Shown piece after piece: positions 1 to 64,000 of a DNA stretch of 64,000 nucleotides. Made by a program: the position numbers and the translations under genes. This DNA comes from Eledone cirrhosa (Eukaryota). The stretch lies in NCBI GenBank assembly GCA_964016885.1, contig OZ024743.1, positions 152,892,001 through 152,956,000 on the forward strand, read 5' to 3'. Below the pieces are notes generated by a model, which saw only the letters and a program-made list of their open reading frames with translations, had not been told where the DNA came from and did no database searches. How positions within the stretch are numbered: the first letter of the stretch is position 1; the number at the start of each line of letters is the position of its first letter.

Positions 1-234
1 GAGTGGCTAACTGAGTGCAAGAGTGAGGCAATGTAGAGGTTTTTGAGGTGGCAGCAGCTAATATGGGAATGCTTGGTGGTGGTGGTAGGAGAGGTGCAGT
101 GATGGTGAGGATAGCTGCTACAGAGTGCTAGTGGGAGGAGAAGGAATAAGTCAGGCCACACTGTATACTGTTAAGGAGTGGTAGTGGAAGTGGTGGTGGC
201 GAGGGGGGGGGGGGTTAAAAAAGATATCATTATA

Positions 235-540
235 TGGTGTTGGCTAGCTCTTCAACATCACAGTGCCAGCTCTTGCAGCCCTTTATCATTTATGTTGTGA
301 GATTTAGTTTTTTAAGGCTGGTTTTCACAACCTCATTCCATGTGTGCCTGGGTGTGCCTCCTCCATGGGTTCCAGCTACTGGGGTTTCTCTGCATGTTTT
401 CATGCAGTTGCTATCTTCCATACGCATCAAATCTACATACCAATACAGTTTTCTCTCTTGCACACCACATCCAATTCCTCTTATGCTAAGTTGTTCACTC
501 AGTTTGCTTATACTATATCACTCATGCACACCAACATGAC
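235..540 (-). mobile_element. RTE LINE 3' ORF fragment (degenerate)
   Basis: Reverse complement resembles the RTE C-terminus at 8620-8880 (GIxC.VQERKLYWY...RMEDSNC...TWNEV motif). Confidence 0.7.
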
Positions 541-761
541 TATGATATCACTATACTCATTTTCTCATACTTGCTCAAATATCGTCATACGTCACCTCAA
601 CCAAAAATAATTACAATTAAAATATACAAATATCTGGTGCCTCTTATTGGTATTTGGAGTGCTAGTCTATCACAATCATATTCCCAGTTATTCGTTCTCA
701 AATGCTAGGTGAATGAAAGTATGTAGAATTAAGTGCCTCCCACCCCCAGTGGTGAATGTAA

Positions 762-895
762 GACTTGTGACTTATGACGTGATAATATAATATACATTAC
801 TATAATATAATTTACATGATTGTGACTTTACATGACTTGTGACTTATGACGTGATAATATAATATACATTACTATAATATAATTTACATGATTGT
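762..895. repeat. Tandem duplication, 72-bp period, 2 copies
   Basis: gacttgtgacttatgacgtgataatataatatacattactataatataatttacatgattgt at 762 and 834. Confidence 0.9.
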
Positions 896-2419
896 TATAC
901 ATTACCATGGTTTGGTTTCATATTTGATCCATAATGGATATATTACTTTTGCTACATAATATTCCAGAAAAAAATACCACTGAAATTGTAAGTTAAGTTT
1001 GATAAAATTATTGATTTTTCTTAGCCTTTATGAAGCAGATCTATGATTAGACATTCGAGCTCTAACCAAACTTTTCTGAGATAGTGTCTCTGGGATTATA
1101 TTATCTAATGTATCTTCCTTTTTTAAGAGATTAGGGTGGAATTTAAAAGAAACTTGGAGCAGGTTAAATGACTACAATGTCTTGGGAGTTTATGAAAGTC
1201 ATACATGTGGTATAATTTCTGAAGAGCTATTAGTTTATAAAGTCATGAAAAGATGACAAAAACAATGTCATTCTGGAGAAAAGAGAGAGTGTTTGTTATT
1301 CAGAGTAGTTCTTTGAAGGTAATAAATTTGAGGAGAAACTAAAGCAGTAGAGAAATGTATATAATAAAAGGTTTTCATTGATCCTAGAGTTTATCCAGGG
1401 AGTTTTAGAAGCAGCTGAAAAGATAAAGGATATATCAAACATATTAGTGAGCTGGTAATTATTATCCTTGACACCAGTATTAAGGCCTTAATTTGTGCCT
1501 GACATAAGAAGCTTCTACGTAGCTAAATTGTTTGCCTGTAGGCTCTACCCATTGCTGATGTCATACATTAAACGTTTTCTGTCAGACTTCTTCATTATCA
1601 TGTATGTTGTTATGATTCGTTCCAAACCATATTCTAGCAAAAGTATTTTACCTAGGGGTCTAGTTTGGTTTTCTACAGAGTAATCATCATACCACATTCT
1701 ATTGCTTTTGAAACTAAGCCACACACAGACATTATCCACATGCACCAAAGGCCTCAAGCCAAATTTGCACTATTTTCATAACAGAAACTTTAAAACATTC
1801 ACCATGATGACATGTGAATTTAACCCCTGTTAACCATGTTAAGCGTAAAACAGTACACATATAGAGGAAACAGAGTTGTATTGCACCACCCTTACACATG
1901 TTACTGTATGCAAACACTAGGTTTCAGAATCTAATAAACTCACAGAGTGACTTCCCATTTATAATATTGTCAAAGTTGGCTTTTCTCTTTAGAACCAGAA
2001 GCAGTTGTTATACAAAGCTTAAGTAATACCCATTATACTGGTCCCATATTTTGCACTGTTCTACTGCTGCACATACAAACATTCTAGACTATATTCAAAA
2101 CAAGGCCATTTAGTTGATTGGCAAAAAACTAACATACACACATTGCAGCCACTGGCTACTAAATGTACTGGCTCTTCTGTATAAATTGTCTGTAGTTTCT
2201 ACATGGCCACTGCACTTCTGAATTATCTACTAACATACCACTTCAGATTTCGCTCACTGGATTTTTCTCTCTCTCTCTGTCTTTTCTTTTTCTCTTTATT
2301 CCTACTTCATCTCAGTAAATAGAGCTCCATATTAAACACTATTCAATCATTTAGTTTAAGAGTTGCAATCCTATGCAGTCCCCTCCTCTATTAATGTTTC
2401 TCCTGTTAATATTTACCTA

Positions 2420-4746
2420 GTTTTGTGAGTTTTCTTGACTTTGTGTGCCACATGTTGTAGATAACTAGATCGCGATCATTTGACAGCTCAGCCCATCTTT
2501 TAACACGAACATCCAGCACAGAAAAAAAGAGATAAGAGACAGTAACAAAATAAATGACTGATCTCTGTGCTGATGTCCTTATACCATGTGTACTCATGGC
2601 TGTCGCTGGAAGAAGGTTTTCATAATAGAGAGCCCATTACTAGAACAGATCACTAATAAGGCCTCTCCATTCATATTTATAATGGGATCACTTTTCATTC
2701 CAATCACTCCTTTCAATGTCACCAAACTGGCAGGTGCAGCTTGGCCTACAGGATAAAGTGGGAAGTGCTGGCTGATAAGGAGGTCAGAACCAGATATTGA
2801 ATACCATTACATACAAATTTAGAGAACTCCCAGAGGAAACTCAGGATGTTGAAACAAAGTGGAGACTGTTCAGCTTTTGAATGCTGTGGGAAAAAGTTGC
2901 TTGGTGTAGCACCAGGGGAAAGGAGGATCCCATGGTTCAACCAGCAAATTAAATATGCCATCCAAGCAAAGATGGAGGCTTACAAAGCTTAGCTTGGAAA
3001 TAAGTCCTCCTTTTTGCACTTGTGGTATAAGCAGGTGTAAAAAGTCACTGCAGAGATAAAAAAAAAGGTGTTTCTAGGTGAAGACATGGGAGGATTTGGG
3101 GGTTAAACTGGAATCCGACTTTAGATCAGCAGATAAATTATTCTGGCAGACCACCTGCCAACTTTGTAATAAGAAGTCTCCCTCCATGCATCTGTTCTTC
3201 ACCTCTCTTCAGAAAAGTGCATCCTCATGAGGTGGAGAGAATAATTTGCTGATTCCTATATCCAGTTACAACATCTTCTGATGTACATAAAGTACATCTA
3301 GGGGCAATGACAAACTCCTTGAGGCTGAGGTCACCAGAGAAATTAAAGTGCTCAAATGTGGCAAGGCTTCTGGGGGGGATGACATTTGGATAAAATGTTA
3401 AAAGCCTTACATAAAGAAGGTATTCTCTGGTTGACTCAGGTGTGCTGGTTGGCCTGGATATCTGGAAAGGCACCTAAGCAATAGTAATTGATTTTCAAAA
3501 AGGGAAACAAGAGAGATTGCTCTAATTACAGAGGAATCTCCTTGTTAAATCTCCCCGGTAAAATTTATGCTGCCTGGCAAAGAGATGTATGGATATTGTT
3601 GAGTTCAAGCTAGCTGATGTGCTTTTTTTCCCTTGGATGTAGCACAGCTGACTAAATATTCACACTGCTGCAGAGCTTTGAGAAATCGTGTGAGTTTTGC
3701 CAAGATTTGATGCTTGTTTCATAGACCTTGAAAAGGCGTATGACTGCATTCCATGGGACCTGTTGTGGAAGTTTCTGCAAGAGTATGAAATTGATAGACA
3801 GCTTCTTGTTGCCCTGAAATCCCTATATGAAAACTCTAGTATTTGTGTTCCGATAAATGGTGCTATGTCAAAATCATTCAATGGGGGTATAAGATTCAGC
3901 AACGGTATACTGTCACCTCTCTTGTTCATAATCTTCATGGACAGCATTGACATGTGCAGCCGGGTTGGAAGTGGTTTCAGGATTAGTGGGTGTAGTATCA
4001 GTTGGCTGGAATTTGCAGATGGCAGTGTACTACTTAACTTGGCAGAAGGTGATCTCTGACATGCACTTGATAGGTTTGCTGCTGAGAGCTGCATGGCAGG
4101 AATGAAATTTGTGGTGTGCATTCTATATGTGAGTGGAATTCCACTGAACAGCTGGAGATGTTCAAGTATCTCTGGACAATGTTCACAAGTAAGTGAAGGC
4201 AGGAGGCTGAATTAAGTGCAAGAATTGCAGGACCTACTGCACCAGCTTCATAATTTGGACATCATCAGGTTGCCTTAAAAGCAAAATTTACTGTCTTCCT
4301 TTTGGTATTCATGCCAACCCTTACCTATGGTCATGAATCATGTGTAATGACTGAAAGACTACAATTGTGAATACAAGTGACAGAAATGAAGTTTTTCCAA
4401 AATGAATTTGGAGTAAAGTTACTTGATAGAGCGTGCAGCTTAGAGATCAGGGAGTTGCTACAGGTAGATCCACTATTTCTCTTAATTGAAAGATCACAGC
4501 TCTGATATTTTGGACATGTGGTCAGAATATCTCAGGAAAGAACCATTTGATAGATTTTACAGACAAAATCCAGCCAGCAGGAGACCCTGATCCAGGTGGT
4601 TAGTTAACATCCATGTGTTTCAATGGGTTCACTTCGGGATCTAACCTGATCAATTGGAGACAGTTTGTTCTGCTGGAAATCATGCTTGAAGATTCTGCCC
4701 CAATGACTCTCCCAGCAATATGTGGGCAGAGAAGAATAAGAATAAG
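2420..4746 (+). mobile_element. Expander/Rex3-like RTE LINE, 5'-truncated, with inverted 5' segment (2420-~2715)
   Basis: RT remnants (CSNYRGISLL ~3518; ACFIDLEKAYD, LSPLLFIIFMD, LEFADG in ORF 3697-4059). (AAGAAT)n tail at ~4732-4750. TSD aatatttac(c/t)ta at 2408-2419 and 4747-4758. Confidence 0.85.
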
Positions 4747-5427
4747 AATATTTACTTATGAAAATTCAATCCAAACGTCAAAGGATCTAAAGATGTATTG
4801 GATGTAAACACTTTTCTGATTTGATTACAACATAAAAGTGATGGTCCTTTAATGAGATGATGTCCAGTAGATAATATTTTCAAGAGAATTGTTGAAATGG
4901 TCTTGATATATGTAGCTTGTACTTTCCAGTTGTTCCTAGAAAGTTTAAACTAAAATCATTCACTGAAAATATATGCTATGGGAATTGCTTGAAAGTTGTT
5001 TACATTAACCAGAAAACATCTACTTAAAAAATTTTAAAACTACACTATTGAAAAGAACCCATTATTTTGATGTCTAAGTAGATACAATAAAAGAAATATC
5101 TATAAATACTATATTACCTCATATTCTACTGTTTTCGTCAGCTACAATTACTTATGTGCATATATATATATATATATATAAGGCAATGACTTTAAGGTTG
5201 GATGAAGATATGTAAATAAATAAAAAGCATAATAAACAGTACAAAAAGTATTTTCAGAAAACACTCAAAACACTACATTTCTTTAACCCTTATGGTATTT
5301 CTTTAGCTCAATATATGGTGTTGTAGCATAGCCTTAACCATAATGAGTAAACCTAAAAAAGATCTCTGTCACACACACATACAGACATATAAAGGGAGAA
5401 AGTATGTTCAGAAAGCGGTGAGCGAAA

Positions 5428-5532
5428 GGCTTCGCTGCAATATTTCCTAAATGAAATAGTTTAATAACAGGCTGTATTATACACTACATGGTTAAACTAT
5501 TTTATTCTTTCAAATGTTACAGTGAAGCCTTC
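5428..5532. repeat. Degenerate fold-back next to (TA)n
   Basis: aaggcttcgctgcaatattt...aaatagtttaa pairs with ttaaactattt...aaatgttacagtgaagcctt. Confidence 0.6.
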
Positions 5533-5555
5533 TATTTCAATATATATATATATAT

Positions 5556-5584
5556 CAAACCTCAGCATGCCATTTCTTCTGCTG

Positions 5585-5627
<43 letters not shown>

Positions 5628-8600
5628 CTAACTAACTAACTCTCTCCTCCCCTGTCCCAGCCCAACACACCCTGCCATTATCCCATCACCACTGTTCTTC
5701 TAGCCCTCAATTTCCCTACCGTTATGGATGGATGAGCTGAGAATAAATTTGAGCAACTCTGAATCAATAGATGAAATATGAATCTGCGAGCAACCAAGCC
5801 CCCATGTGAAGCGCCAATCCAGAGACCCTTCCCTACGAGTGTCGACAAATGCCCAAAACTCTGAGTTGGTACCATCAATGTAGGCTCAATGAAAGGAAGA
5901 GCAGGAGAAATCGTAGAAATGCTAGAGCGAAAGGAAATTGATGTATGCTGTGTGCAAGTGACTAGATGGAGAGGAGAGTCTGCCAGAGTCCTTGTAGGAA
6001 AAAGTTGGTGCTACAAATTTTTCTGGGTGGGAAATGACGATGGGATGGGTGGTGTAGGTATACTACTAGCTGACAAGTGGGTAGATAAAGTAATCTCAGT
6101 GTACAGGGTAAATGCAAGAATCATTAAACTCAGACTAGTCCTGAATAAAACAATTACCACAATAATATCAGCTTACGCACCCCAATCGGGCCTGCCAGAC
6201 GAACTTAAGGATAGGTTTTACGAGTCCCTAATGCACACTACTGCTCTAACAGACGACAATGACTTCCTAATCATTGCAGGAGATTTTAACGGACACGTAG
6301 GTAAACACTGCGACGGCTTCAATAGAGTGCATGGAGGCCATGGGGTTGGCACAAGAAATGAGGAAGGATTCAGACTTCTAGAATTCTGCGACGCCAATGA
6401 CATGTCGATATGTAACACAAACTTTAAAAAACCCGACAACTACCTGATCACCTATAGATCAGGGGAGCACTCAAGTCAGATAGATTTTATCCTCATCAGA
6501 GGACGTGACAGATGGACGGTCATAAACACAAAAGCCTTCCCTAGTGAGGAATGTACATCCTAACATAGCCTAGTTGTCAGCGACCTCACGGTCAGAACTA
6601 GACGGACCTGGAAACAGAGGCCAACCTGGAGAAGAAAGATCTGGAAGCTGAAAGACCCTTCAACCAGTAACAGATTTAAGATATTTTACTCAACGCCTAC
6701 GACAGTAAAGAAGAACAGATAGAGACATTCAATGTCGAAGAGAACTGGGAGTTCCTAAAAAAATAATTTACTAGAGGCGACGGATAAGGTCTGTGGCTGG
6801 AGTAAGACTTCAAGCAGGAGGAGAGTGACTTGGTGGTGGAACAATAAGGTAGATGAAGCAGTTAAGGCCAAGAGACATGCATGGAAAGAATGGAAGAACG
6901 GGGGGGGGGGGAGCAGGGTAGATTACATAGAGACCAAGAGGGAAGCTAAGCGACAAGTATACTTAGCTAGGAGGGAAGCAGAGGATAGAAAATTCAAGCA
7001 TGTTTTGCAATGTGAGGACCAGAAACAGGAGGTGTTCAAGATTGCGAGGCAGTGTGTCAGAGAGTTGTGATGTCATTGGAGAGAAGTGTATCCAGAATGA
7101 TAAAGGTGAGCTTGCCCTCACAAGTGCTGAGAAGAAAGATGCATGGAAGAGTCATTATGATAGATTACTAAATGAGGAGAATGCATGGGAAGAAGAGACC
7201 CTACCCCAAGTAGACACTATAGAGGGGCCAGCAGTACAAGTCAACAGCAATGTAGTAAGTAAGGCAATCAAAGATATGAAGAAGGGAAGGCAACCGGTCC
7301 ATCGGGTATAGCTGCCGAGATGCTGAAGGCATCTGGCTCTGTAGGTCACACTATAACCACACGTATTGTTAACCAGGTAATACTAGAAGGTGTCATACCA
7401 AAAGATTGGTGCAGTAGCATCATTGTCAACTGCTACAAAGGTAAAGGTGGTGCACTAGATAGAGGAAACTATAGAGGTATAAAGTTGATGGACCAGGTCA
7501 TGAAAGTAACAGAAAGAGTTATAGCACAGTTGATTAGGGACCGGGTGAAAATAGACGAGATGCAATTTGGGTTTGTACCAGGAAGAGGCACCACTGATGC
7601 CCTCTTCCTAGTGAGGCAGTTACAGGAAAAGTATCTAGCTAAAAGTAAGCCACCCTACTTGGCATTTGTCGACCTTGAGAAAGCCTTTGACAGAGTTCCA
7701 CGTGTTGTAATCTGGTGGGCTCTTAGAAAATTAAGATTAGATGAATGGCTTGTGAAAGCGGTACAAGCCATGTATAGGGGAGCAGTCAGCAAAGTTAGGA
7801 TTAGCAATGAGTATAGCGAGGAATTTAGCGTACAGGTTGGGGTCCACCAGGGCTCTGTTCTTAGCCCTCTCCTGTTCATCATAGTCCTGCAGGCAATAAC
7901 GGAGGAGTTTAAGACCAGATGCCCATGGGAACTCCTGTATGCTGATGACCTCACACTTATAGCTGAATCTATGGTAGAACTAGAGAAGAAATTCCAAACT
8001 TGGAAGCAGGGACTAGAAAGAAAGGGTCTCAAAGTCAACCTGACAAAGACTAAGGTCCTTGTAAGTAGACGAGAAAACAGAACCCAGATCTCCTCAGGGA
8101 AATGGCCTTGCTCAGTATGTAGGAAAGGTGTAGGTAGGAACTCCATTCTCTGCCCCAAATGCAAACAACCGGTACACAAGAGATGTAGCAGGATCTCAGG
8201 AAGCTTAATTAAGAATGTAGGCTTCACATGCAGCAGCTGTGCTGGGACAGCAAGCAGCAAACAGCCACAGGAAACAAGTACCACCAATCTATGGGGGGGG
8301 GGGGCTCTGTAGAAACAGTAGACAGCTTCTGCTACCTAGGTGACCGAATTAGCAGCGGAGGTGGGTGTTCAGAAAGTAGAATAACTAGGGTAAGAACGGG
8401 ATGGAAGAAGTTTAGGGAACTACTACCACTGCTAGCTGCAAAAGGCTTCTCCCTCAGAATGAAAGGCAGACTGTATAATGCGTGTATCCGAACAGCAATG
8501 TTGCATGGTAGTGAGACCTGGGCGCTGAAGGTGAAAGACTTACGTAGATTAGAGAGAAACGAAGCCTGCATGCTCCGATGGATGTGTAACAGTAATATAC

Positions 8601-9198
8601 GTGAACGACAAAGCATAAATGAATTGAGAGAGAGACTGAGCATAAGAGGAATCAAATGCTGTGTGGAGGAGAGGCGGCTGCGTTGGTATGGACATGTGAT
8701 GCGTATGAAGGATGACAGCTGCATAAAAAGGTGCAGAGCACTAGAAGTCGATGGAAACCACGGAGTGGGATGACCCAAGATGACCTGGGATGAGGTGATA
8801 AAAGCCGACCTTACCCAATTACACCTCTCAAAGGCAATGACACACGACCGTGACCTCTGGCGTCACGCAGTAATACAGAGTACCATGGGTACAAGCTGAA
8901 GCATATAGACAATATGCACCCCCCCCCCACCCCCACCGCAAGGTGGTCGTGGAGATGCCACGGCAAAAAAGCACACAGCCCACACTGTAAATTGGACGTG
9001 TAGGCGCCACGAAAAAGCACCCAGCACTCACTGTAAATGAGGTTGGTGTTAGGAAGGGCATCCAGCTGTAGAAATCAAGCCAAATCAGTTCCTATATGAG
9101 CAAAGCATGGTCAGTTGACCAGACACTGCCCACAACAGGACAAGCCGTCTAACCCATGCTAGCGTGGAAGAACGGACGTAAAACGGTGATGATGATAT
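5556..9198 (+). mobile_element. Near full-length RTE-clade LINE (~3.6 kb), inactivated
   Basis: APE, RT and C-terminus in order. (TAC)n in the 5' region; 3' UTR with ggaagggcatccagctgtagaaa and a (GAT)n tail; microsatellites on both flanks. Confidence 0.93.
5860..8880 (+). pseudogene. RTE ORF (APE endonuclease + reverse transcriptase + PHD-type finger), broken by stops and frameshifts
   Basis: GTINVGSMKG, SAYAPQ, AGDFNGHVG, SQIDFIL (5889-6563); NYRGIKL, QFGF, FVDLEKAFDRV, HQGSVLSPLLF, YADD (7320-8312); FCYLGD, RRLRWYGHVMRM (8228-8773). Stop at 6561-6563 and a poly-G frameshift near 8293-8304. Confidence 0.93.
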
Positions 9199-9549
9199 GT
9201 GTGTGTGTGCGTGTGTGTATGTATGTATATATATATATATGCATATAAAGTCTGCAGTACTGAGACCGAGGAGAGCACTAATCATGAGAGTACGTAATGC
9301 ATGAAGAGATGGAGAGTAGGATTTTAACCATCTATCTATTCTGTCTGATATAGAGGAAGTTGTGTGCCAGTCACGCTGGTAAGTTTTTGTCTTTTATTTA
9401 TAAAAAACAAAAATTATTGTTTTAAAAAAATATACCACTATATAGATTGACCCTCTGACATAAAAATGTATAACAATTTGTTGTAACTATGAATGATAAA
9501 ATTAAAGCGTTTCCCCGCCATAAATGTAAATGAGAGCGTTGAAATGAAT

Positions 9550-9563
9550 GTCACTATGGCAAC
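9550..9563. promoter_or_regulatory. RFX X-box-like motif GTCACTATGGCAAC
   Basis: Matches the X-box consensus GTHNYY-AT-RRNAAC; an E2F/YY1-like ttccccgccat lies at ~9511. Motif match only. Confidence 0.3.
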
Positions 9564-9656
9564 AGGTAGTGACTGAGATAAATCACACCAAAACAAAAGT
9601 ATGGAAACACATACGGCACAAAAATTATTGAACAAGAGAAAAACACAACTTCACAA

Positions 9657-11337
9657 ATGAATTCCACAACCGCAAATCAAGCAATTGAGAACTACAAAAA
9701 CAACAACAACGACAACAATGACAACAACAACAACAACAGCAACAATGATGACAACAACACCAACAGCAGCAACAGTAATGACAACAACACCTACAAGAAC
9801 AACTCCACAAACAAGGTAAAAAGGTTTAGGTCACACAAACTGTCCAAAAGACAGAACTATATACACAGATTGACATCTCTAATGCCGGAGAATTGTTAAG
9901 AGATGCCAAGCAATATATAACTTTTGGGGAGATTGGCGCTTTTAGCATCACTTCTCCCCAAGAATTGCGTAGAGACACTGTCCTGAAAACTATAGTTTTC
10001 AGGACAATCTCAAATACCACCAGAAAACCAGCTCAATTAACTCAAAACGAAATTGAGCTGGTTCTAAGAAACTCCATGAAGGACATTGCCTTCATACAGA
10101 AGGGAAAACTCTTCGGGAGTTTATCAATAATAATGAAAGAGCAGATGACGTCACAGAAATATTCTATGTCACCAATTGTGTCCCCCCTCTACACCTTTTC
10201 CCCCACATATATGGGAAAAAGGACCCCAAAAATAAGAGTAGCAAATATCACACCAAATGTAAATATCTGGTTGATATTAGCTGGTTTCATGAATTTTGAT
10301 GAAGACACAGTAATTTCGGTAGGAAAGTCCTCCAGGGGCACATTTAACGGTACAAGCTTAGAAGTTCTGGTCCAAATGAGACCAGAACGGATAGCTAGAA
10401 TACCACAATGTGTGCCTCTGGATGGAAATTCCTACATAAACATTTCTGTTGAGAGTAGGCAGCCTTCATGTTATCAATGTTTAAGCACTGGTCACTTGAG
10501 GGCTTCCTGTCCTCAATTAACTGCATAAAAAAAGGCACTACTGCCAACATCCAACACAACAACACAACCACCACCACAACAACAACACACAAAAATAACA
10601 AAAACAAACCAAACTGCAAACACAGTACCACCCAACCCCTCCCTACCTAAAACAACTCCCAAAACACCCACAAGCACAACAGCTCCCCAAAACGTACCCC
10701 TCCCCAATCAAATAGACACCACAACGGACGAAGCCCCCTCGTCATCATTCAGTGAGGATGAGGGAGAACCCCTCCGCTCAAAAAAAAAAGAAAAAAGGCA
10801 ACAAACACACAACCACCAACACAAACAACACAAACATTACAAACAAAAATCCCCCCCCCCCCGAAAACAAAACAATGACAACACTCCAAACACAAATACC
10901 CACAACAAAACGAAAATACACACAAGAACAGAAAAAAACTAACACAACACAACAAAAATATTATACATACATAAACACTGACAATAAAATCTTGATGGAG
11001 GTCATCTCCAAAACCCTTCCGTGGAAACCGAAGGAAAATATTTTACCAAATGTAAAAACAAACCTAATTTAAGGATGATTAGGGTCCCTACGGACACCTA
11101 TAAGTCCTTAAAGGAAAACTTTGCTGAGAACCTGGGGAGTATGTGTGTTAAACCAACGAACAGCGTCCTCTTGAGACGTTTCCCCATCCACACCGCAGAC
11201 ACCCCCACCCTACCAGACACCCCCTCCCCACCAAACATCTCCGTCCCCACCACGCCAGGAACCACCACCCTACCAAACAACCCCTCCAATACCCCATGGA
11301 CATTGTGCAGCCTGGTCTCCAGGAAGTGAGGAGGTAA
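9657..11337 (+). pseudogene. Gag-like ORF1 of a Tx1/L1-clade LINE (frameshifted)
   Basis: CCHC knuckle CYQCLSTGHLRASC (C-x2-C-x4-H-x4-C) in ORF 9893-10528; Asn/Thr/Pro low-complexity segments; probable stop ...aggaggtaa just before ORF2. Confidence 0.75.
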
Positions 11338-11378
11338 GTGAATTCTTTCCTCTTCTTGTGTAACTCTTCCTCACCAAC

Positions 11379-13645
11379 ATGGCCGATATAAAAGTCGGAT
11401 GTGTGAATGTGCGCGGCCTAGGGATGCCCTAGAAACAGGGAAAACTCTTAAACGACCTCAGGTCGCACAGTATGGATGTAATTGCTATCTGTGAGTCCTG
11501 GATCCACAGCTAGCGACAGTTGGCTCCCATCTTCGATGATTATGAGATCTACGCATCTCAATGTCAGCCGGGAAGTGGGGAGGGGTTGCCGTTTTGCTGA
11601 GGAAACACCTGGGCCTCGTAACACAGACGGTACATCTGGACCCGGAGGGTAGACTGGTGGTCCTAGACGTTGACGGTAGTGAAGGTGGAGCCTTCAGGCT
11701 GGTGGCCGCATATGCCCCATCCGGGATTCCGCGGCCAGACTTTTCTGGGGATGTCCCGCTCCTTGCCTTTAGTGGGGGACTGGAATGGAATTCTAGATGC
11801 ACGTTGGGACTATGTGGGAGCATGCCCCGATAAAGGGGGTGTAACAGCCTCAAACAGTTAATCGGCCGATTTGACCTGGCCGATAGATATCGACTAGATT
11901 TTCCGACTGTGCCACTGTGGACGTGGACTAATCGTAGCGGAACATCTAGATCGTACCTAGATAGGGTTCTAGTTAGAAATAAGGATAGGGACATGTTAAG
12001 CGGTCCACAAATGTTCATGGTTGCCTATTCAGATCACAAACTAGTGACCTGCAGGGTCAACCTTGATAGAACCCATACACAAGGACCCGGCTACTGGAAG
12101 CGATCTACTGAAACTGGCAGCAGAACGGGAGAATTTCCAGTTTTGTGACCAGGGGCGTAGTCACACTAGTCAGGAAGACGAGAATAAGCGGGAAGACATA
12201 GGCAACTTCCGGCACATAACTCTGCTAAACACAGAGTTACAGATTTTGGCCAAAGGTGTTGGCAAAGAGGCTGGCGCTTGTCGTCGAAAACCTGGTGGGA
12301 GAAGCGCACACATGCGCAATCCCGACCAGGTCCATACACAACTACCTCCACCCCATGCGATACATCATAGAGAGGGTAGGGTGTAAACCCGACTTCGGTG
12401 GGGCCCTGATCAGCTTGGATCAGTCTAAGGCTTTCGATAGGGTTGACCATCATTACCTGGATGCAGTGCTCGAGGCGGCAGGCTTCGGACCTGTGTTCAG
12501 GGGCTGGATTGCTGCAATGCACAACAGCAACATCTGCTCAAGGGTCAAGGTGAACGGCTACCTCTTGGATCTGTTCCATATCACGCGATCCATTTGACAG
12601 GGATGCCCTCTCGCCTCCCTTCTGTACATACTGACTCTCGAGCCAGTACTACAGAAGTTGGAGCTATTGCAGGGCATCCCTCTGGAACCGGGACTGCGGA
12701 AAGCGGCATCGGCTCACGCCGACGACGTGACAGTAATTGAGTTGAGCACCTCAAAAATCGGAAGTTGGCGCCTTACTGAAGGAATACGAAAGTTTCACAG
12801 GAGTGAAGCTGAACCGGTACAAGTCCATCGGTTTGCAACTCGGATCGTGGAGAGGCAAACCGATGCCTTCTGATCGTCGGACGCTGGACAGAAGGACCTG
12901 TAAAGCTGCTCGGGGTCTGGTTTCATCTGGACCTCCAGGTGGAGAAGAACTGGTACAAGAGTGACGGCCAAGGTGTTTGCACTCACCCACTTTTATAGCG
13001 TCCGTCATCTACTACCGCTTGACCGTCATGCCTTGTCCAGCCAAAACGCTCACCAAAATGGAGCGCGCGCTCTTCCAATTCCTTTGGTGAGAAGATCCAT
13101 CTGCTGCCAACACCCTTTTAACGGAGGGCTGGAGATGCCGTGGTTGATGATGCACAAACACGCGTTCAGGCTGCGGCATCTCTACGTATTCCTCACCGGT
13201 GTGGGCCCCGTTCGTGAGGCGGGCTTTCCCACGACTCGTCTCGCTGACCGAGCTGCAGTCCTGGATCAAGCAAAGACCAAGGAAAATGGGCGACTGGCAC
13301 ATCGAATGTTTTCAGGTACTCACAGCCCTCTGGCAGGCAGACCCGGCGATCAGTGGAAACTCCATTTTGTCATTCTATAGAGGGTTGATCCACAGCAAGT
13401 GTGACGACGCGCTCGGAGAACCTCTAGGCGTAGAGGAAGACGAACTTGCCAGTCTGTTCGGTAGGACCTTCCGCCCGGGACCGATGGACAACTTCCAAAA
13501 GTCCCTGGCCTGGGAGTGCTAGTGAGGAGCTCTACCAGTTTGAGACAAGCTCTACAGACATGGGCGCCCGAGCAGGGAACCTTCGAAAAAGATCTGTCTG
13601 AGATGCGTGCGTGACGAAGAAACCGTCGCGCACGCATTCATACAC
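11379..13645 (+). pseudogene. Tx1/L1-clade ORF2 (APE-RT-zinc finger), internally deleted and 3'-truncated
   Basis: MADIKVGCVNVRGL at 11379; GDWN, SYLDRVLV, SDHKLV, GPGYWK; NFRHITLLNTE, LDQSKAFDRVDH, QGCPL, AHADDV; CLRCVRDEETVAHAF at ~13594-13640. Confidence 0.88.
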
Positions 13646-13669
13646 GTCTTTTATTATTCAAAAATCTTC

Positions 13670-14030
13670 TTGCCAATAAACATTAACCCTTTGTGCGCCA
13701 TTCATCTAACTGTAGACCAACAAATACCAAGTAAACGGAGCGTTGACAAGAACGATGGCGAATGAATCTTCGAGGTAAGCAGCTTCCTCCCGAGCTGTTA
13801 GTCCACGCGGGATTCTCTGCTACACCTTTTCGTAATAATACCAAACAACGTACTGCTGGTCACTCCTTCCTCCAAAAGCCGTATAAAACGGACATGTGCA
13901 TCGGGCAGCTGGATCGGGTGCAAATCTATACCAGGCATACGCGAGAAATTCGCAAGGGACTGTACCGAGAGGGATAGAGAGAAAGAGTAACTTAGTGACT
14001 AGAATGCGAATGAACTTTTGAGGTAAGTAG
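13670..14030 (+). promoter_or_regulatory. Possible promoter and first exon(s) of a host gene
   Basis: CpG-retaining patch; CCAAT at ~13673; atggcgaatgaatcttcgag|gtaagc (ATG 13755, donor 13775); a related gcgaatgaacttttgag|gtaagt (donor 14023). Confidence 0.3.
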
Positions 14031-14473
14031 CCTACGCCTTACTGCTATTGCATTGGAACCTTCTGCCAACTTAACCTGTGACTTTCTCTTTCACATTTAC
14101 TCTAAAAGGCCCAAACAGAGGAGTATGAAAAGAAGGGCCTCAACAATATTTCTATGAACAATGCACGTAGACAGCTAAACTGTACTTTCAACTTCTTAAT
14201 TTTCTCCAAATAAAACAAAGTTTCCTGTCGGTATATCTTCGTGAGTTTTTAACAGGCACTCACAAATAAACGTTTCTCATTGGAGGTGCTATTACCAATG
14301 TTCTTACCCATCCAATGCTGGGATACACTGCAAGTTATCATTATTTGTACAAATATATAATGTATATAATGCTGAAACCAGCATTGTAAATAAATTAATG
14401 TTTTGATATTTCACTGAAAAAATCTCTTCAACATTTTCTACTGAAAAAATCTTTTTCCTTTCTACTATTTATT

Positions 14474-14504
<31 letters not shown>

Positions 14505-14554
14505 TATGTGGTGCTATATTATATATATATATATATGTATATATGTATATATAT

Positions 14555-16110
14555 GCAGATAATCTAACCCTCATAGATCAATCTGTGGCAGAATTAGGGA
14601 AGAAATTCCAAACCTGAAAGCATGGCATAGAATCAAAAGGTCTTAAAGTTAACTTGTCAATGGCTAAGTTCCTAGTATGTAGAAAGTAAAATAGGGCCCA
14701 GATTCCCCCAGGGAAATGGCCATGCTCAGTGTGCAGGAAAGGTATAGGCAGAAATTCCATTCTATGTTCCAAATGCAACTATGGGTTCATAAAAAAATGT
14801 AGTTTGATCACAGGCAGGCTATCAAATACAGTGGCTTTTATATGCGGCCAATGTGCAGTAACTAAAAGTGCCCACAGGATACTATTTTCTTAAAATGCCC
14901 AGGCAGTTCTGTAGAAATAGTTGACAGTTTCTGTTACCTGGGTTACCAAATCAGCAGTGGAGGAGGGTTTTCTGAAAGTACAGTAACCATAGTAAGAACA
15001 CAATGGAGAAAGTTCAGGGAGCAACTACCACTGTTAGCTACAAAAGGTTTTTACTTTAAAATGAAGGGCAGATTGTATGATGCATGTATATGCACAGCAA
15101 TGCTACATGGTAGCGAGACCTGCGCACTATGTGCAGAGGGCCTGCAAAGATTAGAAAGAAATGAAGTCTGCATGGTCTAATCTACACAATGGCAAAGCAT
15201 AAATGAGAGAGAAATTGGGCATAAGATGGATCTGATGTAGTATGCCAGAGAGGAGATTGTGTTGGTATGGTCATGTGATGCATATGAAGGATGACAGATG
15301 TATAAAAAGATGCAGAGTTTCAAAGTTGATGGAAGCTATGAAGTAGGAAGACCCCAAAAAGACCTGGGATGAGTTGATAAAAGCTGACCTTGCACAATTG
15401 CACTTCTCAAAGGCAATGACACAGGATCAAGATCTTTGGCATTATGCAGTAATACAGAAGACTCACCTTCTCATGTGCACAGACTGAAACGTACATCTAG
15501 TAAGCACCTCTTAACCACTACTATACCCACTTCCATACATCACCCTTGCCCAAACACTCACCCACATCTGATCACACCACCCTAACACTGTGAGAGTGTC
15601 ATGTTGGTATCACAACAAAAATCATCTAGCCCACACTGTTAAGTGGTCATGTAGATGTCATGACAAAAAGCACCCAGCCCATACTGTAAAATGGTCATGT
15701 CAGTGTCACAACAAAAGCACCCACCCCACACTGTAAAGTGGTCGAGTATGTCTCATGACAAAAAGCATCCAGCCCACACTGTAAAGTGTTCATGTAGGTG
15801 TCATGACAAAAAGTACCAAACCCACACTGTAAAGTGGTCTTGCAGGTGTCATGACAAAAAGCACCCACCCCAAACTGTAAAGTTTTCGTGTAGGTGTCAT
15901 GACAAAAAGTACCCAGCCCACACTGAAAAGTGGTCATGTAGCTAACATTAAGAAGGGCATCCAGCCATAGAAATCAAGCCAGAAACAATTCTGTATGGGC
16001 AAGACTCAGTCATCTGACCCAACTTGCTTAAAATGGGACAAATCGTCATACACATGGTAGATTGGAAAATGGACGTTAAACGATGATGATGGTGAAGATG
16101 ATGATGATAT
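14555..16110 (+). mobile_element. RTE LINE 3' fragment (RT end, PHD finger, 3' UTR, (GAT)n tail)
   Basis: Colinear with 7940-9198. Confidence 0.9.
15605..15945 (+). repeat. ~48-bp minisatellite, ~7 copies, inside the RTE 3' UTR
   Basis: Unit gtcatgacaaaaagcacccagcccacactgtaaagtggtcatgtaggt. Confidence 0.9.
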
Positions 16111-19100
16111 ATATTATCATCATCATTTTCACCATTTTAATTTCATCTTCATGTTTGCATGGGTTGAACATGTCGTCTCCTGTATTATATATGTGTGTCT
16201 GTTTGTATTTATATATACACATTTCCACAGTAAAACCATTGTACAATGAAGTATTTACCTCAATTTGATATCTCTAATTAGAGTTTGTTAACAAACTTAT
16301 ACAGACATGTAATTCTTTTCATTAATGGGTTCATATTCAGTAATCATTAATATGTCACCATTTAGGAAGAATTTCATATCTGTATAAGTTTGTTGACAAA
16401 CTCAAATTTAAGACATCGTAGAAGTACAAATTAACATTACAACTGAAGTAAAAGCTACTAGAACTTTTGTATGGACATCTTTCAAGGACATTCTCAGACT
16501 GTGATAACTTTATAATTTCGGCGGAACTAAGTGAATACACATTAATTTTCAAATAATTAAAAATAGTATTAATAGTTTCTTCAACAATGTAAATCATTAA
16601 ATATGGTCTTAGTGAAAAATCATAATTCTAAAAATATGACCTAAAATATGGAAGTATTGATGTTATTATTATCTATCTACATCATTATGTTGCAGCTCAT
16701 TGAGTCTTTCAACAATTTTGTCAGTCGTCTTTGATCAATAATTTCATAGAGCTGAGTAGCTAGCTGGATTCTTGGAAATGAAAGCTAATTAAATCTAAGA
16801 TTATTAACTTCACCAGAAATAAAGTAGATAGAATATTTCATAGAATTTTGTCTATGTAAGAAGCATTTTAAGTCAATTGATATTTGTAAGAACTATTGCA
16901 AAGTCATGTGTTAAAATAGACTTGACTCAGATAAACAGCTGCACATGAAATCTTTTGGACAATTACTAATGTCATTAATCAAGACATTAACTCTTAATAT
17001 CTTGTAAGGATTTAACATAAATCATCTAAAAGCGAGTTTGGTAATTCTAATGTTTCTAGTATATTTACTAGTGAACAGATTGTTGTGAAACTGTGATGTA
17101 AACTAAATCAATGCCTTTAATTTTTAATGTGATACAGTCATAATGCAGTTTAGTACTTTTCAATCATGTGTTACAAATGTGGTTTCATTAAACAGAATTA
17201 AGTACATCATCACCTTTCCTTCCTAGTTTTAAATTTCTACTTAAAATATATAAACAACTCAAAATGGATCAATACTTCTCTTCATATTTTTCCATTTTGC
17301 CTCCTATTCCCACACTGATATAAAAATCTTGGCTTCTTCAATCCTACTGAAAGTGATTTACCTCAACAAAAAAGAAAAATATTAACTCATATAGGATAGA
17401 GATAAGTTTAATTCAAGAAAGAAAACCATTCAAATGCTGGTGCTGCAAACAACCACACTACTTGATGCATCTAAAAATGTTATTTAAAAAAAATTTTACA
17501 AGTAGGGGATAAAACATACACCAGTGAAAAGCACTCTTTTGATAAAGCCAAAGAAGCTTCAACCTCATTAGTTAGCTTGCTAGATATAGCAGACAAATCT
17601 CCTTCATATACTAGCCTACCATATTAAAAGGCAAGGACACATTGCATAATGATTAAATTTATCGGAGCAACAACAAAAAAAGGATAATAAAAGGTAGAAT
17701 GACTTTGATCATGGACTTGATTGATGAAGACTGATCTTAGTATATACACAAACTACAACAAGTATCCTTTGATAAAGTGGCTTTAGGATAACCAATCAAA
17801 TTTAATACAGTCACATCCATATAGGAAACATCGTAGACTCTTGATATACTATTCCTACAGAATGGCATAGGATATCATATGTTATCAGAAGAAAAGAAAC
17901 ATTTCTCAGTAGATATTACTGTTTTCCCATTTGAAATCTGAATCTGAGAGTGAAGACCTAGTACAATGCCATATCAGTTGATGCATAATCTCATATACTT
18001 TAATCAATGATGAACCTCTAGATCAATCCCATTTGGATGCCCTAAATTATGGTTTGTTCTGTGTCGATTTACAATTTCAACAAGAAACAGCAGCAATAGA
18101 AATTTTCTGAAATCTTAATGTATTGGGTATTATTGTTTCCATATTAACATTCATTGACCTATCATCTTGTCTCAATTCTAACTATTTTCTTTTTATCACT
18201 GAGTCTTTCACTCACTTATTCACAGAGAGAAATCTATTACAGATTTACATTAGTCCTCTTTCCTTGTATGTCTGTGGTGTATTTTTCTAATATATATCTC
18301 TTCCGGTTGGACATCATCCTTAAAGAAATATCTGTTTAGGCTGTATGTTAGGTGTTAATAGCAACAATGTTAGTCTTGTTGCTATTGTTGTTTAGCCCAA
18401 ATGAGCCACGATAAAGAAATAATTGAGCCTTGTCCATCCCAACCTCATTGTCTAATACATCTTTCTACTTTTGAGATGACAGCGTATAATCTTATAGAAA
18501 CCTTGGTACTGTTTTTAGCAGGACCAGTGACCATGCAGTGGCTACCTTGTTGACTTGTTGATATTAATGTTTCTGTTGTTGATGTTGTTTAGCCCCTTGT
18601 CCTCTCAAAACCCTTCTAGCCGTAGCTTTATCATCTTTTTCAACATGACAAATAATGGTTTGAGGGAAATTTGATTGCAATTTCTAGTAAAGCAAGTGAC
18701 CAAGTAGAAGCTACCTCATTAGTCAGGTGCTTTGTTGCATTGAAAATTTGAGCTAAAATTCTCCTATGAGAAAAACACATGAAATAAAGAAGTGGGTATT
18801 GCCATAACAACAAGAACTTCAAACATCAAAATAGCAGAAAAAATTCCAGTTTCTTTAGCTAAAATTATCAAAACAAAGATAGTGTAAATATTAATTTAAA
18901 AGACCAACAGCAATGCATCTTCTGTACATGAATAATACATGAATCAAAACATTTCAAATCACATACCACATAAATGATAAATTACTGACAATACCTCAAT
19001 AAGACCCACAATATATTACTTCAAAACAGGGTTAGCTAAATAGATGCTGACTATTTACAAAGTACTAATAAATTTGACATTAGAAAATTACTTTCTTCAT

Positions 19101-20029
19101 ACCACATATTTCAAACCACATTCAAAACTAAATTGGGTACCTTAAAGGCAAGCTCACACTTAATATCATTCTTCAAACATTGAACCATTGATAGATTGTC
19201 ACTTCTAATATTGATATTGTAATATCTCATAACTAAGAATGTGTGAATGTTTATACACAAATTATATGCATGTACTGATTATCATCTTTTGATTGCCAAA
19301 TACAAACTATGCATATATAATTGTCTGCATATGTATATACATAATTTGGCATATAAACATGTTTTATTTATATTCTTTACTTTGTCTATAAGAATTTTCT
19401 TGTTAATGTTGTTACTTTATAACTAGGAAAACTATGGTGTGCCATCAGTTACTTACATGTCCATCAGATATGAAAATCATTCAGAGCACAGAGAATTAAA
19501 TTCTAAGGAAGAATTATGTCTATAGAATCAGTTGAAAGATGGTTGTGAATTTATTCTATAACCTGGCATTAGATAACTTGGTGAAAATATTTAACTTAAT
19601 GAATAAACACAGGCCAAAATTTGAAAGAGGGGAATCTTTCTTTGTCAATTTTGTTTATTATATATCTTCAGGGTATCACAATGTGAATATTAGCTACCTT
19701 TATACATTAGTGTATACCTCTGTATATATGAAAACACACAATCATAGACACACAAAAAGCCATTGAATGAGCTTCCATGCAGGCATTCAACTTGCTAGAA
19801 GTAGCTGTCAAATATCCATCAAATCACACTATACAATCTTGTAAAAAGAAAGGACACAATGTTGTCATAGATATACAAAACAATAGTTTCACCAGGAAGA
19901 GATTTGATTATACAGAGATATGCTCACACAAACACACACACACAAACACATGAAACACATACATGATAACCAATTTATATTGCAATTGATGGCAACAAAG
20001 GTCTTCTCTCTCAGCCTGATGCTTGCTTA

Positions 20030-21190
20030 CAAACTGCAGAAGACCTGCAAAAGCTCGAAAGAGATGAAGTGAGTATCCTTCAATGGATGTAAAATGTTAG
20101 TGTGCACAAAGAAGAAGAAGAAGAAGAAGAAGAAGAAGAAGAAGAAGAAGAAGAAGAAGACTGCATGGGTATGATCATGTGATGTGTATGGATGATGACA
20201 GCTGCATAAAGAAATGAAAAGTAATCTCAATGGATGGAATTTGTGGAAAAAAGGCCCAGGAAAACATGGGAGGAGGTAGTGAAGATCAACTTTGAGAAGC
20301 TGAGCCTCACAATTGGAGGTGACAAAGAACTACAAGAAATGGCATCATGTTGTACTGCAGTTGACCACCTAGCACCATAAAATGTGATCCATCCATGTGC
20401 TCCCCCCACACCTTGTGTTTCTTAGGAGAAATATTCACTAACACTGTATACGCCAACCCAAACAGGCCCCCTCCAGTATCACTCATTTGTAGCTATTTTC
20501 ACCATCAATGCCCCTTCCATTATTACTTTTTGGTAGCTGTTCTCAGCATCAGCACACTCTCACTAAAATCTTGACACACCAGACATATCTCCTTTGAAGC
20601 TGTTATCATCACAATAACCACAACCAACACATTATCTGAAACCACCTTTCCTCTCGTATGGTTGAGAGAGCTCTACAGTTGAGTCTTATCATACACCCAT
20701 AACATCATACTTATCTCCTTATATGGTAGAGAGAGCTCTACAGTTGAGTCAATGCATGACAACCGCTCTAGTACTGGTGCCATGAAAATCCACCCAGTAT
20801 TCCCTGTAAGGTAGTTGGTGATAGGACGGGCATTTCACTGTATAATCCATGCCAGAACTGTTTGAGAAGACCCTTCAGTTGTGTTAGCAGCAAGGGAACT
20901 TCTCAAGCGTAGGTGATCTACATTATAAATATACCTAGAACACTGCAAAATGGTTGGTAATAGGAAGGACATCCAGCCATAGAAAGCTTGCCAAACAAAG
21001 GGTCAAGAGGACTCTTTAGCTGTGTCAAGAATATGACGATCTCTCTAGTGCGGGTACCATGATAAAATGCCATTAGTAGAGAAAAACGTTAGCAATATGT
21101 AGGCCCTGATTAATCTAAGTGGTCAGTAACTCTGCTTTACTATTTCCTTGCTAGCAGGAAAGACAGACATTAAATCATGATGGTGAATAT
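20030..21190 (+). mobile_element. Old RTE 3' fragment with a (GAA)n expansion (20110-20160) and 3' UTR repeats
   Basis: LQKLERDE...WM, WEEVVK motifs; gtag/atggttggt...aggaaggacatccagcc modules at ~20810 and ~20950. Confidence 0.65.
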
Positions 21191-22244
21191 GATATATATC
21201 ACATCACCATCATTTTATATCCATTTTTCATGCTGGAATGGGTTGGACAGGTTGTCATAGTAAGACTATACCAGTCAAAGAACCATGTTCTAGGATGGTT
21301 CTTTGTTTAAAGTAGAGAAATATTCTCTCCAAGTGACTACACACACTTAAATAAATTAACAAACTGCATCATCATTATTACCATTGTTTTACATTTTTTC
21401 CTATGTTGTCATAGGTTTGATAGATTGTCATAGTCTGAGACTAGTAAGGAAAGATTTTGTATAGTTTCTATGGCTGAATGCTCTTCCTAATGCCAATGAC
21501 TTTGCAGAGTGTACAGGGTGCATTTTATCATGGCATCAACGCCACCACTTATAGAATGTATAAAGTGCTTTTTATCAATGCACTAACATCACTACATTAC
21601 AGAGTGTTGACCTGGTAGTAACACTGTATGTGTGTGTATTGGCAGGAAATATGATAGTCTGGTGCATCAAACACAAATGACTTGTGGTATGTATTCCACC
21701 TAGATTGAGTAAACAGTCCCTTGTCACGTTCACCATTGGAACTGCAGTGAATCAGTGATTGACCTGTTTGAAAGCTATAACCAATGCTTCTAACTTTCAT
21801 AAAATACATGATATTAAAAAAAAAATAAGAAAGGAAATAAAAATAAATTCAAAGAAATTATGACAACAAAAACGATTATAGGGTCTTACATGTGATTTCA
21901 TAATCAGTGATTAACTGACACAAACAACTCTGATTTTCAGAGAAGTGAAAGCAAAAAATTGATTTTGAAATAGCAAGAGCACCAGTTTCAACTTCAAGAG
22001 GAATTTTATTTTAATGTTTGTCATTAGATAAGTTGCTATGATATCGCTGTACAAAGAGGTTAATAAAAACACTTCTAAAAGAAACATTCAATTAAAGTAT
22101 TACTTAATTGTTAATAAAAAAAAAATTGAAAAGAATAGAAAAAGTATATAAGTCCATGTTCTATAATGCAGTACTCTTACTAGATATTTGAAATGTAGTG
22201 AAGTAAGTATTTATTCTGCCAATAATTCTGTTCCTGGTGGAAGA

Positions 22245-22405
22245 GTGTAAAACCAATGGGTTTTAAGCATGATTGGTTGAGATTCACTTGAAAGTTTTAG
22301 CCAAGTGTATGGCATCTTTGGTAAAGGTTTTGTACCATAATCTTGAGTTGATCTCTTGTGAAGAGAATTTTTTAGTCAGAAAATGTGCATAGGTCGGTTG
22401 TGTAT
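22245..22405 (+). mobile_element. Degenerate octopus-type tRNA SINE (same family as 28355)
   Basis: ggcatctttggtaaagg...accataatcttgag...ttgtgaagag...agaaaatgtgcatag before a (TA)n. Confidence 0.4.
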
Positions 22406-22416
22406 ATATATATATA

Positions 22417-22601
22417 ACAAAGGAATTGTGGTAAGGAACCAGATGGACCATAACGCACCAGATTACTCAATACTTAGGGTAGTAGAGTGGGTAATAGGAA
22501 AAAGTATGACCCCGACGGCAGAGCTCAAGCCGTTTCGACGGCTATTTCTGGACTATAGCCGTCGAAACGGCTTGAGCTCTGCCGTCGGGGTCATACTTTT
22601 T

Positions 22602-22606
<5 letters not shown>
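22417..22606. mobile_element. (TA)n-inserted hairpin element, copy 1 (perfect 52-bp stem, 9-nt loop)
   Basis: 22494-22545 is the exact reverse complement of 22555-22606; the ~75-bp leader is shared with copies at 32105 and 62975. Confidence 0.9.
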
Positions 22607-22639
<33 letters not shown>

Positions 22640-22696
22640 TACATACATATACACACAGACTCAACAACCCATATGCACACTCAAACACACACATTC

Positions 22697-22729
<33 letters not shown>

Positions 22730-23029
22730 AATGTGTGTGGGTGTGTGTGTATATCTCTATATACCCATATGTGGTTGATGACTGAGAAAAAAGAGTACTC
22801 AATATAGAATGAAGGAAATATAGAAAAATGGTCAGACAGTAGAACAACATGAGATGTTTAAACAAAGTAGAAGAAAGTTAACAAAAAGAAAATGAAACAT
22901 CGTGGACAAAATATATGCACAAAAACAGGAACATTGTGTACAATGAAAATATTTATACCCAAAGAAAAGAAAATGATACTATGCCCTACATACGTACATG
23001 CGTACATACATATACATATGTACATACAT

Positions 23030-26000
23030 AAATCAGTCAATGCGACCAGTCACACATATTGCATCAGATATGAATACTATCTCCGACAGTAATGTGACAA
23101 CTAGCAGTCGTGTTGAATAACTGGATATTCTTCCAACTATACCCACTGAAGACACCTTTTATTCGAATTTGTAGCGATATCCAACTAAATACTTAATTCA
23201 TTTTACAAGGATTTGCTAAAATCATCATGGAGAACATAACATCAACATCAACATTAATTTATCGAAGAAAAGCAATGAGAAAGGTAAACAAAATTTATTT
23301 AGTTCTAGCTACAGAAGAAACCAAAATTTTAAATTGCATTTCTCTTGGAGTTACGAACTTAATAATGATTTATTTAATTGTTTTAAAATGGCAAAACAAA
23401 TTTTCCATTGTCTATATGAAATACATCCTGAGTTAAATCACTTTACAGCCAAACAATTACGCCCACTAGCAACGTTTGTTGAACTTAAAAATAACATGAA
23501 TATTATTCATTGTAAGTACCCCAAATCAAACATGCTATCAAAAACACATGCTACAGTTCACCATGCTACTAGACTTTCTAGCAACCAGGCCAAAGAGTCC
23601 CTTGAAACAACTATGCTGGTAAGAAATTTGACACCACATGTATCAACTTATTCTACCCCCACTGTAATGGAAAATACTGTTAATGGTAATACATCTGCCA
23701 TTAGATGGAAAATCAAGAATATATACTTTTGAAAATCACTCCCAATGAAACCTTCCAGAGAGAAATAAATTCATATATAAACATTTCTCTTGCAGAATGT
23801 AATAAAACAGAGGTATAACAAAATGAAACCAAATAATTAAATCCTACGTGCTGTTGATGAAATTGGGGTAAATATTTACGACAAATTAAAACCCCTATAT
23901 TTTGACAAATCAACGTCTGTCTATATCTCCTGGCAACAACAGTGAAGCATTATCTTGGTGATAACAGAGATGATAAGAGGAACAAAACACACCACCAAAA
24001 CCACCATCATATATTATTAAAATAGAAAAAAAGTTTGCTTACCTACAGAAAACCATAGGATATGTGAGAATGCTCCTTACATGCAAACAAATATAAAAAA
24101 ACTACACTCCTCACCAACAAAGAGGGAAAAATAAAATAGAAACGCTGTTTGGTAACTATACAACCAGAACTCTTCTATATAAACTGATCACCCTCAAACA
24201 AGAACTGAGAACTGTCAGCGAGAAACTTCGATACCAGAAGAGGGTAGATGAAAGGAAAATACTTAATAAAAGATTCAGATGAAACCAAACACAAGTCTAT
24301 AGAGATATGAAGGGCAAAGTAATAAATGTCACTGAGACCCCATCCCAGAAAGACATAGATTCCTTCAGGAGAAAAATATGGGGTGAAAAGAAGAATTTCA
24401 AAAAAAACCTTGACCTAGTTGCAACGTTCTCAAAGGCTATAGGAATGGAGTTTTGCCAAGATAAATGTTCATATATGATTGTAAAATCTAGCAACATTTT
24501 TATCAATAGCCTAACTGTTTCACTGATATCTGATGAGGATTGCTACAGATACCTAGGGAAAGATCAGAATACATCCTATGATAGTATCTGTAATAAGAAA
24601 CACATAACTAGGGAACATTACACTCGATTAAGAAAAATATGGTCCTCTGAAATCTCTGTTAACAATAAAACTGTGGCTCACAATGTGTTTGCTGTGCCTA
24701 TCCTAACACTAAAGTTAGGAATACACAATTGAACGATAGACGAAATCTGAGCAATTGATGTTAAAACCTGAAAAATTCTCAACAGCACCAGACACTTCCA
24801 TATCAACAGTGACATAGACTGCCTCTACTTGAAACGTAAGCAGGGAGGCCTAACATCAGTCCAGACAGCATTTGAGTGTCGCATCATATCCCTCTGATAA
24901 CATCTACAAACCTCCAAGCATTTGAGCCCATCTATTGAGCAAGTCTGTCTGCATGAGACCGATAAGATCATGAGAGTTGAGAAGGAACTCCTTGAAAGAT
25001 ACTTCCTGCAAGATAATTAAAAACTCACGCCCAGGGAAATTGCCAACAATACCACATTGAATCAATGGATGAAAAACTGCATGCTTGTCAACAAAAAATC
25101 ATGCATGGATATGTTTCCAGGAAGCTCTAGAGTAAGAGTTTCATAGATAAGTAGTCTATGTTGGACCAACAACTGCTATAATAGCTTTCACTTTGAAGGA
25201 TATGCTTTTGCAATATAAGAACAGGAAATAAATACAAAATACCTGATTCACAAAAGAGATAAGGATGCAGACAAAACACCTCGATATGACAACAAATGCA
25301 GACTCTGCAGAATTAACACTGAAGATGTCACCATGTCATAAGCAGCTGTCCAAAGATGTCATCATGGTACTATCTACTTATGAGGCATGGTGTATTAGCC
25401 AAAATACTATACAATGCAATCCATAGAAAAAACAGTCTCAATAATAAACATATTAAAAGTTACAGCAATGTGGAAGACATACACATGCATAATATAAAAG
25501 AGTACTGGTGGAATGTTCCAGTCAAAACACCAATAAAATGCAAGCATAACAGACCAGATATAATGATATGGGACAGGGAAAAGAAGGCATGCACAGTAGT
25601 GGAAGTTAGCTGCCCAGCAGATGCCAATATAATATTAAAGATTAGCAAGCAGGAGAATATCTATGCAGAACTAATGAGGAATCTGCAGATAATCCACCTT
25701 GACCTATACATTCAGATTTATACCTGTGATTATTGGGGCACTGGCATATGTTAGTAACTGCTTCAGTACAAATCTTGAGAAGTTGGGCTTCACAGAACCA
25801 GATAGAACATGACTAGTTAGAAAATTACAAGTACAATCCATTAATAGAACAGTAAAAATATGTAGAACATTCCAAAAATTCTGCATGTAAAAACTACATG
25901 TACAGATACAAAACATATGCGATACAAAACACATGCACATGCACATCATCATCATCATTTCATTTTAAGTCCGCTTTTCCCTGCTTGCAAGGGTGGGACA

Positions 26001-26470
26001 GGAACTGTTTCTGGCTTTATTTCTACAGCTGGATGCCCTTCCTAACACCAACCTTATTTACAGTGAGTGCTGGGTGCTTTCTTTCCGTGGCACATACACG
26101 ACCACTTTGCAGTGGAATGATAGGGACCCCAGTCCCTATCATCTCATTTCTACAGCTGAGTAAACTGGAGCAATGTGAAATAAAGTGAAATAAAGTGTCT
26201 TGCTCAAGGAAACAACACATCACCCGGTCTGAGAATTGAACTCACAACCTATCCATTGCAAGGCCAATGCTCTAACCACTAAGCCATGTGCCTCCATGTG
26301 CACATATATAATTCAAAACATCCACATCCATGCATACAATAACATTCATACCTGCATGCACATGCATGCATGCAGACATGCATACATATCTACCAATTGA
26401 TGTTGTGTAAATTCAAATGAAACAGTCTTGTTAGAAACCAACTCTCTCTGTATTGATAAAAATTTATAAA
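23030..26470 (+). mobile_element. R4/Dong-like non-LTR retrotransposon with restriction-like endonuclease, decayed, RT core deleted
   Basis: FSKAIGMEFCQDKC, YRYLG, GGLTS; CRLC zinc finger at ~25297; RHGVLAKILY; NRPDIMIWD...VVEVSCP (PD-(D/E)xK) in ORF 25356-25754; ends KICRTFQKFCM* at ~25890. Clade assignment is tentative. Confidence 0.8.
25945..26295 (-). mobile_element. tRNA-derived CORE-like SINE with RTE-derived tail, inserted in the 3' UTR of the RLE element
   Basis: Box A tggcttagtgg, box B gttcaattc, ccttgagcaagacacttt central domain, (GAT)n tail; near-identical to 32308-32641. Confidence 0.88.
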
Positions 26471-28354
26471 ATTATAAAACAAAACAAATATTTATATATA
26501 CATACACACATACATATATTACACCCCACCATCTCAAAAAAAGCAAGAAGCACTCATTTGATGACTTAATTTTAGATAAACTATACCAAAGATAAAAATA
26601 TTGGATGGTCATAGTTGGAATACCTTTTATCATAGATATACTTCAAGTTTGGACCCTGAACTAAACAACTACATATAAGTTTTTCAAAAATTATTTAAAA
26701 AATGATTAGTGAAACATTAAAAAACTTCTATTTGGAGACAATCAGTGGAAAATGTGTCTGCAAATAAGGAAAAAAATTGGTTCTGGATCTATCACATTGA
26801 TGCATGGTGTCAGAGGAGGGTGACAAGATAAAACTGGGCACGGGTATTAACAAACACGATGTCATATATTTCAATGTGACTAAATGAAATATGCAAAAAG
26901 ATTTAATTAAAATTAAAATTAACAATAGAAACATTGAAGAGAATGCGACTTCTCCTATGAAAATCATGAAACAATTTTACTTGAGAAAGAGAGAGTAAAA
27001 CAAATTCTATAGTTTTAACTTTAAATAACTAAAATAAAGTTACTATCTGTTTATTTTAATGAAGAAACTAAATGTTGCTATATTTGATATTCTAGAGTTT
27101 TTTTTATCTTTTCCTCTTTTTGAAATGATTTTCTATAGAATTAAAAATAGAAAACAATTTAAAATGAGCAAAACTATAACCAATAGAAGTAAAAAAAAAA
27201 TACAATTAAAAAATAGAAAAATATTTAACAATTTTCAATACAGAGTTCATTTCAATGACGTTAATTAATTTATTTAAAACTAAACAAATAATAAACCAAA
27301 GCTGTCAACTGAATTTATTTCTATTCTCAAATGAGCAACTTAATTATTTAAATATATGATTATGAGTTTGACTGCAAATTTTGGGAGAAAATCAACAAAA
27401 ACTAAACAACAGAAATTCTTGATGACTTGGTCTTTAAAATGTTTGCATCTTGACCACAACAAACCAATATATAAAGAAATAAACAGAAGTAATATAAACA
27501 AAAGAAAAAAAAAGTGTTTATCATACATTGCAATGAGAAATTTCACATTTCTTTTTTGGGGGCGAGGTGTGGGGCAGTGTTTGGGATAGAAATATGTTTA
27601 AAATTAAACAAATAATAAAAATAAGACTAGATACTGTCAACTGAAGATGTTTCTATTCTGAAGAATGAAACTTAATTATTTAAATAAATCATTCTGACTA
27701 GGAACTATGTGGGTAGGTGGGAAAAATAGCAGGCAAAAAATTAAGAAATACATAGAGAAGTAATGTGACAGTGAAAGAAAAGTAGATTCATAGGATAAAC
27801 CTCTCTCTACATAGCATAGATTCCATTAAGAAACTTAACCTTCCCCCAAGAGATATATGATCAAATATATATATAAATCCCTACTTCCCTACGGACAATT
27901 AACGCTGCACACCAGGTCTGAACATGATTCTTATACTAGTTTCACAATATTTCATATATTTTTGTGTATGAGTATATATGTGTGTGTGTCAGCATTAATA
28001 ACCATTTCGTCTGAAGACTACCACCCTACACCTATTCTAATATATTGCCCACCTCATTGTCCTAGCCAACAGGATGGAGAAGACAATGCCCCAGAGCATG
28101 ATGAGGGAGCTGCACTGGAGAAGCAATAACACCATGAAAGAACCACTTTAGCCATTTCAAAAACACAGAAGATACATTTTTCATTTATTTTGGGAGGTTT
28201 CAACATTTCTATCAAATCTCTACACACTGGCCATTGATAAAAATTCCCCTTATTCAATTTCATCTCAGATCAAATCACTTTCCAAAGTAGTACAACTAAA
28301 AATAATTAAGATTTTAAATAAAAGAAAATTTGTTTCATACACTACAAAGTTTAG

Positions 28355-28520
28355 GTAGACTAGGCTGTGGTTAAGGAGTTTGTTTTGTAAACATAAAATT
28401 TCACGTTCAGTCCCACTGTGAAACACCTTGGTCTAGTGTCTTTTTCTATAGTCTCAGTTTAGATAGTGCTTTGGGAGGGAAATTTGGCAGATAGAAACTG
28501 TATAGAAGTTTGTCATATAT
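28355..28520 (+). mobile_element. Octopus-type tRNA SINE (degenerate)
   Basis: ggctgtggttaag...gttcagtcccactg...caccttgg...agtgtc...tatag...atttggcagatagaaactg followed by (TA)n; related copies near 22245, 37060 and 39990 (-). Confidence 0.6.
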
Positions 28521-28781
28521 ATATATATATAGTATTAGTTATACTATTTATGGTTATGTAAATACAAAACCTTAAGCAGTTGTAAGTATTTTACACACAC
28601 TCTAAATAGTGGTAGGCAGTATTGTATTACTACCTTATTACCAGTAAGTTAAGTAGCTCAATGTAAAAACATCAGATGATTTACAGAGCAGTTATATGAA
28701 ATTTCATTTATATATATACATTTAGGTTTATTGGTTCACCACTGGATAGAACTGGTCATTCCGTATAGTCAACCATGATGT

Positions 28782-29229
28782 AACTAGACCTGAAAAATGC
28801 GCAAACTCAAAAGAGCCACATAATGTTATAATAGACCTTCAAAAGTGTGGGACTAGAGTTGCTGCTCAAAAATATTGTAATCATTATCTATCGTACACTC
28901 TGTGGCATCCTTTTATAAAAAAGAGACTCATAACGAACTCAAGGTGACACGATAATTATTTAAGCTAATGTTCAATATCTCATATTAGATGTTTAGTAAT
29001 GATTAATAAGAAATGAACTTAAACTGAATTCTATATTATAAATTCACTTAAATAATTATCGTGTCGTTTTGAGTTCGTTATGAGTCTCTTTTTTTATAAA
29101 AGGATGCCACAGAGTGTACTATAGATAATAATTACAATATTTTTGAGCAACAACTCTAGTCCACACTTTTGAAGGTTTATTATAAGATTCTGTGGCTCTT
29201 TTGAGCTTGCGCATTTTTCAGGTCTAGTT
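28782..29229. mobile_element. MITE/fold-back with ~180-bp terminal inverted repeats
   Basis: aactagacctgaaaaatgcgcaa...gataattatttaag pairs with cttaaataattatc...ttgcgcatttttcaggtctagtt around an ~80-bp AT-rich spacer. Confidence 0.9.
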
Positions 29230-29649
29230 TAATATTTTTTGAAGGCAACGCTTGTAATAACTCTAGTTAAACATGATATATATTAATAATAAATTATCGT
29301 TGTAATGTAATTATAAATGATCTTATAAATATTATTGTAAGATGTATAAAAATATTTTCAGACTTTTAATATAAACAACTACAAAAAACAATCAATATTA
29401 AATAAATATATTTTACATAATAATTGTTATAGTTGAATTAATAAAAATTAAATATTACATACAAATAGTCTAACATAATAATAAAAAAATAATCTAACAT
29501 AATAATAATAAAATAATCTAACATAAAACGAACAATAATATGGACAAATATACAAGTAAATATGATACAACCAATATTATAAGCATGTTATAACGAACTG
29601 AAAAAAAATAGTTAATATAAATTTCAAAAATCATATATAAATCAACAAT

Positions 29650-29960
29650 ATAACTTACCAAAACGAGAATAATATTTTGATGATAAACGACGAAATACAG
29701 GAGGAAGATTCGAAAGCGAAACGATAAATAAATGTGCAAACAAAATGGCGGATGCTTTTGAGCAACTATTACTCTCGTTGGTTGATTCGCCAATAAGACG
29801 ATGAATTTAGCCAATAAGACGATACATTACAAAACATATTTGGCAGCGATCACTACGGCCAGCGACACCCCTTGAATTTTTTATTCACAAGCTACGCATA
29901 TATGTCAGACACGCAGACTTAAAACATTCTGTTGTTAGTCACTACGTGTCTAACAGATAT
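29650..29960 (-). promoter_or_regulatory. Promoter-like island with a possible non-coding first exon on the minus strand
   Basis: YY1-like caaaatggcgg at 29741-29751; duplicated gccaataagacgat (CCAAT) at 29789 and 29810; CpGs retained; minus-strand donor g|gtaagtt at ~29658. Confidence 0.45.
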
Positions 29961-30035
29961 TAGGATAACTACACGATGTTATGTAACTCATTCATCTTCA
30001 ATGTTGAATCTTAGTGGTGGTGTAAGAATAGAGTT

Positions 30036-30360
30036 AATTATTATTGAGTAAAATGACGTGAGACCGGACTGGTGAAATTACTTCAAAGATTTATTATAGC
30101 AAACACTATGTACATTTCAATAACCAAGTTCTGTAGGATCATGTTGACAGTATCAGGTGTTTATTGCATAACAGTTATATAATAAAGGAATAATGGATTG
30201 TGTTTACCATAATTCCTTTATTATCAAACTTTTATACAATAAACAGCAGATGGTGTCACCAGGATCTTACGGAACTTGGTCATTGTACATAGTGTTTGCT
30301 ATAATAAATCTTTGAAGGAATTTCACCAGTCTGGCCTCCTCTCATTTTATTCAATAATTA
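30036..30360. mobile_element. ~325-bp imperfect whole-element palindrome (fold-back/MITE)
   Basis: gactggtgaaattacttcaaagatttattatagcaaacactatgtaca pairs with tgtacatagtgtttgctataataaatctttgaaggaatttcaccagtc; loop near 30197-30206. Confidence 0.9.
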
Positions 30361-30621
30361 TATATATATATATATATATAATAGTAATAGGTATAGTACC
30401 GGGAAAAAATAGGAATTACTAGGCAAGAAGTAATGGTTAGAAGGAGAAAATTTATTTAGGGGGTTCGTTCCTTAACATATGTTTCTGTACAACAGTCTAC
30501 TAACGCTCAATAGCAAGCATTACAGAACTGTTTTTTATCCCTCTTGCAATGAACTATAAAATCACATTGTGCTTTAAAATATTCATTGCCTTTATATGAT
30601 TGCACTATTAAACTTGTTTAC

Positions 30622-30655
<34 letters not shown>

Positions 30656-30659
30656 TGTT

Positions 30660-31340
30660 ATACTTGAGGAGGGTCAATTTGTGTAATAATATTGCCAGAA
30701 TTAATAACAGAACACACTCACTGTTTGGTTGGTTTTCGCTTCTGTGTCCTTTATATCGGTTAATTTAATTTATTCGGTCCTCAATGTTACCATTGACTGA
30801 CCAATGATCAAAAATACAGATACAATATAGACAACAAAGTCTAACAAATTTCTTTCGTTGCACATCTGCAACATCGTCAGTGGTGCTATTATGTTTCCTC
30901 CCGTTGCATTGTATGCCTACGTCATCTTTATTTAGTCTGTTTATTTATTTATTTATTTGTTTATTTTTTGTCTTCTTTGCGCATGTGTTTGCGTGTGTGT
31001 ATATTGTTTTGTTTGATGTGTGTTCGTATTTCGGTGACTGTGTATTGGTTATTGTATTATATCTTAGTTTACTAGTGTGTGTTTATATGTGTTTGTTGTT
31101 ATTGTGCTTGTGTATGTATTTATTTATTTATACTTCTCTTAGGTCAGTGTTGTTTGTTTGGCTGTTGTTGTTATTCCATTCATTTTTTCTGTTTAGCCTA
31201 GGCCTTCTAAGTTCTATTTCGCTGGCCTCTCTGATTTGCCTATCTGCTGGGTCATTTCTATGTTTAGATATTATTCTAATTTCTATGTTGTCTATGTTAC
31301 CGTCGTGTTGTTGTCTGGCATGTTCGTATAGCATGTTCGT
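30660..31340 (-). mobile_element. Penelope-like element 3' end (GIY-YIG C-terminus plus terminal region)
   Basis: ORF 31128-31334 LYEHARQQH...IISKHRNDPADRQIREASEIELRRPRLNRKNEW resembles the PLE endonuclease C-terminus (H..H...RQI.EA..I....LN.K.EW). Confidence 0.7.
30835..30886 (-). ncRNA. Hammerhead-ribozyme-like motif (probably degenerate)
   Basis: Minus strand: cca CTGACGA t gttgca-gatg-tgcaac GAAA. Stems I and III are not cleanly formed. Confidence 0.4.
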
Positions 31341-31344
31341 ATAT

Positions 31345-32089
31345 ATACAAAATTTAGTACAGCATCAACGAAGCTCTGGTTGCAGCCAAGCTAACGAATG
31401 AAGTCTCGGTGTACAGCTAAGCACTCAATAGGGTAAACTACCCTAGAGTTATAACATTACGTTTAGACAGCTTTGCAAATTGAATACAGCGACCGATAGA
31501 CGGGCCGCAGTGACGATAGCGACGAAAAAAACTGAACTCAGGAAAAAGTTTTTGACTAACCTGGACCTGCAGGGGTCTGCAAGTTAATGGTTTTTGAGGA
31601 TAGAACAGTGGAGTTTACTTCGTCAACAAGTTTTTCGTTCTCGTCCGCCCGGAGTAAGCACTGCTAAAAGGCACATGATTTTCCCAAAGGGAGGTAACCT
31701 CCGGTTTTGGCGGTCAATTCAAATTTGGAACAAAGGAATAAAATTCCTTTACACAAACCGAATTAAGCACTCAACTAGAAGTTATCAAACAAACATAGAC
31801 AAATTAATCAATCAATAGAATTGTCTAATTAAATTAATCAATTAATCGATCATTCTAGGAGATAATAATACAAAATTTAGTACAGCATCAACGAAGCTCT
31901 GGTTGCAGCCAAGCTAACGAATGCAGTCTCGTCGGTGTGCCACTAAGCACTCAATAGGGTATATTACCCTAGAGTTATAACATTACGTTTAGACAGCTTT
32001 GCAAATCAAATACAGCGACCGATAGACGGGCCGCAGTCACCATAGCGACGAAAAAAACTGAACTCAGAAAAAAATGTTTGAATAACCTG
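31345..32089. repeat. Element with ~220-bp terminal direct repeats (31345-31563, 31868-32089) between TA tracts
   Basis: atacaaaatttagtacagcatcaacgaagctctggttgcagccaagc...actgaactcag...taacctg present twice, about 525 bp apart. Confidence 0.85.
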
Positions 32090-32104
32090 TATATATATAT
32101 ATAT

Positions 32105-32297
32105 AACGAAGGAAATGTGGTAGGGAACCAGATGGACCATAACGCACCAAAGTACTCAATATTTAGGGTAGTAGAGTGGGTAATAGGAACAAGTATGACC
32201 CCGACGGCAAAGCTCAAGCTGTTTCGACGGCTAATTCTGGACTAATTAGTCGTCGAAACAGCTTGCGCTCTGTCGTTGGGGTCATACTTGTTCCTAT
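32105..32297. mobile_element. (TA)n-inserted hairpin element, copy 2
   Basis: Stem 32183-32236 / 32244-32297 with a few mismatches; same leader as copy 1. Confidence 0.9.
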
Positions 32298-32307
32298 ATA
32301 TATATAT

Positions 32308-32638
32308 GGAGGCACATGGCTTAGTGGTTAGAGCATTGGCCTTGCAATTGAAAGGCTGTCAGTTCAATTCTCAGACCGGGGGATGTGTTGTTTCCTTGGG
32401 CAAGACACTTTATTTCACATTGCTCCAGTAGAAATGAGATGACAGGGACTGGGGTCCATATCATTCCACTGCAAAGTGGTCGTGGAGGTGCCATGGCAAA
32501 AACCACCCAGCACTCACTGTAAATGATGCTGGTGTTAGGAAGGGCATCCAGCTGTAGAAATCAAGCCAGAATCAGTTCCCATCCCACCCTTGCAAGCAGG
32601 GAAAAGTGGATGTAAAATGATGATGATGATGATGATGA

Positions 32639-32641
<3 letters not shown>
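32308..32641 (+). mobile_element. tRNA-derived CORE-like SINE with RTE-derived tail
   Basis: ggaggcacatggcttagtggttagagc...gttcaattc; ccttgggcaagacacttt; ggaagggcatccagctgtagaaatc; (GAT)n. Confidence 0.88.
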
Positions 32642-32669
<28 letters not shown>

Positions 32670-32673
<4 letters not shown>

Positions 32674-33347
32674 TTGCAGTCAATAATGGAGGAGTTTAAG
32701 ATCGGATGCCCATGGGAACTCCTATATGCGGATGATCTCGCACTTATAGCTGAATCTATGGTGGAACTAGAGAAGAAATTCCAAACATGGAAACAGGGAC
32801 TATAAGGAAGGGGTCTCAAAGTTAACCTGACAAAGACTAAGGTCCTTGTAAGTAGACGAGAAAACAGAACCCAGATCCTCTCAGGGAAATGGCCTTGTTC
32901 AGTATGTAGGAAAGGTGTAGGTAGGAACTCCTTCCTCTGCCCCAAATGCAAACAATGGGTACACAAGAGATGTAGTGGGATCTCAGGAAGCTTAACTAAG
33001 AATGTAGGCACAGCAAGCAGCAAACGGCCACAGGAAACAGGCACCGCCAAACTCTGGGAGGGCTCTGTAGACAGTTTCTGCTACCTAGGTAACCGAATTA
33101 GCAATGGAGGTGGGTGTTCGGAAAGGACAATACTTGGGTAAGAATGGGATGGAAGAAGTTCAGAGAGCTATTGTCACTGCTAGCTGCAAAAGGCTTTTCC
33201 CTCAAAATGGAAGGCAGACTGTATGATGCGTGTATACGAATTTCAATGTTACATGGTAGTGAGACCTGGGCGCTGTCTGTAGAAGACTTGCGTAGATTAG
33301 AAAGAAACGAAGCCTGCATGCTCTGATGGATGCGTAATAGTAATATA
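32670..33347 (+). mobile_element. RTE fragment, left part of a copy split by a nested insertion
   Basis: Close to 7880-8600 (WELLYADD...); stops at agtaatatac. Confidence 0.9.
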
Positions 33348-35620
33348 CATCATCATCATCATCATCATCATCATTGTTTAACGTCTATCTTCCACGCTAG
33401 CATGGGTTTAGACGGGAATTGTACCACTTGAAGCAAGATTGGTTGTCTTGCTCGTGTAGGACTGTCTGGCAGGTTTTCTACGACTGGATGTCCTTCCTAA
33501 CACCAACCACGTTTACAGTGTGGACTAGGAGATTTTTACCGTATTACCTACACGGCCACATTACAGTATGGACTGTGTGTTTTTTTGTTGTGACACATAC
33601 ACAACCTCATTTATTTAGGACTGGATGTTGTGGTACCAACATAACTTTACATCGAAAGGGGTCGTGTAAATGGAGGTGGGGGTAGGGGTAGTGGGATGGG
33701 GGTGTATTTTGGTTAAGAGGTGCCTACTGACTGTAGGTTATGCTTTGTACTTAGGCAATGCGGGTTTTCTGTATTACTGTGAAGCGCCAAAGATCTCGGT
33801 CTAGTGACATTGTCTTGGAGAGGTGTAAGTGTGTAAGGTCGGAATTTATCAAATTGTCCCAGGTTTTTCTGGGCTGCCTACTCCGTAGCTACCGTCTATT
33901 TTGATCGCCCTGCACTTTTTTATACAGCTGTCGTTTTTCATGCGCATCACGTAACCATACCAACGTAGTCTTCTCTCAAGTAAACAGCATCTGATCCCTC
34001 TTATCCCTAATTTCTCACTTAGTTCATTAATGCTTTGCCGTTCATATATTACTATTACACATCCAACAGAGCATGCAAGCTTTGTTCCTCTCCAGTCTGT
34101 GTAGATCCTCTGCACACAATGTCCATGTCCCACTGCCATGTAACATTGCTGTTTGTATGCAGGCATCATACAGCCTGCCTTTCCTTTTTAGAGAGAAACC
34201 TTTAGCGGCCAATATTGATATAAGCTCTCTGAACTTTTCCATCCCGTTCTGTCTCCAGCTACTGTACTTTCAGAGCACCCTCCACCACTGCTGATTTTGT
34301 CACCCAGGTAACGGAAAGTGTCCACTATTTCTATAGAACCATCTGGGCAATGGAAGGAGCTAGTATCCTGTGGGCACTTGCTACTACTTATTGCACCTGA
34401 GCACCGGCCACATATAAAATCTATGTTCTTAGTTAGCTTACCTGTGATCCCACTACATCTTTTATGCACCCATACTCCTTTCCTACACACTGAGCATGGC
34501 CATTTCCCAGAAGGGACCAGTGCCCTATTTTCCTTCCTACATACTAGAACTTTAGTGTTAGACAAGTTAATTTTAAGGCCTTTTGATTCTAGGCCATACT
34601 TCCATGTTTGGAATTTCTTCTCTAATTCAGCCATTGACTCAGCTATGAGCGTTAGATCATCTGCGTATAGAAGTTCCCATTTGCAGCTGGTCTTGAACTC
34701 CTCTGTTACAGCCTGAAGGGCAATAATAAATAGGAGGGGGCTAATGATAGAGCCCTGATGAACACCAACTTTTACGCTAAACTCTTCACTATATTTGTTG
34801 TTAATTCTAACCTTACTGACTGTTTCTTTATACATGGATTGTATAGCTCTCACAAGCCATTCATCAACACCTAGTTTTCTAAGAGCCCACCAGATAATGG
34901 GGCGTGGGACTCTGTCAAAGGCTTTTTCCAAGTCAACAAAAGCTAAGTATAGGGGTTTACATTTAGCTAGGTACTTCTCCTGTAGTTGTCATACAAAGAA
35001 AAGAGCGTCTGTGGTACTTTTATCTGACACAAACCCGAACTGCATTTCATCTAGCTCAATTCGCTGATTAGTTGTGCTATTACTTTTTCTGTGAACTTCA
35101 TGACCTGGTCAATTAATTTAATGCCTCTATATCTTCCCCTATCTAGGGCATCTCCTTTACCCTTGTAGCAGTTAATGATGATGCTTCTACACCATTCTGT
35201 ATGACTTGGTTTACTATCCAGGTGACCATAGTGTGCCCCACCGTTCCAGATGCTTTCAACATTTCAGCAACTATTTCCAAAGGCCCAGCCGCCTTGCCTG
35301 TCTTCTTATCTTTGATTGCCTTACTTATTATACTACCTTCAACTTGCACTGCTGGTCCCTCTATTGGATCGATGTGTGGGAGACTGTCTTTCTCCCATTT
35401 ATTCTCCCCATTTAGTAGCCTTTCGTAGTGACACTTCCAAGCTACCTTCTTATCAGCATCAGTGATGGCAAGTACACCATCATCATTATGGACACACTTC
35501 TCCCAAACAATATCACGGTTTTCCTTGACACATTGCCTAGAAATCCTGAACCCCTCACGTTTTTGGTCCTCGCGTTGTAGAAAATGCTTGAACTTTCTTT
35601 CCTCTGCTTCCCTTCTTGCG
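33348..35620 (-). mobile_element. 5'-truncated RTE LINE nested in another RTE
   Basis: ORFs 35143-35637, 34188-34931 (EKAFDRV, HQGS, YADD) and 33849-34169; 3' UTR and (GAT)n tail at 33348-33375. Confidence 0.92.
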
Positions 35621-36200
35621 AAGTACGCGAACGGCAAAGCATAAACGAATTGAGAGAGAGACTGAGCTTAAGAGGAAACAAATGCTGCATGCAGGAGAGG
35701 AGGTTGCATTGGTATGGACATGTGATGCGTATGAAGGATGACAGCTGCATAAAAATATGCAGAGCACTAGAAGTCGATGGAAGCCATGGAGTGGGGAGAC
35801 ACAAGAAGACCTGGGATGAGGTGATAAAAGCCAACCGTACCCAATTGCACCTCTCAATGACGATGACACACAACCATGACCTCTGGCGTCACGCAGTAAT
35901 ACAGAAGACCCGACTTCCTATGGGTACAAGCCAAAGCTGAAGCATATAGACAATATGCCCCCACCCAGTCCACACTGTAAATTGGTCGTGGAGGTGCCAC
36001 AGAAAAAAAGCACCCAGCACTCACTGTAAATGAGGTTGGTATTAGGAAGGGCATCCAGCTGTAGAAATCAAGTCAGAATCAGTTCCCATATGAGCAAGAC
36101 AAGGTCAGCCGACTGGACACTGCCCACAACAGGACAACCCGTCTAAACCATGCTAGTGTGGAAGAACGGACGTAAAACGGTGATGATTATGATGATGGTG
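35621..36200 (+). mobile_element. RTE fragment, right part of the split copy, with 3' UTR
   Basis: Resumes at tacgcgaacggcaaagcataaacgaa; colinear with 8598-9198. Confidence 0.9.
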
Positions 36201-36202
36201 GT

Positions 36203-36500
36203 ATATACTTGGGGAGGGTCATATTGCCAGAAATAATAACAGAACATACTTGCTGTTTGGTTTGGTTTTCGCTTTTGTAAATTTTATATCTCCATAGTTA
36301 ATTTATTTGTCAATCAATGTTTATCCTTGATTGACCAACGGTTAACAATACAGATATAAATATATATATATAGTCTATTAAAGTTCTTTTGCCACACATC
36401 TGTGACATCATCAGTGGTACTATTATGTTTCCTCCCATTGTATTGTAATGCCTATGCCATTTTTTTTTAATTAATCAATTTATTTATTTTGTCTCTGTCT
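36203..36500 (-). mobile_element. Second copy of the Penelope-like terminal region
   Basis: Aligns with 30660-30970; carries CTGATGA t gtcaca-gatg-tgtggc aaaa on the minus strand. Confidence 0.7.
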
Positions 36501-39500
36501 CTGTTTATGCATATATATATATATATCATCATCATCATCATCATCATTTAACGTCCATCTTCCACGCAAGCATGGGTCAGACGTTATTTTTCCATTTGAT
36601 GCGGGAATGTGTCTGTGTGTGTGTGCATATAGTTGTTTTTGTTGACAAAAAGAGATTGATAAAATAATTACCGGACTTTAAAAAAATAAGCACTGATTCA
36701 AGGCTGTTATCCAATGACTGAAACATGTAATACAATAATAGAAAATAGTCAAATAATGTAAAATTTAATGAACAGTCAAAATAAAACTAGAATTGTTTCA
36801 TTTGTGGGTTTGAGTGGGAGACAAATATATATCATATACTGCAAAGTTTAGGTCAGATCAAAATTAGAAATTTTACATTTTTGTTAGATAGGAGACAAAG
36901 GATCTTAAACCAATTGAAGCGCATCATCATCCTTTTTATGTCTATGTTTCCTTGCTTGCATTGAGTATGCCATGAGAAGTATGATATGGCAAGGGCTGAT
37001 GTAAATAATGATCATATTACTGTCTTTTTTGTGTTTATCAATATTTATTTATATGGATGCAGCATATGGAATAATTAAGAAGTTTACTTTCCAATTAGGT
37101 TTATTGACAAAGTATAGCATCGAGGACAAGTGTATTTTACCATAGCCTCAGGCTGATTTAAGCTTTGTGAGTGAAATTGGGTAGATTGAAACTATGCAGA
37201 AGACTGTCAGATGGAATGTGCCTCTAACTCAAAGATCCAGCCTTGTCAGACGTGCACTGAATCATGTTGATACTGCCAGAGAATAATGGTATGGTATTTC
37301 AATAGATTGAACAACTAAATACTGAACATCAACGTAATGGAGATCTATTTTTTATACTGTTTATATAACAATCAGATATTTGAATTTTAAAACAAAATCA
37401 TTTTTTATTATGTTTTATTTAGAACTAAAATGAAAGTTAGCTTCTAAAGAGTCTTGGACATTTGAAAGTGGAAATATTTTTCTTCATATTTGGCAGTGAG
37501 GTATTACAATAAAATAATAAACTGTAAAGAAATAAAACTTGTTTAGTAGATTTCCAGCAAATGGTACTTACTCTAAAAATAGCAATGTGAGACTATAAAT
37601 TCTTTTAATGTTTGCACAAGGTGTAATAAACTAAGTTTAGTGTGAGAATTACTGCAGGTGAAAGGACACTAGAAATATCAGAGGGAAAAAAATCAACAGA
37701 TTTTAATATTCCAATGCAATGGGGAAAAGCCAAACTAAATAGACCCACATTTTACATAGTACCTAAGAGAAAATATATTTAGTATCAAAATAAAATGATT
37801 TACAATAAAATAAAACAAAAATATATTTGGAACAAATAATAGGATACTGTGAAATGTTTTATAAGCATAGCAAATTTAATACAATTCTTAGCTTGGTATG
37901 AGAATACAGATTTATTGGATATGGAGGAAAAGAGATTATGTGATAATGGCATTAGTGATGTAAGTGGAATGAAGTAACTATAGAGAAAATCCAGTTGATC
38001 TAAGAACAGGGAAACAGGTTCAATTATTTCTTGCCATATAATTTCATAAAATAATGTTTAAAAGCCTGAAGACCATTTGATTATTTTTGGCAGTTTTCAG
38101 TTAACAAGTTCTAGTCATTATGGAAAAGCCAGTCTCAGGGGAAACTAGTGCTGGTCTGTGTCAGTAAAATCATTTAGTAAAGTTTATAAATTTTGAAAAG
38201 TTAGTATGCCATAGAGAGATGAAAGTACAGGTGTTTCAAATGAAGCTCTCCTTTGGAGAAAATAAAATTTAAATGTTTAGGAGAGCACTGATGAATTAGT
38301 CTTTAATCATGTTATACTTAACATAAAAAATGGTTTTTACTCTGAAATGATTTGCTTGAAATATAAATATTGATATTTATCCACATCATATATTGTTATC
38401 TAAGTATGGCTGACCTCTCTACAAATGTGGACTAAAAATCTGATGAATGAATTAAATTTTCTTTAACAAGGCTGGAATAAGGATATACAATTTATGACAA
38501 AATTATATCTGTTAAGCTTTAAGTATTTGATAAGTTATCTTCATGTCACATGTGACCTCATACTATATAACAACAACTAAATTTCAAACATATTTTTACT
38601 TGATGATTCAACTTAATATTATTTCAAACGTATATGGCTTTGAATCCTGCTTGTAGAATTAACTAAAACAATAAAGGAATTTCTATGTTGTTGCAAAATT
38701 TACTATAAATAGCAGCCAAATTTTCTTTGAACCTTGTCATTCTATCTTTTAAAAATTGTACATCAGATAATATATTTTTAGATGATATTTGAGTACTTGC
38801 ATCATGGATGATTATCGTAGTCATTGGTGAACCTCGTGTACTTGTATTGTTGTTTTAATTTCTTGTTGCTTTCCTGTCATTTATTTCCTAACACATGTAC
38901 CTATTACTGGGTAATATCCCCCATGTTATATATACTAACTCTCTTATCTCACCTTAAAAAGGAACTGGCTAATCAATAAAAGTACTTGTAGTCAAATGTG
39001 AGGTGTATTGGCTGTGAGCACTAGTTATAAACAAACTCCACATGATTAACCACGTTCTTCTTGTGAGCATTATTCATATGCAAGATATTACATTCCCTAT
39101 TCCCTGTGCCTTTGCCCTTTGACCAAATAAGATTAAAGAAACATATGGTTGCCTATTGACTCTTTTGATGCAGATTAATTGCAGATTAATTGCAGATTCC
39201 TTCTTAATTTAATCCCAAATCAAAATTGAATTAGCATCAAGAATGAATACAGCTGAAACATATCCTCATGTGCTGGGTATTTTCCATTTGTCAAGACCTT
39301 TGTCTAAGAGTACAGTATAATAAAGATCAAGAATTTAATTTAGAAAATAATATGGTAACATGTATGTGAGATATGAGTGAAGATCCCCACTTAACTCTGG
39401 AATTCCTTGTGAAATTTAGTTAGATATATTAACAAAGCAAGAGGTAGATATGGGCATTTGATAGCAGCAACCCTTTCCTTTGCATCTTGGAATACTCATA

Positions 39501-39621
39501 ATTAAAAGATGATGATTTTCCCAGAATTAACAACAGAGGAGATATAATTCTATTTAAAATTCAATTACTTATCTACACTTTTAATTACATTGTGTTGAAG
39601 AAAGAGAAACTTAATGACTAA

Positions 39622-39737
39622 AGAAGGATTATTATCTGAGAAGAACAAATGAGATAACCATGTAGAATTTCCCATCCAGAAGGATTATTATCTAAGAAGA
39701 ACCAAATGAGCTAACCATGTAGAATTTCCCATCCAGA
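39622..39737. repeat. Tandem duplication, ~56-bp period, 2 copies
   Basis: agaaggattattatct(g/a)agaagaac...catgtagaatttcccatccaga twice. Confidence 0.9.
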
Positions 39738-40524
39738 TATATGAGAAAGTTCTTTCAACAAGTTTGAATTGACAAAAAGAATCTTGTAATCTAACAAATT
39801 ATAACTCCCTTACTATTTTGAATCTTTATTTATTTATTGTTTTTTTTTTACATGACTTAGTTTATGGAGGAACAGCAAAGATCATAGCCTTTTGTTTGGC
39901 CTTCAAGACTGGTTGGAAGAAGTAACACTCAGGCTGGAGAATAAGAGCAATGGATTAAGTTAACTACACAATAACAGAAACCACCTTTCCAATAGACTTC
40001 TACATAATTTCTATTTAGCAAGTCTTGCAGTGATATTGAACCCATAACTAATATTTGCAAAGTAAACAATCACTCAACCAGGCCTGTACCTAGTCATTGT
40101 GTAAATAATTATCTCATAGGGCTCATAGGCAGGGCTAGAACTTAACTAGTGTTTACATACAAGCCTACTCTAGATAAGGTAACATTCTCAGATGACCTGG
40201 TACCTACTGCTGATATGTAGATAAACTGAGGTGTGTAGAATTACGTTTATTACCCTAATATACAACAAAACACCTACATTGAAATTGGACACTTGGGGGG
40301 CGTTAATGTTTAACACCATATTTACTCAGCCATTTCCCATTTAACCATTTATAATATTAGTACTTATATTACTGACCCTTTCTTAAGGTCAGAAAAGCAA
40401 AGTTGACACAGGTGGAATCTGAACTCAGAATAATGAAGGAATAAACTAAACACAAGCATTTATTCTAGTCTTCTAACATTTTCCAAATCCAATTAATTTT
40501 TCTTTTATATCTTGAGCAAGAGCC

Positions 40525-40720
40525 TTTACATGATCCCTTGACTTGATTGAATTAGTAGCCTAATCTTTATCAAACAACATCTTACTGCCTTAAAAAAAGG
40601 AAGCACACATTAAATGATGTAGTCATAGACATATTGTGTATAAAAAAGACAAGATTGGAAGAGTTTTAAGCACAGGTCAACTCAATTAAGGATGACCTGT
40701 GGCTAAACAACAACTACAAC
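40525..40720 (+). repeat. Old ~200-bp dispersed repeat ending ggctaaacaacaac (representative copy)
   Basis: Similar segments near 1020, 17570, 18390, 18590, 19770, 26540, 38640, 41300, 53290, 53900 and 55700. Confidence 0.6.
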
Positions 40721-43370
40721 AATGCATGTAATTCAGAACAAACTGAGATTTTGATTCAGACAGATTAGTAGAATATAAAATATGTGAATATAATTGTTTG
40801 ATGGTCTTTAATTACAGAGGGCAGGCACTTCAAAGTTAGAAGAACCCAGGAAGAAGAATAGCTACTTGGAAGGAGGAAATAGGCAGTATCAGTTGGAAAT
40901 TTGAGTTGGTTAAGAGGTGTTATTAATTATTCTTGTCTGGAAAGTAGGAAGTAAGATTGACATGTTCAAATTAGTGGAACTATCATAATTATTGTTAAAG
41001 GAAGTTGTAACTGAACAATCTCTCTGCCATGAGATATTAAACTGCCAAATGAAACTAAATGATTATTGTTGTTGAGATTATTACATATTATATTAATAAT
41101 GTGAGTACTTTAAAGGATGCTATTTTTGTGTTAACACATCTGACGAAGTAGATTGGTTCTTACTAACACATTGTTTATGCAAATGTGCTATATGATATAG
41201 TTAACATTATTCCTCAACAGATAGTGCAACTGTCATCTTTTAAGGATTCAAGTTGAAAGATTTCATATGTCTACTTCAAACATTCTTAGTCAATGTTTAT
41301 AGAAGTCTCTTTATGTCTCATTATCCAATGAATGTATTTTTTAAAACAACAGGGTGTGATTTGAAGTACATTTGGTTGTTGTTTATAGAATATCAAGTGA
41401 TCATGCAAAGTCTCCCTCATGTTTTCTGCACTGGCCAATATACTTGCAGTCAGCGAGTCCTAATTTTCTTCCAGTACCCTTTGTAAGGCAGACATAAATG
41501 CACCATTGGTATCTGTATTCCATTTTCCTGATACGATACATTACCAGTCTGAGAATAAATCCAACCAATAGCCATCATCATCCAGTTTTTGCCATGAAGG
41601 AATTTCAAATGATGTAGTTGACTATACATCAAGAATGCTGAATTTTGATTCGGTGGTACCTCTGTAAACATTTTTCAAAAGTGAACATTTTTTTGTTTAT
41701 ATCAATCACCACAGTAAAACAAGTGCAGTTTCTTCATGACTTCTAATAAAAGAAATTATTAAATTGAATTAGTTCATATAGATTAAACTGCCAATCTATG
41801 GATGACTGATGTTTCTGCTTTGAATTTTGTTGGTGGAGACCCAGACAGAGGAAAAGTTAAAGAGAAAATATAGTAAGAAGTAAATCTAGATGGAATGAAG
41901 AAAAGTGATTATTCCTCTATAATACTGGGACAATACAACAGAGTACCATTAAAAATGTTACTTTTAATCAGTATGTTCCTATGTTGGTTACTCTTCATAT
42001 GTTTGTCACACATACAATGAATTGCAATGGATTGCTACTAACTCTTGTCACCTTTCTCCATCAATAAAATGTTTATTAAGAATAAGTTTAAATCAATTGA
42101 TGATGGTATTATTGAGCTGGCAGTAGTAATAAGAAATGGTTGCAAACAAGACAGATGAGAAATAGTTACTGCTTTCTAGCTTTCTAGATGTTTATCCACC
42201 TCCTAATGTTGACAATTTTGTTCAATTTTGTTATACATCCTACAATAAATTATACAGTATAGGGAATCTGAAAGCCGATGGCATCAGATTCTCCTCCATA
42301 ATAACAATATGTGATACACTGTCTTTCAAGCTGATGAATGCTTATTCTAGTTTAGAATTCTACCCTATGGAGTGACTAACACCATAAGCATTTTTCAAAT
42401 ATCAATCAATAGTTTAATTACCAAGGGTGATATCAGAAGAGTTAATCCTTATCTCAATGGTGTTATTGTCAATGACAAAACTATTCAGAAGCAGAAAGGG
42501 AACTTGCTTTAATTTATTTTAGTTCCTAAGAGATACATAATTACACTGAACAATGACAAATATCTTCTCTGCCAAATATCTATTTGGTAACTAAGATACA
42601 AAATAGAAAATAATTATTTGTAACCTGACCCAGATAGATTGAATCCCTCTCATTGATTGAGTAATGCATACTAATGCTAAACAACTATAACTATTAGGTT
42701 TGTTTTGGTACTTATCTAAATGGGTATCTCCTTTCATCAAAACTAATTTCAGTCCCTACTCTATTCTATTTCTCCATTGCAAGAACAATGCTATTTACCT
42801 GCTTAAAGCTTCAGTAGTTAATGCATCTCTCTTGGATTCTACTACATGCCAACACTAATTATAAAACTACAATTGCCGGGTATCCTATCACAATGTAATA
42901 AACATGTCACTTTTCTCTCCACAAATCCTTTTCACTCTGAACAAAATCTCTCATTAATTGAAAAGGTGGCTACAACTATAAAAGTAAGTGTTAAGAAGTA
43001 ACAAACTGTTTTTATTTGGAAGTTATTTTACATTACATGCTGATCTTCAAGTGCTCTCATGCATACTTTGACACAAAAGAAAAGAGAAAATGAAGGATGA
43101 AAATGTTTGTGTCACTGTAGTGTGAGTAAATGTTGACAATATCAGATCTAAAAATATGTCAATTTCTTTGGAAACCTCTGATGAATGCATCATTTGTTCT
43201 GAATTAATATACCAATTCTGCTATCCTACTTATGCAAAATTTACCACGTCCACATAACCATTTGGACATCACTGTATTAATTGCAAAGGTCCTTTACGCT
43301 CTTGCTACTTGTTTGTGGTTATAGAAAAGTACTCATGGTTTCCATTTGCATTTGCATGTTCATATATTAC

Positions 43371-45000
43371 AGCTTTGTAATCCTTCTTCTTTGCTTGGGT
43401 GGCATCTTTGACCTTTTGATTGAACCAAGGAGTCCTCCTGCAAAGCAGTGCCACACCAAACCTCTTTCCCCTGCAGCCTTTCGCAGCTGAAGCAGAAACT
43501 GCTGCATCAACAATCTTCACTCTGTCTTAATGTCCTCAGTTTCCTCAGAAAGTTCTCTTAATTTAGATGCAATAGTATCTGACTTCATTATCCACCAATG
43601 TTTCCTACTTTATCCTGTAGGTCACCCTGGACCTGCCAGTTTTGTGGGCTTCCTTGGTTTTAGTTAGTCTCAAGTTGCAGAGTAGCTAGATGGGGATCAG
43701 TTGACAGCTTTACCTCTCTCTTAACACATACATCCAGCAAAGAATCAAAGAGATCAGAGACAATAACAAAATCAATTATTGATCTCTGACCCTGATTGCT
43801 CTTATACCATGTATATCTATAGTACTATTGCTAGATGTTCATAATAGAGAGTCCATTGCTAGAACAAAAGTCGAGTAAACCTCTCCATTCGTATTTAGAT
43901 TCGGATTACCATTCCTTCCAATCTCTCCTTTCCATGTCAGTTTGTCAGTGCCAACATGTACATTGTAGTCTCCCATCAAGATATATGACTCAGTCTTAAC
44001 TACATTTAATGATGCAGTGATTTTATCAAGGAAAGACCAATATTTGGACTCCTTGTTTGGTGCATAAATGTGTACCACCCGGAGAGACCTATCTTTCTGC
44101 TTAAGCTTCAAGTGGCAAATCCTCCCTCCTAAGGAATCCAGTCCATAACTCATTCTGACAGCCGGGGGCTAGTGAGTATCCCCACTCCTGCCTGTGCAGT
44201 CCTTTCTTGCATCACACCTGAATAGTTGAGTTCCCATCCTCCATCCAAATCTACAGTAGCAGAGCCACGGAACTTTGTGGAGGACACCCTGACTATATCT
44301 AGCCAATAGCATCTAGCCTCTTCCATATGTTCCTGATCCTTACCTGTAAGGGTTGTGATGTTCCAAGTTCCAACTGTTAAGGTTTTATCCCTTCTGGAGC
44401 ATCTTTTGTGTTTTGGGATATGCAATCTTTGCGCATCCATCCCACACCTCCCAGGATAAGTCACAGGCTCATTGCTATTGTTTAGAGCATAAAATGGCAA
44501 CTGCAATATATTATATGAACAGGCCTCTCTACCTAAGGCCTGGACATGTCCCTTGTTGGCTCATATTGCAGTTTGAGTTTCAGTGGTCTTATTTGCATAG
44601 TCACCAATCTTGTACTTTTTCAAACCTGCAAAGACTAGGCTTTTTTAGAGGCAGCCCTTACTCTCCTCATCATAGCTACATAACTGGGTTGTGAGAGTTT
44701 TCACGAGAGCTACAGGTGTCACCCATTGCTCCATCTCACCTAGTAGTATAGTGCTATTGGTCCGGGGTAACTTACTCATTCAGCAGTTGCCAACTTATAT
44801 CACAACTAGCCATCATATATTGTGGTTGTATCACTATAAGCCACCTTTGACATGTTCTCTATCAGACCAGCTCTTGCACTTGTGGTACAAACAGGCATGA
44901 AGAATCACAGCAGAGACAGTAAAGGCGTCCAAAGTTAAGACTTGGGAGGACATTAGGGTTAAGCTGGATTCCACCTTCAGATCAGCAAATAAAGAACATT
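43371..45000. mobile_element. Expander/Rex3-like RTE: inverted 5' part with APE (43371-~44860, -) joined to a forward part (44871-45000, +)
   Basis: VGTWNITTLTGKDQE...AQAGVGILTSPRL (ORF 44150-44506); IYAPN, MGDYNVHVG (ORF 43839-44153); the forward piece matches 3010-3140. Confidence 0.8.
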
Positions 45001-45067
45001 GATTCGACTCTATATCTATATAAAATATCCAGATGAATTTTATGCCACATCTATAAAACGTGTAAAA

Positions 45068-46503
45068 CTATAGGAGCATTGAGTTACTTGTCCAGGTCAT
45101 GAAAGTCACAGAAAGAGTTATTACTCAACTGATTAGAGACCGAATTGATCTAGACGAAATGCAGTTTGGGTTTGTGCCAGGTAAAAGCACCACGGATGTT
45201 CCTTTCCTTATACAGCAACTACAGAAGATGCACCGAGCTAAAAGAAAACCCCTCTACTTAGATTTTGTTGACTTGGAGAAACCCTTTGACAGAGTCCTAC
45301 ACACTAGAATCTGGTGGGCTCTTAGAAAACTAGGAGTAGATGAATGTCTTGTGAGAGTATACAAACCATGTATAGAGGAACAGTCAGCAAGGTTAGAATT
45401 AACAATGAATATAGTGACGAATTTAGCGTAATAGTAGGGGTTCACCAGGGCTCTGTCCTTAGCCCCTCCTCTTTATTATTGTCCTACAGGCTATAACAGA
45501 AGGGTTTAAGACAGGCTGCCATTTGGAACTTTTATATGCAGATGATCTAACTCTCATAGCTGAATCCATGGCTGAATTAGAGAAGTTCTAAACATGGAAG
45601 CATGCCTAGAATCAAAAAGCCTTAGAGTTAACTTGTCTAAGACTAAAGTTCTAGTATGTAGAAAGGAGAAGAGGGCACAGGTGCCCTCTGGCAAATGACC
45701 ATGCTCAGTGTGTAAGAAAGGAGTAGGTAGAAATTCCATTCTATGTCCCAAATAAAAACTATGGGTACATAAAAGATATAGTGGGGTCGCAGGTAAGCTA
45801 TCTAAGAATGTAGATTTTGTATGTGGCCAATGCTCAGGTGCAGTAAGTAGCAAGGACCCACTGGATACTAGTTTCTCCTTCAACTGCCAAGATGTTTCTA
45901 TAGAAATAGTAGACACTTTCCGTTACCTGGGTGACAAAATCAGCAGTGGAGGAGCGTGTTGTGGAGAGGAGATTATTTGGTATGGCCATGTGATGTGTAT
46001 GAAGGATGACAGCCGTATAAAAAAGTGCAGAGCAATGAAAATTGATGGAAGCTACGGAGTGAGTAGACCAAGAAATACCTGGGACAAGGTGATAAAAACT
46101 GACCTTGCTCACTTACACCTCTCTAAGATAATGTCACTGGATCGAGATCTTTGGCACCATGCAGTTGTACAGAACACCCACCTTCCACCAACCTACAGTC
46201 AGTAGGCACTTCTTAAACCAATATATACCCCACCTCAGACACACTGCCCCATCCACTCTGTTGGTGACACAACAAAAAGCACTCTGTCCACACTGGAAAG
46301 TGGTCATGTAGGAGACAGTAAAAAGGCTCCCAGTCTTAGAAAGGGCATCCAGCCATAGGAAACCTGCCAGAGATACCTTCGTACGAGTGAGACACGGTCT
46401 CCCGACCAATCCCGCATCAAATGGAACAAAACTGTCTAACCCATGCTAACGTGGAAGATGGACGTTAAACAATGATGGTGATGATGATGATGATGATGAT
46501 GAT
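45068..46503 (+). mobile_element. RTE LINE fragment (RT, PHD finger, internal deletion at ~45960, 3' UTR, (GAT)n)
   Basis: ORF 45099-45431 has QFGF and FVDLEKPFDRV; colinear with 7470-9198. Confidence 0.9.
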
Positions 46504-47904
46504 ATATATGTGTGTGTGTGTGTATACATACATACAGTTAGATCTATTGATAGCAACTATTCCTTTTGCTAGTTTCAAGAATAGAAATGGCATTTTGTAG
46601 GTCAAATGTAGAGAAGAAATTTGTTTCTGCCATTCCAGAAAATATAGCAACAGCTTGGAATATGTGTTACTTTTGAAATTTAAGTGGTCTTTGTAATCTG
46701 CACACATTCTAAATGACTTTCATCTCGCTTTCTTATCCACACCACAAATTATGCTTCCTGCGTGATCAATCACACAATGATTACTTAACTATTAACTTAA
46801 AAATGGGAAAGAAATTCAGTATACTCTGGATCATTACATGCAAGACTAGTTATGTAACCATTCAAAATGAGTAGATAATTATTAATGTTAGCTCGCTCAA
46901 AATATACCGTATACCGTGATATAAAATGTTCCCTCCAATTAATCCAAGGTCAAATGGAGATTCTTTGATACAAATTTCTGTTTCATAACCATATTAACAA
47001 TCACAGTTCCTTTTACTTTCAATATTGAATTGTCATAAGCTGTTAAATTTTTGACTGATAATTTAATTTCGATCTGATTGAACAACAAAGGAATATAGAA
47101 TAGCTGAACAAGATGCTCCACTAAATATTTTCATTTGAATTGGAAAATTATTCAATTTACGGTTGATACCTTTAACATAACCTATTTCAATGTCATTGAC
47201 ATCGTGCATGGAGACATTAAAACTTCATTGGTATTGTGCAGAGGCTCTGACTGCCAACATTGAGAAAGTGACTTTGCATTCCACACTTATAAAGCAATAA
47301 TGTGAATGTTGGACACTCCCTTTATTTGTGTCTTCCACCATAATTATGTGAGTTATTAATATTGCTGTTATTGGGAATGGTATTGCTCAACCAAGGTTTT
47401 ATTGTTGTTATGATAAGAACTGTTCTTCACTGATGATTGTTTTCAATTTAGCAAGTGGTATTTTGCAATGTATTGTTGTTGCTAATGATGTTAATTCTCT
47501 AGATCCTAAATCTGGATAATTGTGAATGGAATGCAACACGTTTATTTCTATGTCTACAGGATAGAATCCTGATAGGAAAATCAGTTTAATTATATCTTGC
47601 TCAATATTTTCCTTAATTTGATTCAATTTACAAATGGCTGCTTGTGAATTTATTAAAATAAAATCATTTATAAAGTTTTAAAATGAAAATAAGGTGATTT
47701 ATTGACTCATAGTCACGTTGCTTGGTTTCTAGTAATCTTAAGCTATCAACTATTATTTTATCTTTTAATTAGCTTCTCTGTCGATTCTTCATCTGAAAGT
47801 ATGTGACATCTTTAATATTTGAAAAGAAAAACAATTTTGAAAATGTTCTTATTAGCCTCAACACTGCAGAATATTAAAAATAAAAGTCTATTTTTTCTTT
47901 AAAT

Positions 47905-49480
47905 TCTTCTTTTTCATCCACTTATTCCTGCGAGGCTCATGGGGGTAGAGTACTATAAAAAAAGACCCATCTGAAATTGGTGCAGCTGGATCCATAGGTA
48001 AGACCTTCAGAGTTCATGGATATTATATAACCATCTTAATTGTGGTCTCCAATTGGGTCTCCTGCAATTTGGTTTTGCTCATAAAATCTGCCCAGCAATT
48101 CTTTCCTTAGACATTCTAACTAGATATTCATAGTAGTCGAGCTGTAATCTCTTGGTTCAAAGAAGTAATGACTTTACCAGGAGCAACTCCCTGATCTTTG
48201 ATTCACTCACACTGTCGAGTTATGTTACTCTAAAGACCCTCCAGATGAACCTTGTTTCGGCTGCTTGTATTTGTGATCATATTCTTTCAGTCATTATCCA
48301 TAGTTAAGGGTAGACACAAATGCTGAATTGAAGATAGTGAATTTGGCTTTTGTATCTATCTCTATTCTTCCAGCAAATTCCAGCTGAATGATCCCAACAA
48401 CCGTTGGTCTTGACATCCTTTCCAATTTGGTTGCATATGTCAATCCTGTGAGGTGACAGTACGCACTCTTAGTTGTCTTACACCCATATTGAATGGGTTT
48501 TGACTTAGCATCATTTATCCAAACACAATTATTAGGGAATTCATATAGATAGGGATTTCAAGGCAAAAAGATGCTGTCCATTGATCCAATACTCCTGCAG
48601 AAACTTTCACAAAAAAAAAACAACAACAAGGAACAAGGTTATATGCCTTTCTGAGGTATTTAAAACAAGCATACACCTCTTGCCAATACTACCTTGATTT
48701 CTCGAAGATCTTCTGCAGTGTAAATATTTGGTCAACTGTGCATCAGTTAGTTGAACTCAACACTGTCTCTATATCTCTTTGCCAGGCACTTAACATAGAC
48801 TTTACCTGGGTAGCTTAATAAGGTGATCCATATATAATTAGACAATCTCTCTTGACTCTTGTTTTGAAAATTGGGATTATCAATCCTGATTGCCATTGCT
48901 TAGATGCCTTTCCAGAGATCCAGGCCAGCCACTGTATATGAGTCAGCCAGGGAATACATTCTCTATTTAAGGCTTTTGGACCAAATTCCATCTTCTCCAA
49001 AAGGCCTTATCTCATGTGAGTTCTTTTACTTCTCTGATGATCTCAGCCTCTGAGAGGTCAGTCATTGCTCCAAGATATACCTCATGTACATCAAACAACA
49101 TCCATAAATATAAATGGTATAAAGAAATTGTAGACAGAGATCAGTAACTGATTTTTTAAAATTGTTTCTTATATCTTTTATTATGTGTTGAACGCTTGTG
49201 TTAAGAGAGGGGCTAAACTGAGATTACCTAAAGCAAGAAAACCCACAAAACTGGTAGATCCATCTAGACCTGCAAAATAAAGTGAAAGTGCTGACATTAG
49301 AGGACTTTGGGGTTAAGCTTGAATCCAACTTTGGATGACCAATTAAAGTGTTCTGGCAAACTATCTGCTGACTTCATAATAAGAAGTTCCCCTCCACGTC
49401 TAGGGTTCTTCTCTTTGAAAAGAGGTGCTTTCTTACAAGTTGGAGAGAATACTTTGCTGATCTCCTATATCTAATTATAT
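47905..49480 (-). mobile_element. Expander/Rex3-like RTE: RT body on minus (49090-47905) with inverted 5' segment on plus (49095-49480)
   Basis: WQSGLIIPIFK...RDC (ORF 48815-49000); the plus-strand piece matches the EN C-terminus and 3090-3270. Confidence 0.75.
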
Positions 49481-49764
49481 CTTTTCCAGAAACTAAAATT
49501 AGCTTGATTTCTAAATGCACTAATCATGCCTGAATTCTGCTTAATTATTCAGATGGGCAAATTTTTCTGGCATATTTGTCATCCGTTTTTACCTTTATCA
49601 ATATTCAAGTTGAGAGACTCTGTATACTTGTTACACACTGTGTTGTGCAGAATCTCACTGCTAACTGTTTTAAGGATGCATATGTCAATGTAATATTCAG
49701 CCACTTGTAGTTTAATTTTACTAGTAGGCTGTTCTATTGTTTCAACAACTGAAACACATGTTGC

Positions 49765-50140
49765 CACACATACATATACACACATACACATACACACATA
49801 CCCACACCTACACACCCACACACAAATACACACATACACACATACACACATGCACAAATACACATACAAACACATACACACACACATTACACACATACAC
49901 ACATACACACAATACACAAATACTCATACACACATACATATAAAAACACTACCATTTATTTATTTACATATTTTATATTCTCCATATACTCATACACATA
50001 CACACGCATGCACACACAATACACATACACATATACACATACACACACACATACACATACACACACTATACTCAAATACACATACACACATACATATAAA
50101 AACATACTACCATTTATTTATTTACATATTTTATATTCCC
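49765..50140. repeat. (CA)/(CATA) compound microsatellite with an internal ~60-bp duplication
   Basis: catacacacatacatataaaaaca...ctaccatttatttatttacatattttatattc twice. Confidence 0.85.
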
Positions 50141-50182
50141 CTCTATTTCTCACTATCCACACTCTCATTCTGATTGCTGATG

Positions 50183-50788
50183 ATTATTCTTCAAGCGGTG
50201 GATTGGCAGTATCGGTAGAGGGTCGGGCGCCATGCTTTGAAGCATAGAGTTACCTCCCTTTATGATCTGAGTTCAAATCCCGCTGAGGTTAACTTTGCCT
50301 TTCATCCTTATGGGGTCGATAAAATAAAGTACCAGTAATGCACTGGGATAATTGCTGGCCTGGTGCCAAAAGTAGAAACAATTATTCTTCAAGCGGTGGA
50401 TTGGCAGTATCGGTAGAGGGTCGGGCGCCATGCTTTGAAGCATAGAGTTACCTCCCTTTATGATCTGAGTTCAAATCCCGCTGAGGTTAACTTTGCCTTT
50501 CATCCTTATGGGGTCGATAAAATAAAGTACCAGTAATGCACTGGGATAATTGCTGGCCTGGTGCCAAAAGTAGAAACAATTATTCTTCAAGCGGTGGATT
50601 GGCAGTATCGGTAGAGGGCCGGGCGCCATGCTTTGAAGCATAGAGTTACCTCCCTTTATGATCTGAGTTCAAATCCCGCTGAGGTTAACTTTGCCTTTCA
50701 TCCTTATGGGGTCGATAAAATAAAGTACCAGTAATGCACTGGGATAATTGCTGGCCTGGTGCCAAAAGTAGAAACAATTATTCTTCAA
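50183..50788 (+). mobile_element. Three tandem copies (198-bp period) of a tRNA-derived Nin-domain-like SINE
   Basis: Units start at 50183, 50381 and 50579; attattcttcaa occurs four times; box A tggcagtatcgg, box B gagttcaaatcc; gcctttcatccttatggggtcgataaaataaagtaccag domain. Confidence 0.93.
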
Positions 50789-50980
50789 ATCTGATGTCAA
50801 TGTTTCCTCCATAGTTAACCTCTGAGAGGTTCTTCTAGAGACACTGGATCAAATACATTCATATTACACCAATTTTGTTTTGTTTGTTGGTACAGTATTG
50901 CATCATACTGTGCTGTTTGTATTGTATTGCTATTTTGAAAGTTTGTTATTCTTTATGTGAATAAAGAAATCATCCACAGT

Positions 50981-51029
50981 TTCTTCTTCTTCTTCTTCTT
51001 CTTCTTCTTCTTCTTCTTCTTCTTCTTCT
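50981..51029. repeat. (TTC)n microsatellite
   Basis: Direct inspection. Confidence 0.95.
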
Positions 51030-52005
51030 GACTGTGGATTGACAAAGTCATTGGAGCATTGGACAAAATACTTAGCAAAACACTTACATCTCAGGGGTAG
51101 AGGATAGGAAATATTGGTAGAACATCATATAGTTACATCCTTTTAAGTTCCGAGTTCAAATCCTGCTAAGGTTAGTTTTGCCTTTCATCCTTACGAGTTT
51201 GATAAAATAAAATACCAGTAATGCACTGGGGTTGCTTTAATCAACTCCATCCTCCCAATAAAAAGAAAATTGTTGACCTTGCGCCTTAATCAGAAACCAT
51301 AATTTTTGCATTATTTTACATTCTGAGTTCAAATCTGGCATAGGTCAACTTTGACTATTAATGATATGCTATGTGACTCCATAGCCAGTAGGCTGGCATT
51401 ACAAGAATAAAGAATATGCTCAAAAAGTGAAATATGAAAGAGTAAATAAATTAAATAATTGTTTCTACTTCAGGCAGAAGGCCAGCAATTTGAAGGGAAG
51501 GGGAAAGTCGATTAAATCGACCACAGTGCTTACAGGTACTGCTAGCGTGGAAAATGGACGTTAAACGAAGATGATGATGATGATGATGATGATGAACCCT
51601 ATAAGGATGGAAGGCAAAGTTAACATTGGCTGGATTTGAACTCAGAACGCAAAGGGCCGTAACTCTATGCTAAAAAGCATATTGTCCGACACTCTACCGA
51701 TATTGCCAATAGAAATAATGATTTCTAATGAAGGTAAACTAAAGTACCAGTAAAGTAATGGGGTTGTTATAATTGTCTTTCCCCTCCTCACAAAGCCTTG
51801 AGCTTTTTAGAAATCATGGCAGTATTGGTAGAGGGTCGGACGCCATGCTTTGCAGCAAAGAGTTTCGGCCCTTTATGATCTGAGTTCAAATCCCGCCGAG
51901 GTTAACTTTGCCTTTCATCCTTACGGGGTCGATAAAATAAAGTACCAGTAATACACTGGGGTAATTGCTGGCCTTGTGCCAAATGTAGAAACAATTATTA
52001 TTATC
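51030..52005. mobile_element. Cluster of further Nin-like SINE copies (51140-51300 +, 51455-51710 - interrupted by an RTE tail, 51817-52003 +)
   Basis: Repeated gagttcaaatcc...ttgcctttcatcctt...gataaaataaa.taccagtaa on both strands. Confidence 0.85.
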
Positions 52006-54789
52006 AGTAGATTGTCATAATTAGTTGGGTGGTTTGTAGTATTTAGATATACTTCTTTACATTCTGAGTTCATTTCATACAGTTGGTAGCATTTATATTT
52101 AATTTTTCTTGGCTTGAGAAAACAATTACCTGTCAATTCCTGGGAACAATATAATCAATTGTTAGCCCTTAAATATATGGATTTTGTACCCTCGTTAAAA
52201 ATCATTATTTCTATTATTTACGCCTTCATATTTCTCTTTTTGAATGTATTCTTTATTCCTGTTATGCCAGGCTATTGGCTATGGAATCACATAGCATATA
52301 ATTAAATGATCATGTGGTTTTGTGTATGTGTCAGTGTATGAGCATAATGTGCAATACTATTTTACTAATTTGTACAAGCTGGTTGTTCCTCTTAGTCTAT
52401 CTAATATTCATTTTATTTTAGTTATTTTTCTTCATGTGAACAAACCTTTCCTAAAGTTGTGCATGTTTTCGACTTGGACAGTTTTCCGTTGTTCCAGGGG
52501 TTGAAGTGATAAGCTGTGAATTTTATTTGATTTAGCACTCCCACAGTTAGTACCACAAAAGTGCTATTATTTTTCCATTTTCTTCTGTTATATCATAATT
52601 TATGAACAATATCGTTGTTAGTTACCTACAGATTTCCACTGAACCACTCATTGGTGCAGGATATTTTTTATTTCTAAATTACTTAATGATTAGCAATATA
52701 ACAGAGCTAATCCATCAGGAGTTTGCTTTCCTACACCACATATGAGAATTTCAACAAACAAAGAGATATTGCCTTTGATTTCAGGAAAGCCCTTTTCCAA
52801 GTCTAATATCTCACTATGGCAATTTGAGTACATTTCCCATCTCATATCCTATAAAATCTGGTTTGCTCTAGTGTTTGATTATGTCTTTCACGATTTTCCT
52901 TCTCTATATTAACTACTTAAATGCTGTTACCTCCAATTTTGTTCATGTTTTGTTCAATTTTTAGTACTAACTTATGCACCACATGTTACATATTGAATTT
53001 TATCCATTCCAACATTTCCAGATACTTGAATGATTTGGAAGCTTCAAGTTCCTTTCATTATTCATCTGTTTGTAGTTTATAATTTCAATTTTGTTTATTT
53101 CCCTTTTTTTTGCATAAGAGGTTCAGTCCTTTATTCTGCCATAGATCCCCTCTTACACTTTTACTGAATATTTGGAATGCTGCATATAAGAATTCCATAT
53201 GATCATTCAATTTAGCAAACTACTTCAAGTTACTCATATGCCACCATTCATTATGTAAACATAACTTTTTTTCCTACTCCTAGTAATTGTTGTTGTTTAG
53301 CCTCAGGTTTACTCCAACTCTGTAGATTTATGAGTAAAAGCATTCAAACTATTACCATCCTATCTTTATGCATACTTTGTATGTGAAATTATTCCAATGC
53401 ATCCCTTTTTTAAGCCATTAGGGTGTGATTTAAGGGAGATTTGATTGCTATTTCTAACAAGTTGAATGGCAGTGTAGAAGCTTCTTCATTGACATGCAAA
53501 GAGGAAAGTGATGTTACTATTGTTGTTTAGATTCTTTGTAATGTTTTCAGTAATTATTGTCCATTGTTCTATAGAGAGCTCTTATTTTCTTTCTTGATCT
53601 ATTATTCATTGGCTTTCTCTGTTTTTATCCCATAATTCTATGATGATGATGATGATAATGATAATTATTATTTCCCATTTATTTCCATATAACTGCGTAT
53701 AGATCCCTAATTTCCATCATCTATGCCTTACTATATTTACCTATTATATATACATACATTATTTCTTAATTTATTTGGTTTGCTACACATTGTTTAGTGA
53801 TAATGCATATAGATCCTTTCTCTTTTGTTAATCTGTTATTCTGTAATTCTGTACTTTTATTTTTGAAGCAGTGGTTGAGCAATATTTTGCTATTCTGTCC
53901 TCGCTATTGATATTTAACCTCATCTCAGGCTTACAATCAAAAGCATTCTAGCCACAATATCTCATCTTTTCTTTTTTCAGGCATAGTGTTCTCTGGACAA
54001 CACAAACCAATATATCATTCTTTTAAAAGTGAGCATGTTGTGGTTTGAAGTAGATTCAATTGCTCTTTTTCACAGATTGAGTGATTGCATAAAGGTTTAT
54101 TTCAGCTTCAGAAAATGTCTTTTATTATTTTATTTTAAGTTTCATTCCTCAATTGCTCTTATTTCTGAATGTTATTTTAGGTTCTGTTTCTTCAAAATGC
54201 CCTTTGTTTTAGCATTTATAAGTATTAGCAACTACAACATACTTTCTATGACTTTTTCAGATAAGCCCCTCTTGTTGCAGCTGAGGTATAAACTCTCCTG
54301 TCTTTGGTTTGTTGGTTTATTGCAAGTTGTTAAGTTCTGTTGCCATGTTTGTATGTGAATGTATACATTTATATAAGTGTCATTCTTGGTTTGTAATTGT
54401 AATAACCCATATATATGTATATGTATGCATTAGTGAATGTTCTCACAAATGAGAAGATAGATGGATTTATATTGTTCATGAATAGTTTGTATATTTCATC
54501 TTGTTCCTTCTAATTTTTTGTATTTCATATCTTCATTTACCTTTTTTCATTCCATTTACCTTTTTGATTTTCTTTTATTTTGTAGTTGTAGTTGTTTTAT
54601 CAGCATAATCTTTCATTGTTTCTTGGTTACGGTGGATTTCATCTAATGCAAAGTATTTTTGGTGAATTTGTACATTGAAATTTTACTACTTCTCTTAGAT
54701 TTTCTAAACTATCTATCATTTTTATTTATTTGAGATTTTCCTCTTTCCTTTTCGTTTTGCAGATTTTTATGGGGTTGATTGAAGATAGA

Positions 54790-55645
54790 TTTATATATGC
54801 TCTGATGGAGTGTAATGTTAATGAGCATGTGCATGTGTGACATAGCATAAGCAAATTGAGGAAAACACATGGCATAAGAGGAGTTGGATGTAGTGTGCAA
54901 GAGAGAAGACTGCATTGGTATGGATTTTTGATACACATAGTAGATAAGAGCTGTATAAAAAATACAGAGAAACCCCAAATGCCTGGGAACCATGAAAGCA
55001 GCAGACCAAAGAAGACATGGCATGAATGTGTGAAAACTGATCTTAAAAAACTAAACCTCACAACAGAAATGACTAAAGACCATGAGGACTGGCAATATGC
55101 AGTGCTGAAGAAGACCCAACCTGCTGCATACAATGTGACCTGACCTACCCCATGTTCCCCCCATTCCACAAGCACTTACAAACAGCTATTCTCAACATCA
55201 CAACAACACTACATCACCCTCACCACACACCTCTCATACCCCCACATGCCTCATGCCCCTGCACACATTCCTAGCCGCTTCACCCCTGTGAAGTGGTTGG
55301 TGATGGTAAGGGCATCTAACCATGAAGGGTTTGCAAAAAAAAAGGGTGAAAAGGACCCTTCATTCATGTCAAGGACATGGCAGCCTCCCCATTGTTGGTT
55401 TACTACACAATAAATGCACCCAGTACACACTGGAAAATGGTTATTGATGGGAAGGGCATCCAGTTGAAGAAAGCCTGCCAAACATCTCCTGTGCACTCAG
55501 CAGAATGTGAAACAAGTGATATGCAGATGCCCGGCTTGTCTGAGAGATCAGTAGCACCACTTCCGTACTGACTTGGTCTATATAGACTCGTTCAAACCTT
55601 GTTAGCAGGGAAAGCAGATATGAAAATAACGATGATGATGATGAT
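54790..55645 (+). mobile_element. Old RTE 3' fragment with UTR and (GAT)n tail
   Basis: ORF 54856-55143 GIRGVGCSVQERRLHWYG...RPKKTWHECVKTDL. Confidence 0.8.
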
Positions 55646-56865
55646 AAACCGTATAGTAAATCCAGGGTTGTTATAGAAGACTTATGGTACATTGCAGTTA
55701 AATGGAATTTGAAGCCACATGACCATACCTGCCCCTCATTACATTAAGTCTGTGAAAAATAAAAACGGATGCAACAGTCATAGCTGAAATGTGTTTAATG
55801 ATAACTCCACCTAAACAGAGCTGATCTAAGGCTAAACAACTTAATACGCACATACAAGGTTTGGTTTTGTGTTTAGACAAAATATAAATCAGCGTTTTTT
55901 ATGAAAAAGATAGCTGAACACATTTCTTGCAATATTCTTAAAATATTTCAATTGAAATTTTCAACTCTTTTTTTGGGGGTCAAGAAATTTGATTTTAACA
56001 ATATCATGTGCCAATAAATGATACAAGTATGACATATTATTATTAATTTGCCTGACTTAGAAAAGAAATTGAGATTTAATCTCATGTTTCTATTTTCATG
56101 ACTACAATGATATTAAAAAAATAGTGTCTGAAGTCAAAGTTCTTTGTGTTACCTAAAGGCACTAGACACAATTCTTAGAATGTGATATATTAATATTTAT
56201 TCTGATACATGTAATAATTTTGCTGGATAAATTAATACTTTTTTGTTGTTCTAGCTGATTTGGTTTAAGTAAAATATTAGGTTTTGGAGTTATCCTACTG
56301 GAAAAGGCCTACGACATTGCTCTTTATCAGTATTGAGAAAATAGCAATTGTGAAGATATTTTCATATATTAATATCTTTTCTTGGACCTTACTGCAATTT
56401 CCATTGCTAAAAGAAAAAGAAATTTGTTCCACAATCTAACAACTGCTGGATCAATTTCATATTGTTTAAGCAGCAAAGAAAAGGAAGAAAATGTAAATAA
56501 ATTGAGCATTTGGATAACTTCTTATATATAGTGCAGCAAATAGAGAAACATATTTATTGGCAAGAAGCTACAGAAAAAAGTAGACAAGTTCATTTGTAAC
56601 AATGTTACCTTCCTCTAATAAATGAGAAAGCAAGCTCGGGTTAAGTGTAAAAATATTTCTTATTTTATAATCTATACACATTCTTACTTCTTTGCAGTTG
56701 CTATAAACACAAAGAAATGCTATAAACATGAAGAAATGTTCTGTTAAAACTGTAAAAAATATTCAATAAGACAGTAACAAATCCCACTTATAATAGTACA
56801 TTATCAAAAACATGTATCCATGAGAAATAGACATTGACTTTTGACTATAAATGGTACATAATAAT

Positions 56866-57074
56866 TGTTTCTATTTTTGGCACAAGGCCAGCAATTATCC
56901 CAGTGTATTACTGGTACTTTATTCTATCGACCCCATAAGGATGAAAGGCAAAGTTAACCTCGGCAGGATTTGAACTCAGACCATAAAGGGCTGTAACTCT
57001 TTGCTGCAAAGCATGGCGTCCAACCCTCTACCGATACTGCCAATCCACCGCCAACTTGCCAATCCACCGCCAAC
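56866..57074 (-). mobile_element. Nin-like tRNA SINE with 18-bp TSD
   Basis: TSD taaatggtacataataat at 56848-56865 and 57075-57092; same family as the 50183 array. Confidence 0.92.
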
Positions 57075-58565
57075 TAAATGGTACATAATAATGCACAACT
57101 AGTATAACATTAAAAATTAATATTTTAGAATTCATCTTCTCTTAACATATTTTCTATTGATGGCATTAATATGTTTGTGTATCATCACATAAACTATCGA
57201 ATAAAGATTTATAGAAAATTTAATATAGTTATATATATTAGAAATTTTAAAATAGATTAAAATTTCTTCATTGGATAAAACATTTGAATGTTTCCTGTTT
57301 TCTACACTATTCACTCTCTGGCCAAGATTGAAATCAAGTATCTGATATCACATGGCAAATTCAATTTTCTTTTTAACTAGTTTTACAATCAGTATAGGGT
57401 ATATCAGTTTTATAAATTATCAAAGAACTGATGTATTTTTAATTCTCATGTAAAAATGCAATTTGCAACTAAATTGATTTTGCAATCTATCAGGTTTTCT
57501 TTCCCATGGAATTTAGTTACACTAAAGTTCACTTACAAGATTTTCACCAAATTGCTAGCTTATGTTTATTTGAAATTACTTCAATGTCTTCTGGGTATAA
57601 TTATTGAGAAAATTACCAATTTTACTTGCAACCACTTGAAGCTGCCAGAATTACTATGGATTTAGGAATTTTACCAAATTGGGAGTTGGAAGGGAAATTA
57701 AATGTTGACCCATTATTACTTGTCTTAAAACTATTACATTTTCTCAATTTACAATATCTGTTGATGTAATACCTATGAAAAAAGTCAATATACTATATGA
57801 GATTATCATTGAGTAAAATATCAATGAAGTACAAATGCAAATGTCTGTGGAATTTCACATTTGTTGACAAATAATTCCAGTTGTATAGCAATTTGGTTCA
57901 TGAAAGTTCTTAGGGAAATTAGTGACCTTCAAAATTTTATGGGATCAGAACGATATCTAACATGACAAACCCAAAAGAAAAAAAAATAATAATTAAAAAA
58001 TCATTTGAAGTAATTTTCTCTCTATTAATTTTCCCTTCTACAATCACCTGAAAAGAGACAATTGATCAAGTTTGGTTATCTTTTTAAGTGTGAGGTTTTT
58101 TAACACAAAGAAATCGGTACATTGATACTGAAATAGATATCTTCATAAAAGAAGACATGTGTCATTAAACCTAGATTCCAATATTACTAGTGATTCTTTC
58201 TGTGTCAACATCATTTAACATCTGATATTCCATGCTGTCATAGGTTGGACAAAATTTGAACTTATCATTAATCAAAAAGCAAGGTATTTTCTCCAATACT
58301 CTTATAATTCCACCAATCTACTGACTTGACTTGGTACTCTATAAACCTTGAAATGACAAAAGGCAAAGTTAAAATTAGTGGGGCTGGAATTCGGAGGGTG
58401 AAGATCTCAAACAAATACTCCAAAGCATTTTGTCTGATATTTTAATGTGCACTGGTAAATATATCATTATTAATATCAGCTATTTGCCCTTTTGATATCA
58501 ACCTAAATGAAAACTCATCTTTAAAGTTTTCGTCATCACCATCATTATCCTCCTTCTCTTCATAA

Positions 58566-60292
58566 CACTGTGTAACATATTATTTGTTTGCTAGTTCTAA
58601 GTGTCATTTCCTGGTTTATTATATCCCATTATTATAAAGAAACACTATTATTTAATTAGAAGTTGGGTTTTGAGGTCAGGAGTTTGATATTTTGAAATTT
58701 TCATATTTTTCAAGAAAAAACACATTTAAAAAAAATTTATCAGTTTTAAAAAAATGTATCAGTTTATCAACAGAGTATATATTTATTTTATTACACAAGG
58801 TTATCAAAAGCAAACAAGTAAAACCAAATAACACTTATAAAGCAACTTATATACGTCAGAAATGACTGGATTTCCTGGATTTGCAGTTGTAGTCCAGGTC
58901 GCATTCCCGCACTAACCCCAGATATAGTCCCCATCCTTTTTTCATTGTAGTGGCTCTGGTACCTCCGCTCTATCTCTTTCACATCTTGGTGGATTCGTTC
59001 GCCTTGTTCTTCTGAGTAGGCGCCCATATTGTCCTTGAATTTTTCCAGGTGAGCGTCCAGCATATGGAGTTTAAGCGACATCCTGCATCCCATTGCGCCA
59101 AAATCTTTTATCAGATCCTTCACCAGTTGCTGGTAGTTTTCAGCTCTGTAGTTGCCCAGGAAGCCCTTAACAACTGCCTTGAAACAGTTCCATGCTGTTC
59201 CCTCAATCCTATTGAGCTTATTGGAGAACTCGGTAGACTCAAACACCTTCTTTATCTGAGGTCCAACAAAAATTCCACCTTTGATTTTGGCCTCAGATAA
59301 CTTGGGGAAGAACTCAAGAAGGTACTTAAAAGCGGCTGATTCTTGGTTGAGAGCCTTCACAAACTGCTTCATCAACCCCAACTTAATGTGCAGTGGCGGC
59401 ATGAGCACAATCCTGGGATCAACCAGTGGCTCCCACATGACGTTCCAGGTCCCAACTACAAATTCTGTTCGCTGCTCCCAGTTCTTTCTTTTGTAGTGGT
59501 CAGAGGTGGCTCTGCTGTCCCAAAGGCAGAGGAAGCATTGGAATTTGATAAAGCCTCCTTGGAGTCCAAGCAGGAAAGCCACCATCTTGAAGTCTTCAAT
59601 GATTTCCCAATTGTACTGGTTGTATTGCAGAGCTTCCAAGAGGACTTTCAGGCAGACTGAATGAGCTAAGGGCAGTGTCGGGAACTTGTTTCCATTGTGG
59701 AGGAGGACAGCCTTCAAACTTGTGGTGGAGCTGTCTATAAATAGCTGCCACTCCTTGGGCAAAACCGCAATAACATCAAACAATCCAGGCACGTCATGGC
59801 AGAAGCAGAGGCCATCCCTAAGAGTGTAAAAGCCTGAGAAAGGTTTGTGTCGACTTCTCTGACTTGTCACCTGCACTTCCTCCTTGACCAAGTTCCACTG
59901 CTTCATCCTGGAGATGAATGCTTAAAACACAACTTACCCTTTATTCAGGGTGCAAAAATCCAGTATCAATAAATCTCTTTAATCCACTTTTTAACAATTT
60001 TATACTTTATTGCACTTTTATAATTTTCTTTAGGTATTACTCTTTATTTTATCATTTTAATTTAACCTGAAACATATATAAAAAAAATCATTTAATATAA
60101 GCAAATTAAACTTACATACAACGTAAACTCCAGCATACAAATAATTCTAGTGAATAGCTTAGGATTTTTACAAACCCAAACTTTTAACTGTTTAATAGCA
60201 CTTTTTTTTTATTTATTTGGGACCTAAGCAACACAAAAAAAAAGTGATTACAAGCCAGGAACAGAGAAAACATTTTTTTTTGTTACACGGTG
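58566..60292 (-). mobile_element. Chapaev3 (CMC superfamily) DNA transposon, internally deleted
   Basis: Termini cactgtgtaaca (58566) and tgttacacggtg (60281-60292); TAA on both flanks (58563-58565, 60293-60295); contains a transposase ORF. Confidence 0.85.
58791..59906 (-). CDS. Chapaev3-type transposase, C-terminal/catalytic part (371-aa open frame, N-terminus missing)
   Basis: WQLFIDSSTTSLKAVLLHNGN, CFLCLWDSRA, PPLHIKLGLMKQFVKAL, FPKLSEAKIKGGIFVGPQI, MSLKLHMLDAH, GAYSEEQGERIHQD. Confidence 0.8.
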   Translation of the reverse strand: MKQWNLVKEEVQVTSQRSRHKPFSGFYTLRDGLCFCHDVPGLFDVIAVLPKEWQLFIDSSTTSLKAVLLHNGNKFPTLPLAHSVCLKVLLEALQYNQYNWEIIEDFKMVAFLLGLQGGFIKFQCFLCLWDSRATSDHYKRKNWEQRTEFVVGTWNVMWEPLVDPRIVLMPPLHIKLGLMKQFVKALNQESAAFKYLLEFFPKLSEAKIKGGIFVGPQIKKVFESTEFSNKLNRIEGTAWNCFKAVVKGFLGNYRAENYQQLVKDLIKDFGAMGCRMSLKLHMLDAHLEKFKDNMGAYSEEQGERIHQDVKEIERRYQSHYNEKRMGTISGVSAGMRPGLQLQIQEIQSFLTYISCFISVIWFYLFAFDNLV

Positions 60293-60682
60293 TAATCATC
60301 ATCATCACCATCACCATCACCACCACCACCACCACCATCATCATCATCACCACCATCCTCATCCTCATCCCCATCATCATCATCATTTTATGTCTGCTTT
60401 CCATGCTGGCATGAACAAGTTGTCACAGTCCAAAACCAAAGAGACAAAGCAGCTTCATCTTGTTTATACATATTTGTCAGGGATTCTACAATTGGATACC
60501 TTTCCTGACACAAACCATCATACAAAGTATTCATATCTAAAATAAATAATTTCATCAGGATTTATGTATTAATCTTTCATTAAGTGTTTTTCCAAACTAG
60601 AATTCAATAGCAAAAATGTTATTTATTCAATGAAATCAATCCTAAATCTTCTGATTAAAATTTAATTATTTTTATTATCTTA

Positions 60683-61410
60683 CACTGGTCTACAATGAAA
60701 TTGTTTTGGAGACCAAACCAGTTGATCTTTATTAATTTGAGGGTGCTGAATGATACCCATGTTTGATGTTTAGGTCTTCTTTTTGAAATTTACTTCAAAT
60801 GCAGCTTTTTCATTTTTTATGAAAATAAGCAGAAGGGGTGGGGGAGTGGGATTGTAAGCTACTATCAGTAGTGTAAGACAAAAGAATTGAAGACAATTTT
60901 TGTTACATTTGTGGCAAAATAACCTTTACTGTAAAAAAAAGAACAATGACAAATAATGTTAGAAGGGCCTATCATCTTTATTTTCGTGTCGTGAAAGTGG
61001 GAGAACAAGACAAGCGCTGGGCCGTGCATGTGTGCTGTAATATTTGTGTAACAAACCTTCACCAATGGCTGCAAAGGAAAAGAAAATTTATGCTTTTTGC
61101 AGTGTCAATGGTTTGGCATGAGCTAACTAATCATTTAAACAATTGTTACTTCTGTATTGTGCAACTATCTCAGAAAGGACTTAAAATACAGATGCCCAGT
61201 GCCACATGGTGAAACACTACCTACACCTGTATCCCCAGAAATAATCCCTTGTAGAAGGTAAGATAATTTTGCTGCCACCATCGAACATCAAACTGGGATT
61301 GATGAAGAACTTAATAAAAGCTGTAGATTAGACAGGACAGGTTTTCCAGTATCTTGGCAGGAAGTTTCCACAACCAAGTGAAGCAAAAAAAAAAATTAAA
61401 GAGGGCATGA
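60683..61410 (+). mobile_element. Second, older Chapaev3 remnant (left end and N-terminal zinc finger)
   Basis: tta|cactg terminus; FCYICG at ~60898; AYHLYF...GEQDKRWAVHVCCNIC...FAVSMVWHE..NH..NCYFC (ORF 60946-61212); FP..SEAK..IKEG at ~61365. Confidence 0.75.
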
Positions 61411-61497
61411 TTCTACCCTACATGAGAATAAACTGGAGAGGCCTCTCATGAATCCCAATTCCTAGTTATTTTCAAATTTAACTGAAATACATGTGTA

Positions 61498-61656
61498 TGA
61501 GGGTCAGCTGAAAAGTTCATATGCTGACTATAAAGGAGCGATGCTAGGGCTGTGAAATCTTGCATGCATTGTTTTCAACTCTTCTTATTAATAATTGACT
61601 TTGGTCATTTCATGAGAGTATTTTGGTCAGCTAATGAACTTTTCAGTAGACCCTCG
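61498..61656. mobile_element. Tc1/mariner-type MITE
   Basis: ta|tgagggtcagctgaaaagttcat...atgaacttttcagtagaccctcg|ta, i.e. TIRs with TA flanks. Confidence 0.75.
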
Positions 61657-61879
61657 TAATTCAATAGAAATATAGTCACAAATGGTAACTGTAAGGTTTC
61701 AGAGATAAGACTTTAAATTGATAATGTGTAAATATTTTACATTAGACATCTTATATTAGACATACTCAACATTCACCCATAACTTCATATCTGTCTCCCT
61801 TCTTCTTTTAGCCACCACCAAACCCCACAGAGCAGAGACAGCTCTTCTGTTGGGACTGTGACCAACAACTATACTTGTG

Positions 61880-62330
61880 AATGTGCCTTGAAAATAAACT
61901 CGGTACACCCTGTAAGGCAGCTGGCAATAGGAAGGGTATTCCACTATAGAAACCAGGCCAAAATGTGTTGAGAGGACATCTCAGATGTTTTAATGGCAAA
62001 ACAATCTCTCTAGTGTTAGTGATTTACATGATAAACACACCCACTGTACACTGTAAAGTGGTTGGTGATAGGAAAGGCCTCCAGCTGTAGAAATCTTGCC
62101 AAAGAAAGGGTTGGGAGATACCTTCGGTTATGTTATGGACATGAAAACCTCCCTAGTGTTGGTCATCTTCATGATATATGCACACCATTCATATTGTAAA
62201 ATGATTGATGATAGAAATGACATCCAAACTTGGAAAGTTTGCCAAACAAAGGATTGTAGGGACCCTTCAGTTGTGTCAAAACATATGACAGCCTCTCTAG
62301 TGCAGGTACCACAACAAAATGCACTTGGTA
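61880..62330 (+). repeat. RTE 3'-UTR-like tandem modules
   Basis: Repeated cactgtaaagtggttggtgataggaa.g.c.tccagc.gtagaaa-like units. Confidence 0.55.
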
Positions 62331-62409
62331 AAATGTGGGACCATATGTAAGTGAGATGCTAACCTATGGCCATTTTTCACAAATTTCTATCCACTAATAA
62401 AGATACTAT

Positions 62410-62686
62410 GTGGAGGCATGTGGCCTAGTGGTAAGGGTTAGACTTACAATCATAATGTTGTGTGTTTGTTTCCTGGGTTGTGTGTTGCTTTCTTGAGCAA
62501 AACACTTGATTTCACATTGTTCCATTATACTCAGCTGAAAATGAGTACCAGCAATAACTGGGGGTTTAATCCTGCAACGGACTGGCATCCTATCTAAGGG
62601 GCAGTCTTGTAATCTTAGTCGCTTCACGCCATGAAACCGGGATAAGCAAATGAGCCTTCTCGCTTAAGACAGATTTTAAGCTTTTA
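62410..62686 (+). mobile_element. tRNA/CORE-like SINE with a different (V-domain-like) 3' half, 15-bp TSD
   Basis: TSD taataaagatactat at 62395-62409 and 62687-62701; head ggaggcatgtggcctagtgg; cctgcaacggactggcatcctatctaagggg...tagtcgcttcacgccatgaaaccggg. Confidence 0.85.
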
Positions 62687-62974
62687 TAATAAAGATACTA
62701 TAAACATTTGAATTAACTGATCAAATATATTTCAGAAAGTATGGAAGACAACTATAGACATGTTTCAGTCTTAGTATGACCTGATCTTCAAAGCAGATAG
62801 ACTTCATTTTACATAGGGGTGAACATACCACCAAATAAATGATTTGACACATATAGGAAAATAGAATTGTTTAAGGAATAAATAACACAGGGATGGCATT
62901 ATATATGTTAGTATAAACTTCACTATTGATTTTCATGCAGATGGTATCTCTGATGGTATCTCTGTCTAATATAA

Positions 62975-63154
62975 ACATGGTGGACCATAACGCACCAGAG
63001 TACTCAATATTTAGGGTAGTAGAGTGGATAATAGGAAAAGAGTCAGGACACCGATGGCTGAGCTCCAGCTGTTTCGACAGCTAGATCTCAACATTCAGAT
63101 CTAGCTATTGAAACAGCTGGAGCTCAGCCATTGGGGTCCTGACTCCTTTCCTAT
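62975..63154. mobile_element. Hairpin element, copy 3 (divergent variant)
   Basis: Stem 63031-63088 / 63097-63154; same leader; followed by (TA)n. Confidence 0.88.
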
Positions 63155-63169
63155 ATATATATATATATA

Positions 63170-64000
63170 TCATCATCATCATCATCATCATTTTACGTCT
63201 GCTCTTCCCTGCTTGCAAGGGTGGGACGGGTCTTATTCAGCACAACATCTCTCCACTTGTCACAGTCCTTCGTCATCTCCACCGTGAGCTTCAGCGATCT
63301 GAGGTCTGTTCTCACCACCTTCGCCCATGTTTTTCGTGGTCTTCCTTCAACTGGCATTTCCTGGCACTTCTTCACCCATCAGTCATCCTCCATGCGCATC
63401 ACATATCCATACCACCTCAGTCTCCTCTCTCGCACACTACATTCTGTTCCTCTCAGACATAGTTTCTCTCTCAACACATTCATGCTGGGTTATTCACGCA
63501 CATTGACACCGCACATCCAATGGAGCATGCTTGCCTCATTTCTCTCCAGCCATCGCATATCCTCTGCAGTTGCTGCCCATGTCTCACTACCATGCAGCAT
63601 CGTGCTCGTCACACAGGCATCATATAACCGGCCTTTCGTACGCAGGGAGAAACCCTTCTACATCAGCAGAAGAAGCAGCTCCCTAAACTTCTTCCTACCT
63701 GTCCTTATTCTACATACTATGGACTCGGACCCCCCCCCCCCCTCCCCTCCCATGCTAATCTGATCTCCTAGGTACCGGAAGCTATCCAGCACTTATATAG
63801 CACCCACCTGCTTTTGAAAAATATGTCTATCAATGCGACTTCTGTCTAATTTCCCTGTACATCTACTGCATACGTATTTCTCCCTACCTATTAGTTTGCC
63901 TGCTATCCCGCTACATCTCTAGTGTACCCAGGATCTGTATTGTGTACATTTTATAGAATTTATGCCAGTGCTTTTTCTGCATATCGAACATGGCAATTTC
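63170..64000 (-). mobile_element. RTE LINE of another subfamily, 3' part (runs off the window)
   Basis: Minus-strand FRYLGD, RRLRWYG, GRPRKTWAKVVRTDL; PHD-like Cys remnants at ~63865-63995; very short 3' UTR and (GAT)n tail. Confidence 0.88.

Follow-up and report, generated by a model that had tools for sequence, protein, structure and literature searches.

Ostertag and Kazazian reportedly described 5'-inverted, twin-primed L1 insertions in 2001. Little is understood of the second half of LINE integration, in which the second strand is nicked and the 5' end joined, and descriptions of 5' inversion come almost solely from mammalian L1. In the accessible portions of two reports, 5'-inverted (twin-primed) L1 copies are described in human and chimpanzee (PMC2912911, PMC12016303), with microhomology at the outer junction in 95% of cases (PMC2912911) and, for human L1, inverted and forward ends lying at most 20 nt apart in 46%, next to an overlap figure of 41% (PMC12016303). 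Yamaguchi et al. 2014 (PMC4245944) studied L1, ZfL2-1 and Nimb-2_DR inserting de novo in cell culture; the available part of that text ties 5' inversion to target-site duplications (TSDs) of 10–20 bp, suggests that an overhang of about 5 nt is too short to prime, and credits inversion to L1 and host features jointly.

Here we analyze a window of 64,000 nt from Eledone cirrhosa (GCA_964016885.1, OZ024743.1, positions 152,892,001–152,956,000, forward strand), which holds three copies only of an old RTE-type family with one Rex3/Expander-like ORF. A preliminary description of the window had assigned an inverted 5' part to each copy, and all three structures are found where it placed them.

The element family

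Element positions (el) refer to a 3,450-nt alignment reference assembled from genomic copies. The family combines AP endonuclease and reverse transcriptase (RT) in a single ORF, has neither ORF1 nor LTR, and ends in a (GAA)n tail preceded by a stop codon 6 nt upstream. RVT_1 was detected in natural family copies; for the endonuclease piece present in the window, Pfam returned no match. Full-length alignment of the reference to proteins of 987–1049 aa carrying PF14529/PF03372 and PF00078 gives 59–67% identity; these nearest proteins are unnamed. Identity amounts to 45–55% with the killifish protein P0081, which we take to be a member of the Rex3/Expander group, Expander itself presumably being linked to Rex3-type elements, compared with 36% to the RT of the PHD-bearing RTEs (PHD-RTEs). 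TSDs above the null were present in 15 of 78 copies and measured 7–17 nt, next to the 7–15 bp given for RTE elements in the accessible text of PMC6007223.

Like teleost Rex3/Expander as presented in the available part of PMC6274825, the family has endonuclease and RT in one ORF, no LTR, a stop near GAA repeats and TSDs in the RTE range. In the same source, the strict Rex3 tail is (GAA)2(GATG)n and begins 3 nt after the stop, whereas the family has (GAA)n without GATG and its stop 6 nt before the tail. The earlier name 'Expander/Rex3-like' therefore holds as a resemblance only, at the level of the identity to P0081, and fails for the Rex3 tail.

The divergence of family copies is 7–20%, and copies differ from one another by 12–30%. 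No intact copy was present among 150 protein matches, the longest open frame being 338 aa, and the copies look like dead single-ORF RTE retrotransposons. The 5' end of the element is sharp, and a search over it (L126, 2650–3100, E up to 1) returned no Rfam match, ribozymes included. An A-to-G editing skew was looked for in 218 pieces and was absent (best uncorrected p 0.009).

Three inverted copies in the window

In copy 1, a 12-nt left TSD (2408..2419, plus strand), whose last base is common to the inverted piece, is followed by the inverted 5' piece (2419..2721, minus strand, el 1283 to 973, subfamily B), the forward piece (2720..4746, plus strand, el 1275 to a GAA/GAATAA tail, with decayed RT) and the right TSD (4747..4758, plus strand), which departs from the left one by a single mismatch; an inversion with a 12-bp TSD had been reported. 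The two pieces overlap by 9 nt in element coordinates, and the inner junction has 2 nt of microhomology. Because copy 2 reads straight across the breakpoint of copy 1, the inversion of copy 1 is independent of the reference.

Contigs listed for three public runs from one sample neither bridge nor contradict the copy 1 junction, a weak comparison because the contigs break in repeats, and to that extent they leave room for an assembly error. Misassembly at repeats is nonetheless next to impossible as an account of these structures: copies that differ by 12–30% are easy to place, the hardest-to-assemble PHD family, 97–98% identical, shows no inversion, and an error of this kind would not yield TSDs, microhomology, L1-like gap sizes and specificity for one family.

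Copy 2 consists of an inverted piece (43371..44874, minus strand, subfamily A) running from el 1561 to the element 5' end and covering the 5' UTR and endonuclease region, joined through 3 nt of microhomology to a forward piece (44872..44994, plus strand, el 1584–1706). The forward start, previously put about 20 element bases further on, lies beyond a measured gap of 22 nt. This forward piece ends after 123 nt; nothing of the element 3' of it lies in the window, which leaves no TSD to read for copy 2.

Copy 3 lies in the opposite orientation, with a forward piece (47891..49093, minus strand, subfamily B) extending from el 1867 to the tail with el 2634–2934 deleted, and an inverted piece (49098..49480, end approximate, plus strand) in which el 1096–1315 is joined to el 1643–~1851, that is, with an internal deletion of el 1315–1643. 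As described before, the plus piece ends just upstream of the minus body; the gap is about 10–23 nt. No TSD above chance was found around this copy.

In all three copies, the inverted piece has its outer end 9–23 element bases from the forward start. The three events are independent, since their breakpoints differ and copies 1 and 3 belong to subfamily B and copy 2 to subfamily A, which upholds the earlier conclusion drawn from the breakpoints. Three of three had been called unexpected in a small sample; at the rate found for long copies the probability is p = 0.037, so that the window represents a lucky draw from a rate that is truly high.

Inversion rate and controls

Genome-wide, 25 of 75 copies covering a mid-element anchor were inverted (12/39 and 13/36; 95% interval 24–45%), 18 of the 75 with a gap no larger than 100 nt; the other seven inverted copies have a gap above 100 nt or a 206-nt overlap. 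This 33% is conditional on a copy covering the anchor, as most family copies are short 3' stubs, and over all insertions the rate is nearer 5%, about 2/39 (2/28 among 3'-anchored copies and 0/~11 among bystander pieces in 823 kb). A further 29 protein-anchored loci, covered with flanks of 1.5 kb only, gave four clear inversions and one doubtful; they were excluded from the rate, and their four clear cases entered the junction statistics.

Two PHD-RTE families with copies in the window served as controls under the same sampling. The young family, anchored by a copy at 5554..9200 (plus strand, not inverted), gave 0/36, and the older family, anchored by a 5'-truncated copy at 45066..46500 (plus strand) just after the stub of copy 2, gave 0/39; the difference between the family and the pooled PHD-RTEs is significant (Fisher p 5e-9). 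Thus the absence of such inversions noted for the PHD-RTE copies of the window was borne out, and the low genome-wide frequency that would have spoken against twin priming did not materialize for long copies. L1/Tx1-like copies sampled likewise gave 0/19, and no opposite-strand coding piece was found in 30 metagenome loci of relatives (~12 distinct insertions). Four of the 39 older PHD copies were flagged by the automatic rule owing to a microsatellite flank in the reference, and these vanished after trimming.

The controls are younger, with median divergences from their references of 1.8% and 6.6% versus 9.3–10.5% for the family, which also carries many later deletions. An old family might thus have accumulated small genomic inversions of ordinary 5'-truncated copies after insertion. 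We consider this highly improbable: the older PHD family has about two thirds of the divergence and gives 0/39 (p 7e-6), head-to-head junctions number 38 as opposed to only three tail-to-tail, and a later breakpoint would have to hit the 5' edge of the element inside the TSD each time, without carried flank, so that the edge-exact outer breakpoints already disfavor it.

The family-wide inversion rate and its controls are new, while the twin-priming mechanism itself is already known. Our literature search listed no account of 5'-inverted copies for any RTE family; Ichiyanagi and Okada 2008, Kojima and Okada 2009 and Ostertag and Kazazian 2001 may bear on the point.

Junctions and target-site duplications

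At 36 junctions, an inverted upstream piece stands head to head with a tail-ending forward piece, copies 1 and 3 being complete and copy 2 tailless. In 16 of the 36 (7 overlaps), no more than 20 nt separate the inverted piece's outer end from the forward start, and in 26 no more than 100 nt. Inner microhomology, for which scoring had been proposed in the preliminary description, is enriched: of 27 clean junctions, 14 share at least 2 nt (null 16%) and 10 at least 3 nt (null 5%). Among the 19 copies whose tail is intact, 8 have a single TSD of 9–15 nt surrounding both pieces, against a cross-paired null of 0.6%; because the copies are 7–20% diverged, the TSD is unreadable in the other 11, as are 10 of 38 junctions. 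The inverted piece starts at the TSD 3' end, with an offset of −3 to +2, in 6 of these 8 copies. Where the second end would have primed internally, the RNA and the TSD 3' end match over at least 1 nt in 5/8 and over 2 nt in 3/8 (p 0.03 and 0.015, from few copies); this outer microhomology was taken from TSD-defined ends, since alignment ends exclude flank–element identity by construction. Breakpoints spread across el 293–3235, and no long inverted repeat linking them was found in the element. The inverted piece extends to the 5' end of the RNA in 6 of 36 cases, and the shortest forward piece is 107 nt.

The divergences of the two pieces correlate (rho 0.60, n 33), and the subfamily is identical in both at 31 of 32 loci, many of these calls resting on 1–4 sites; different subfamilies or separate TSDs, either of which would have undermined the inversion reading, were thus not the pattern observed. 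True head-to-head nestings do occur in the PHD families, namely the pair 35624/35625 in the window, which is a nested insertion and not an inversion, together with L136, L151, L260 and L274, and they raise the question of whether the two pieces of our family could be separate insertions, head to head or one nested in the other. The nested PHD cases bring their own 3' end, whereas the family's inverted pieces never have a tail, and the inverted piece ends near the forward start, with the same subfamily and divergence, inside one TSD. Separate insertions are refuted for the eight TSD-enclosed copies and are barely tenable as a general explanation.

Among the controls, duplications of the young PHD family are mostly 4–8 nt or none, with those of 4–5 nt not above chance, and the older PHD family has no TSD class clearly above chance.

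Probable twin priming and comparison with L1

Taken together, the structure of the copies makes twin priming during insertion, as initially suggested, very probably the best explanation for the family's inverted 5' pieces. Following the L1 model, the endonuclease would nick both target strands 9–15 nt apart; the first target end would prime at the (GAA)n tail, and the second would anneal to that RNA a short way upstream of the point where the first cDNA stops and be extended toward the RNA 5' end. The two cDNAs would then join via 1–6 shared bases, and small gaps or overlaps would arise where the second end primes internally.

A different insertion-time route, in which a template switch or fold-back by the polymerase or host repair creates the inverted piece once the first strand has been made, and the second target end does not prime on the RNA, seems unlikely, although structure alone cannot tell such a shape from twin priming. 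In favor of this route, pairing at the outer junctions is only modest (0 nt in 3/8), large gaps of 564–1515 nt and internal deletions in inverted pieces are common, and the internal inversions of L099 and L103 are unexpected under simple twin priming. Against this route, the inverted piece begins at the TSD 3' end, the position of that start follows the forward start, a relation also seen in L1, and those inverted pieces that reach the sharp 5' end of the RNA are expected of an RNA template.

The inverted structure resembles that of twin-primed L1, as documented in the accessible parts of the L1 reports, in that an inverted and then a forward piece lie in one TSD with inner microhomology, the gap or overlap is at most 20 nt in 44% (46% in L1), and the long-copy rate of 33% is of the order of the 18–31% of L1. 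Unlike L1, this is an RTE-type element of 3.45 kb with a single ORF and no separate ORF1, in a non-mammalian host and with a (GAA)n tail rather than poly(A), so that it lacks the ORF1 plus ORF2 and poly(A) organization of the L1 clade. It also differs in forward pieces as short as 107 nt, in the 6/36 inverted pieces reaching the 5' end, and in an outer microhomology (5/8 with at least 1 nt) weaker than the 95% of L1. Relative to the portion of PMC4245944 available, where inversions appear only for L1 in human cells and one Nimb insert and no RTE element is among those tested, the inverted copies here have TSDs of 9–15 nt, while those of the young, non-inverting PHD family are mostly shorter or none.

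More tentatively, a longer primer left by its staggered cut may be the reason why this family inverts and the PHD-RTEs do not. On a wider reading, an RTE family lacking ORF1 and poly(A) inverted at an L1-like rate in two subfamilies, and the PHD-RTEs, as families with shorter TSDs, never did. Twin priming could then be a property that any LINE gains with a long enough endonuclease stagger, rather than a speciality of L1 in mammals, and the outcome would be decided by cut geometry instead of by ORF1p, poly(A) or host repair; we regard this generalization as possible, somewhat short of probable. If it is true, the genome constitutes a natural experiment on the cut of the element versus ORF1p, poly(A) and host repair. 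A small single-ORF inverter beside non-inverting RTEs in the same host separates element from host, and the overhang-length idea becomes testable via family comparison or endonuclease-domain swaps. The observation also bears on RTE-based gene-insertion tools, although the family looks dead and the mechanism is already known. Repeat annotation is affected as well, in that such 5'-inverted copies get split into two insertions.

Three copies with inverted 5' pieces in the window

The preliminary description had claimed a twin-priming-type 5' inversion in all three window copies of the test family, an old, single-ORF, Rex3-like RTE. Alignment to a 3,450-nt reference assembled from genomic copies, which supplies the element positions (el), bore this out, mapping for each copy an inverted piece (the reversed 5' part) and a forward piece running towards the tail. 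Copy 1 consists of inverted el 1283 to 973, then el 1275 to the tail; copy 2 of inverted el 1561 to the 5' end, then el 1584 to 1706, with everything beyond el 1706 missing; and minus-strand copy 3 of inverted el ~1851 to 1096 with an internal deletion, then el 1867 to the tail. In a self-comparison of the window, copy 2 is continuous over the copy 1 breakpoint, with 2419-2721 of copy 1 aligning in the same orientation to 43638-43939, and 2720-2989 in the opposite one to 43646-43371. The 12-bp target-site duplication (TSD) claimed for copy 1 was recovered at 2408-2419 and 4747-4758 (12 nt, 1 mismatch); the TSD search on copy 3 gave none above chance. No further copy of the family was found within the 64-kb window.

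A head-to-head inversion at 32675-36207 was considered and rejected, as it is merely mimicked by a minus-strand PHD-bearing RTE (PHD-RTE; 33343-35625) nested within a plus-strand PHD-RTE of a different subfamily (32675-33348, resuming at 35624).

Identity and age of the element

The family, putatively linked to Expander, has thousands of copies in the 3.0-Gb assembly (2,235-4,591 candidates per query), differing from the reference by 7-20%; the 150 protein matches examined included none with an intact ORF. The single ORF carries an AP endonuclease and a reverse transcriptase (RT), and its protein shares 59-67% identity with unnamed proteins of 987-1049 aa, 45-55% with one from a killifish and 49-53% with others from bdelloid rotifers; against the RT of the PHD-RTE in the same genome it reaches only 36%. 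The proposed Expander/Rex3-like affiliation holds as Rex3-like, whereas Rex3 proper was rejected because the stop codon lies 6 nt upstream of a (GAA)n tail, and Rex3 by definition (PMC6274825) has a (GAA)2(GATG)n tail preceded at 3 nt by the stop. The 5' end of the element is sharp across copies and matched no Rfam family. In five copies (L105, L115, L122, L124, L125), internal deletions whose 5' ends differ all close at almost one point, el 3240-3253, which may be a template-jump or splice site. Tandem arrays made of the LINE's own pieces occur at L205 4779-6274 (65-bp unit out of el 3154-3224, about 24 copies), L193 2120-2234 and L258 411-2070 (about 49-bp unit, within a PHD-RTE).

Inversion rate and same-host controls

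To sample the rate, two mid-element anchors were used as queries and their top genome matches retrieved with 3.6-4 kb on either side. All 39 non-self matches to the first anchor included 12 inversions, and the 37 second-anchor matches absent from that set, less one segmental duplicate, gave 13/36. The pooled value is 25/75 (95% interval 24-45%), or 18/75 with the gap limited to ≤100 nt; two complex copies (L099, 3757-5384; L103, 3339-4443), with internal inversions and several deletions beyond simple twin priming, were scored as non-inverted. Control families were anchored at a comparable distance from the 3' end. None of 36 young PHD-RTE copies (39 matches less 3 tandem duplicates), 39 older PHD-RTE copies or 19 L1/Tx1-like copies was inverted, the last being mostly near full length (20 of 39 matches taken, 19 aligned to the twentieth). 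The test family thus differs from the PHD families with a Fisher p of 5e-9, and from the older one alone, which is younger than the test family (6.6% versus 9.3-10.5%), with 7e-6. Inversions are present in both of its subfamilies.

The 33% rate holds for copies covering a mid-element anchor. Among 3'-anchored distinct copies, most <700 nt, 2/28 were inverted; the approximately 11 short bystander pieces encountered over 823 kb included no inversion, which gives about 5% per insertion (interval 1-17%). A low genome-wide frequency had been named as telling against the original claim; the high frequency among mid-element-anchored copies upholds the claim, qualified by the low figure per insertion.

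Two independent 5'-inverted copies adjoin each other, 73 bp apart, in L232 (2921-6171), and two lie about 2 kb apart in L091 (3693-7460). The L1/Tx1-like elements (L339-L358) are ~6 kb long and form head-to-tail tandem copies in L347, L349, L352, L353 and L354; the one in the window (9830-13645) has a ~670-bp deletion at 12087-12101.

Both pieces belong to one insertion

Junctions were head-to-head in 38 cases and tail-to-tail in 3, and assembly error is an unlikely source of them. In 8/19 inverted copies with an intact tail, the two pieces lie together between the arms of one 9-15-nt direct repeat, compared with 0.6% of 340 cross-pairings, and the divergence of the inverted piece is correlated with that of the forward piece (rho 0.60, n=33, p 2e-4). 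The two pieces belong to the same subfamily at 31/32 loci (69 diagnostic sites, two subfamilies), the sole discordant locus being judged on one site and many calls resting on 1-4 sites. Separate TSDs and differing subfamilies, both named beforehand as contrary outcomes, were therefore not the pattern found. Two separate head-to-head insertions do occur in the PHD families, but there they retain their own tails, and we regard this origin as exceedingly improbable here. A later genomic inversion of existing copies, which would have to put one breakpoint on the element edge every time, is scarcely more credible.

Junction structure and the twin-priming model

Leaving out L099 (complex) and L197 (39-nt piece), 36 junctions were analyzed. 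The inverted piece has its outer end ≤20 nt from the forward start in 16/36, including 7 overlaps, with distances spanning -206 to +1515; the corresponding human L1 figures (PMC12016303) are 46%, for this near-junction fraction, and 41%. Breakpoints occur between el 293 and el 3235, and forward pieces are 107-2,438 nt long; the element 5' end is reached by six inverted pieces. With 10 unclear junctions excluded, inner-junction microhomology reached ≥2 bases in 14/27 clean cases (16% for random joins) and ≥3 bases in 10/27 (5%). At the outer junction, the RNA sequence at the priming point agrees with the last TSD bases in 5/8, above chance but lower than the 95% given for L1 (PMC2912911).

Given the observed geometry, rate, TSDs, microhomology and family specificity, twin priming very probably produced the inversions, the mechanism being borrowed from the L1 model (PMC2912911). 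A single RNA would be primed by both target ends, by one at its tail and by the other internally, and the two resulting cDNAs would anneal via a few bases. A different insertion-time route, which would leave the identical shape in the sequence, is a minor possibility.

According to Yamaguchi et al. (PMC4245944), inversions in human cells arose only with L1, plus one Nimb insert, and were tied to 10-20-bp TSDs, an overhang of ~5 nt being suggested as too short. In the inverting family, TSDs of 7-17 nt were above threshold in 15/78 (null 1.3%). The young PHD family showed exact 4-8-nt repeats in 10/39, with only the 6-8-nt class above chance, one clear 16-nt TSD and a few longer matches in microsatellites; nothing clear was found in about half of the 39, in which TSDs were expected to be well kept. 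These lengths fit the overhang idea, as a correlation over two families. Copies of the young family (L062-L090, L130-L165; median 1.8% from reference) often lie within AT/AC microsatellites. More distantly related elements at 30 metagenome loci (about 12 distinct insertions) included no opposite-strand coding piece, which weakens the generality of the trait.

No account of 5' inversion for an RTE family turned up in the literature searched, whose coverage was incomplete, and an earlier description is possible; the main texts of PMC6007223, PMC4476161, PMC13295347, PMC5389967, PMC13174262, PMC3747384, PMC13282606 and PMC9115989, as far as accessible, contained none. The 5' inversion in the test family is well supported as real and as a variant of a known phenomenon, to which this analysis adds a family-level rate with same-host controls.

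Other features of the window

A 376-aa open frame at 58791-59921 (minus strand) may encode a DNA-transposon transposase. Decayed ORF pieces at 23220-25754 (plus strand) resemble, in their motifs, a restriction-like-endonuclease LINE; a Pfam scan of one piece gave no match. At 50183-50788, a 198-bp unit occurs in three near-identical tandem copies, and its body is found again at 51123-52017 and 56858-57051; this unit is probably a SINE.

What the first reader, a model, noticed from the sequence alone, without database searches (positions are those of the whole stretch)
22417..63154. (TA)n-associated ~190-bp hairpin element whose two arms change together between copies
Seen: three copies (22417, 32105, 62975) share a leader (tggaccataacgcacca..tactcaata.ttagggtagtagagtgg.taa) followed by a 52-58-bp stem that ends at a (TA)n tract. 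Differences between copies occur in both arms: aaaaag/cttttt vs aacaag/cttgtt; gccgtttc/gaaacggc vs gctgtttc/gaaacagc; copy 3 has gagtcaggac/gtcctgactc and ggctgagctccagc/gctggagctcagcc. The gtttcgac core of the left arm is constant and the loop varies. There are no terminal inverted repeats spanning the element, no pol III boxes and no LINE-type tail, so it does not fit a MITE, SINE or Helitron. Inference: either one arm is templated from the other during mobilisation (fold-back self-priming, possibly Penelope-related), or the structure is under selection as a dsRNA/cruciform. This is the best candidate here for an undescribed element.
Basis: partly seen in the sequence, partly recalled or inferred. 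Interest (0 to 1): 0.8.

Follow-up and report, generated by a model that had tools for sequence, protein, structure and literature searches.

The report
Penelope retroelement twin-primed hairpin insertions
The three hairpins are real, short insertions from a very abundant Penelope-like jumping gene, and their matching arms likely arise because both sides of a cut in TA repeats each copy the same end of the element's RNA and the two copies are joined head to head.

Summary
It is the 5' end of a Hydra-clade Penelope-like element (PLE): 58 nt of pseudo-LTR plus an 80-nt 'tail', joined to an inverted tail-less copy inside (TA)n. A tail word has 29,308 exact genomic matches, and ~3-kb parents encode RT and GIY-YIG with Hydra motifs. 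Arms match because both come from one donor type: 8 of 93 are discordant against 72 at random, and they decay separately afterwards. Simple fold-back fits poorly. Either arm can be the longer (22 and 22 of 70). Both stop at one site that often carries an extra, probably cap-derived G (2,761 G against 347 A). 28 of 70 centres have 0-2 unpaired bases. Almost every insertion has exactly one tail (26 of 27 short, 18 of 18 long). Best reading (inferred): two opposed target-primed cDNAs from the two internal start sites known for a lizard PLE, joined head to head. The scan noted similar PLE mini-hairpins on other DNA and read them as fold-backs.

The parts
22416..22493 (-). Its end is the inferred distal start of reverse transcription
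   Evidence: 96% identical to the tail of natural long copy L047; followed by the ORF in long copies
22494..22554 (-). Copy 1: tail-bearing arm = transcribed part of the pLTR, from the inferred RNA 5' end (22554) to the proximal start site
   Evidence: 100% identical over 62 nt to the pLTR of L047
22510..22547 (-). Copy 1: 3' half of a predicted type I hammerhead (helix II 3' strand, GAAA core, helix III with palindromic loop, GUC site); the 5' half is absent from the short copies
   Evidence: Alignment of 31 full pLTRs; no Rfam match
22555..22606 (+). Copy 1: inverted, tail-less arm, ending at the proximal start site in (TA)n
   Evidence: the same end is a 3' end of long copies
22402..22415 (.). 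Copy 1: left (TA)n target tract
22604..22636 (.). Copy 1: right (TA)n target tract
32105..32243 (-). Copy 2: tail plus tail-bearing arm
   Evidence: 91.5% identical over 142 nt to L047 pLTR+tail
32244..32297 (+). Copy 2: inverted tail-less arm, 5 mismatches to the other arm, ending in (TA)n
62981..63096 (-). Copy 3: shortened tail plus tail-bearing arm and loop, from a more diverged subfamily
63097..63154 (+). Copy 3: inverted tail-less arm, 5 mismatches to the other arm, ending in (TA)n

Best explanation
Each hairpin is the 5' end of a Hydra-clade Penelope-like retroelement present twice, head to head, inside a (TA)n tract, and it is likely made by two separate reverse-transcription events primed from the two sides of one cut. 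Inferred steps: (1) the element's RNA starts inside the pLTR and is capped; (2) the GIY-YIG endonuclease cuts both strands of (TA)n; (3) one DNA end primes cDNA at the far end of the 80-nt tail and the other at the near end, both sites ending in a TAT that matches the target; (4) both cDNAs run towards the RNA 5' end, about 140 and 60 nt away, sometimes copying the cap as an extra base; (5) the two free ends are trimmed and joined by end-joining, with short microhomology or filler. The arms match because both are read from the same donor RNA or donor type. Afterwards they mutate independently. Long copies with inverted repeats are likely the same event with longer cDNAs. Shown directly: identity to the PLE pLTR and tail, the two fixed ends, symmetric truncation, junction diversity, the extra G and the one-tail rule. 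Inferred: the RNA start, the cap origin of the G, double-strand cutting, and the order of events.
For: Parent: the 5' ORF piece of L035 finds 975 candidates. Fetched copies show pLTR-tail-ORF-pLTR with Hydra motifs, 41% identical over 433 aa to P0054, whose N-terminus matches the printed Hydra-1_Ajap text. Two fixed ends: long copies end either at the near site or at the tail end; raw DNA reads show 3,450 and 3,052 loose (TA)n ends at these two places. Symmetry: the tail-less arm is longer by 3 nt or more in 22 of 70, the tail arm in 22 of 70. The same holds in copies with identical arms (6 and 7 of 17), and missing length does not track arm divergence (rho -0.14, p 0.27). Extra G: the base before the stop site is T 6,185, G 2,761, C 1,971, A 347 of 11,264. 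In 30 of 30 G loci it sits at a junction rather than in upstream pLTR sequence, 15 on tail arms and 15 on tail-less arms. Centres with 0-2 unpaired bases occur in 28 of 70. One tail per insertion: 26 of 27 short and 18 of 18 long. Literature: a lizard PLE cuts and extends both strands, starts at two internal sites that bound the tail, and is predicted to be a dimer (PMC11167929).
Against: No RNA, cap or biochemical data for this family; the run search listed no RNA holder. About 10 of the 30 G bases could come from the other arm's own G. The one-tail rule is also expected under fold-back. The lizard assay saw no strand difference in start-site use, so the coupling of one site to each strand is unexplained. 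Two cDNAs over the same 58 nt of one RNA need strand displacement or two RNAs from one locus; neither is shown. The 70 hairpins come from the first 100 exact hits on one chromosome, so they are young subfamilies only; 4 were corrected by hand. How long copies pass the RNA 5' end was not resolved.
Confidence: 0.68

Rival explanations
1. Fold-back self-priming: one cDNA runs from the tail end to the RNA 5' end, snaps back and copies itself to the TAT site, where it is joined to the target; centre deletions at or after insertion blur the symmetry.
For: Gives one tail per insertion and matching arms naturally. Fits the 22 of 70 copies whose tail arm is longer, including window copies 1 and 2; copy 2 has a 6-nt overlap that could prime. 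Self-priming was proposed for PLE palindromes (PMC3846280 passages). Seven mirrored rare sites against 0.5 expected fit it, though they fit a shared donor equally well.
Against: The tail-less arm holds sequence that the tail arm lacks in 22 of 70 copies, and in 6 of 17 with identical arms. Loss does not grow with arm divergence. The tail-less arm carries the extra terminal G as often as the tail arm (15 and 15). 28 of 70 centres have loops of 0-2 nt. In long copies L177 and L180 the inverted arm holds ORF stretches absent from the adjacent start of the direct arm. One short copy (L099) has arms of two subfamilies, 3 differences apart.
Confidence: 0.2
2. The short hairpin is a non-autonomous family in its own right: a 140-nt RNA transcribed from short copies by an internal promoter is mobilised by the Hydra protein, and the hairpin is rebuilt at each insertion. 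This differs from the best reading only in the donor.
For: Short forms outnumber long ones: 70 hairpins against 10 read-through copies in 100 hits. Drosophila Penelope has an internal promoter (PMC2377424 passages).
Against: The subfamily types seen in short copies also occur in long copies. In the lizard PLE the minimal template needs sequence past the start sites (PMC11167929), which short copies lack. No whole-hairpin master was seen (60 junctions in 70).
Confidence: 0.1
3. The hairpin is kept by selection as a dsRNA or cruciform structure, with compensatory changes.
For: Very stable fold; arms agree more within copies than between them (95.3% against 88.7%).
Against: The agreement is explained by subfamily (95.9% against 95.6%). 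106 of 120 rare-allele observations break the pairing. Window copies 2 and 3 each have 5 uncompensated mismatches. Loop and stem length vary freely.
Confidence: 0.02

Closest known systems
Hydra clade of EN+ Penelope-like elements (Craig et al. 2021, PMC8557442), e.g. Hydra-1_Ajap, Hydra-1_Obim
   Same: C-terminal GIY-YIG, RWK-like and DKT motifs, CxCx5C linker, CxxC and CxH motifs, about 3 kb, (TA)n target, hammerhead-like motif in the pLTR.
   Different: A different family from Hydra-1_Obim: printed protein and hammerhead differ and the element's words are absent from that supplement. The hammerhead core is U3-A8 with a long loop II, where the listed Hydra motifs have C3-G8. Copy number is in the tens of thousands, mostly as short hairpins.
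Canonical PLE insertion unit: pLTR, adjacent inverted 5'-truncated copy, tail at one end (PMC8557442 Fig. 2 legend; PMC3846280)
   Same: Identical layout, here at minimal length.
   Different: The tail is 80 nt, not 30-40. The papers read attribute it to endonuclease resolution or self-priming; the data here point to two opposed primings.
Poseidon PLE of Anolis (PAc), in vitro mechanism (PMC11167929)
   Same: Two internal RT start sites bounding the tail, AT-rich target, both strands cut and extended.
   Different: Different clade. Here both start sites end in TAT matching the target, and each insertion uses one of each; that coupling was not reported in the parts read.
L1 twin priming (Ostertag and Kazazian 2001; seen only through passages of PMC2246262 and PMC11702581)
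   Same: Both sides of a break prime cDNA on element RNA and give an inversion joined by end-joining. A few copies here (L071, L082, L087, L139) show the same non-overlapping form.
   Different: In L1 the two cDNAs barely overlap and the second start is variable; here the second start is fixed and both cDNAs usually cover the same 58 nt.
Non-LTR retrozymes (bioRxiv 10.64898/2026.07.22.740005, first part read)
   Same: Short, non-coding, PLE-derived, hammerhead-related.
   Different: Retrozymes are head-to-tail tandems with complete hammerheads; these are head-to-head pairs lacking the 5' half of the core.

Membership tests
Hydra-clade PLE | Single ORF with PLE RT and C-terminal GIY-YIG endonuclease | tested here: met
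   P0001 has the RT YRDD motif, then the VIY..YIG endonuclease; 935 homologues; one homologue has a weak GIY-YIG Pfam match below cut-off. P0001 itself has no Pfam match. All 20 fetched ORFs are broken.
Hydra-clade PLE | RWK motif and DKT in place of DKG | tested here: met
   RWR and DKT in the natural N-terminal frame of L043; KWR and DKT in L035.
Hydra-clade PLE | CxCx5C linker; CxxC and CxH near the C-terminus | tested here: met
   CNCPDRSTC, CNLC and CKH in P0001; definitions.
Hydra-clade PLE | Insertion into (TA)n | tested here: met
   88 of 100 tail ends and 56 of 70 tail-less ends abut at least three TA units; 4 more abut (TC)n.
Hydra-clade PLE | Hammerhead motif in the pLTR | tested here: inconclusive
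   Core positions are 96% conserved against 88% in loop II, N7 takes all four letters, and 92.5% of proposed pair cells are paired. There is no two-sided covariation and no Rfam hit. The U3-A8 core is a variant reported in PMC4209133. Cleavage untested.
Hydra-clade PLE | Phylogenetic placement inside the Hydra clade | not tested
   No tree built; only 41% identity to P0054, whose N-terminus matches the Hydra-1_Ajap text.
Hydra-1_Obim (named family) | Sequence identity to the published consensus | tested here: not met
   Three of five element words are absent from the supplement, and the hits of the other two shown lie in unrelated sequences; printed protein and hammerhead differ.
PLE insertion unit | Inverted 5'-truncated copy next to the pLTR, tail at one end only | tested here: met
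   26 of 27 short and 18 of 18 long two-armed insertions.
Non-LTR retrozyme | Head-to-tail tandem units, each with a complete type I hammerhead | tested here: not met
   Short copies are head to head and begin inside loop II.
MITE | Terminal inverted repeats and fixed internal sequence copied as a whole | tested here: not met
   The inverted repeat is at one end only; 60 different centres in 70 copies.
Any Repbase/Dfam family | Match to a deposited consensus | not testable with these tools
   Neither library is held.

The most novel reading that the evidence does not exclude
The inverted repeat and the one-sided tail of Penelope-like elements have a single cause: every insertion is two cDNAs, one from each internal start site on a capped RNA, primed from opposite sides of one cut and fused head to head. 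This genome holds tens of thousands of minimal products that record each step, down to the copied cap on both arms.
Probability: 0.55. Interest if true: 0.65.

Novelty: new member of a known kind. Interest (0 to 1): 0.45.

Why it matters
How PLEs form tandem and inverted structures and the one-sided tail is named as an open question in PMC8557442. This family offers a very large natural data set that separates fold-back from twin priming and links the in vitro start sites of PMC11167929 to genomic structure. In practice, repeat annotation could mistake these hairpins for MITEs or structured RNAs. Extrapolating 70 of 100 hits to 29,308 matches gives roughly 20,000 young 50-60-bp hairpins, which could form dsRNA when they are transcribed inside introns (untested). 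As a class, the element is ordinary.

Tried and rejected
A canonical CUGANGA hammerhead core directly upstream of the arm: the pattern gave 5 hits, but all lie at junctions (partly cut from view); full pLTRs have a different, U3-A8 core about 45 nt further up. Rfam: no family in the window at gathering score, and no hammerhead at E up to 10 in two pLTRs. Pfam and PDB sequence searches with the ORF pieces found nothing. My first clade guess, Nematis, was dropped when the Hydra motif list matched. A first pair count used a mis-registered structure and was redone; covariation is not above shuffles. A first junction parser over-extended and was replaced. No RNA holder was listed, so expression is untested. 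No ORF fragment of the parent lies in the window (blastn and tblastn). tRNA scan of the window: 0. Helitron, parvovirus-like hairpin end and MITE readings were dropped once the PLE parent was found. Earlier-findings look-up by sequence: nothing.
Full report
Observation. The three copies are present as described. Stems are 49, 51 and 55 bp (52, 54, 58 with the flanking TAT/ATA) with 0, 5 and 5 mismatches. Copy 1 folds far below shuffles (z -18.4). Copies 1 and 2 sit between two (TA)n tracts; copy 3 has lost its left end.

A large family. Copy 1 finds 2,106 candidates in the own genome, of which 40 were scored, at 90-100% identity. A 28-nt leader word has 29,308 exact matches and its reversed control has 0. 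I fetched all of the first 100 listed matches, which lie in the first 23 Mb of contig C1. Of these, 70 parsed as hairpins, 26 had no parsed second arm (10 of them read on into upstream sequence of longer copies), and 4 lacked the start of the first arm. Copy 3 belongs to a separate subfamily with the same layout (3,210 candidates, 40 scored, 20 fetched). Raw genomic reads of run X9 show 3,052 and 3,450 loose ends running into (TA)n at the tail end and at the arm end, so the two ends are not assembly artefacts.

The parent. One locus (L035) held the element joined to an ORF start. That piece found 975 candidates; I fetched 20 of the 40 listed. They show pLTR, the 80-nt leader, a 5' UTR, an ORF and a 3' pLTR, with about 2.8-2.9 kb from ATG to the 3' pLTR in uninterrupted copies. 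The element therefore reads on the window's minus strand, and the leader is the PLE tail. All 20 ORFs are broken; the longest open frame is 461 aa (P0001). It has 935 homologues. It carries the motifs given for the Hydra clade in PMC8557442: CxCx5C linker, CxxC, CxH, and, in L043, RWR and DKT. It is 41% identical over 433 aa to P0054, whose N-terminal text equals that of Hydra-1_Ajap in the supplement. It is not Hydra-1_Obim. No tree was built, and the host organism was not determined.

Hammerhead. Across 31 full pLTRs (33 found, 2 rearranged ones left out) a type I hammerhead can be drawn with a U3-A8 core, a free N7 and a palindromic loop III. Core positions are 96% conserved against 88% in loop II, and 92.5% of pair cells are paired against 28-61% for slid controls, but there is no two-sided covariation and no Rfam match. 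PMC4209133 reports a U3-A8 variant in Schistosoma PLEs.

Why the arms change together. Within-copy arm identity is 95.3% against 88.7% for shuffled pairs (maximum 90.6 in 2,000; 66 copies with enough shared columns). Shuffling within subfamily gives 95.6% against 95.9% observed (p about 0.08). Of 120 rare-allele observations, 14 (7 sites) are mirrored, against 0.5 sites expected, and 106 are not. In 93 copies with both arms of a recurrent type, 8 are discordant against 72 at random; most differ by one base, L099 by three, and L117 is counted twice. There are 60 distinct junctions in 70 copies. So both arms come from one donor type at insertion, each hairpin is new, and the arms then decay separately. 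Selection on the duplex is not needed.

Fold-back or two primings. Fold-back predicts that the tail-less arm is a subset of the tail arm. It is longer by 3 nt or more in 22 of 70 and shorter in 22 of 70 (four copies were corrected by hand). In 15 of 70 the tail-less arm reaches the stop site while the tail arm falls short, and in 15 the reverse holds. The symmetry persists in the 17 copies with identical arms (6 and 7), and lost length does not track divergence (rho -0.14, p 0.27, 65 copies). Centres have 0-2 unpaired bases in 28 of 70, too tight for a snap-back loop (general knowledge). Several join at short natural palindromes, as expected if two like ends anneal. Both arms pile up at one site. 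The base before it, over 11,264 exact words, is T 6,185 (the templated base), G 2,761, C 1,971 (by subtraction) and A 347. In the first 30 G loci none continues into upstream pLTR sequence, and the G lies on a tail arm 15 times and on a tail-less arm 15 times; about 10 could borrow the G from the partner arm. An extra G at full-length L1 5' junctions is attributed to the cap (PMC11702581 passage). In my unselected sample the counts are small: G in 4 of 19 tail-less arms and C in 3 of 10 tail-arm junctions. A TATA-like word lies about 31 nt upstream of the site (seen, untested).

One tail per insertion. In the G sample, which was not selected for tails, 27 of 29 insertions had two arms; 26 had one tail, 1 had two, 0 had none (two ambiguous rows were called by eye; p 4e-7 against a coin toss). 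Of 30 long loci, 17 independent ones had both ends in view (11 lacked a scorable second end, and 3 near-identical ones were counted once); with L035 this makes 18, all with one tail. Eight of them were selected for a tail on the direct end. In 5 the tail is on the inverted arm. The rule fits both models, but the point where the tail-less arm ends is also a 3' end of long direct copies, so it behaves as a start site of reverse transcription.

Mechanism. PMC11167929 (parts 1-3 of 4 read) shows a lizard PLE cutting and extending both target strands, starting at two internal sites that bound the tail, with a predicted dimer. I infer that here each side of a cut in (TA)n primes one cDNA, one at each site, both run to the capped 5' end, and end-joining fuses them. 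It works like L1 twin priming (passages in PMC2246262 and PMC11702581; the 2001 paper itself was not read), but with fixed starts and overlapping copies. Open points: how one site is coupled to each strand, whether one or two RNAs are used, whether short copies are donors, and how long copies pass the 5' end. Several long copies have upstream pLTR sequence before their 5' pLTR, and L035, L038 and L049 join the 5' end to the middle of the ORF, which hints at template jumps.

What is known. The layout 'inverted truncated copy plus tail at one end' is described (PMC8557442: passages, section 15 and supplement parts). Self-priming was proposed in PMC3846280 (passages). I also saw passages of PMC2377424, parts 1-2 of 4 of PMC4209133 and part 1 of 5 of bioRxiv 10.64898/2026.07.22.740005. 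Ten library searches and a term search of the three text supplements of PMC11167929 showed no statement that PLE inversions come from opposed priming at the two start sites. Subscription papers, supplementary figures, Repbase and Dfam were not seen, so this is weak evidence of absence. The scan's earlier notes list similar PLE mini-hairpins in other genomes, read as fold-backs; I did not test them.

Verdict. Real, abundant, and a new family of a known clade in a known layout. The interest lies in the evidence that the hairpin comes from twin priming rather than fold-back. Interest 0.45.

Noticed in passing
window 5865-8773 (+); related copies near 14500-15460, 32675-33350, 33877-35670 (-), 35624-35910, 45065-46180: Several copies of a LINE with endonuclease, RT and PHD-finger Pfam matches.
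   Followed up: partly
window 9830-13380: GC-richer stretch with a 232-aa frame ending in a CCHC-like motif and further broken frames; looks like another retroelement (label from recall); no Pfam match for the first frame.
   Followed up: partly
window 58791-59921 (-): 376-aa open frame without Pfam match; resembles a DNA-transposon protein by recall only.
   Followed up: partly
window 50183-50788: Three near-identical 198-bp tandem units of a dispersed repeat that also occurs at 51796 and, inverted, at 56839-57051.
   Followed up: no
window 32308-32620: A tRNA-like SINE head (label from recall; ARAGORN finds no tRNA) begins directly after the right (TA)n of copy 2; an inverted copy lies at 25960-26308.
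   Followed up: no
window 15585-15941: 48-bp tandem array of 7.5 units related to a dispersed repeat.
   Followed up: no
L177:3337-7924, L179:3294-7848, L181:3243-6623: Three near-identical long insertions with shared flanks on contig C28, likely duplicated with their surroundings; their tail stops at about 48 nt, a possible third start site.
   Followed up: partly
L070, L116 and L150 hairpin centres: Filler DNA between the arms: a run of about 18 A, a run of about 18 T, and a short templated piece of the arm itself.
   Followed up: no
L031:1380-1790, L022, L195:1580-2254: New copies often land in the (TA)n tract of an older copy, giving clusters.
   Followed up: no
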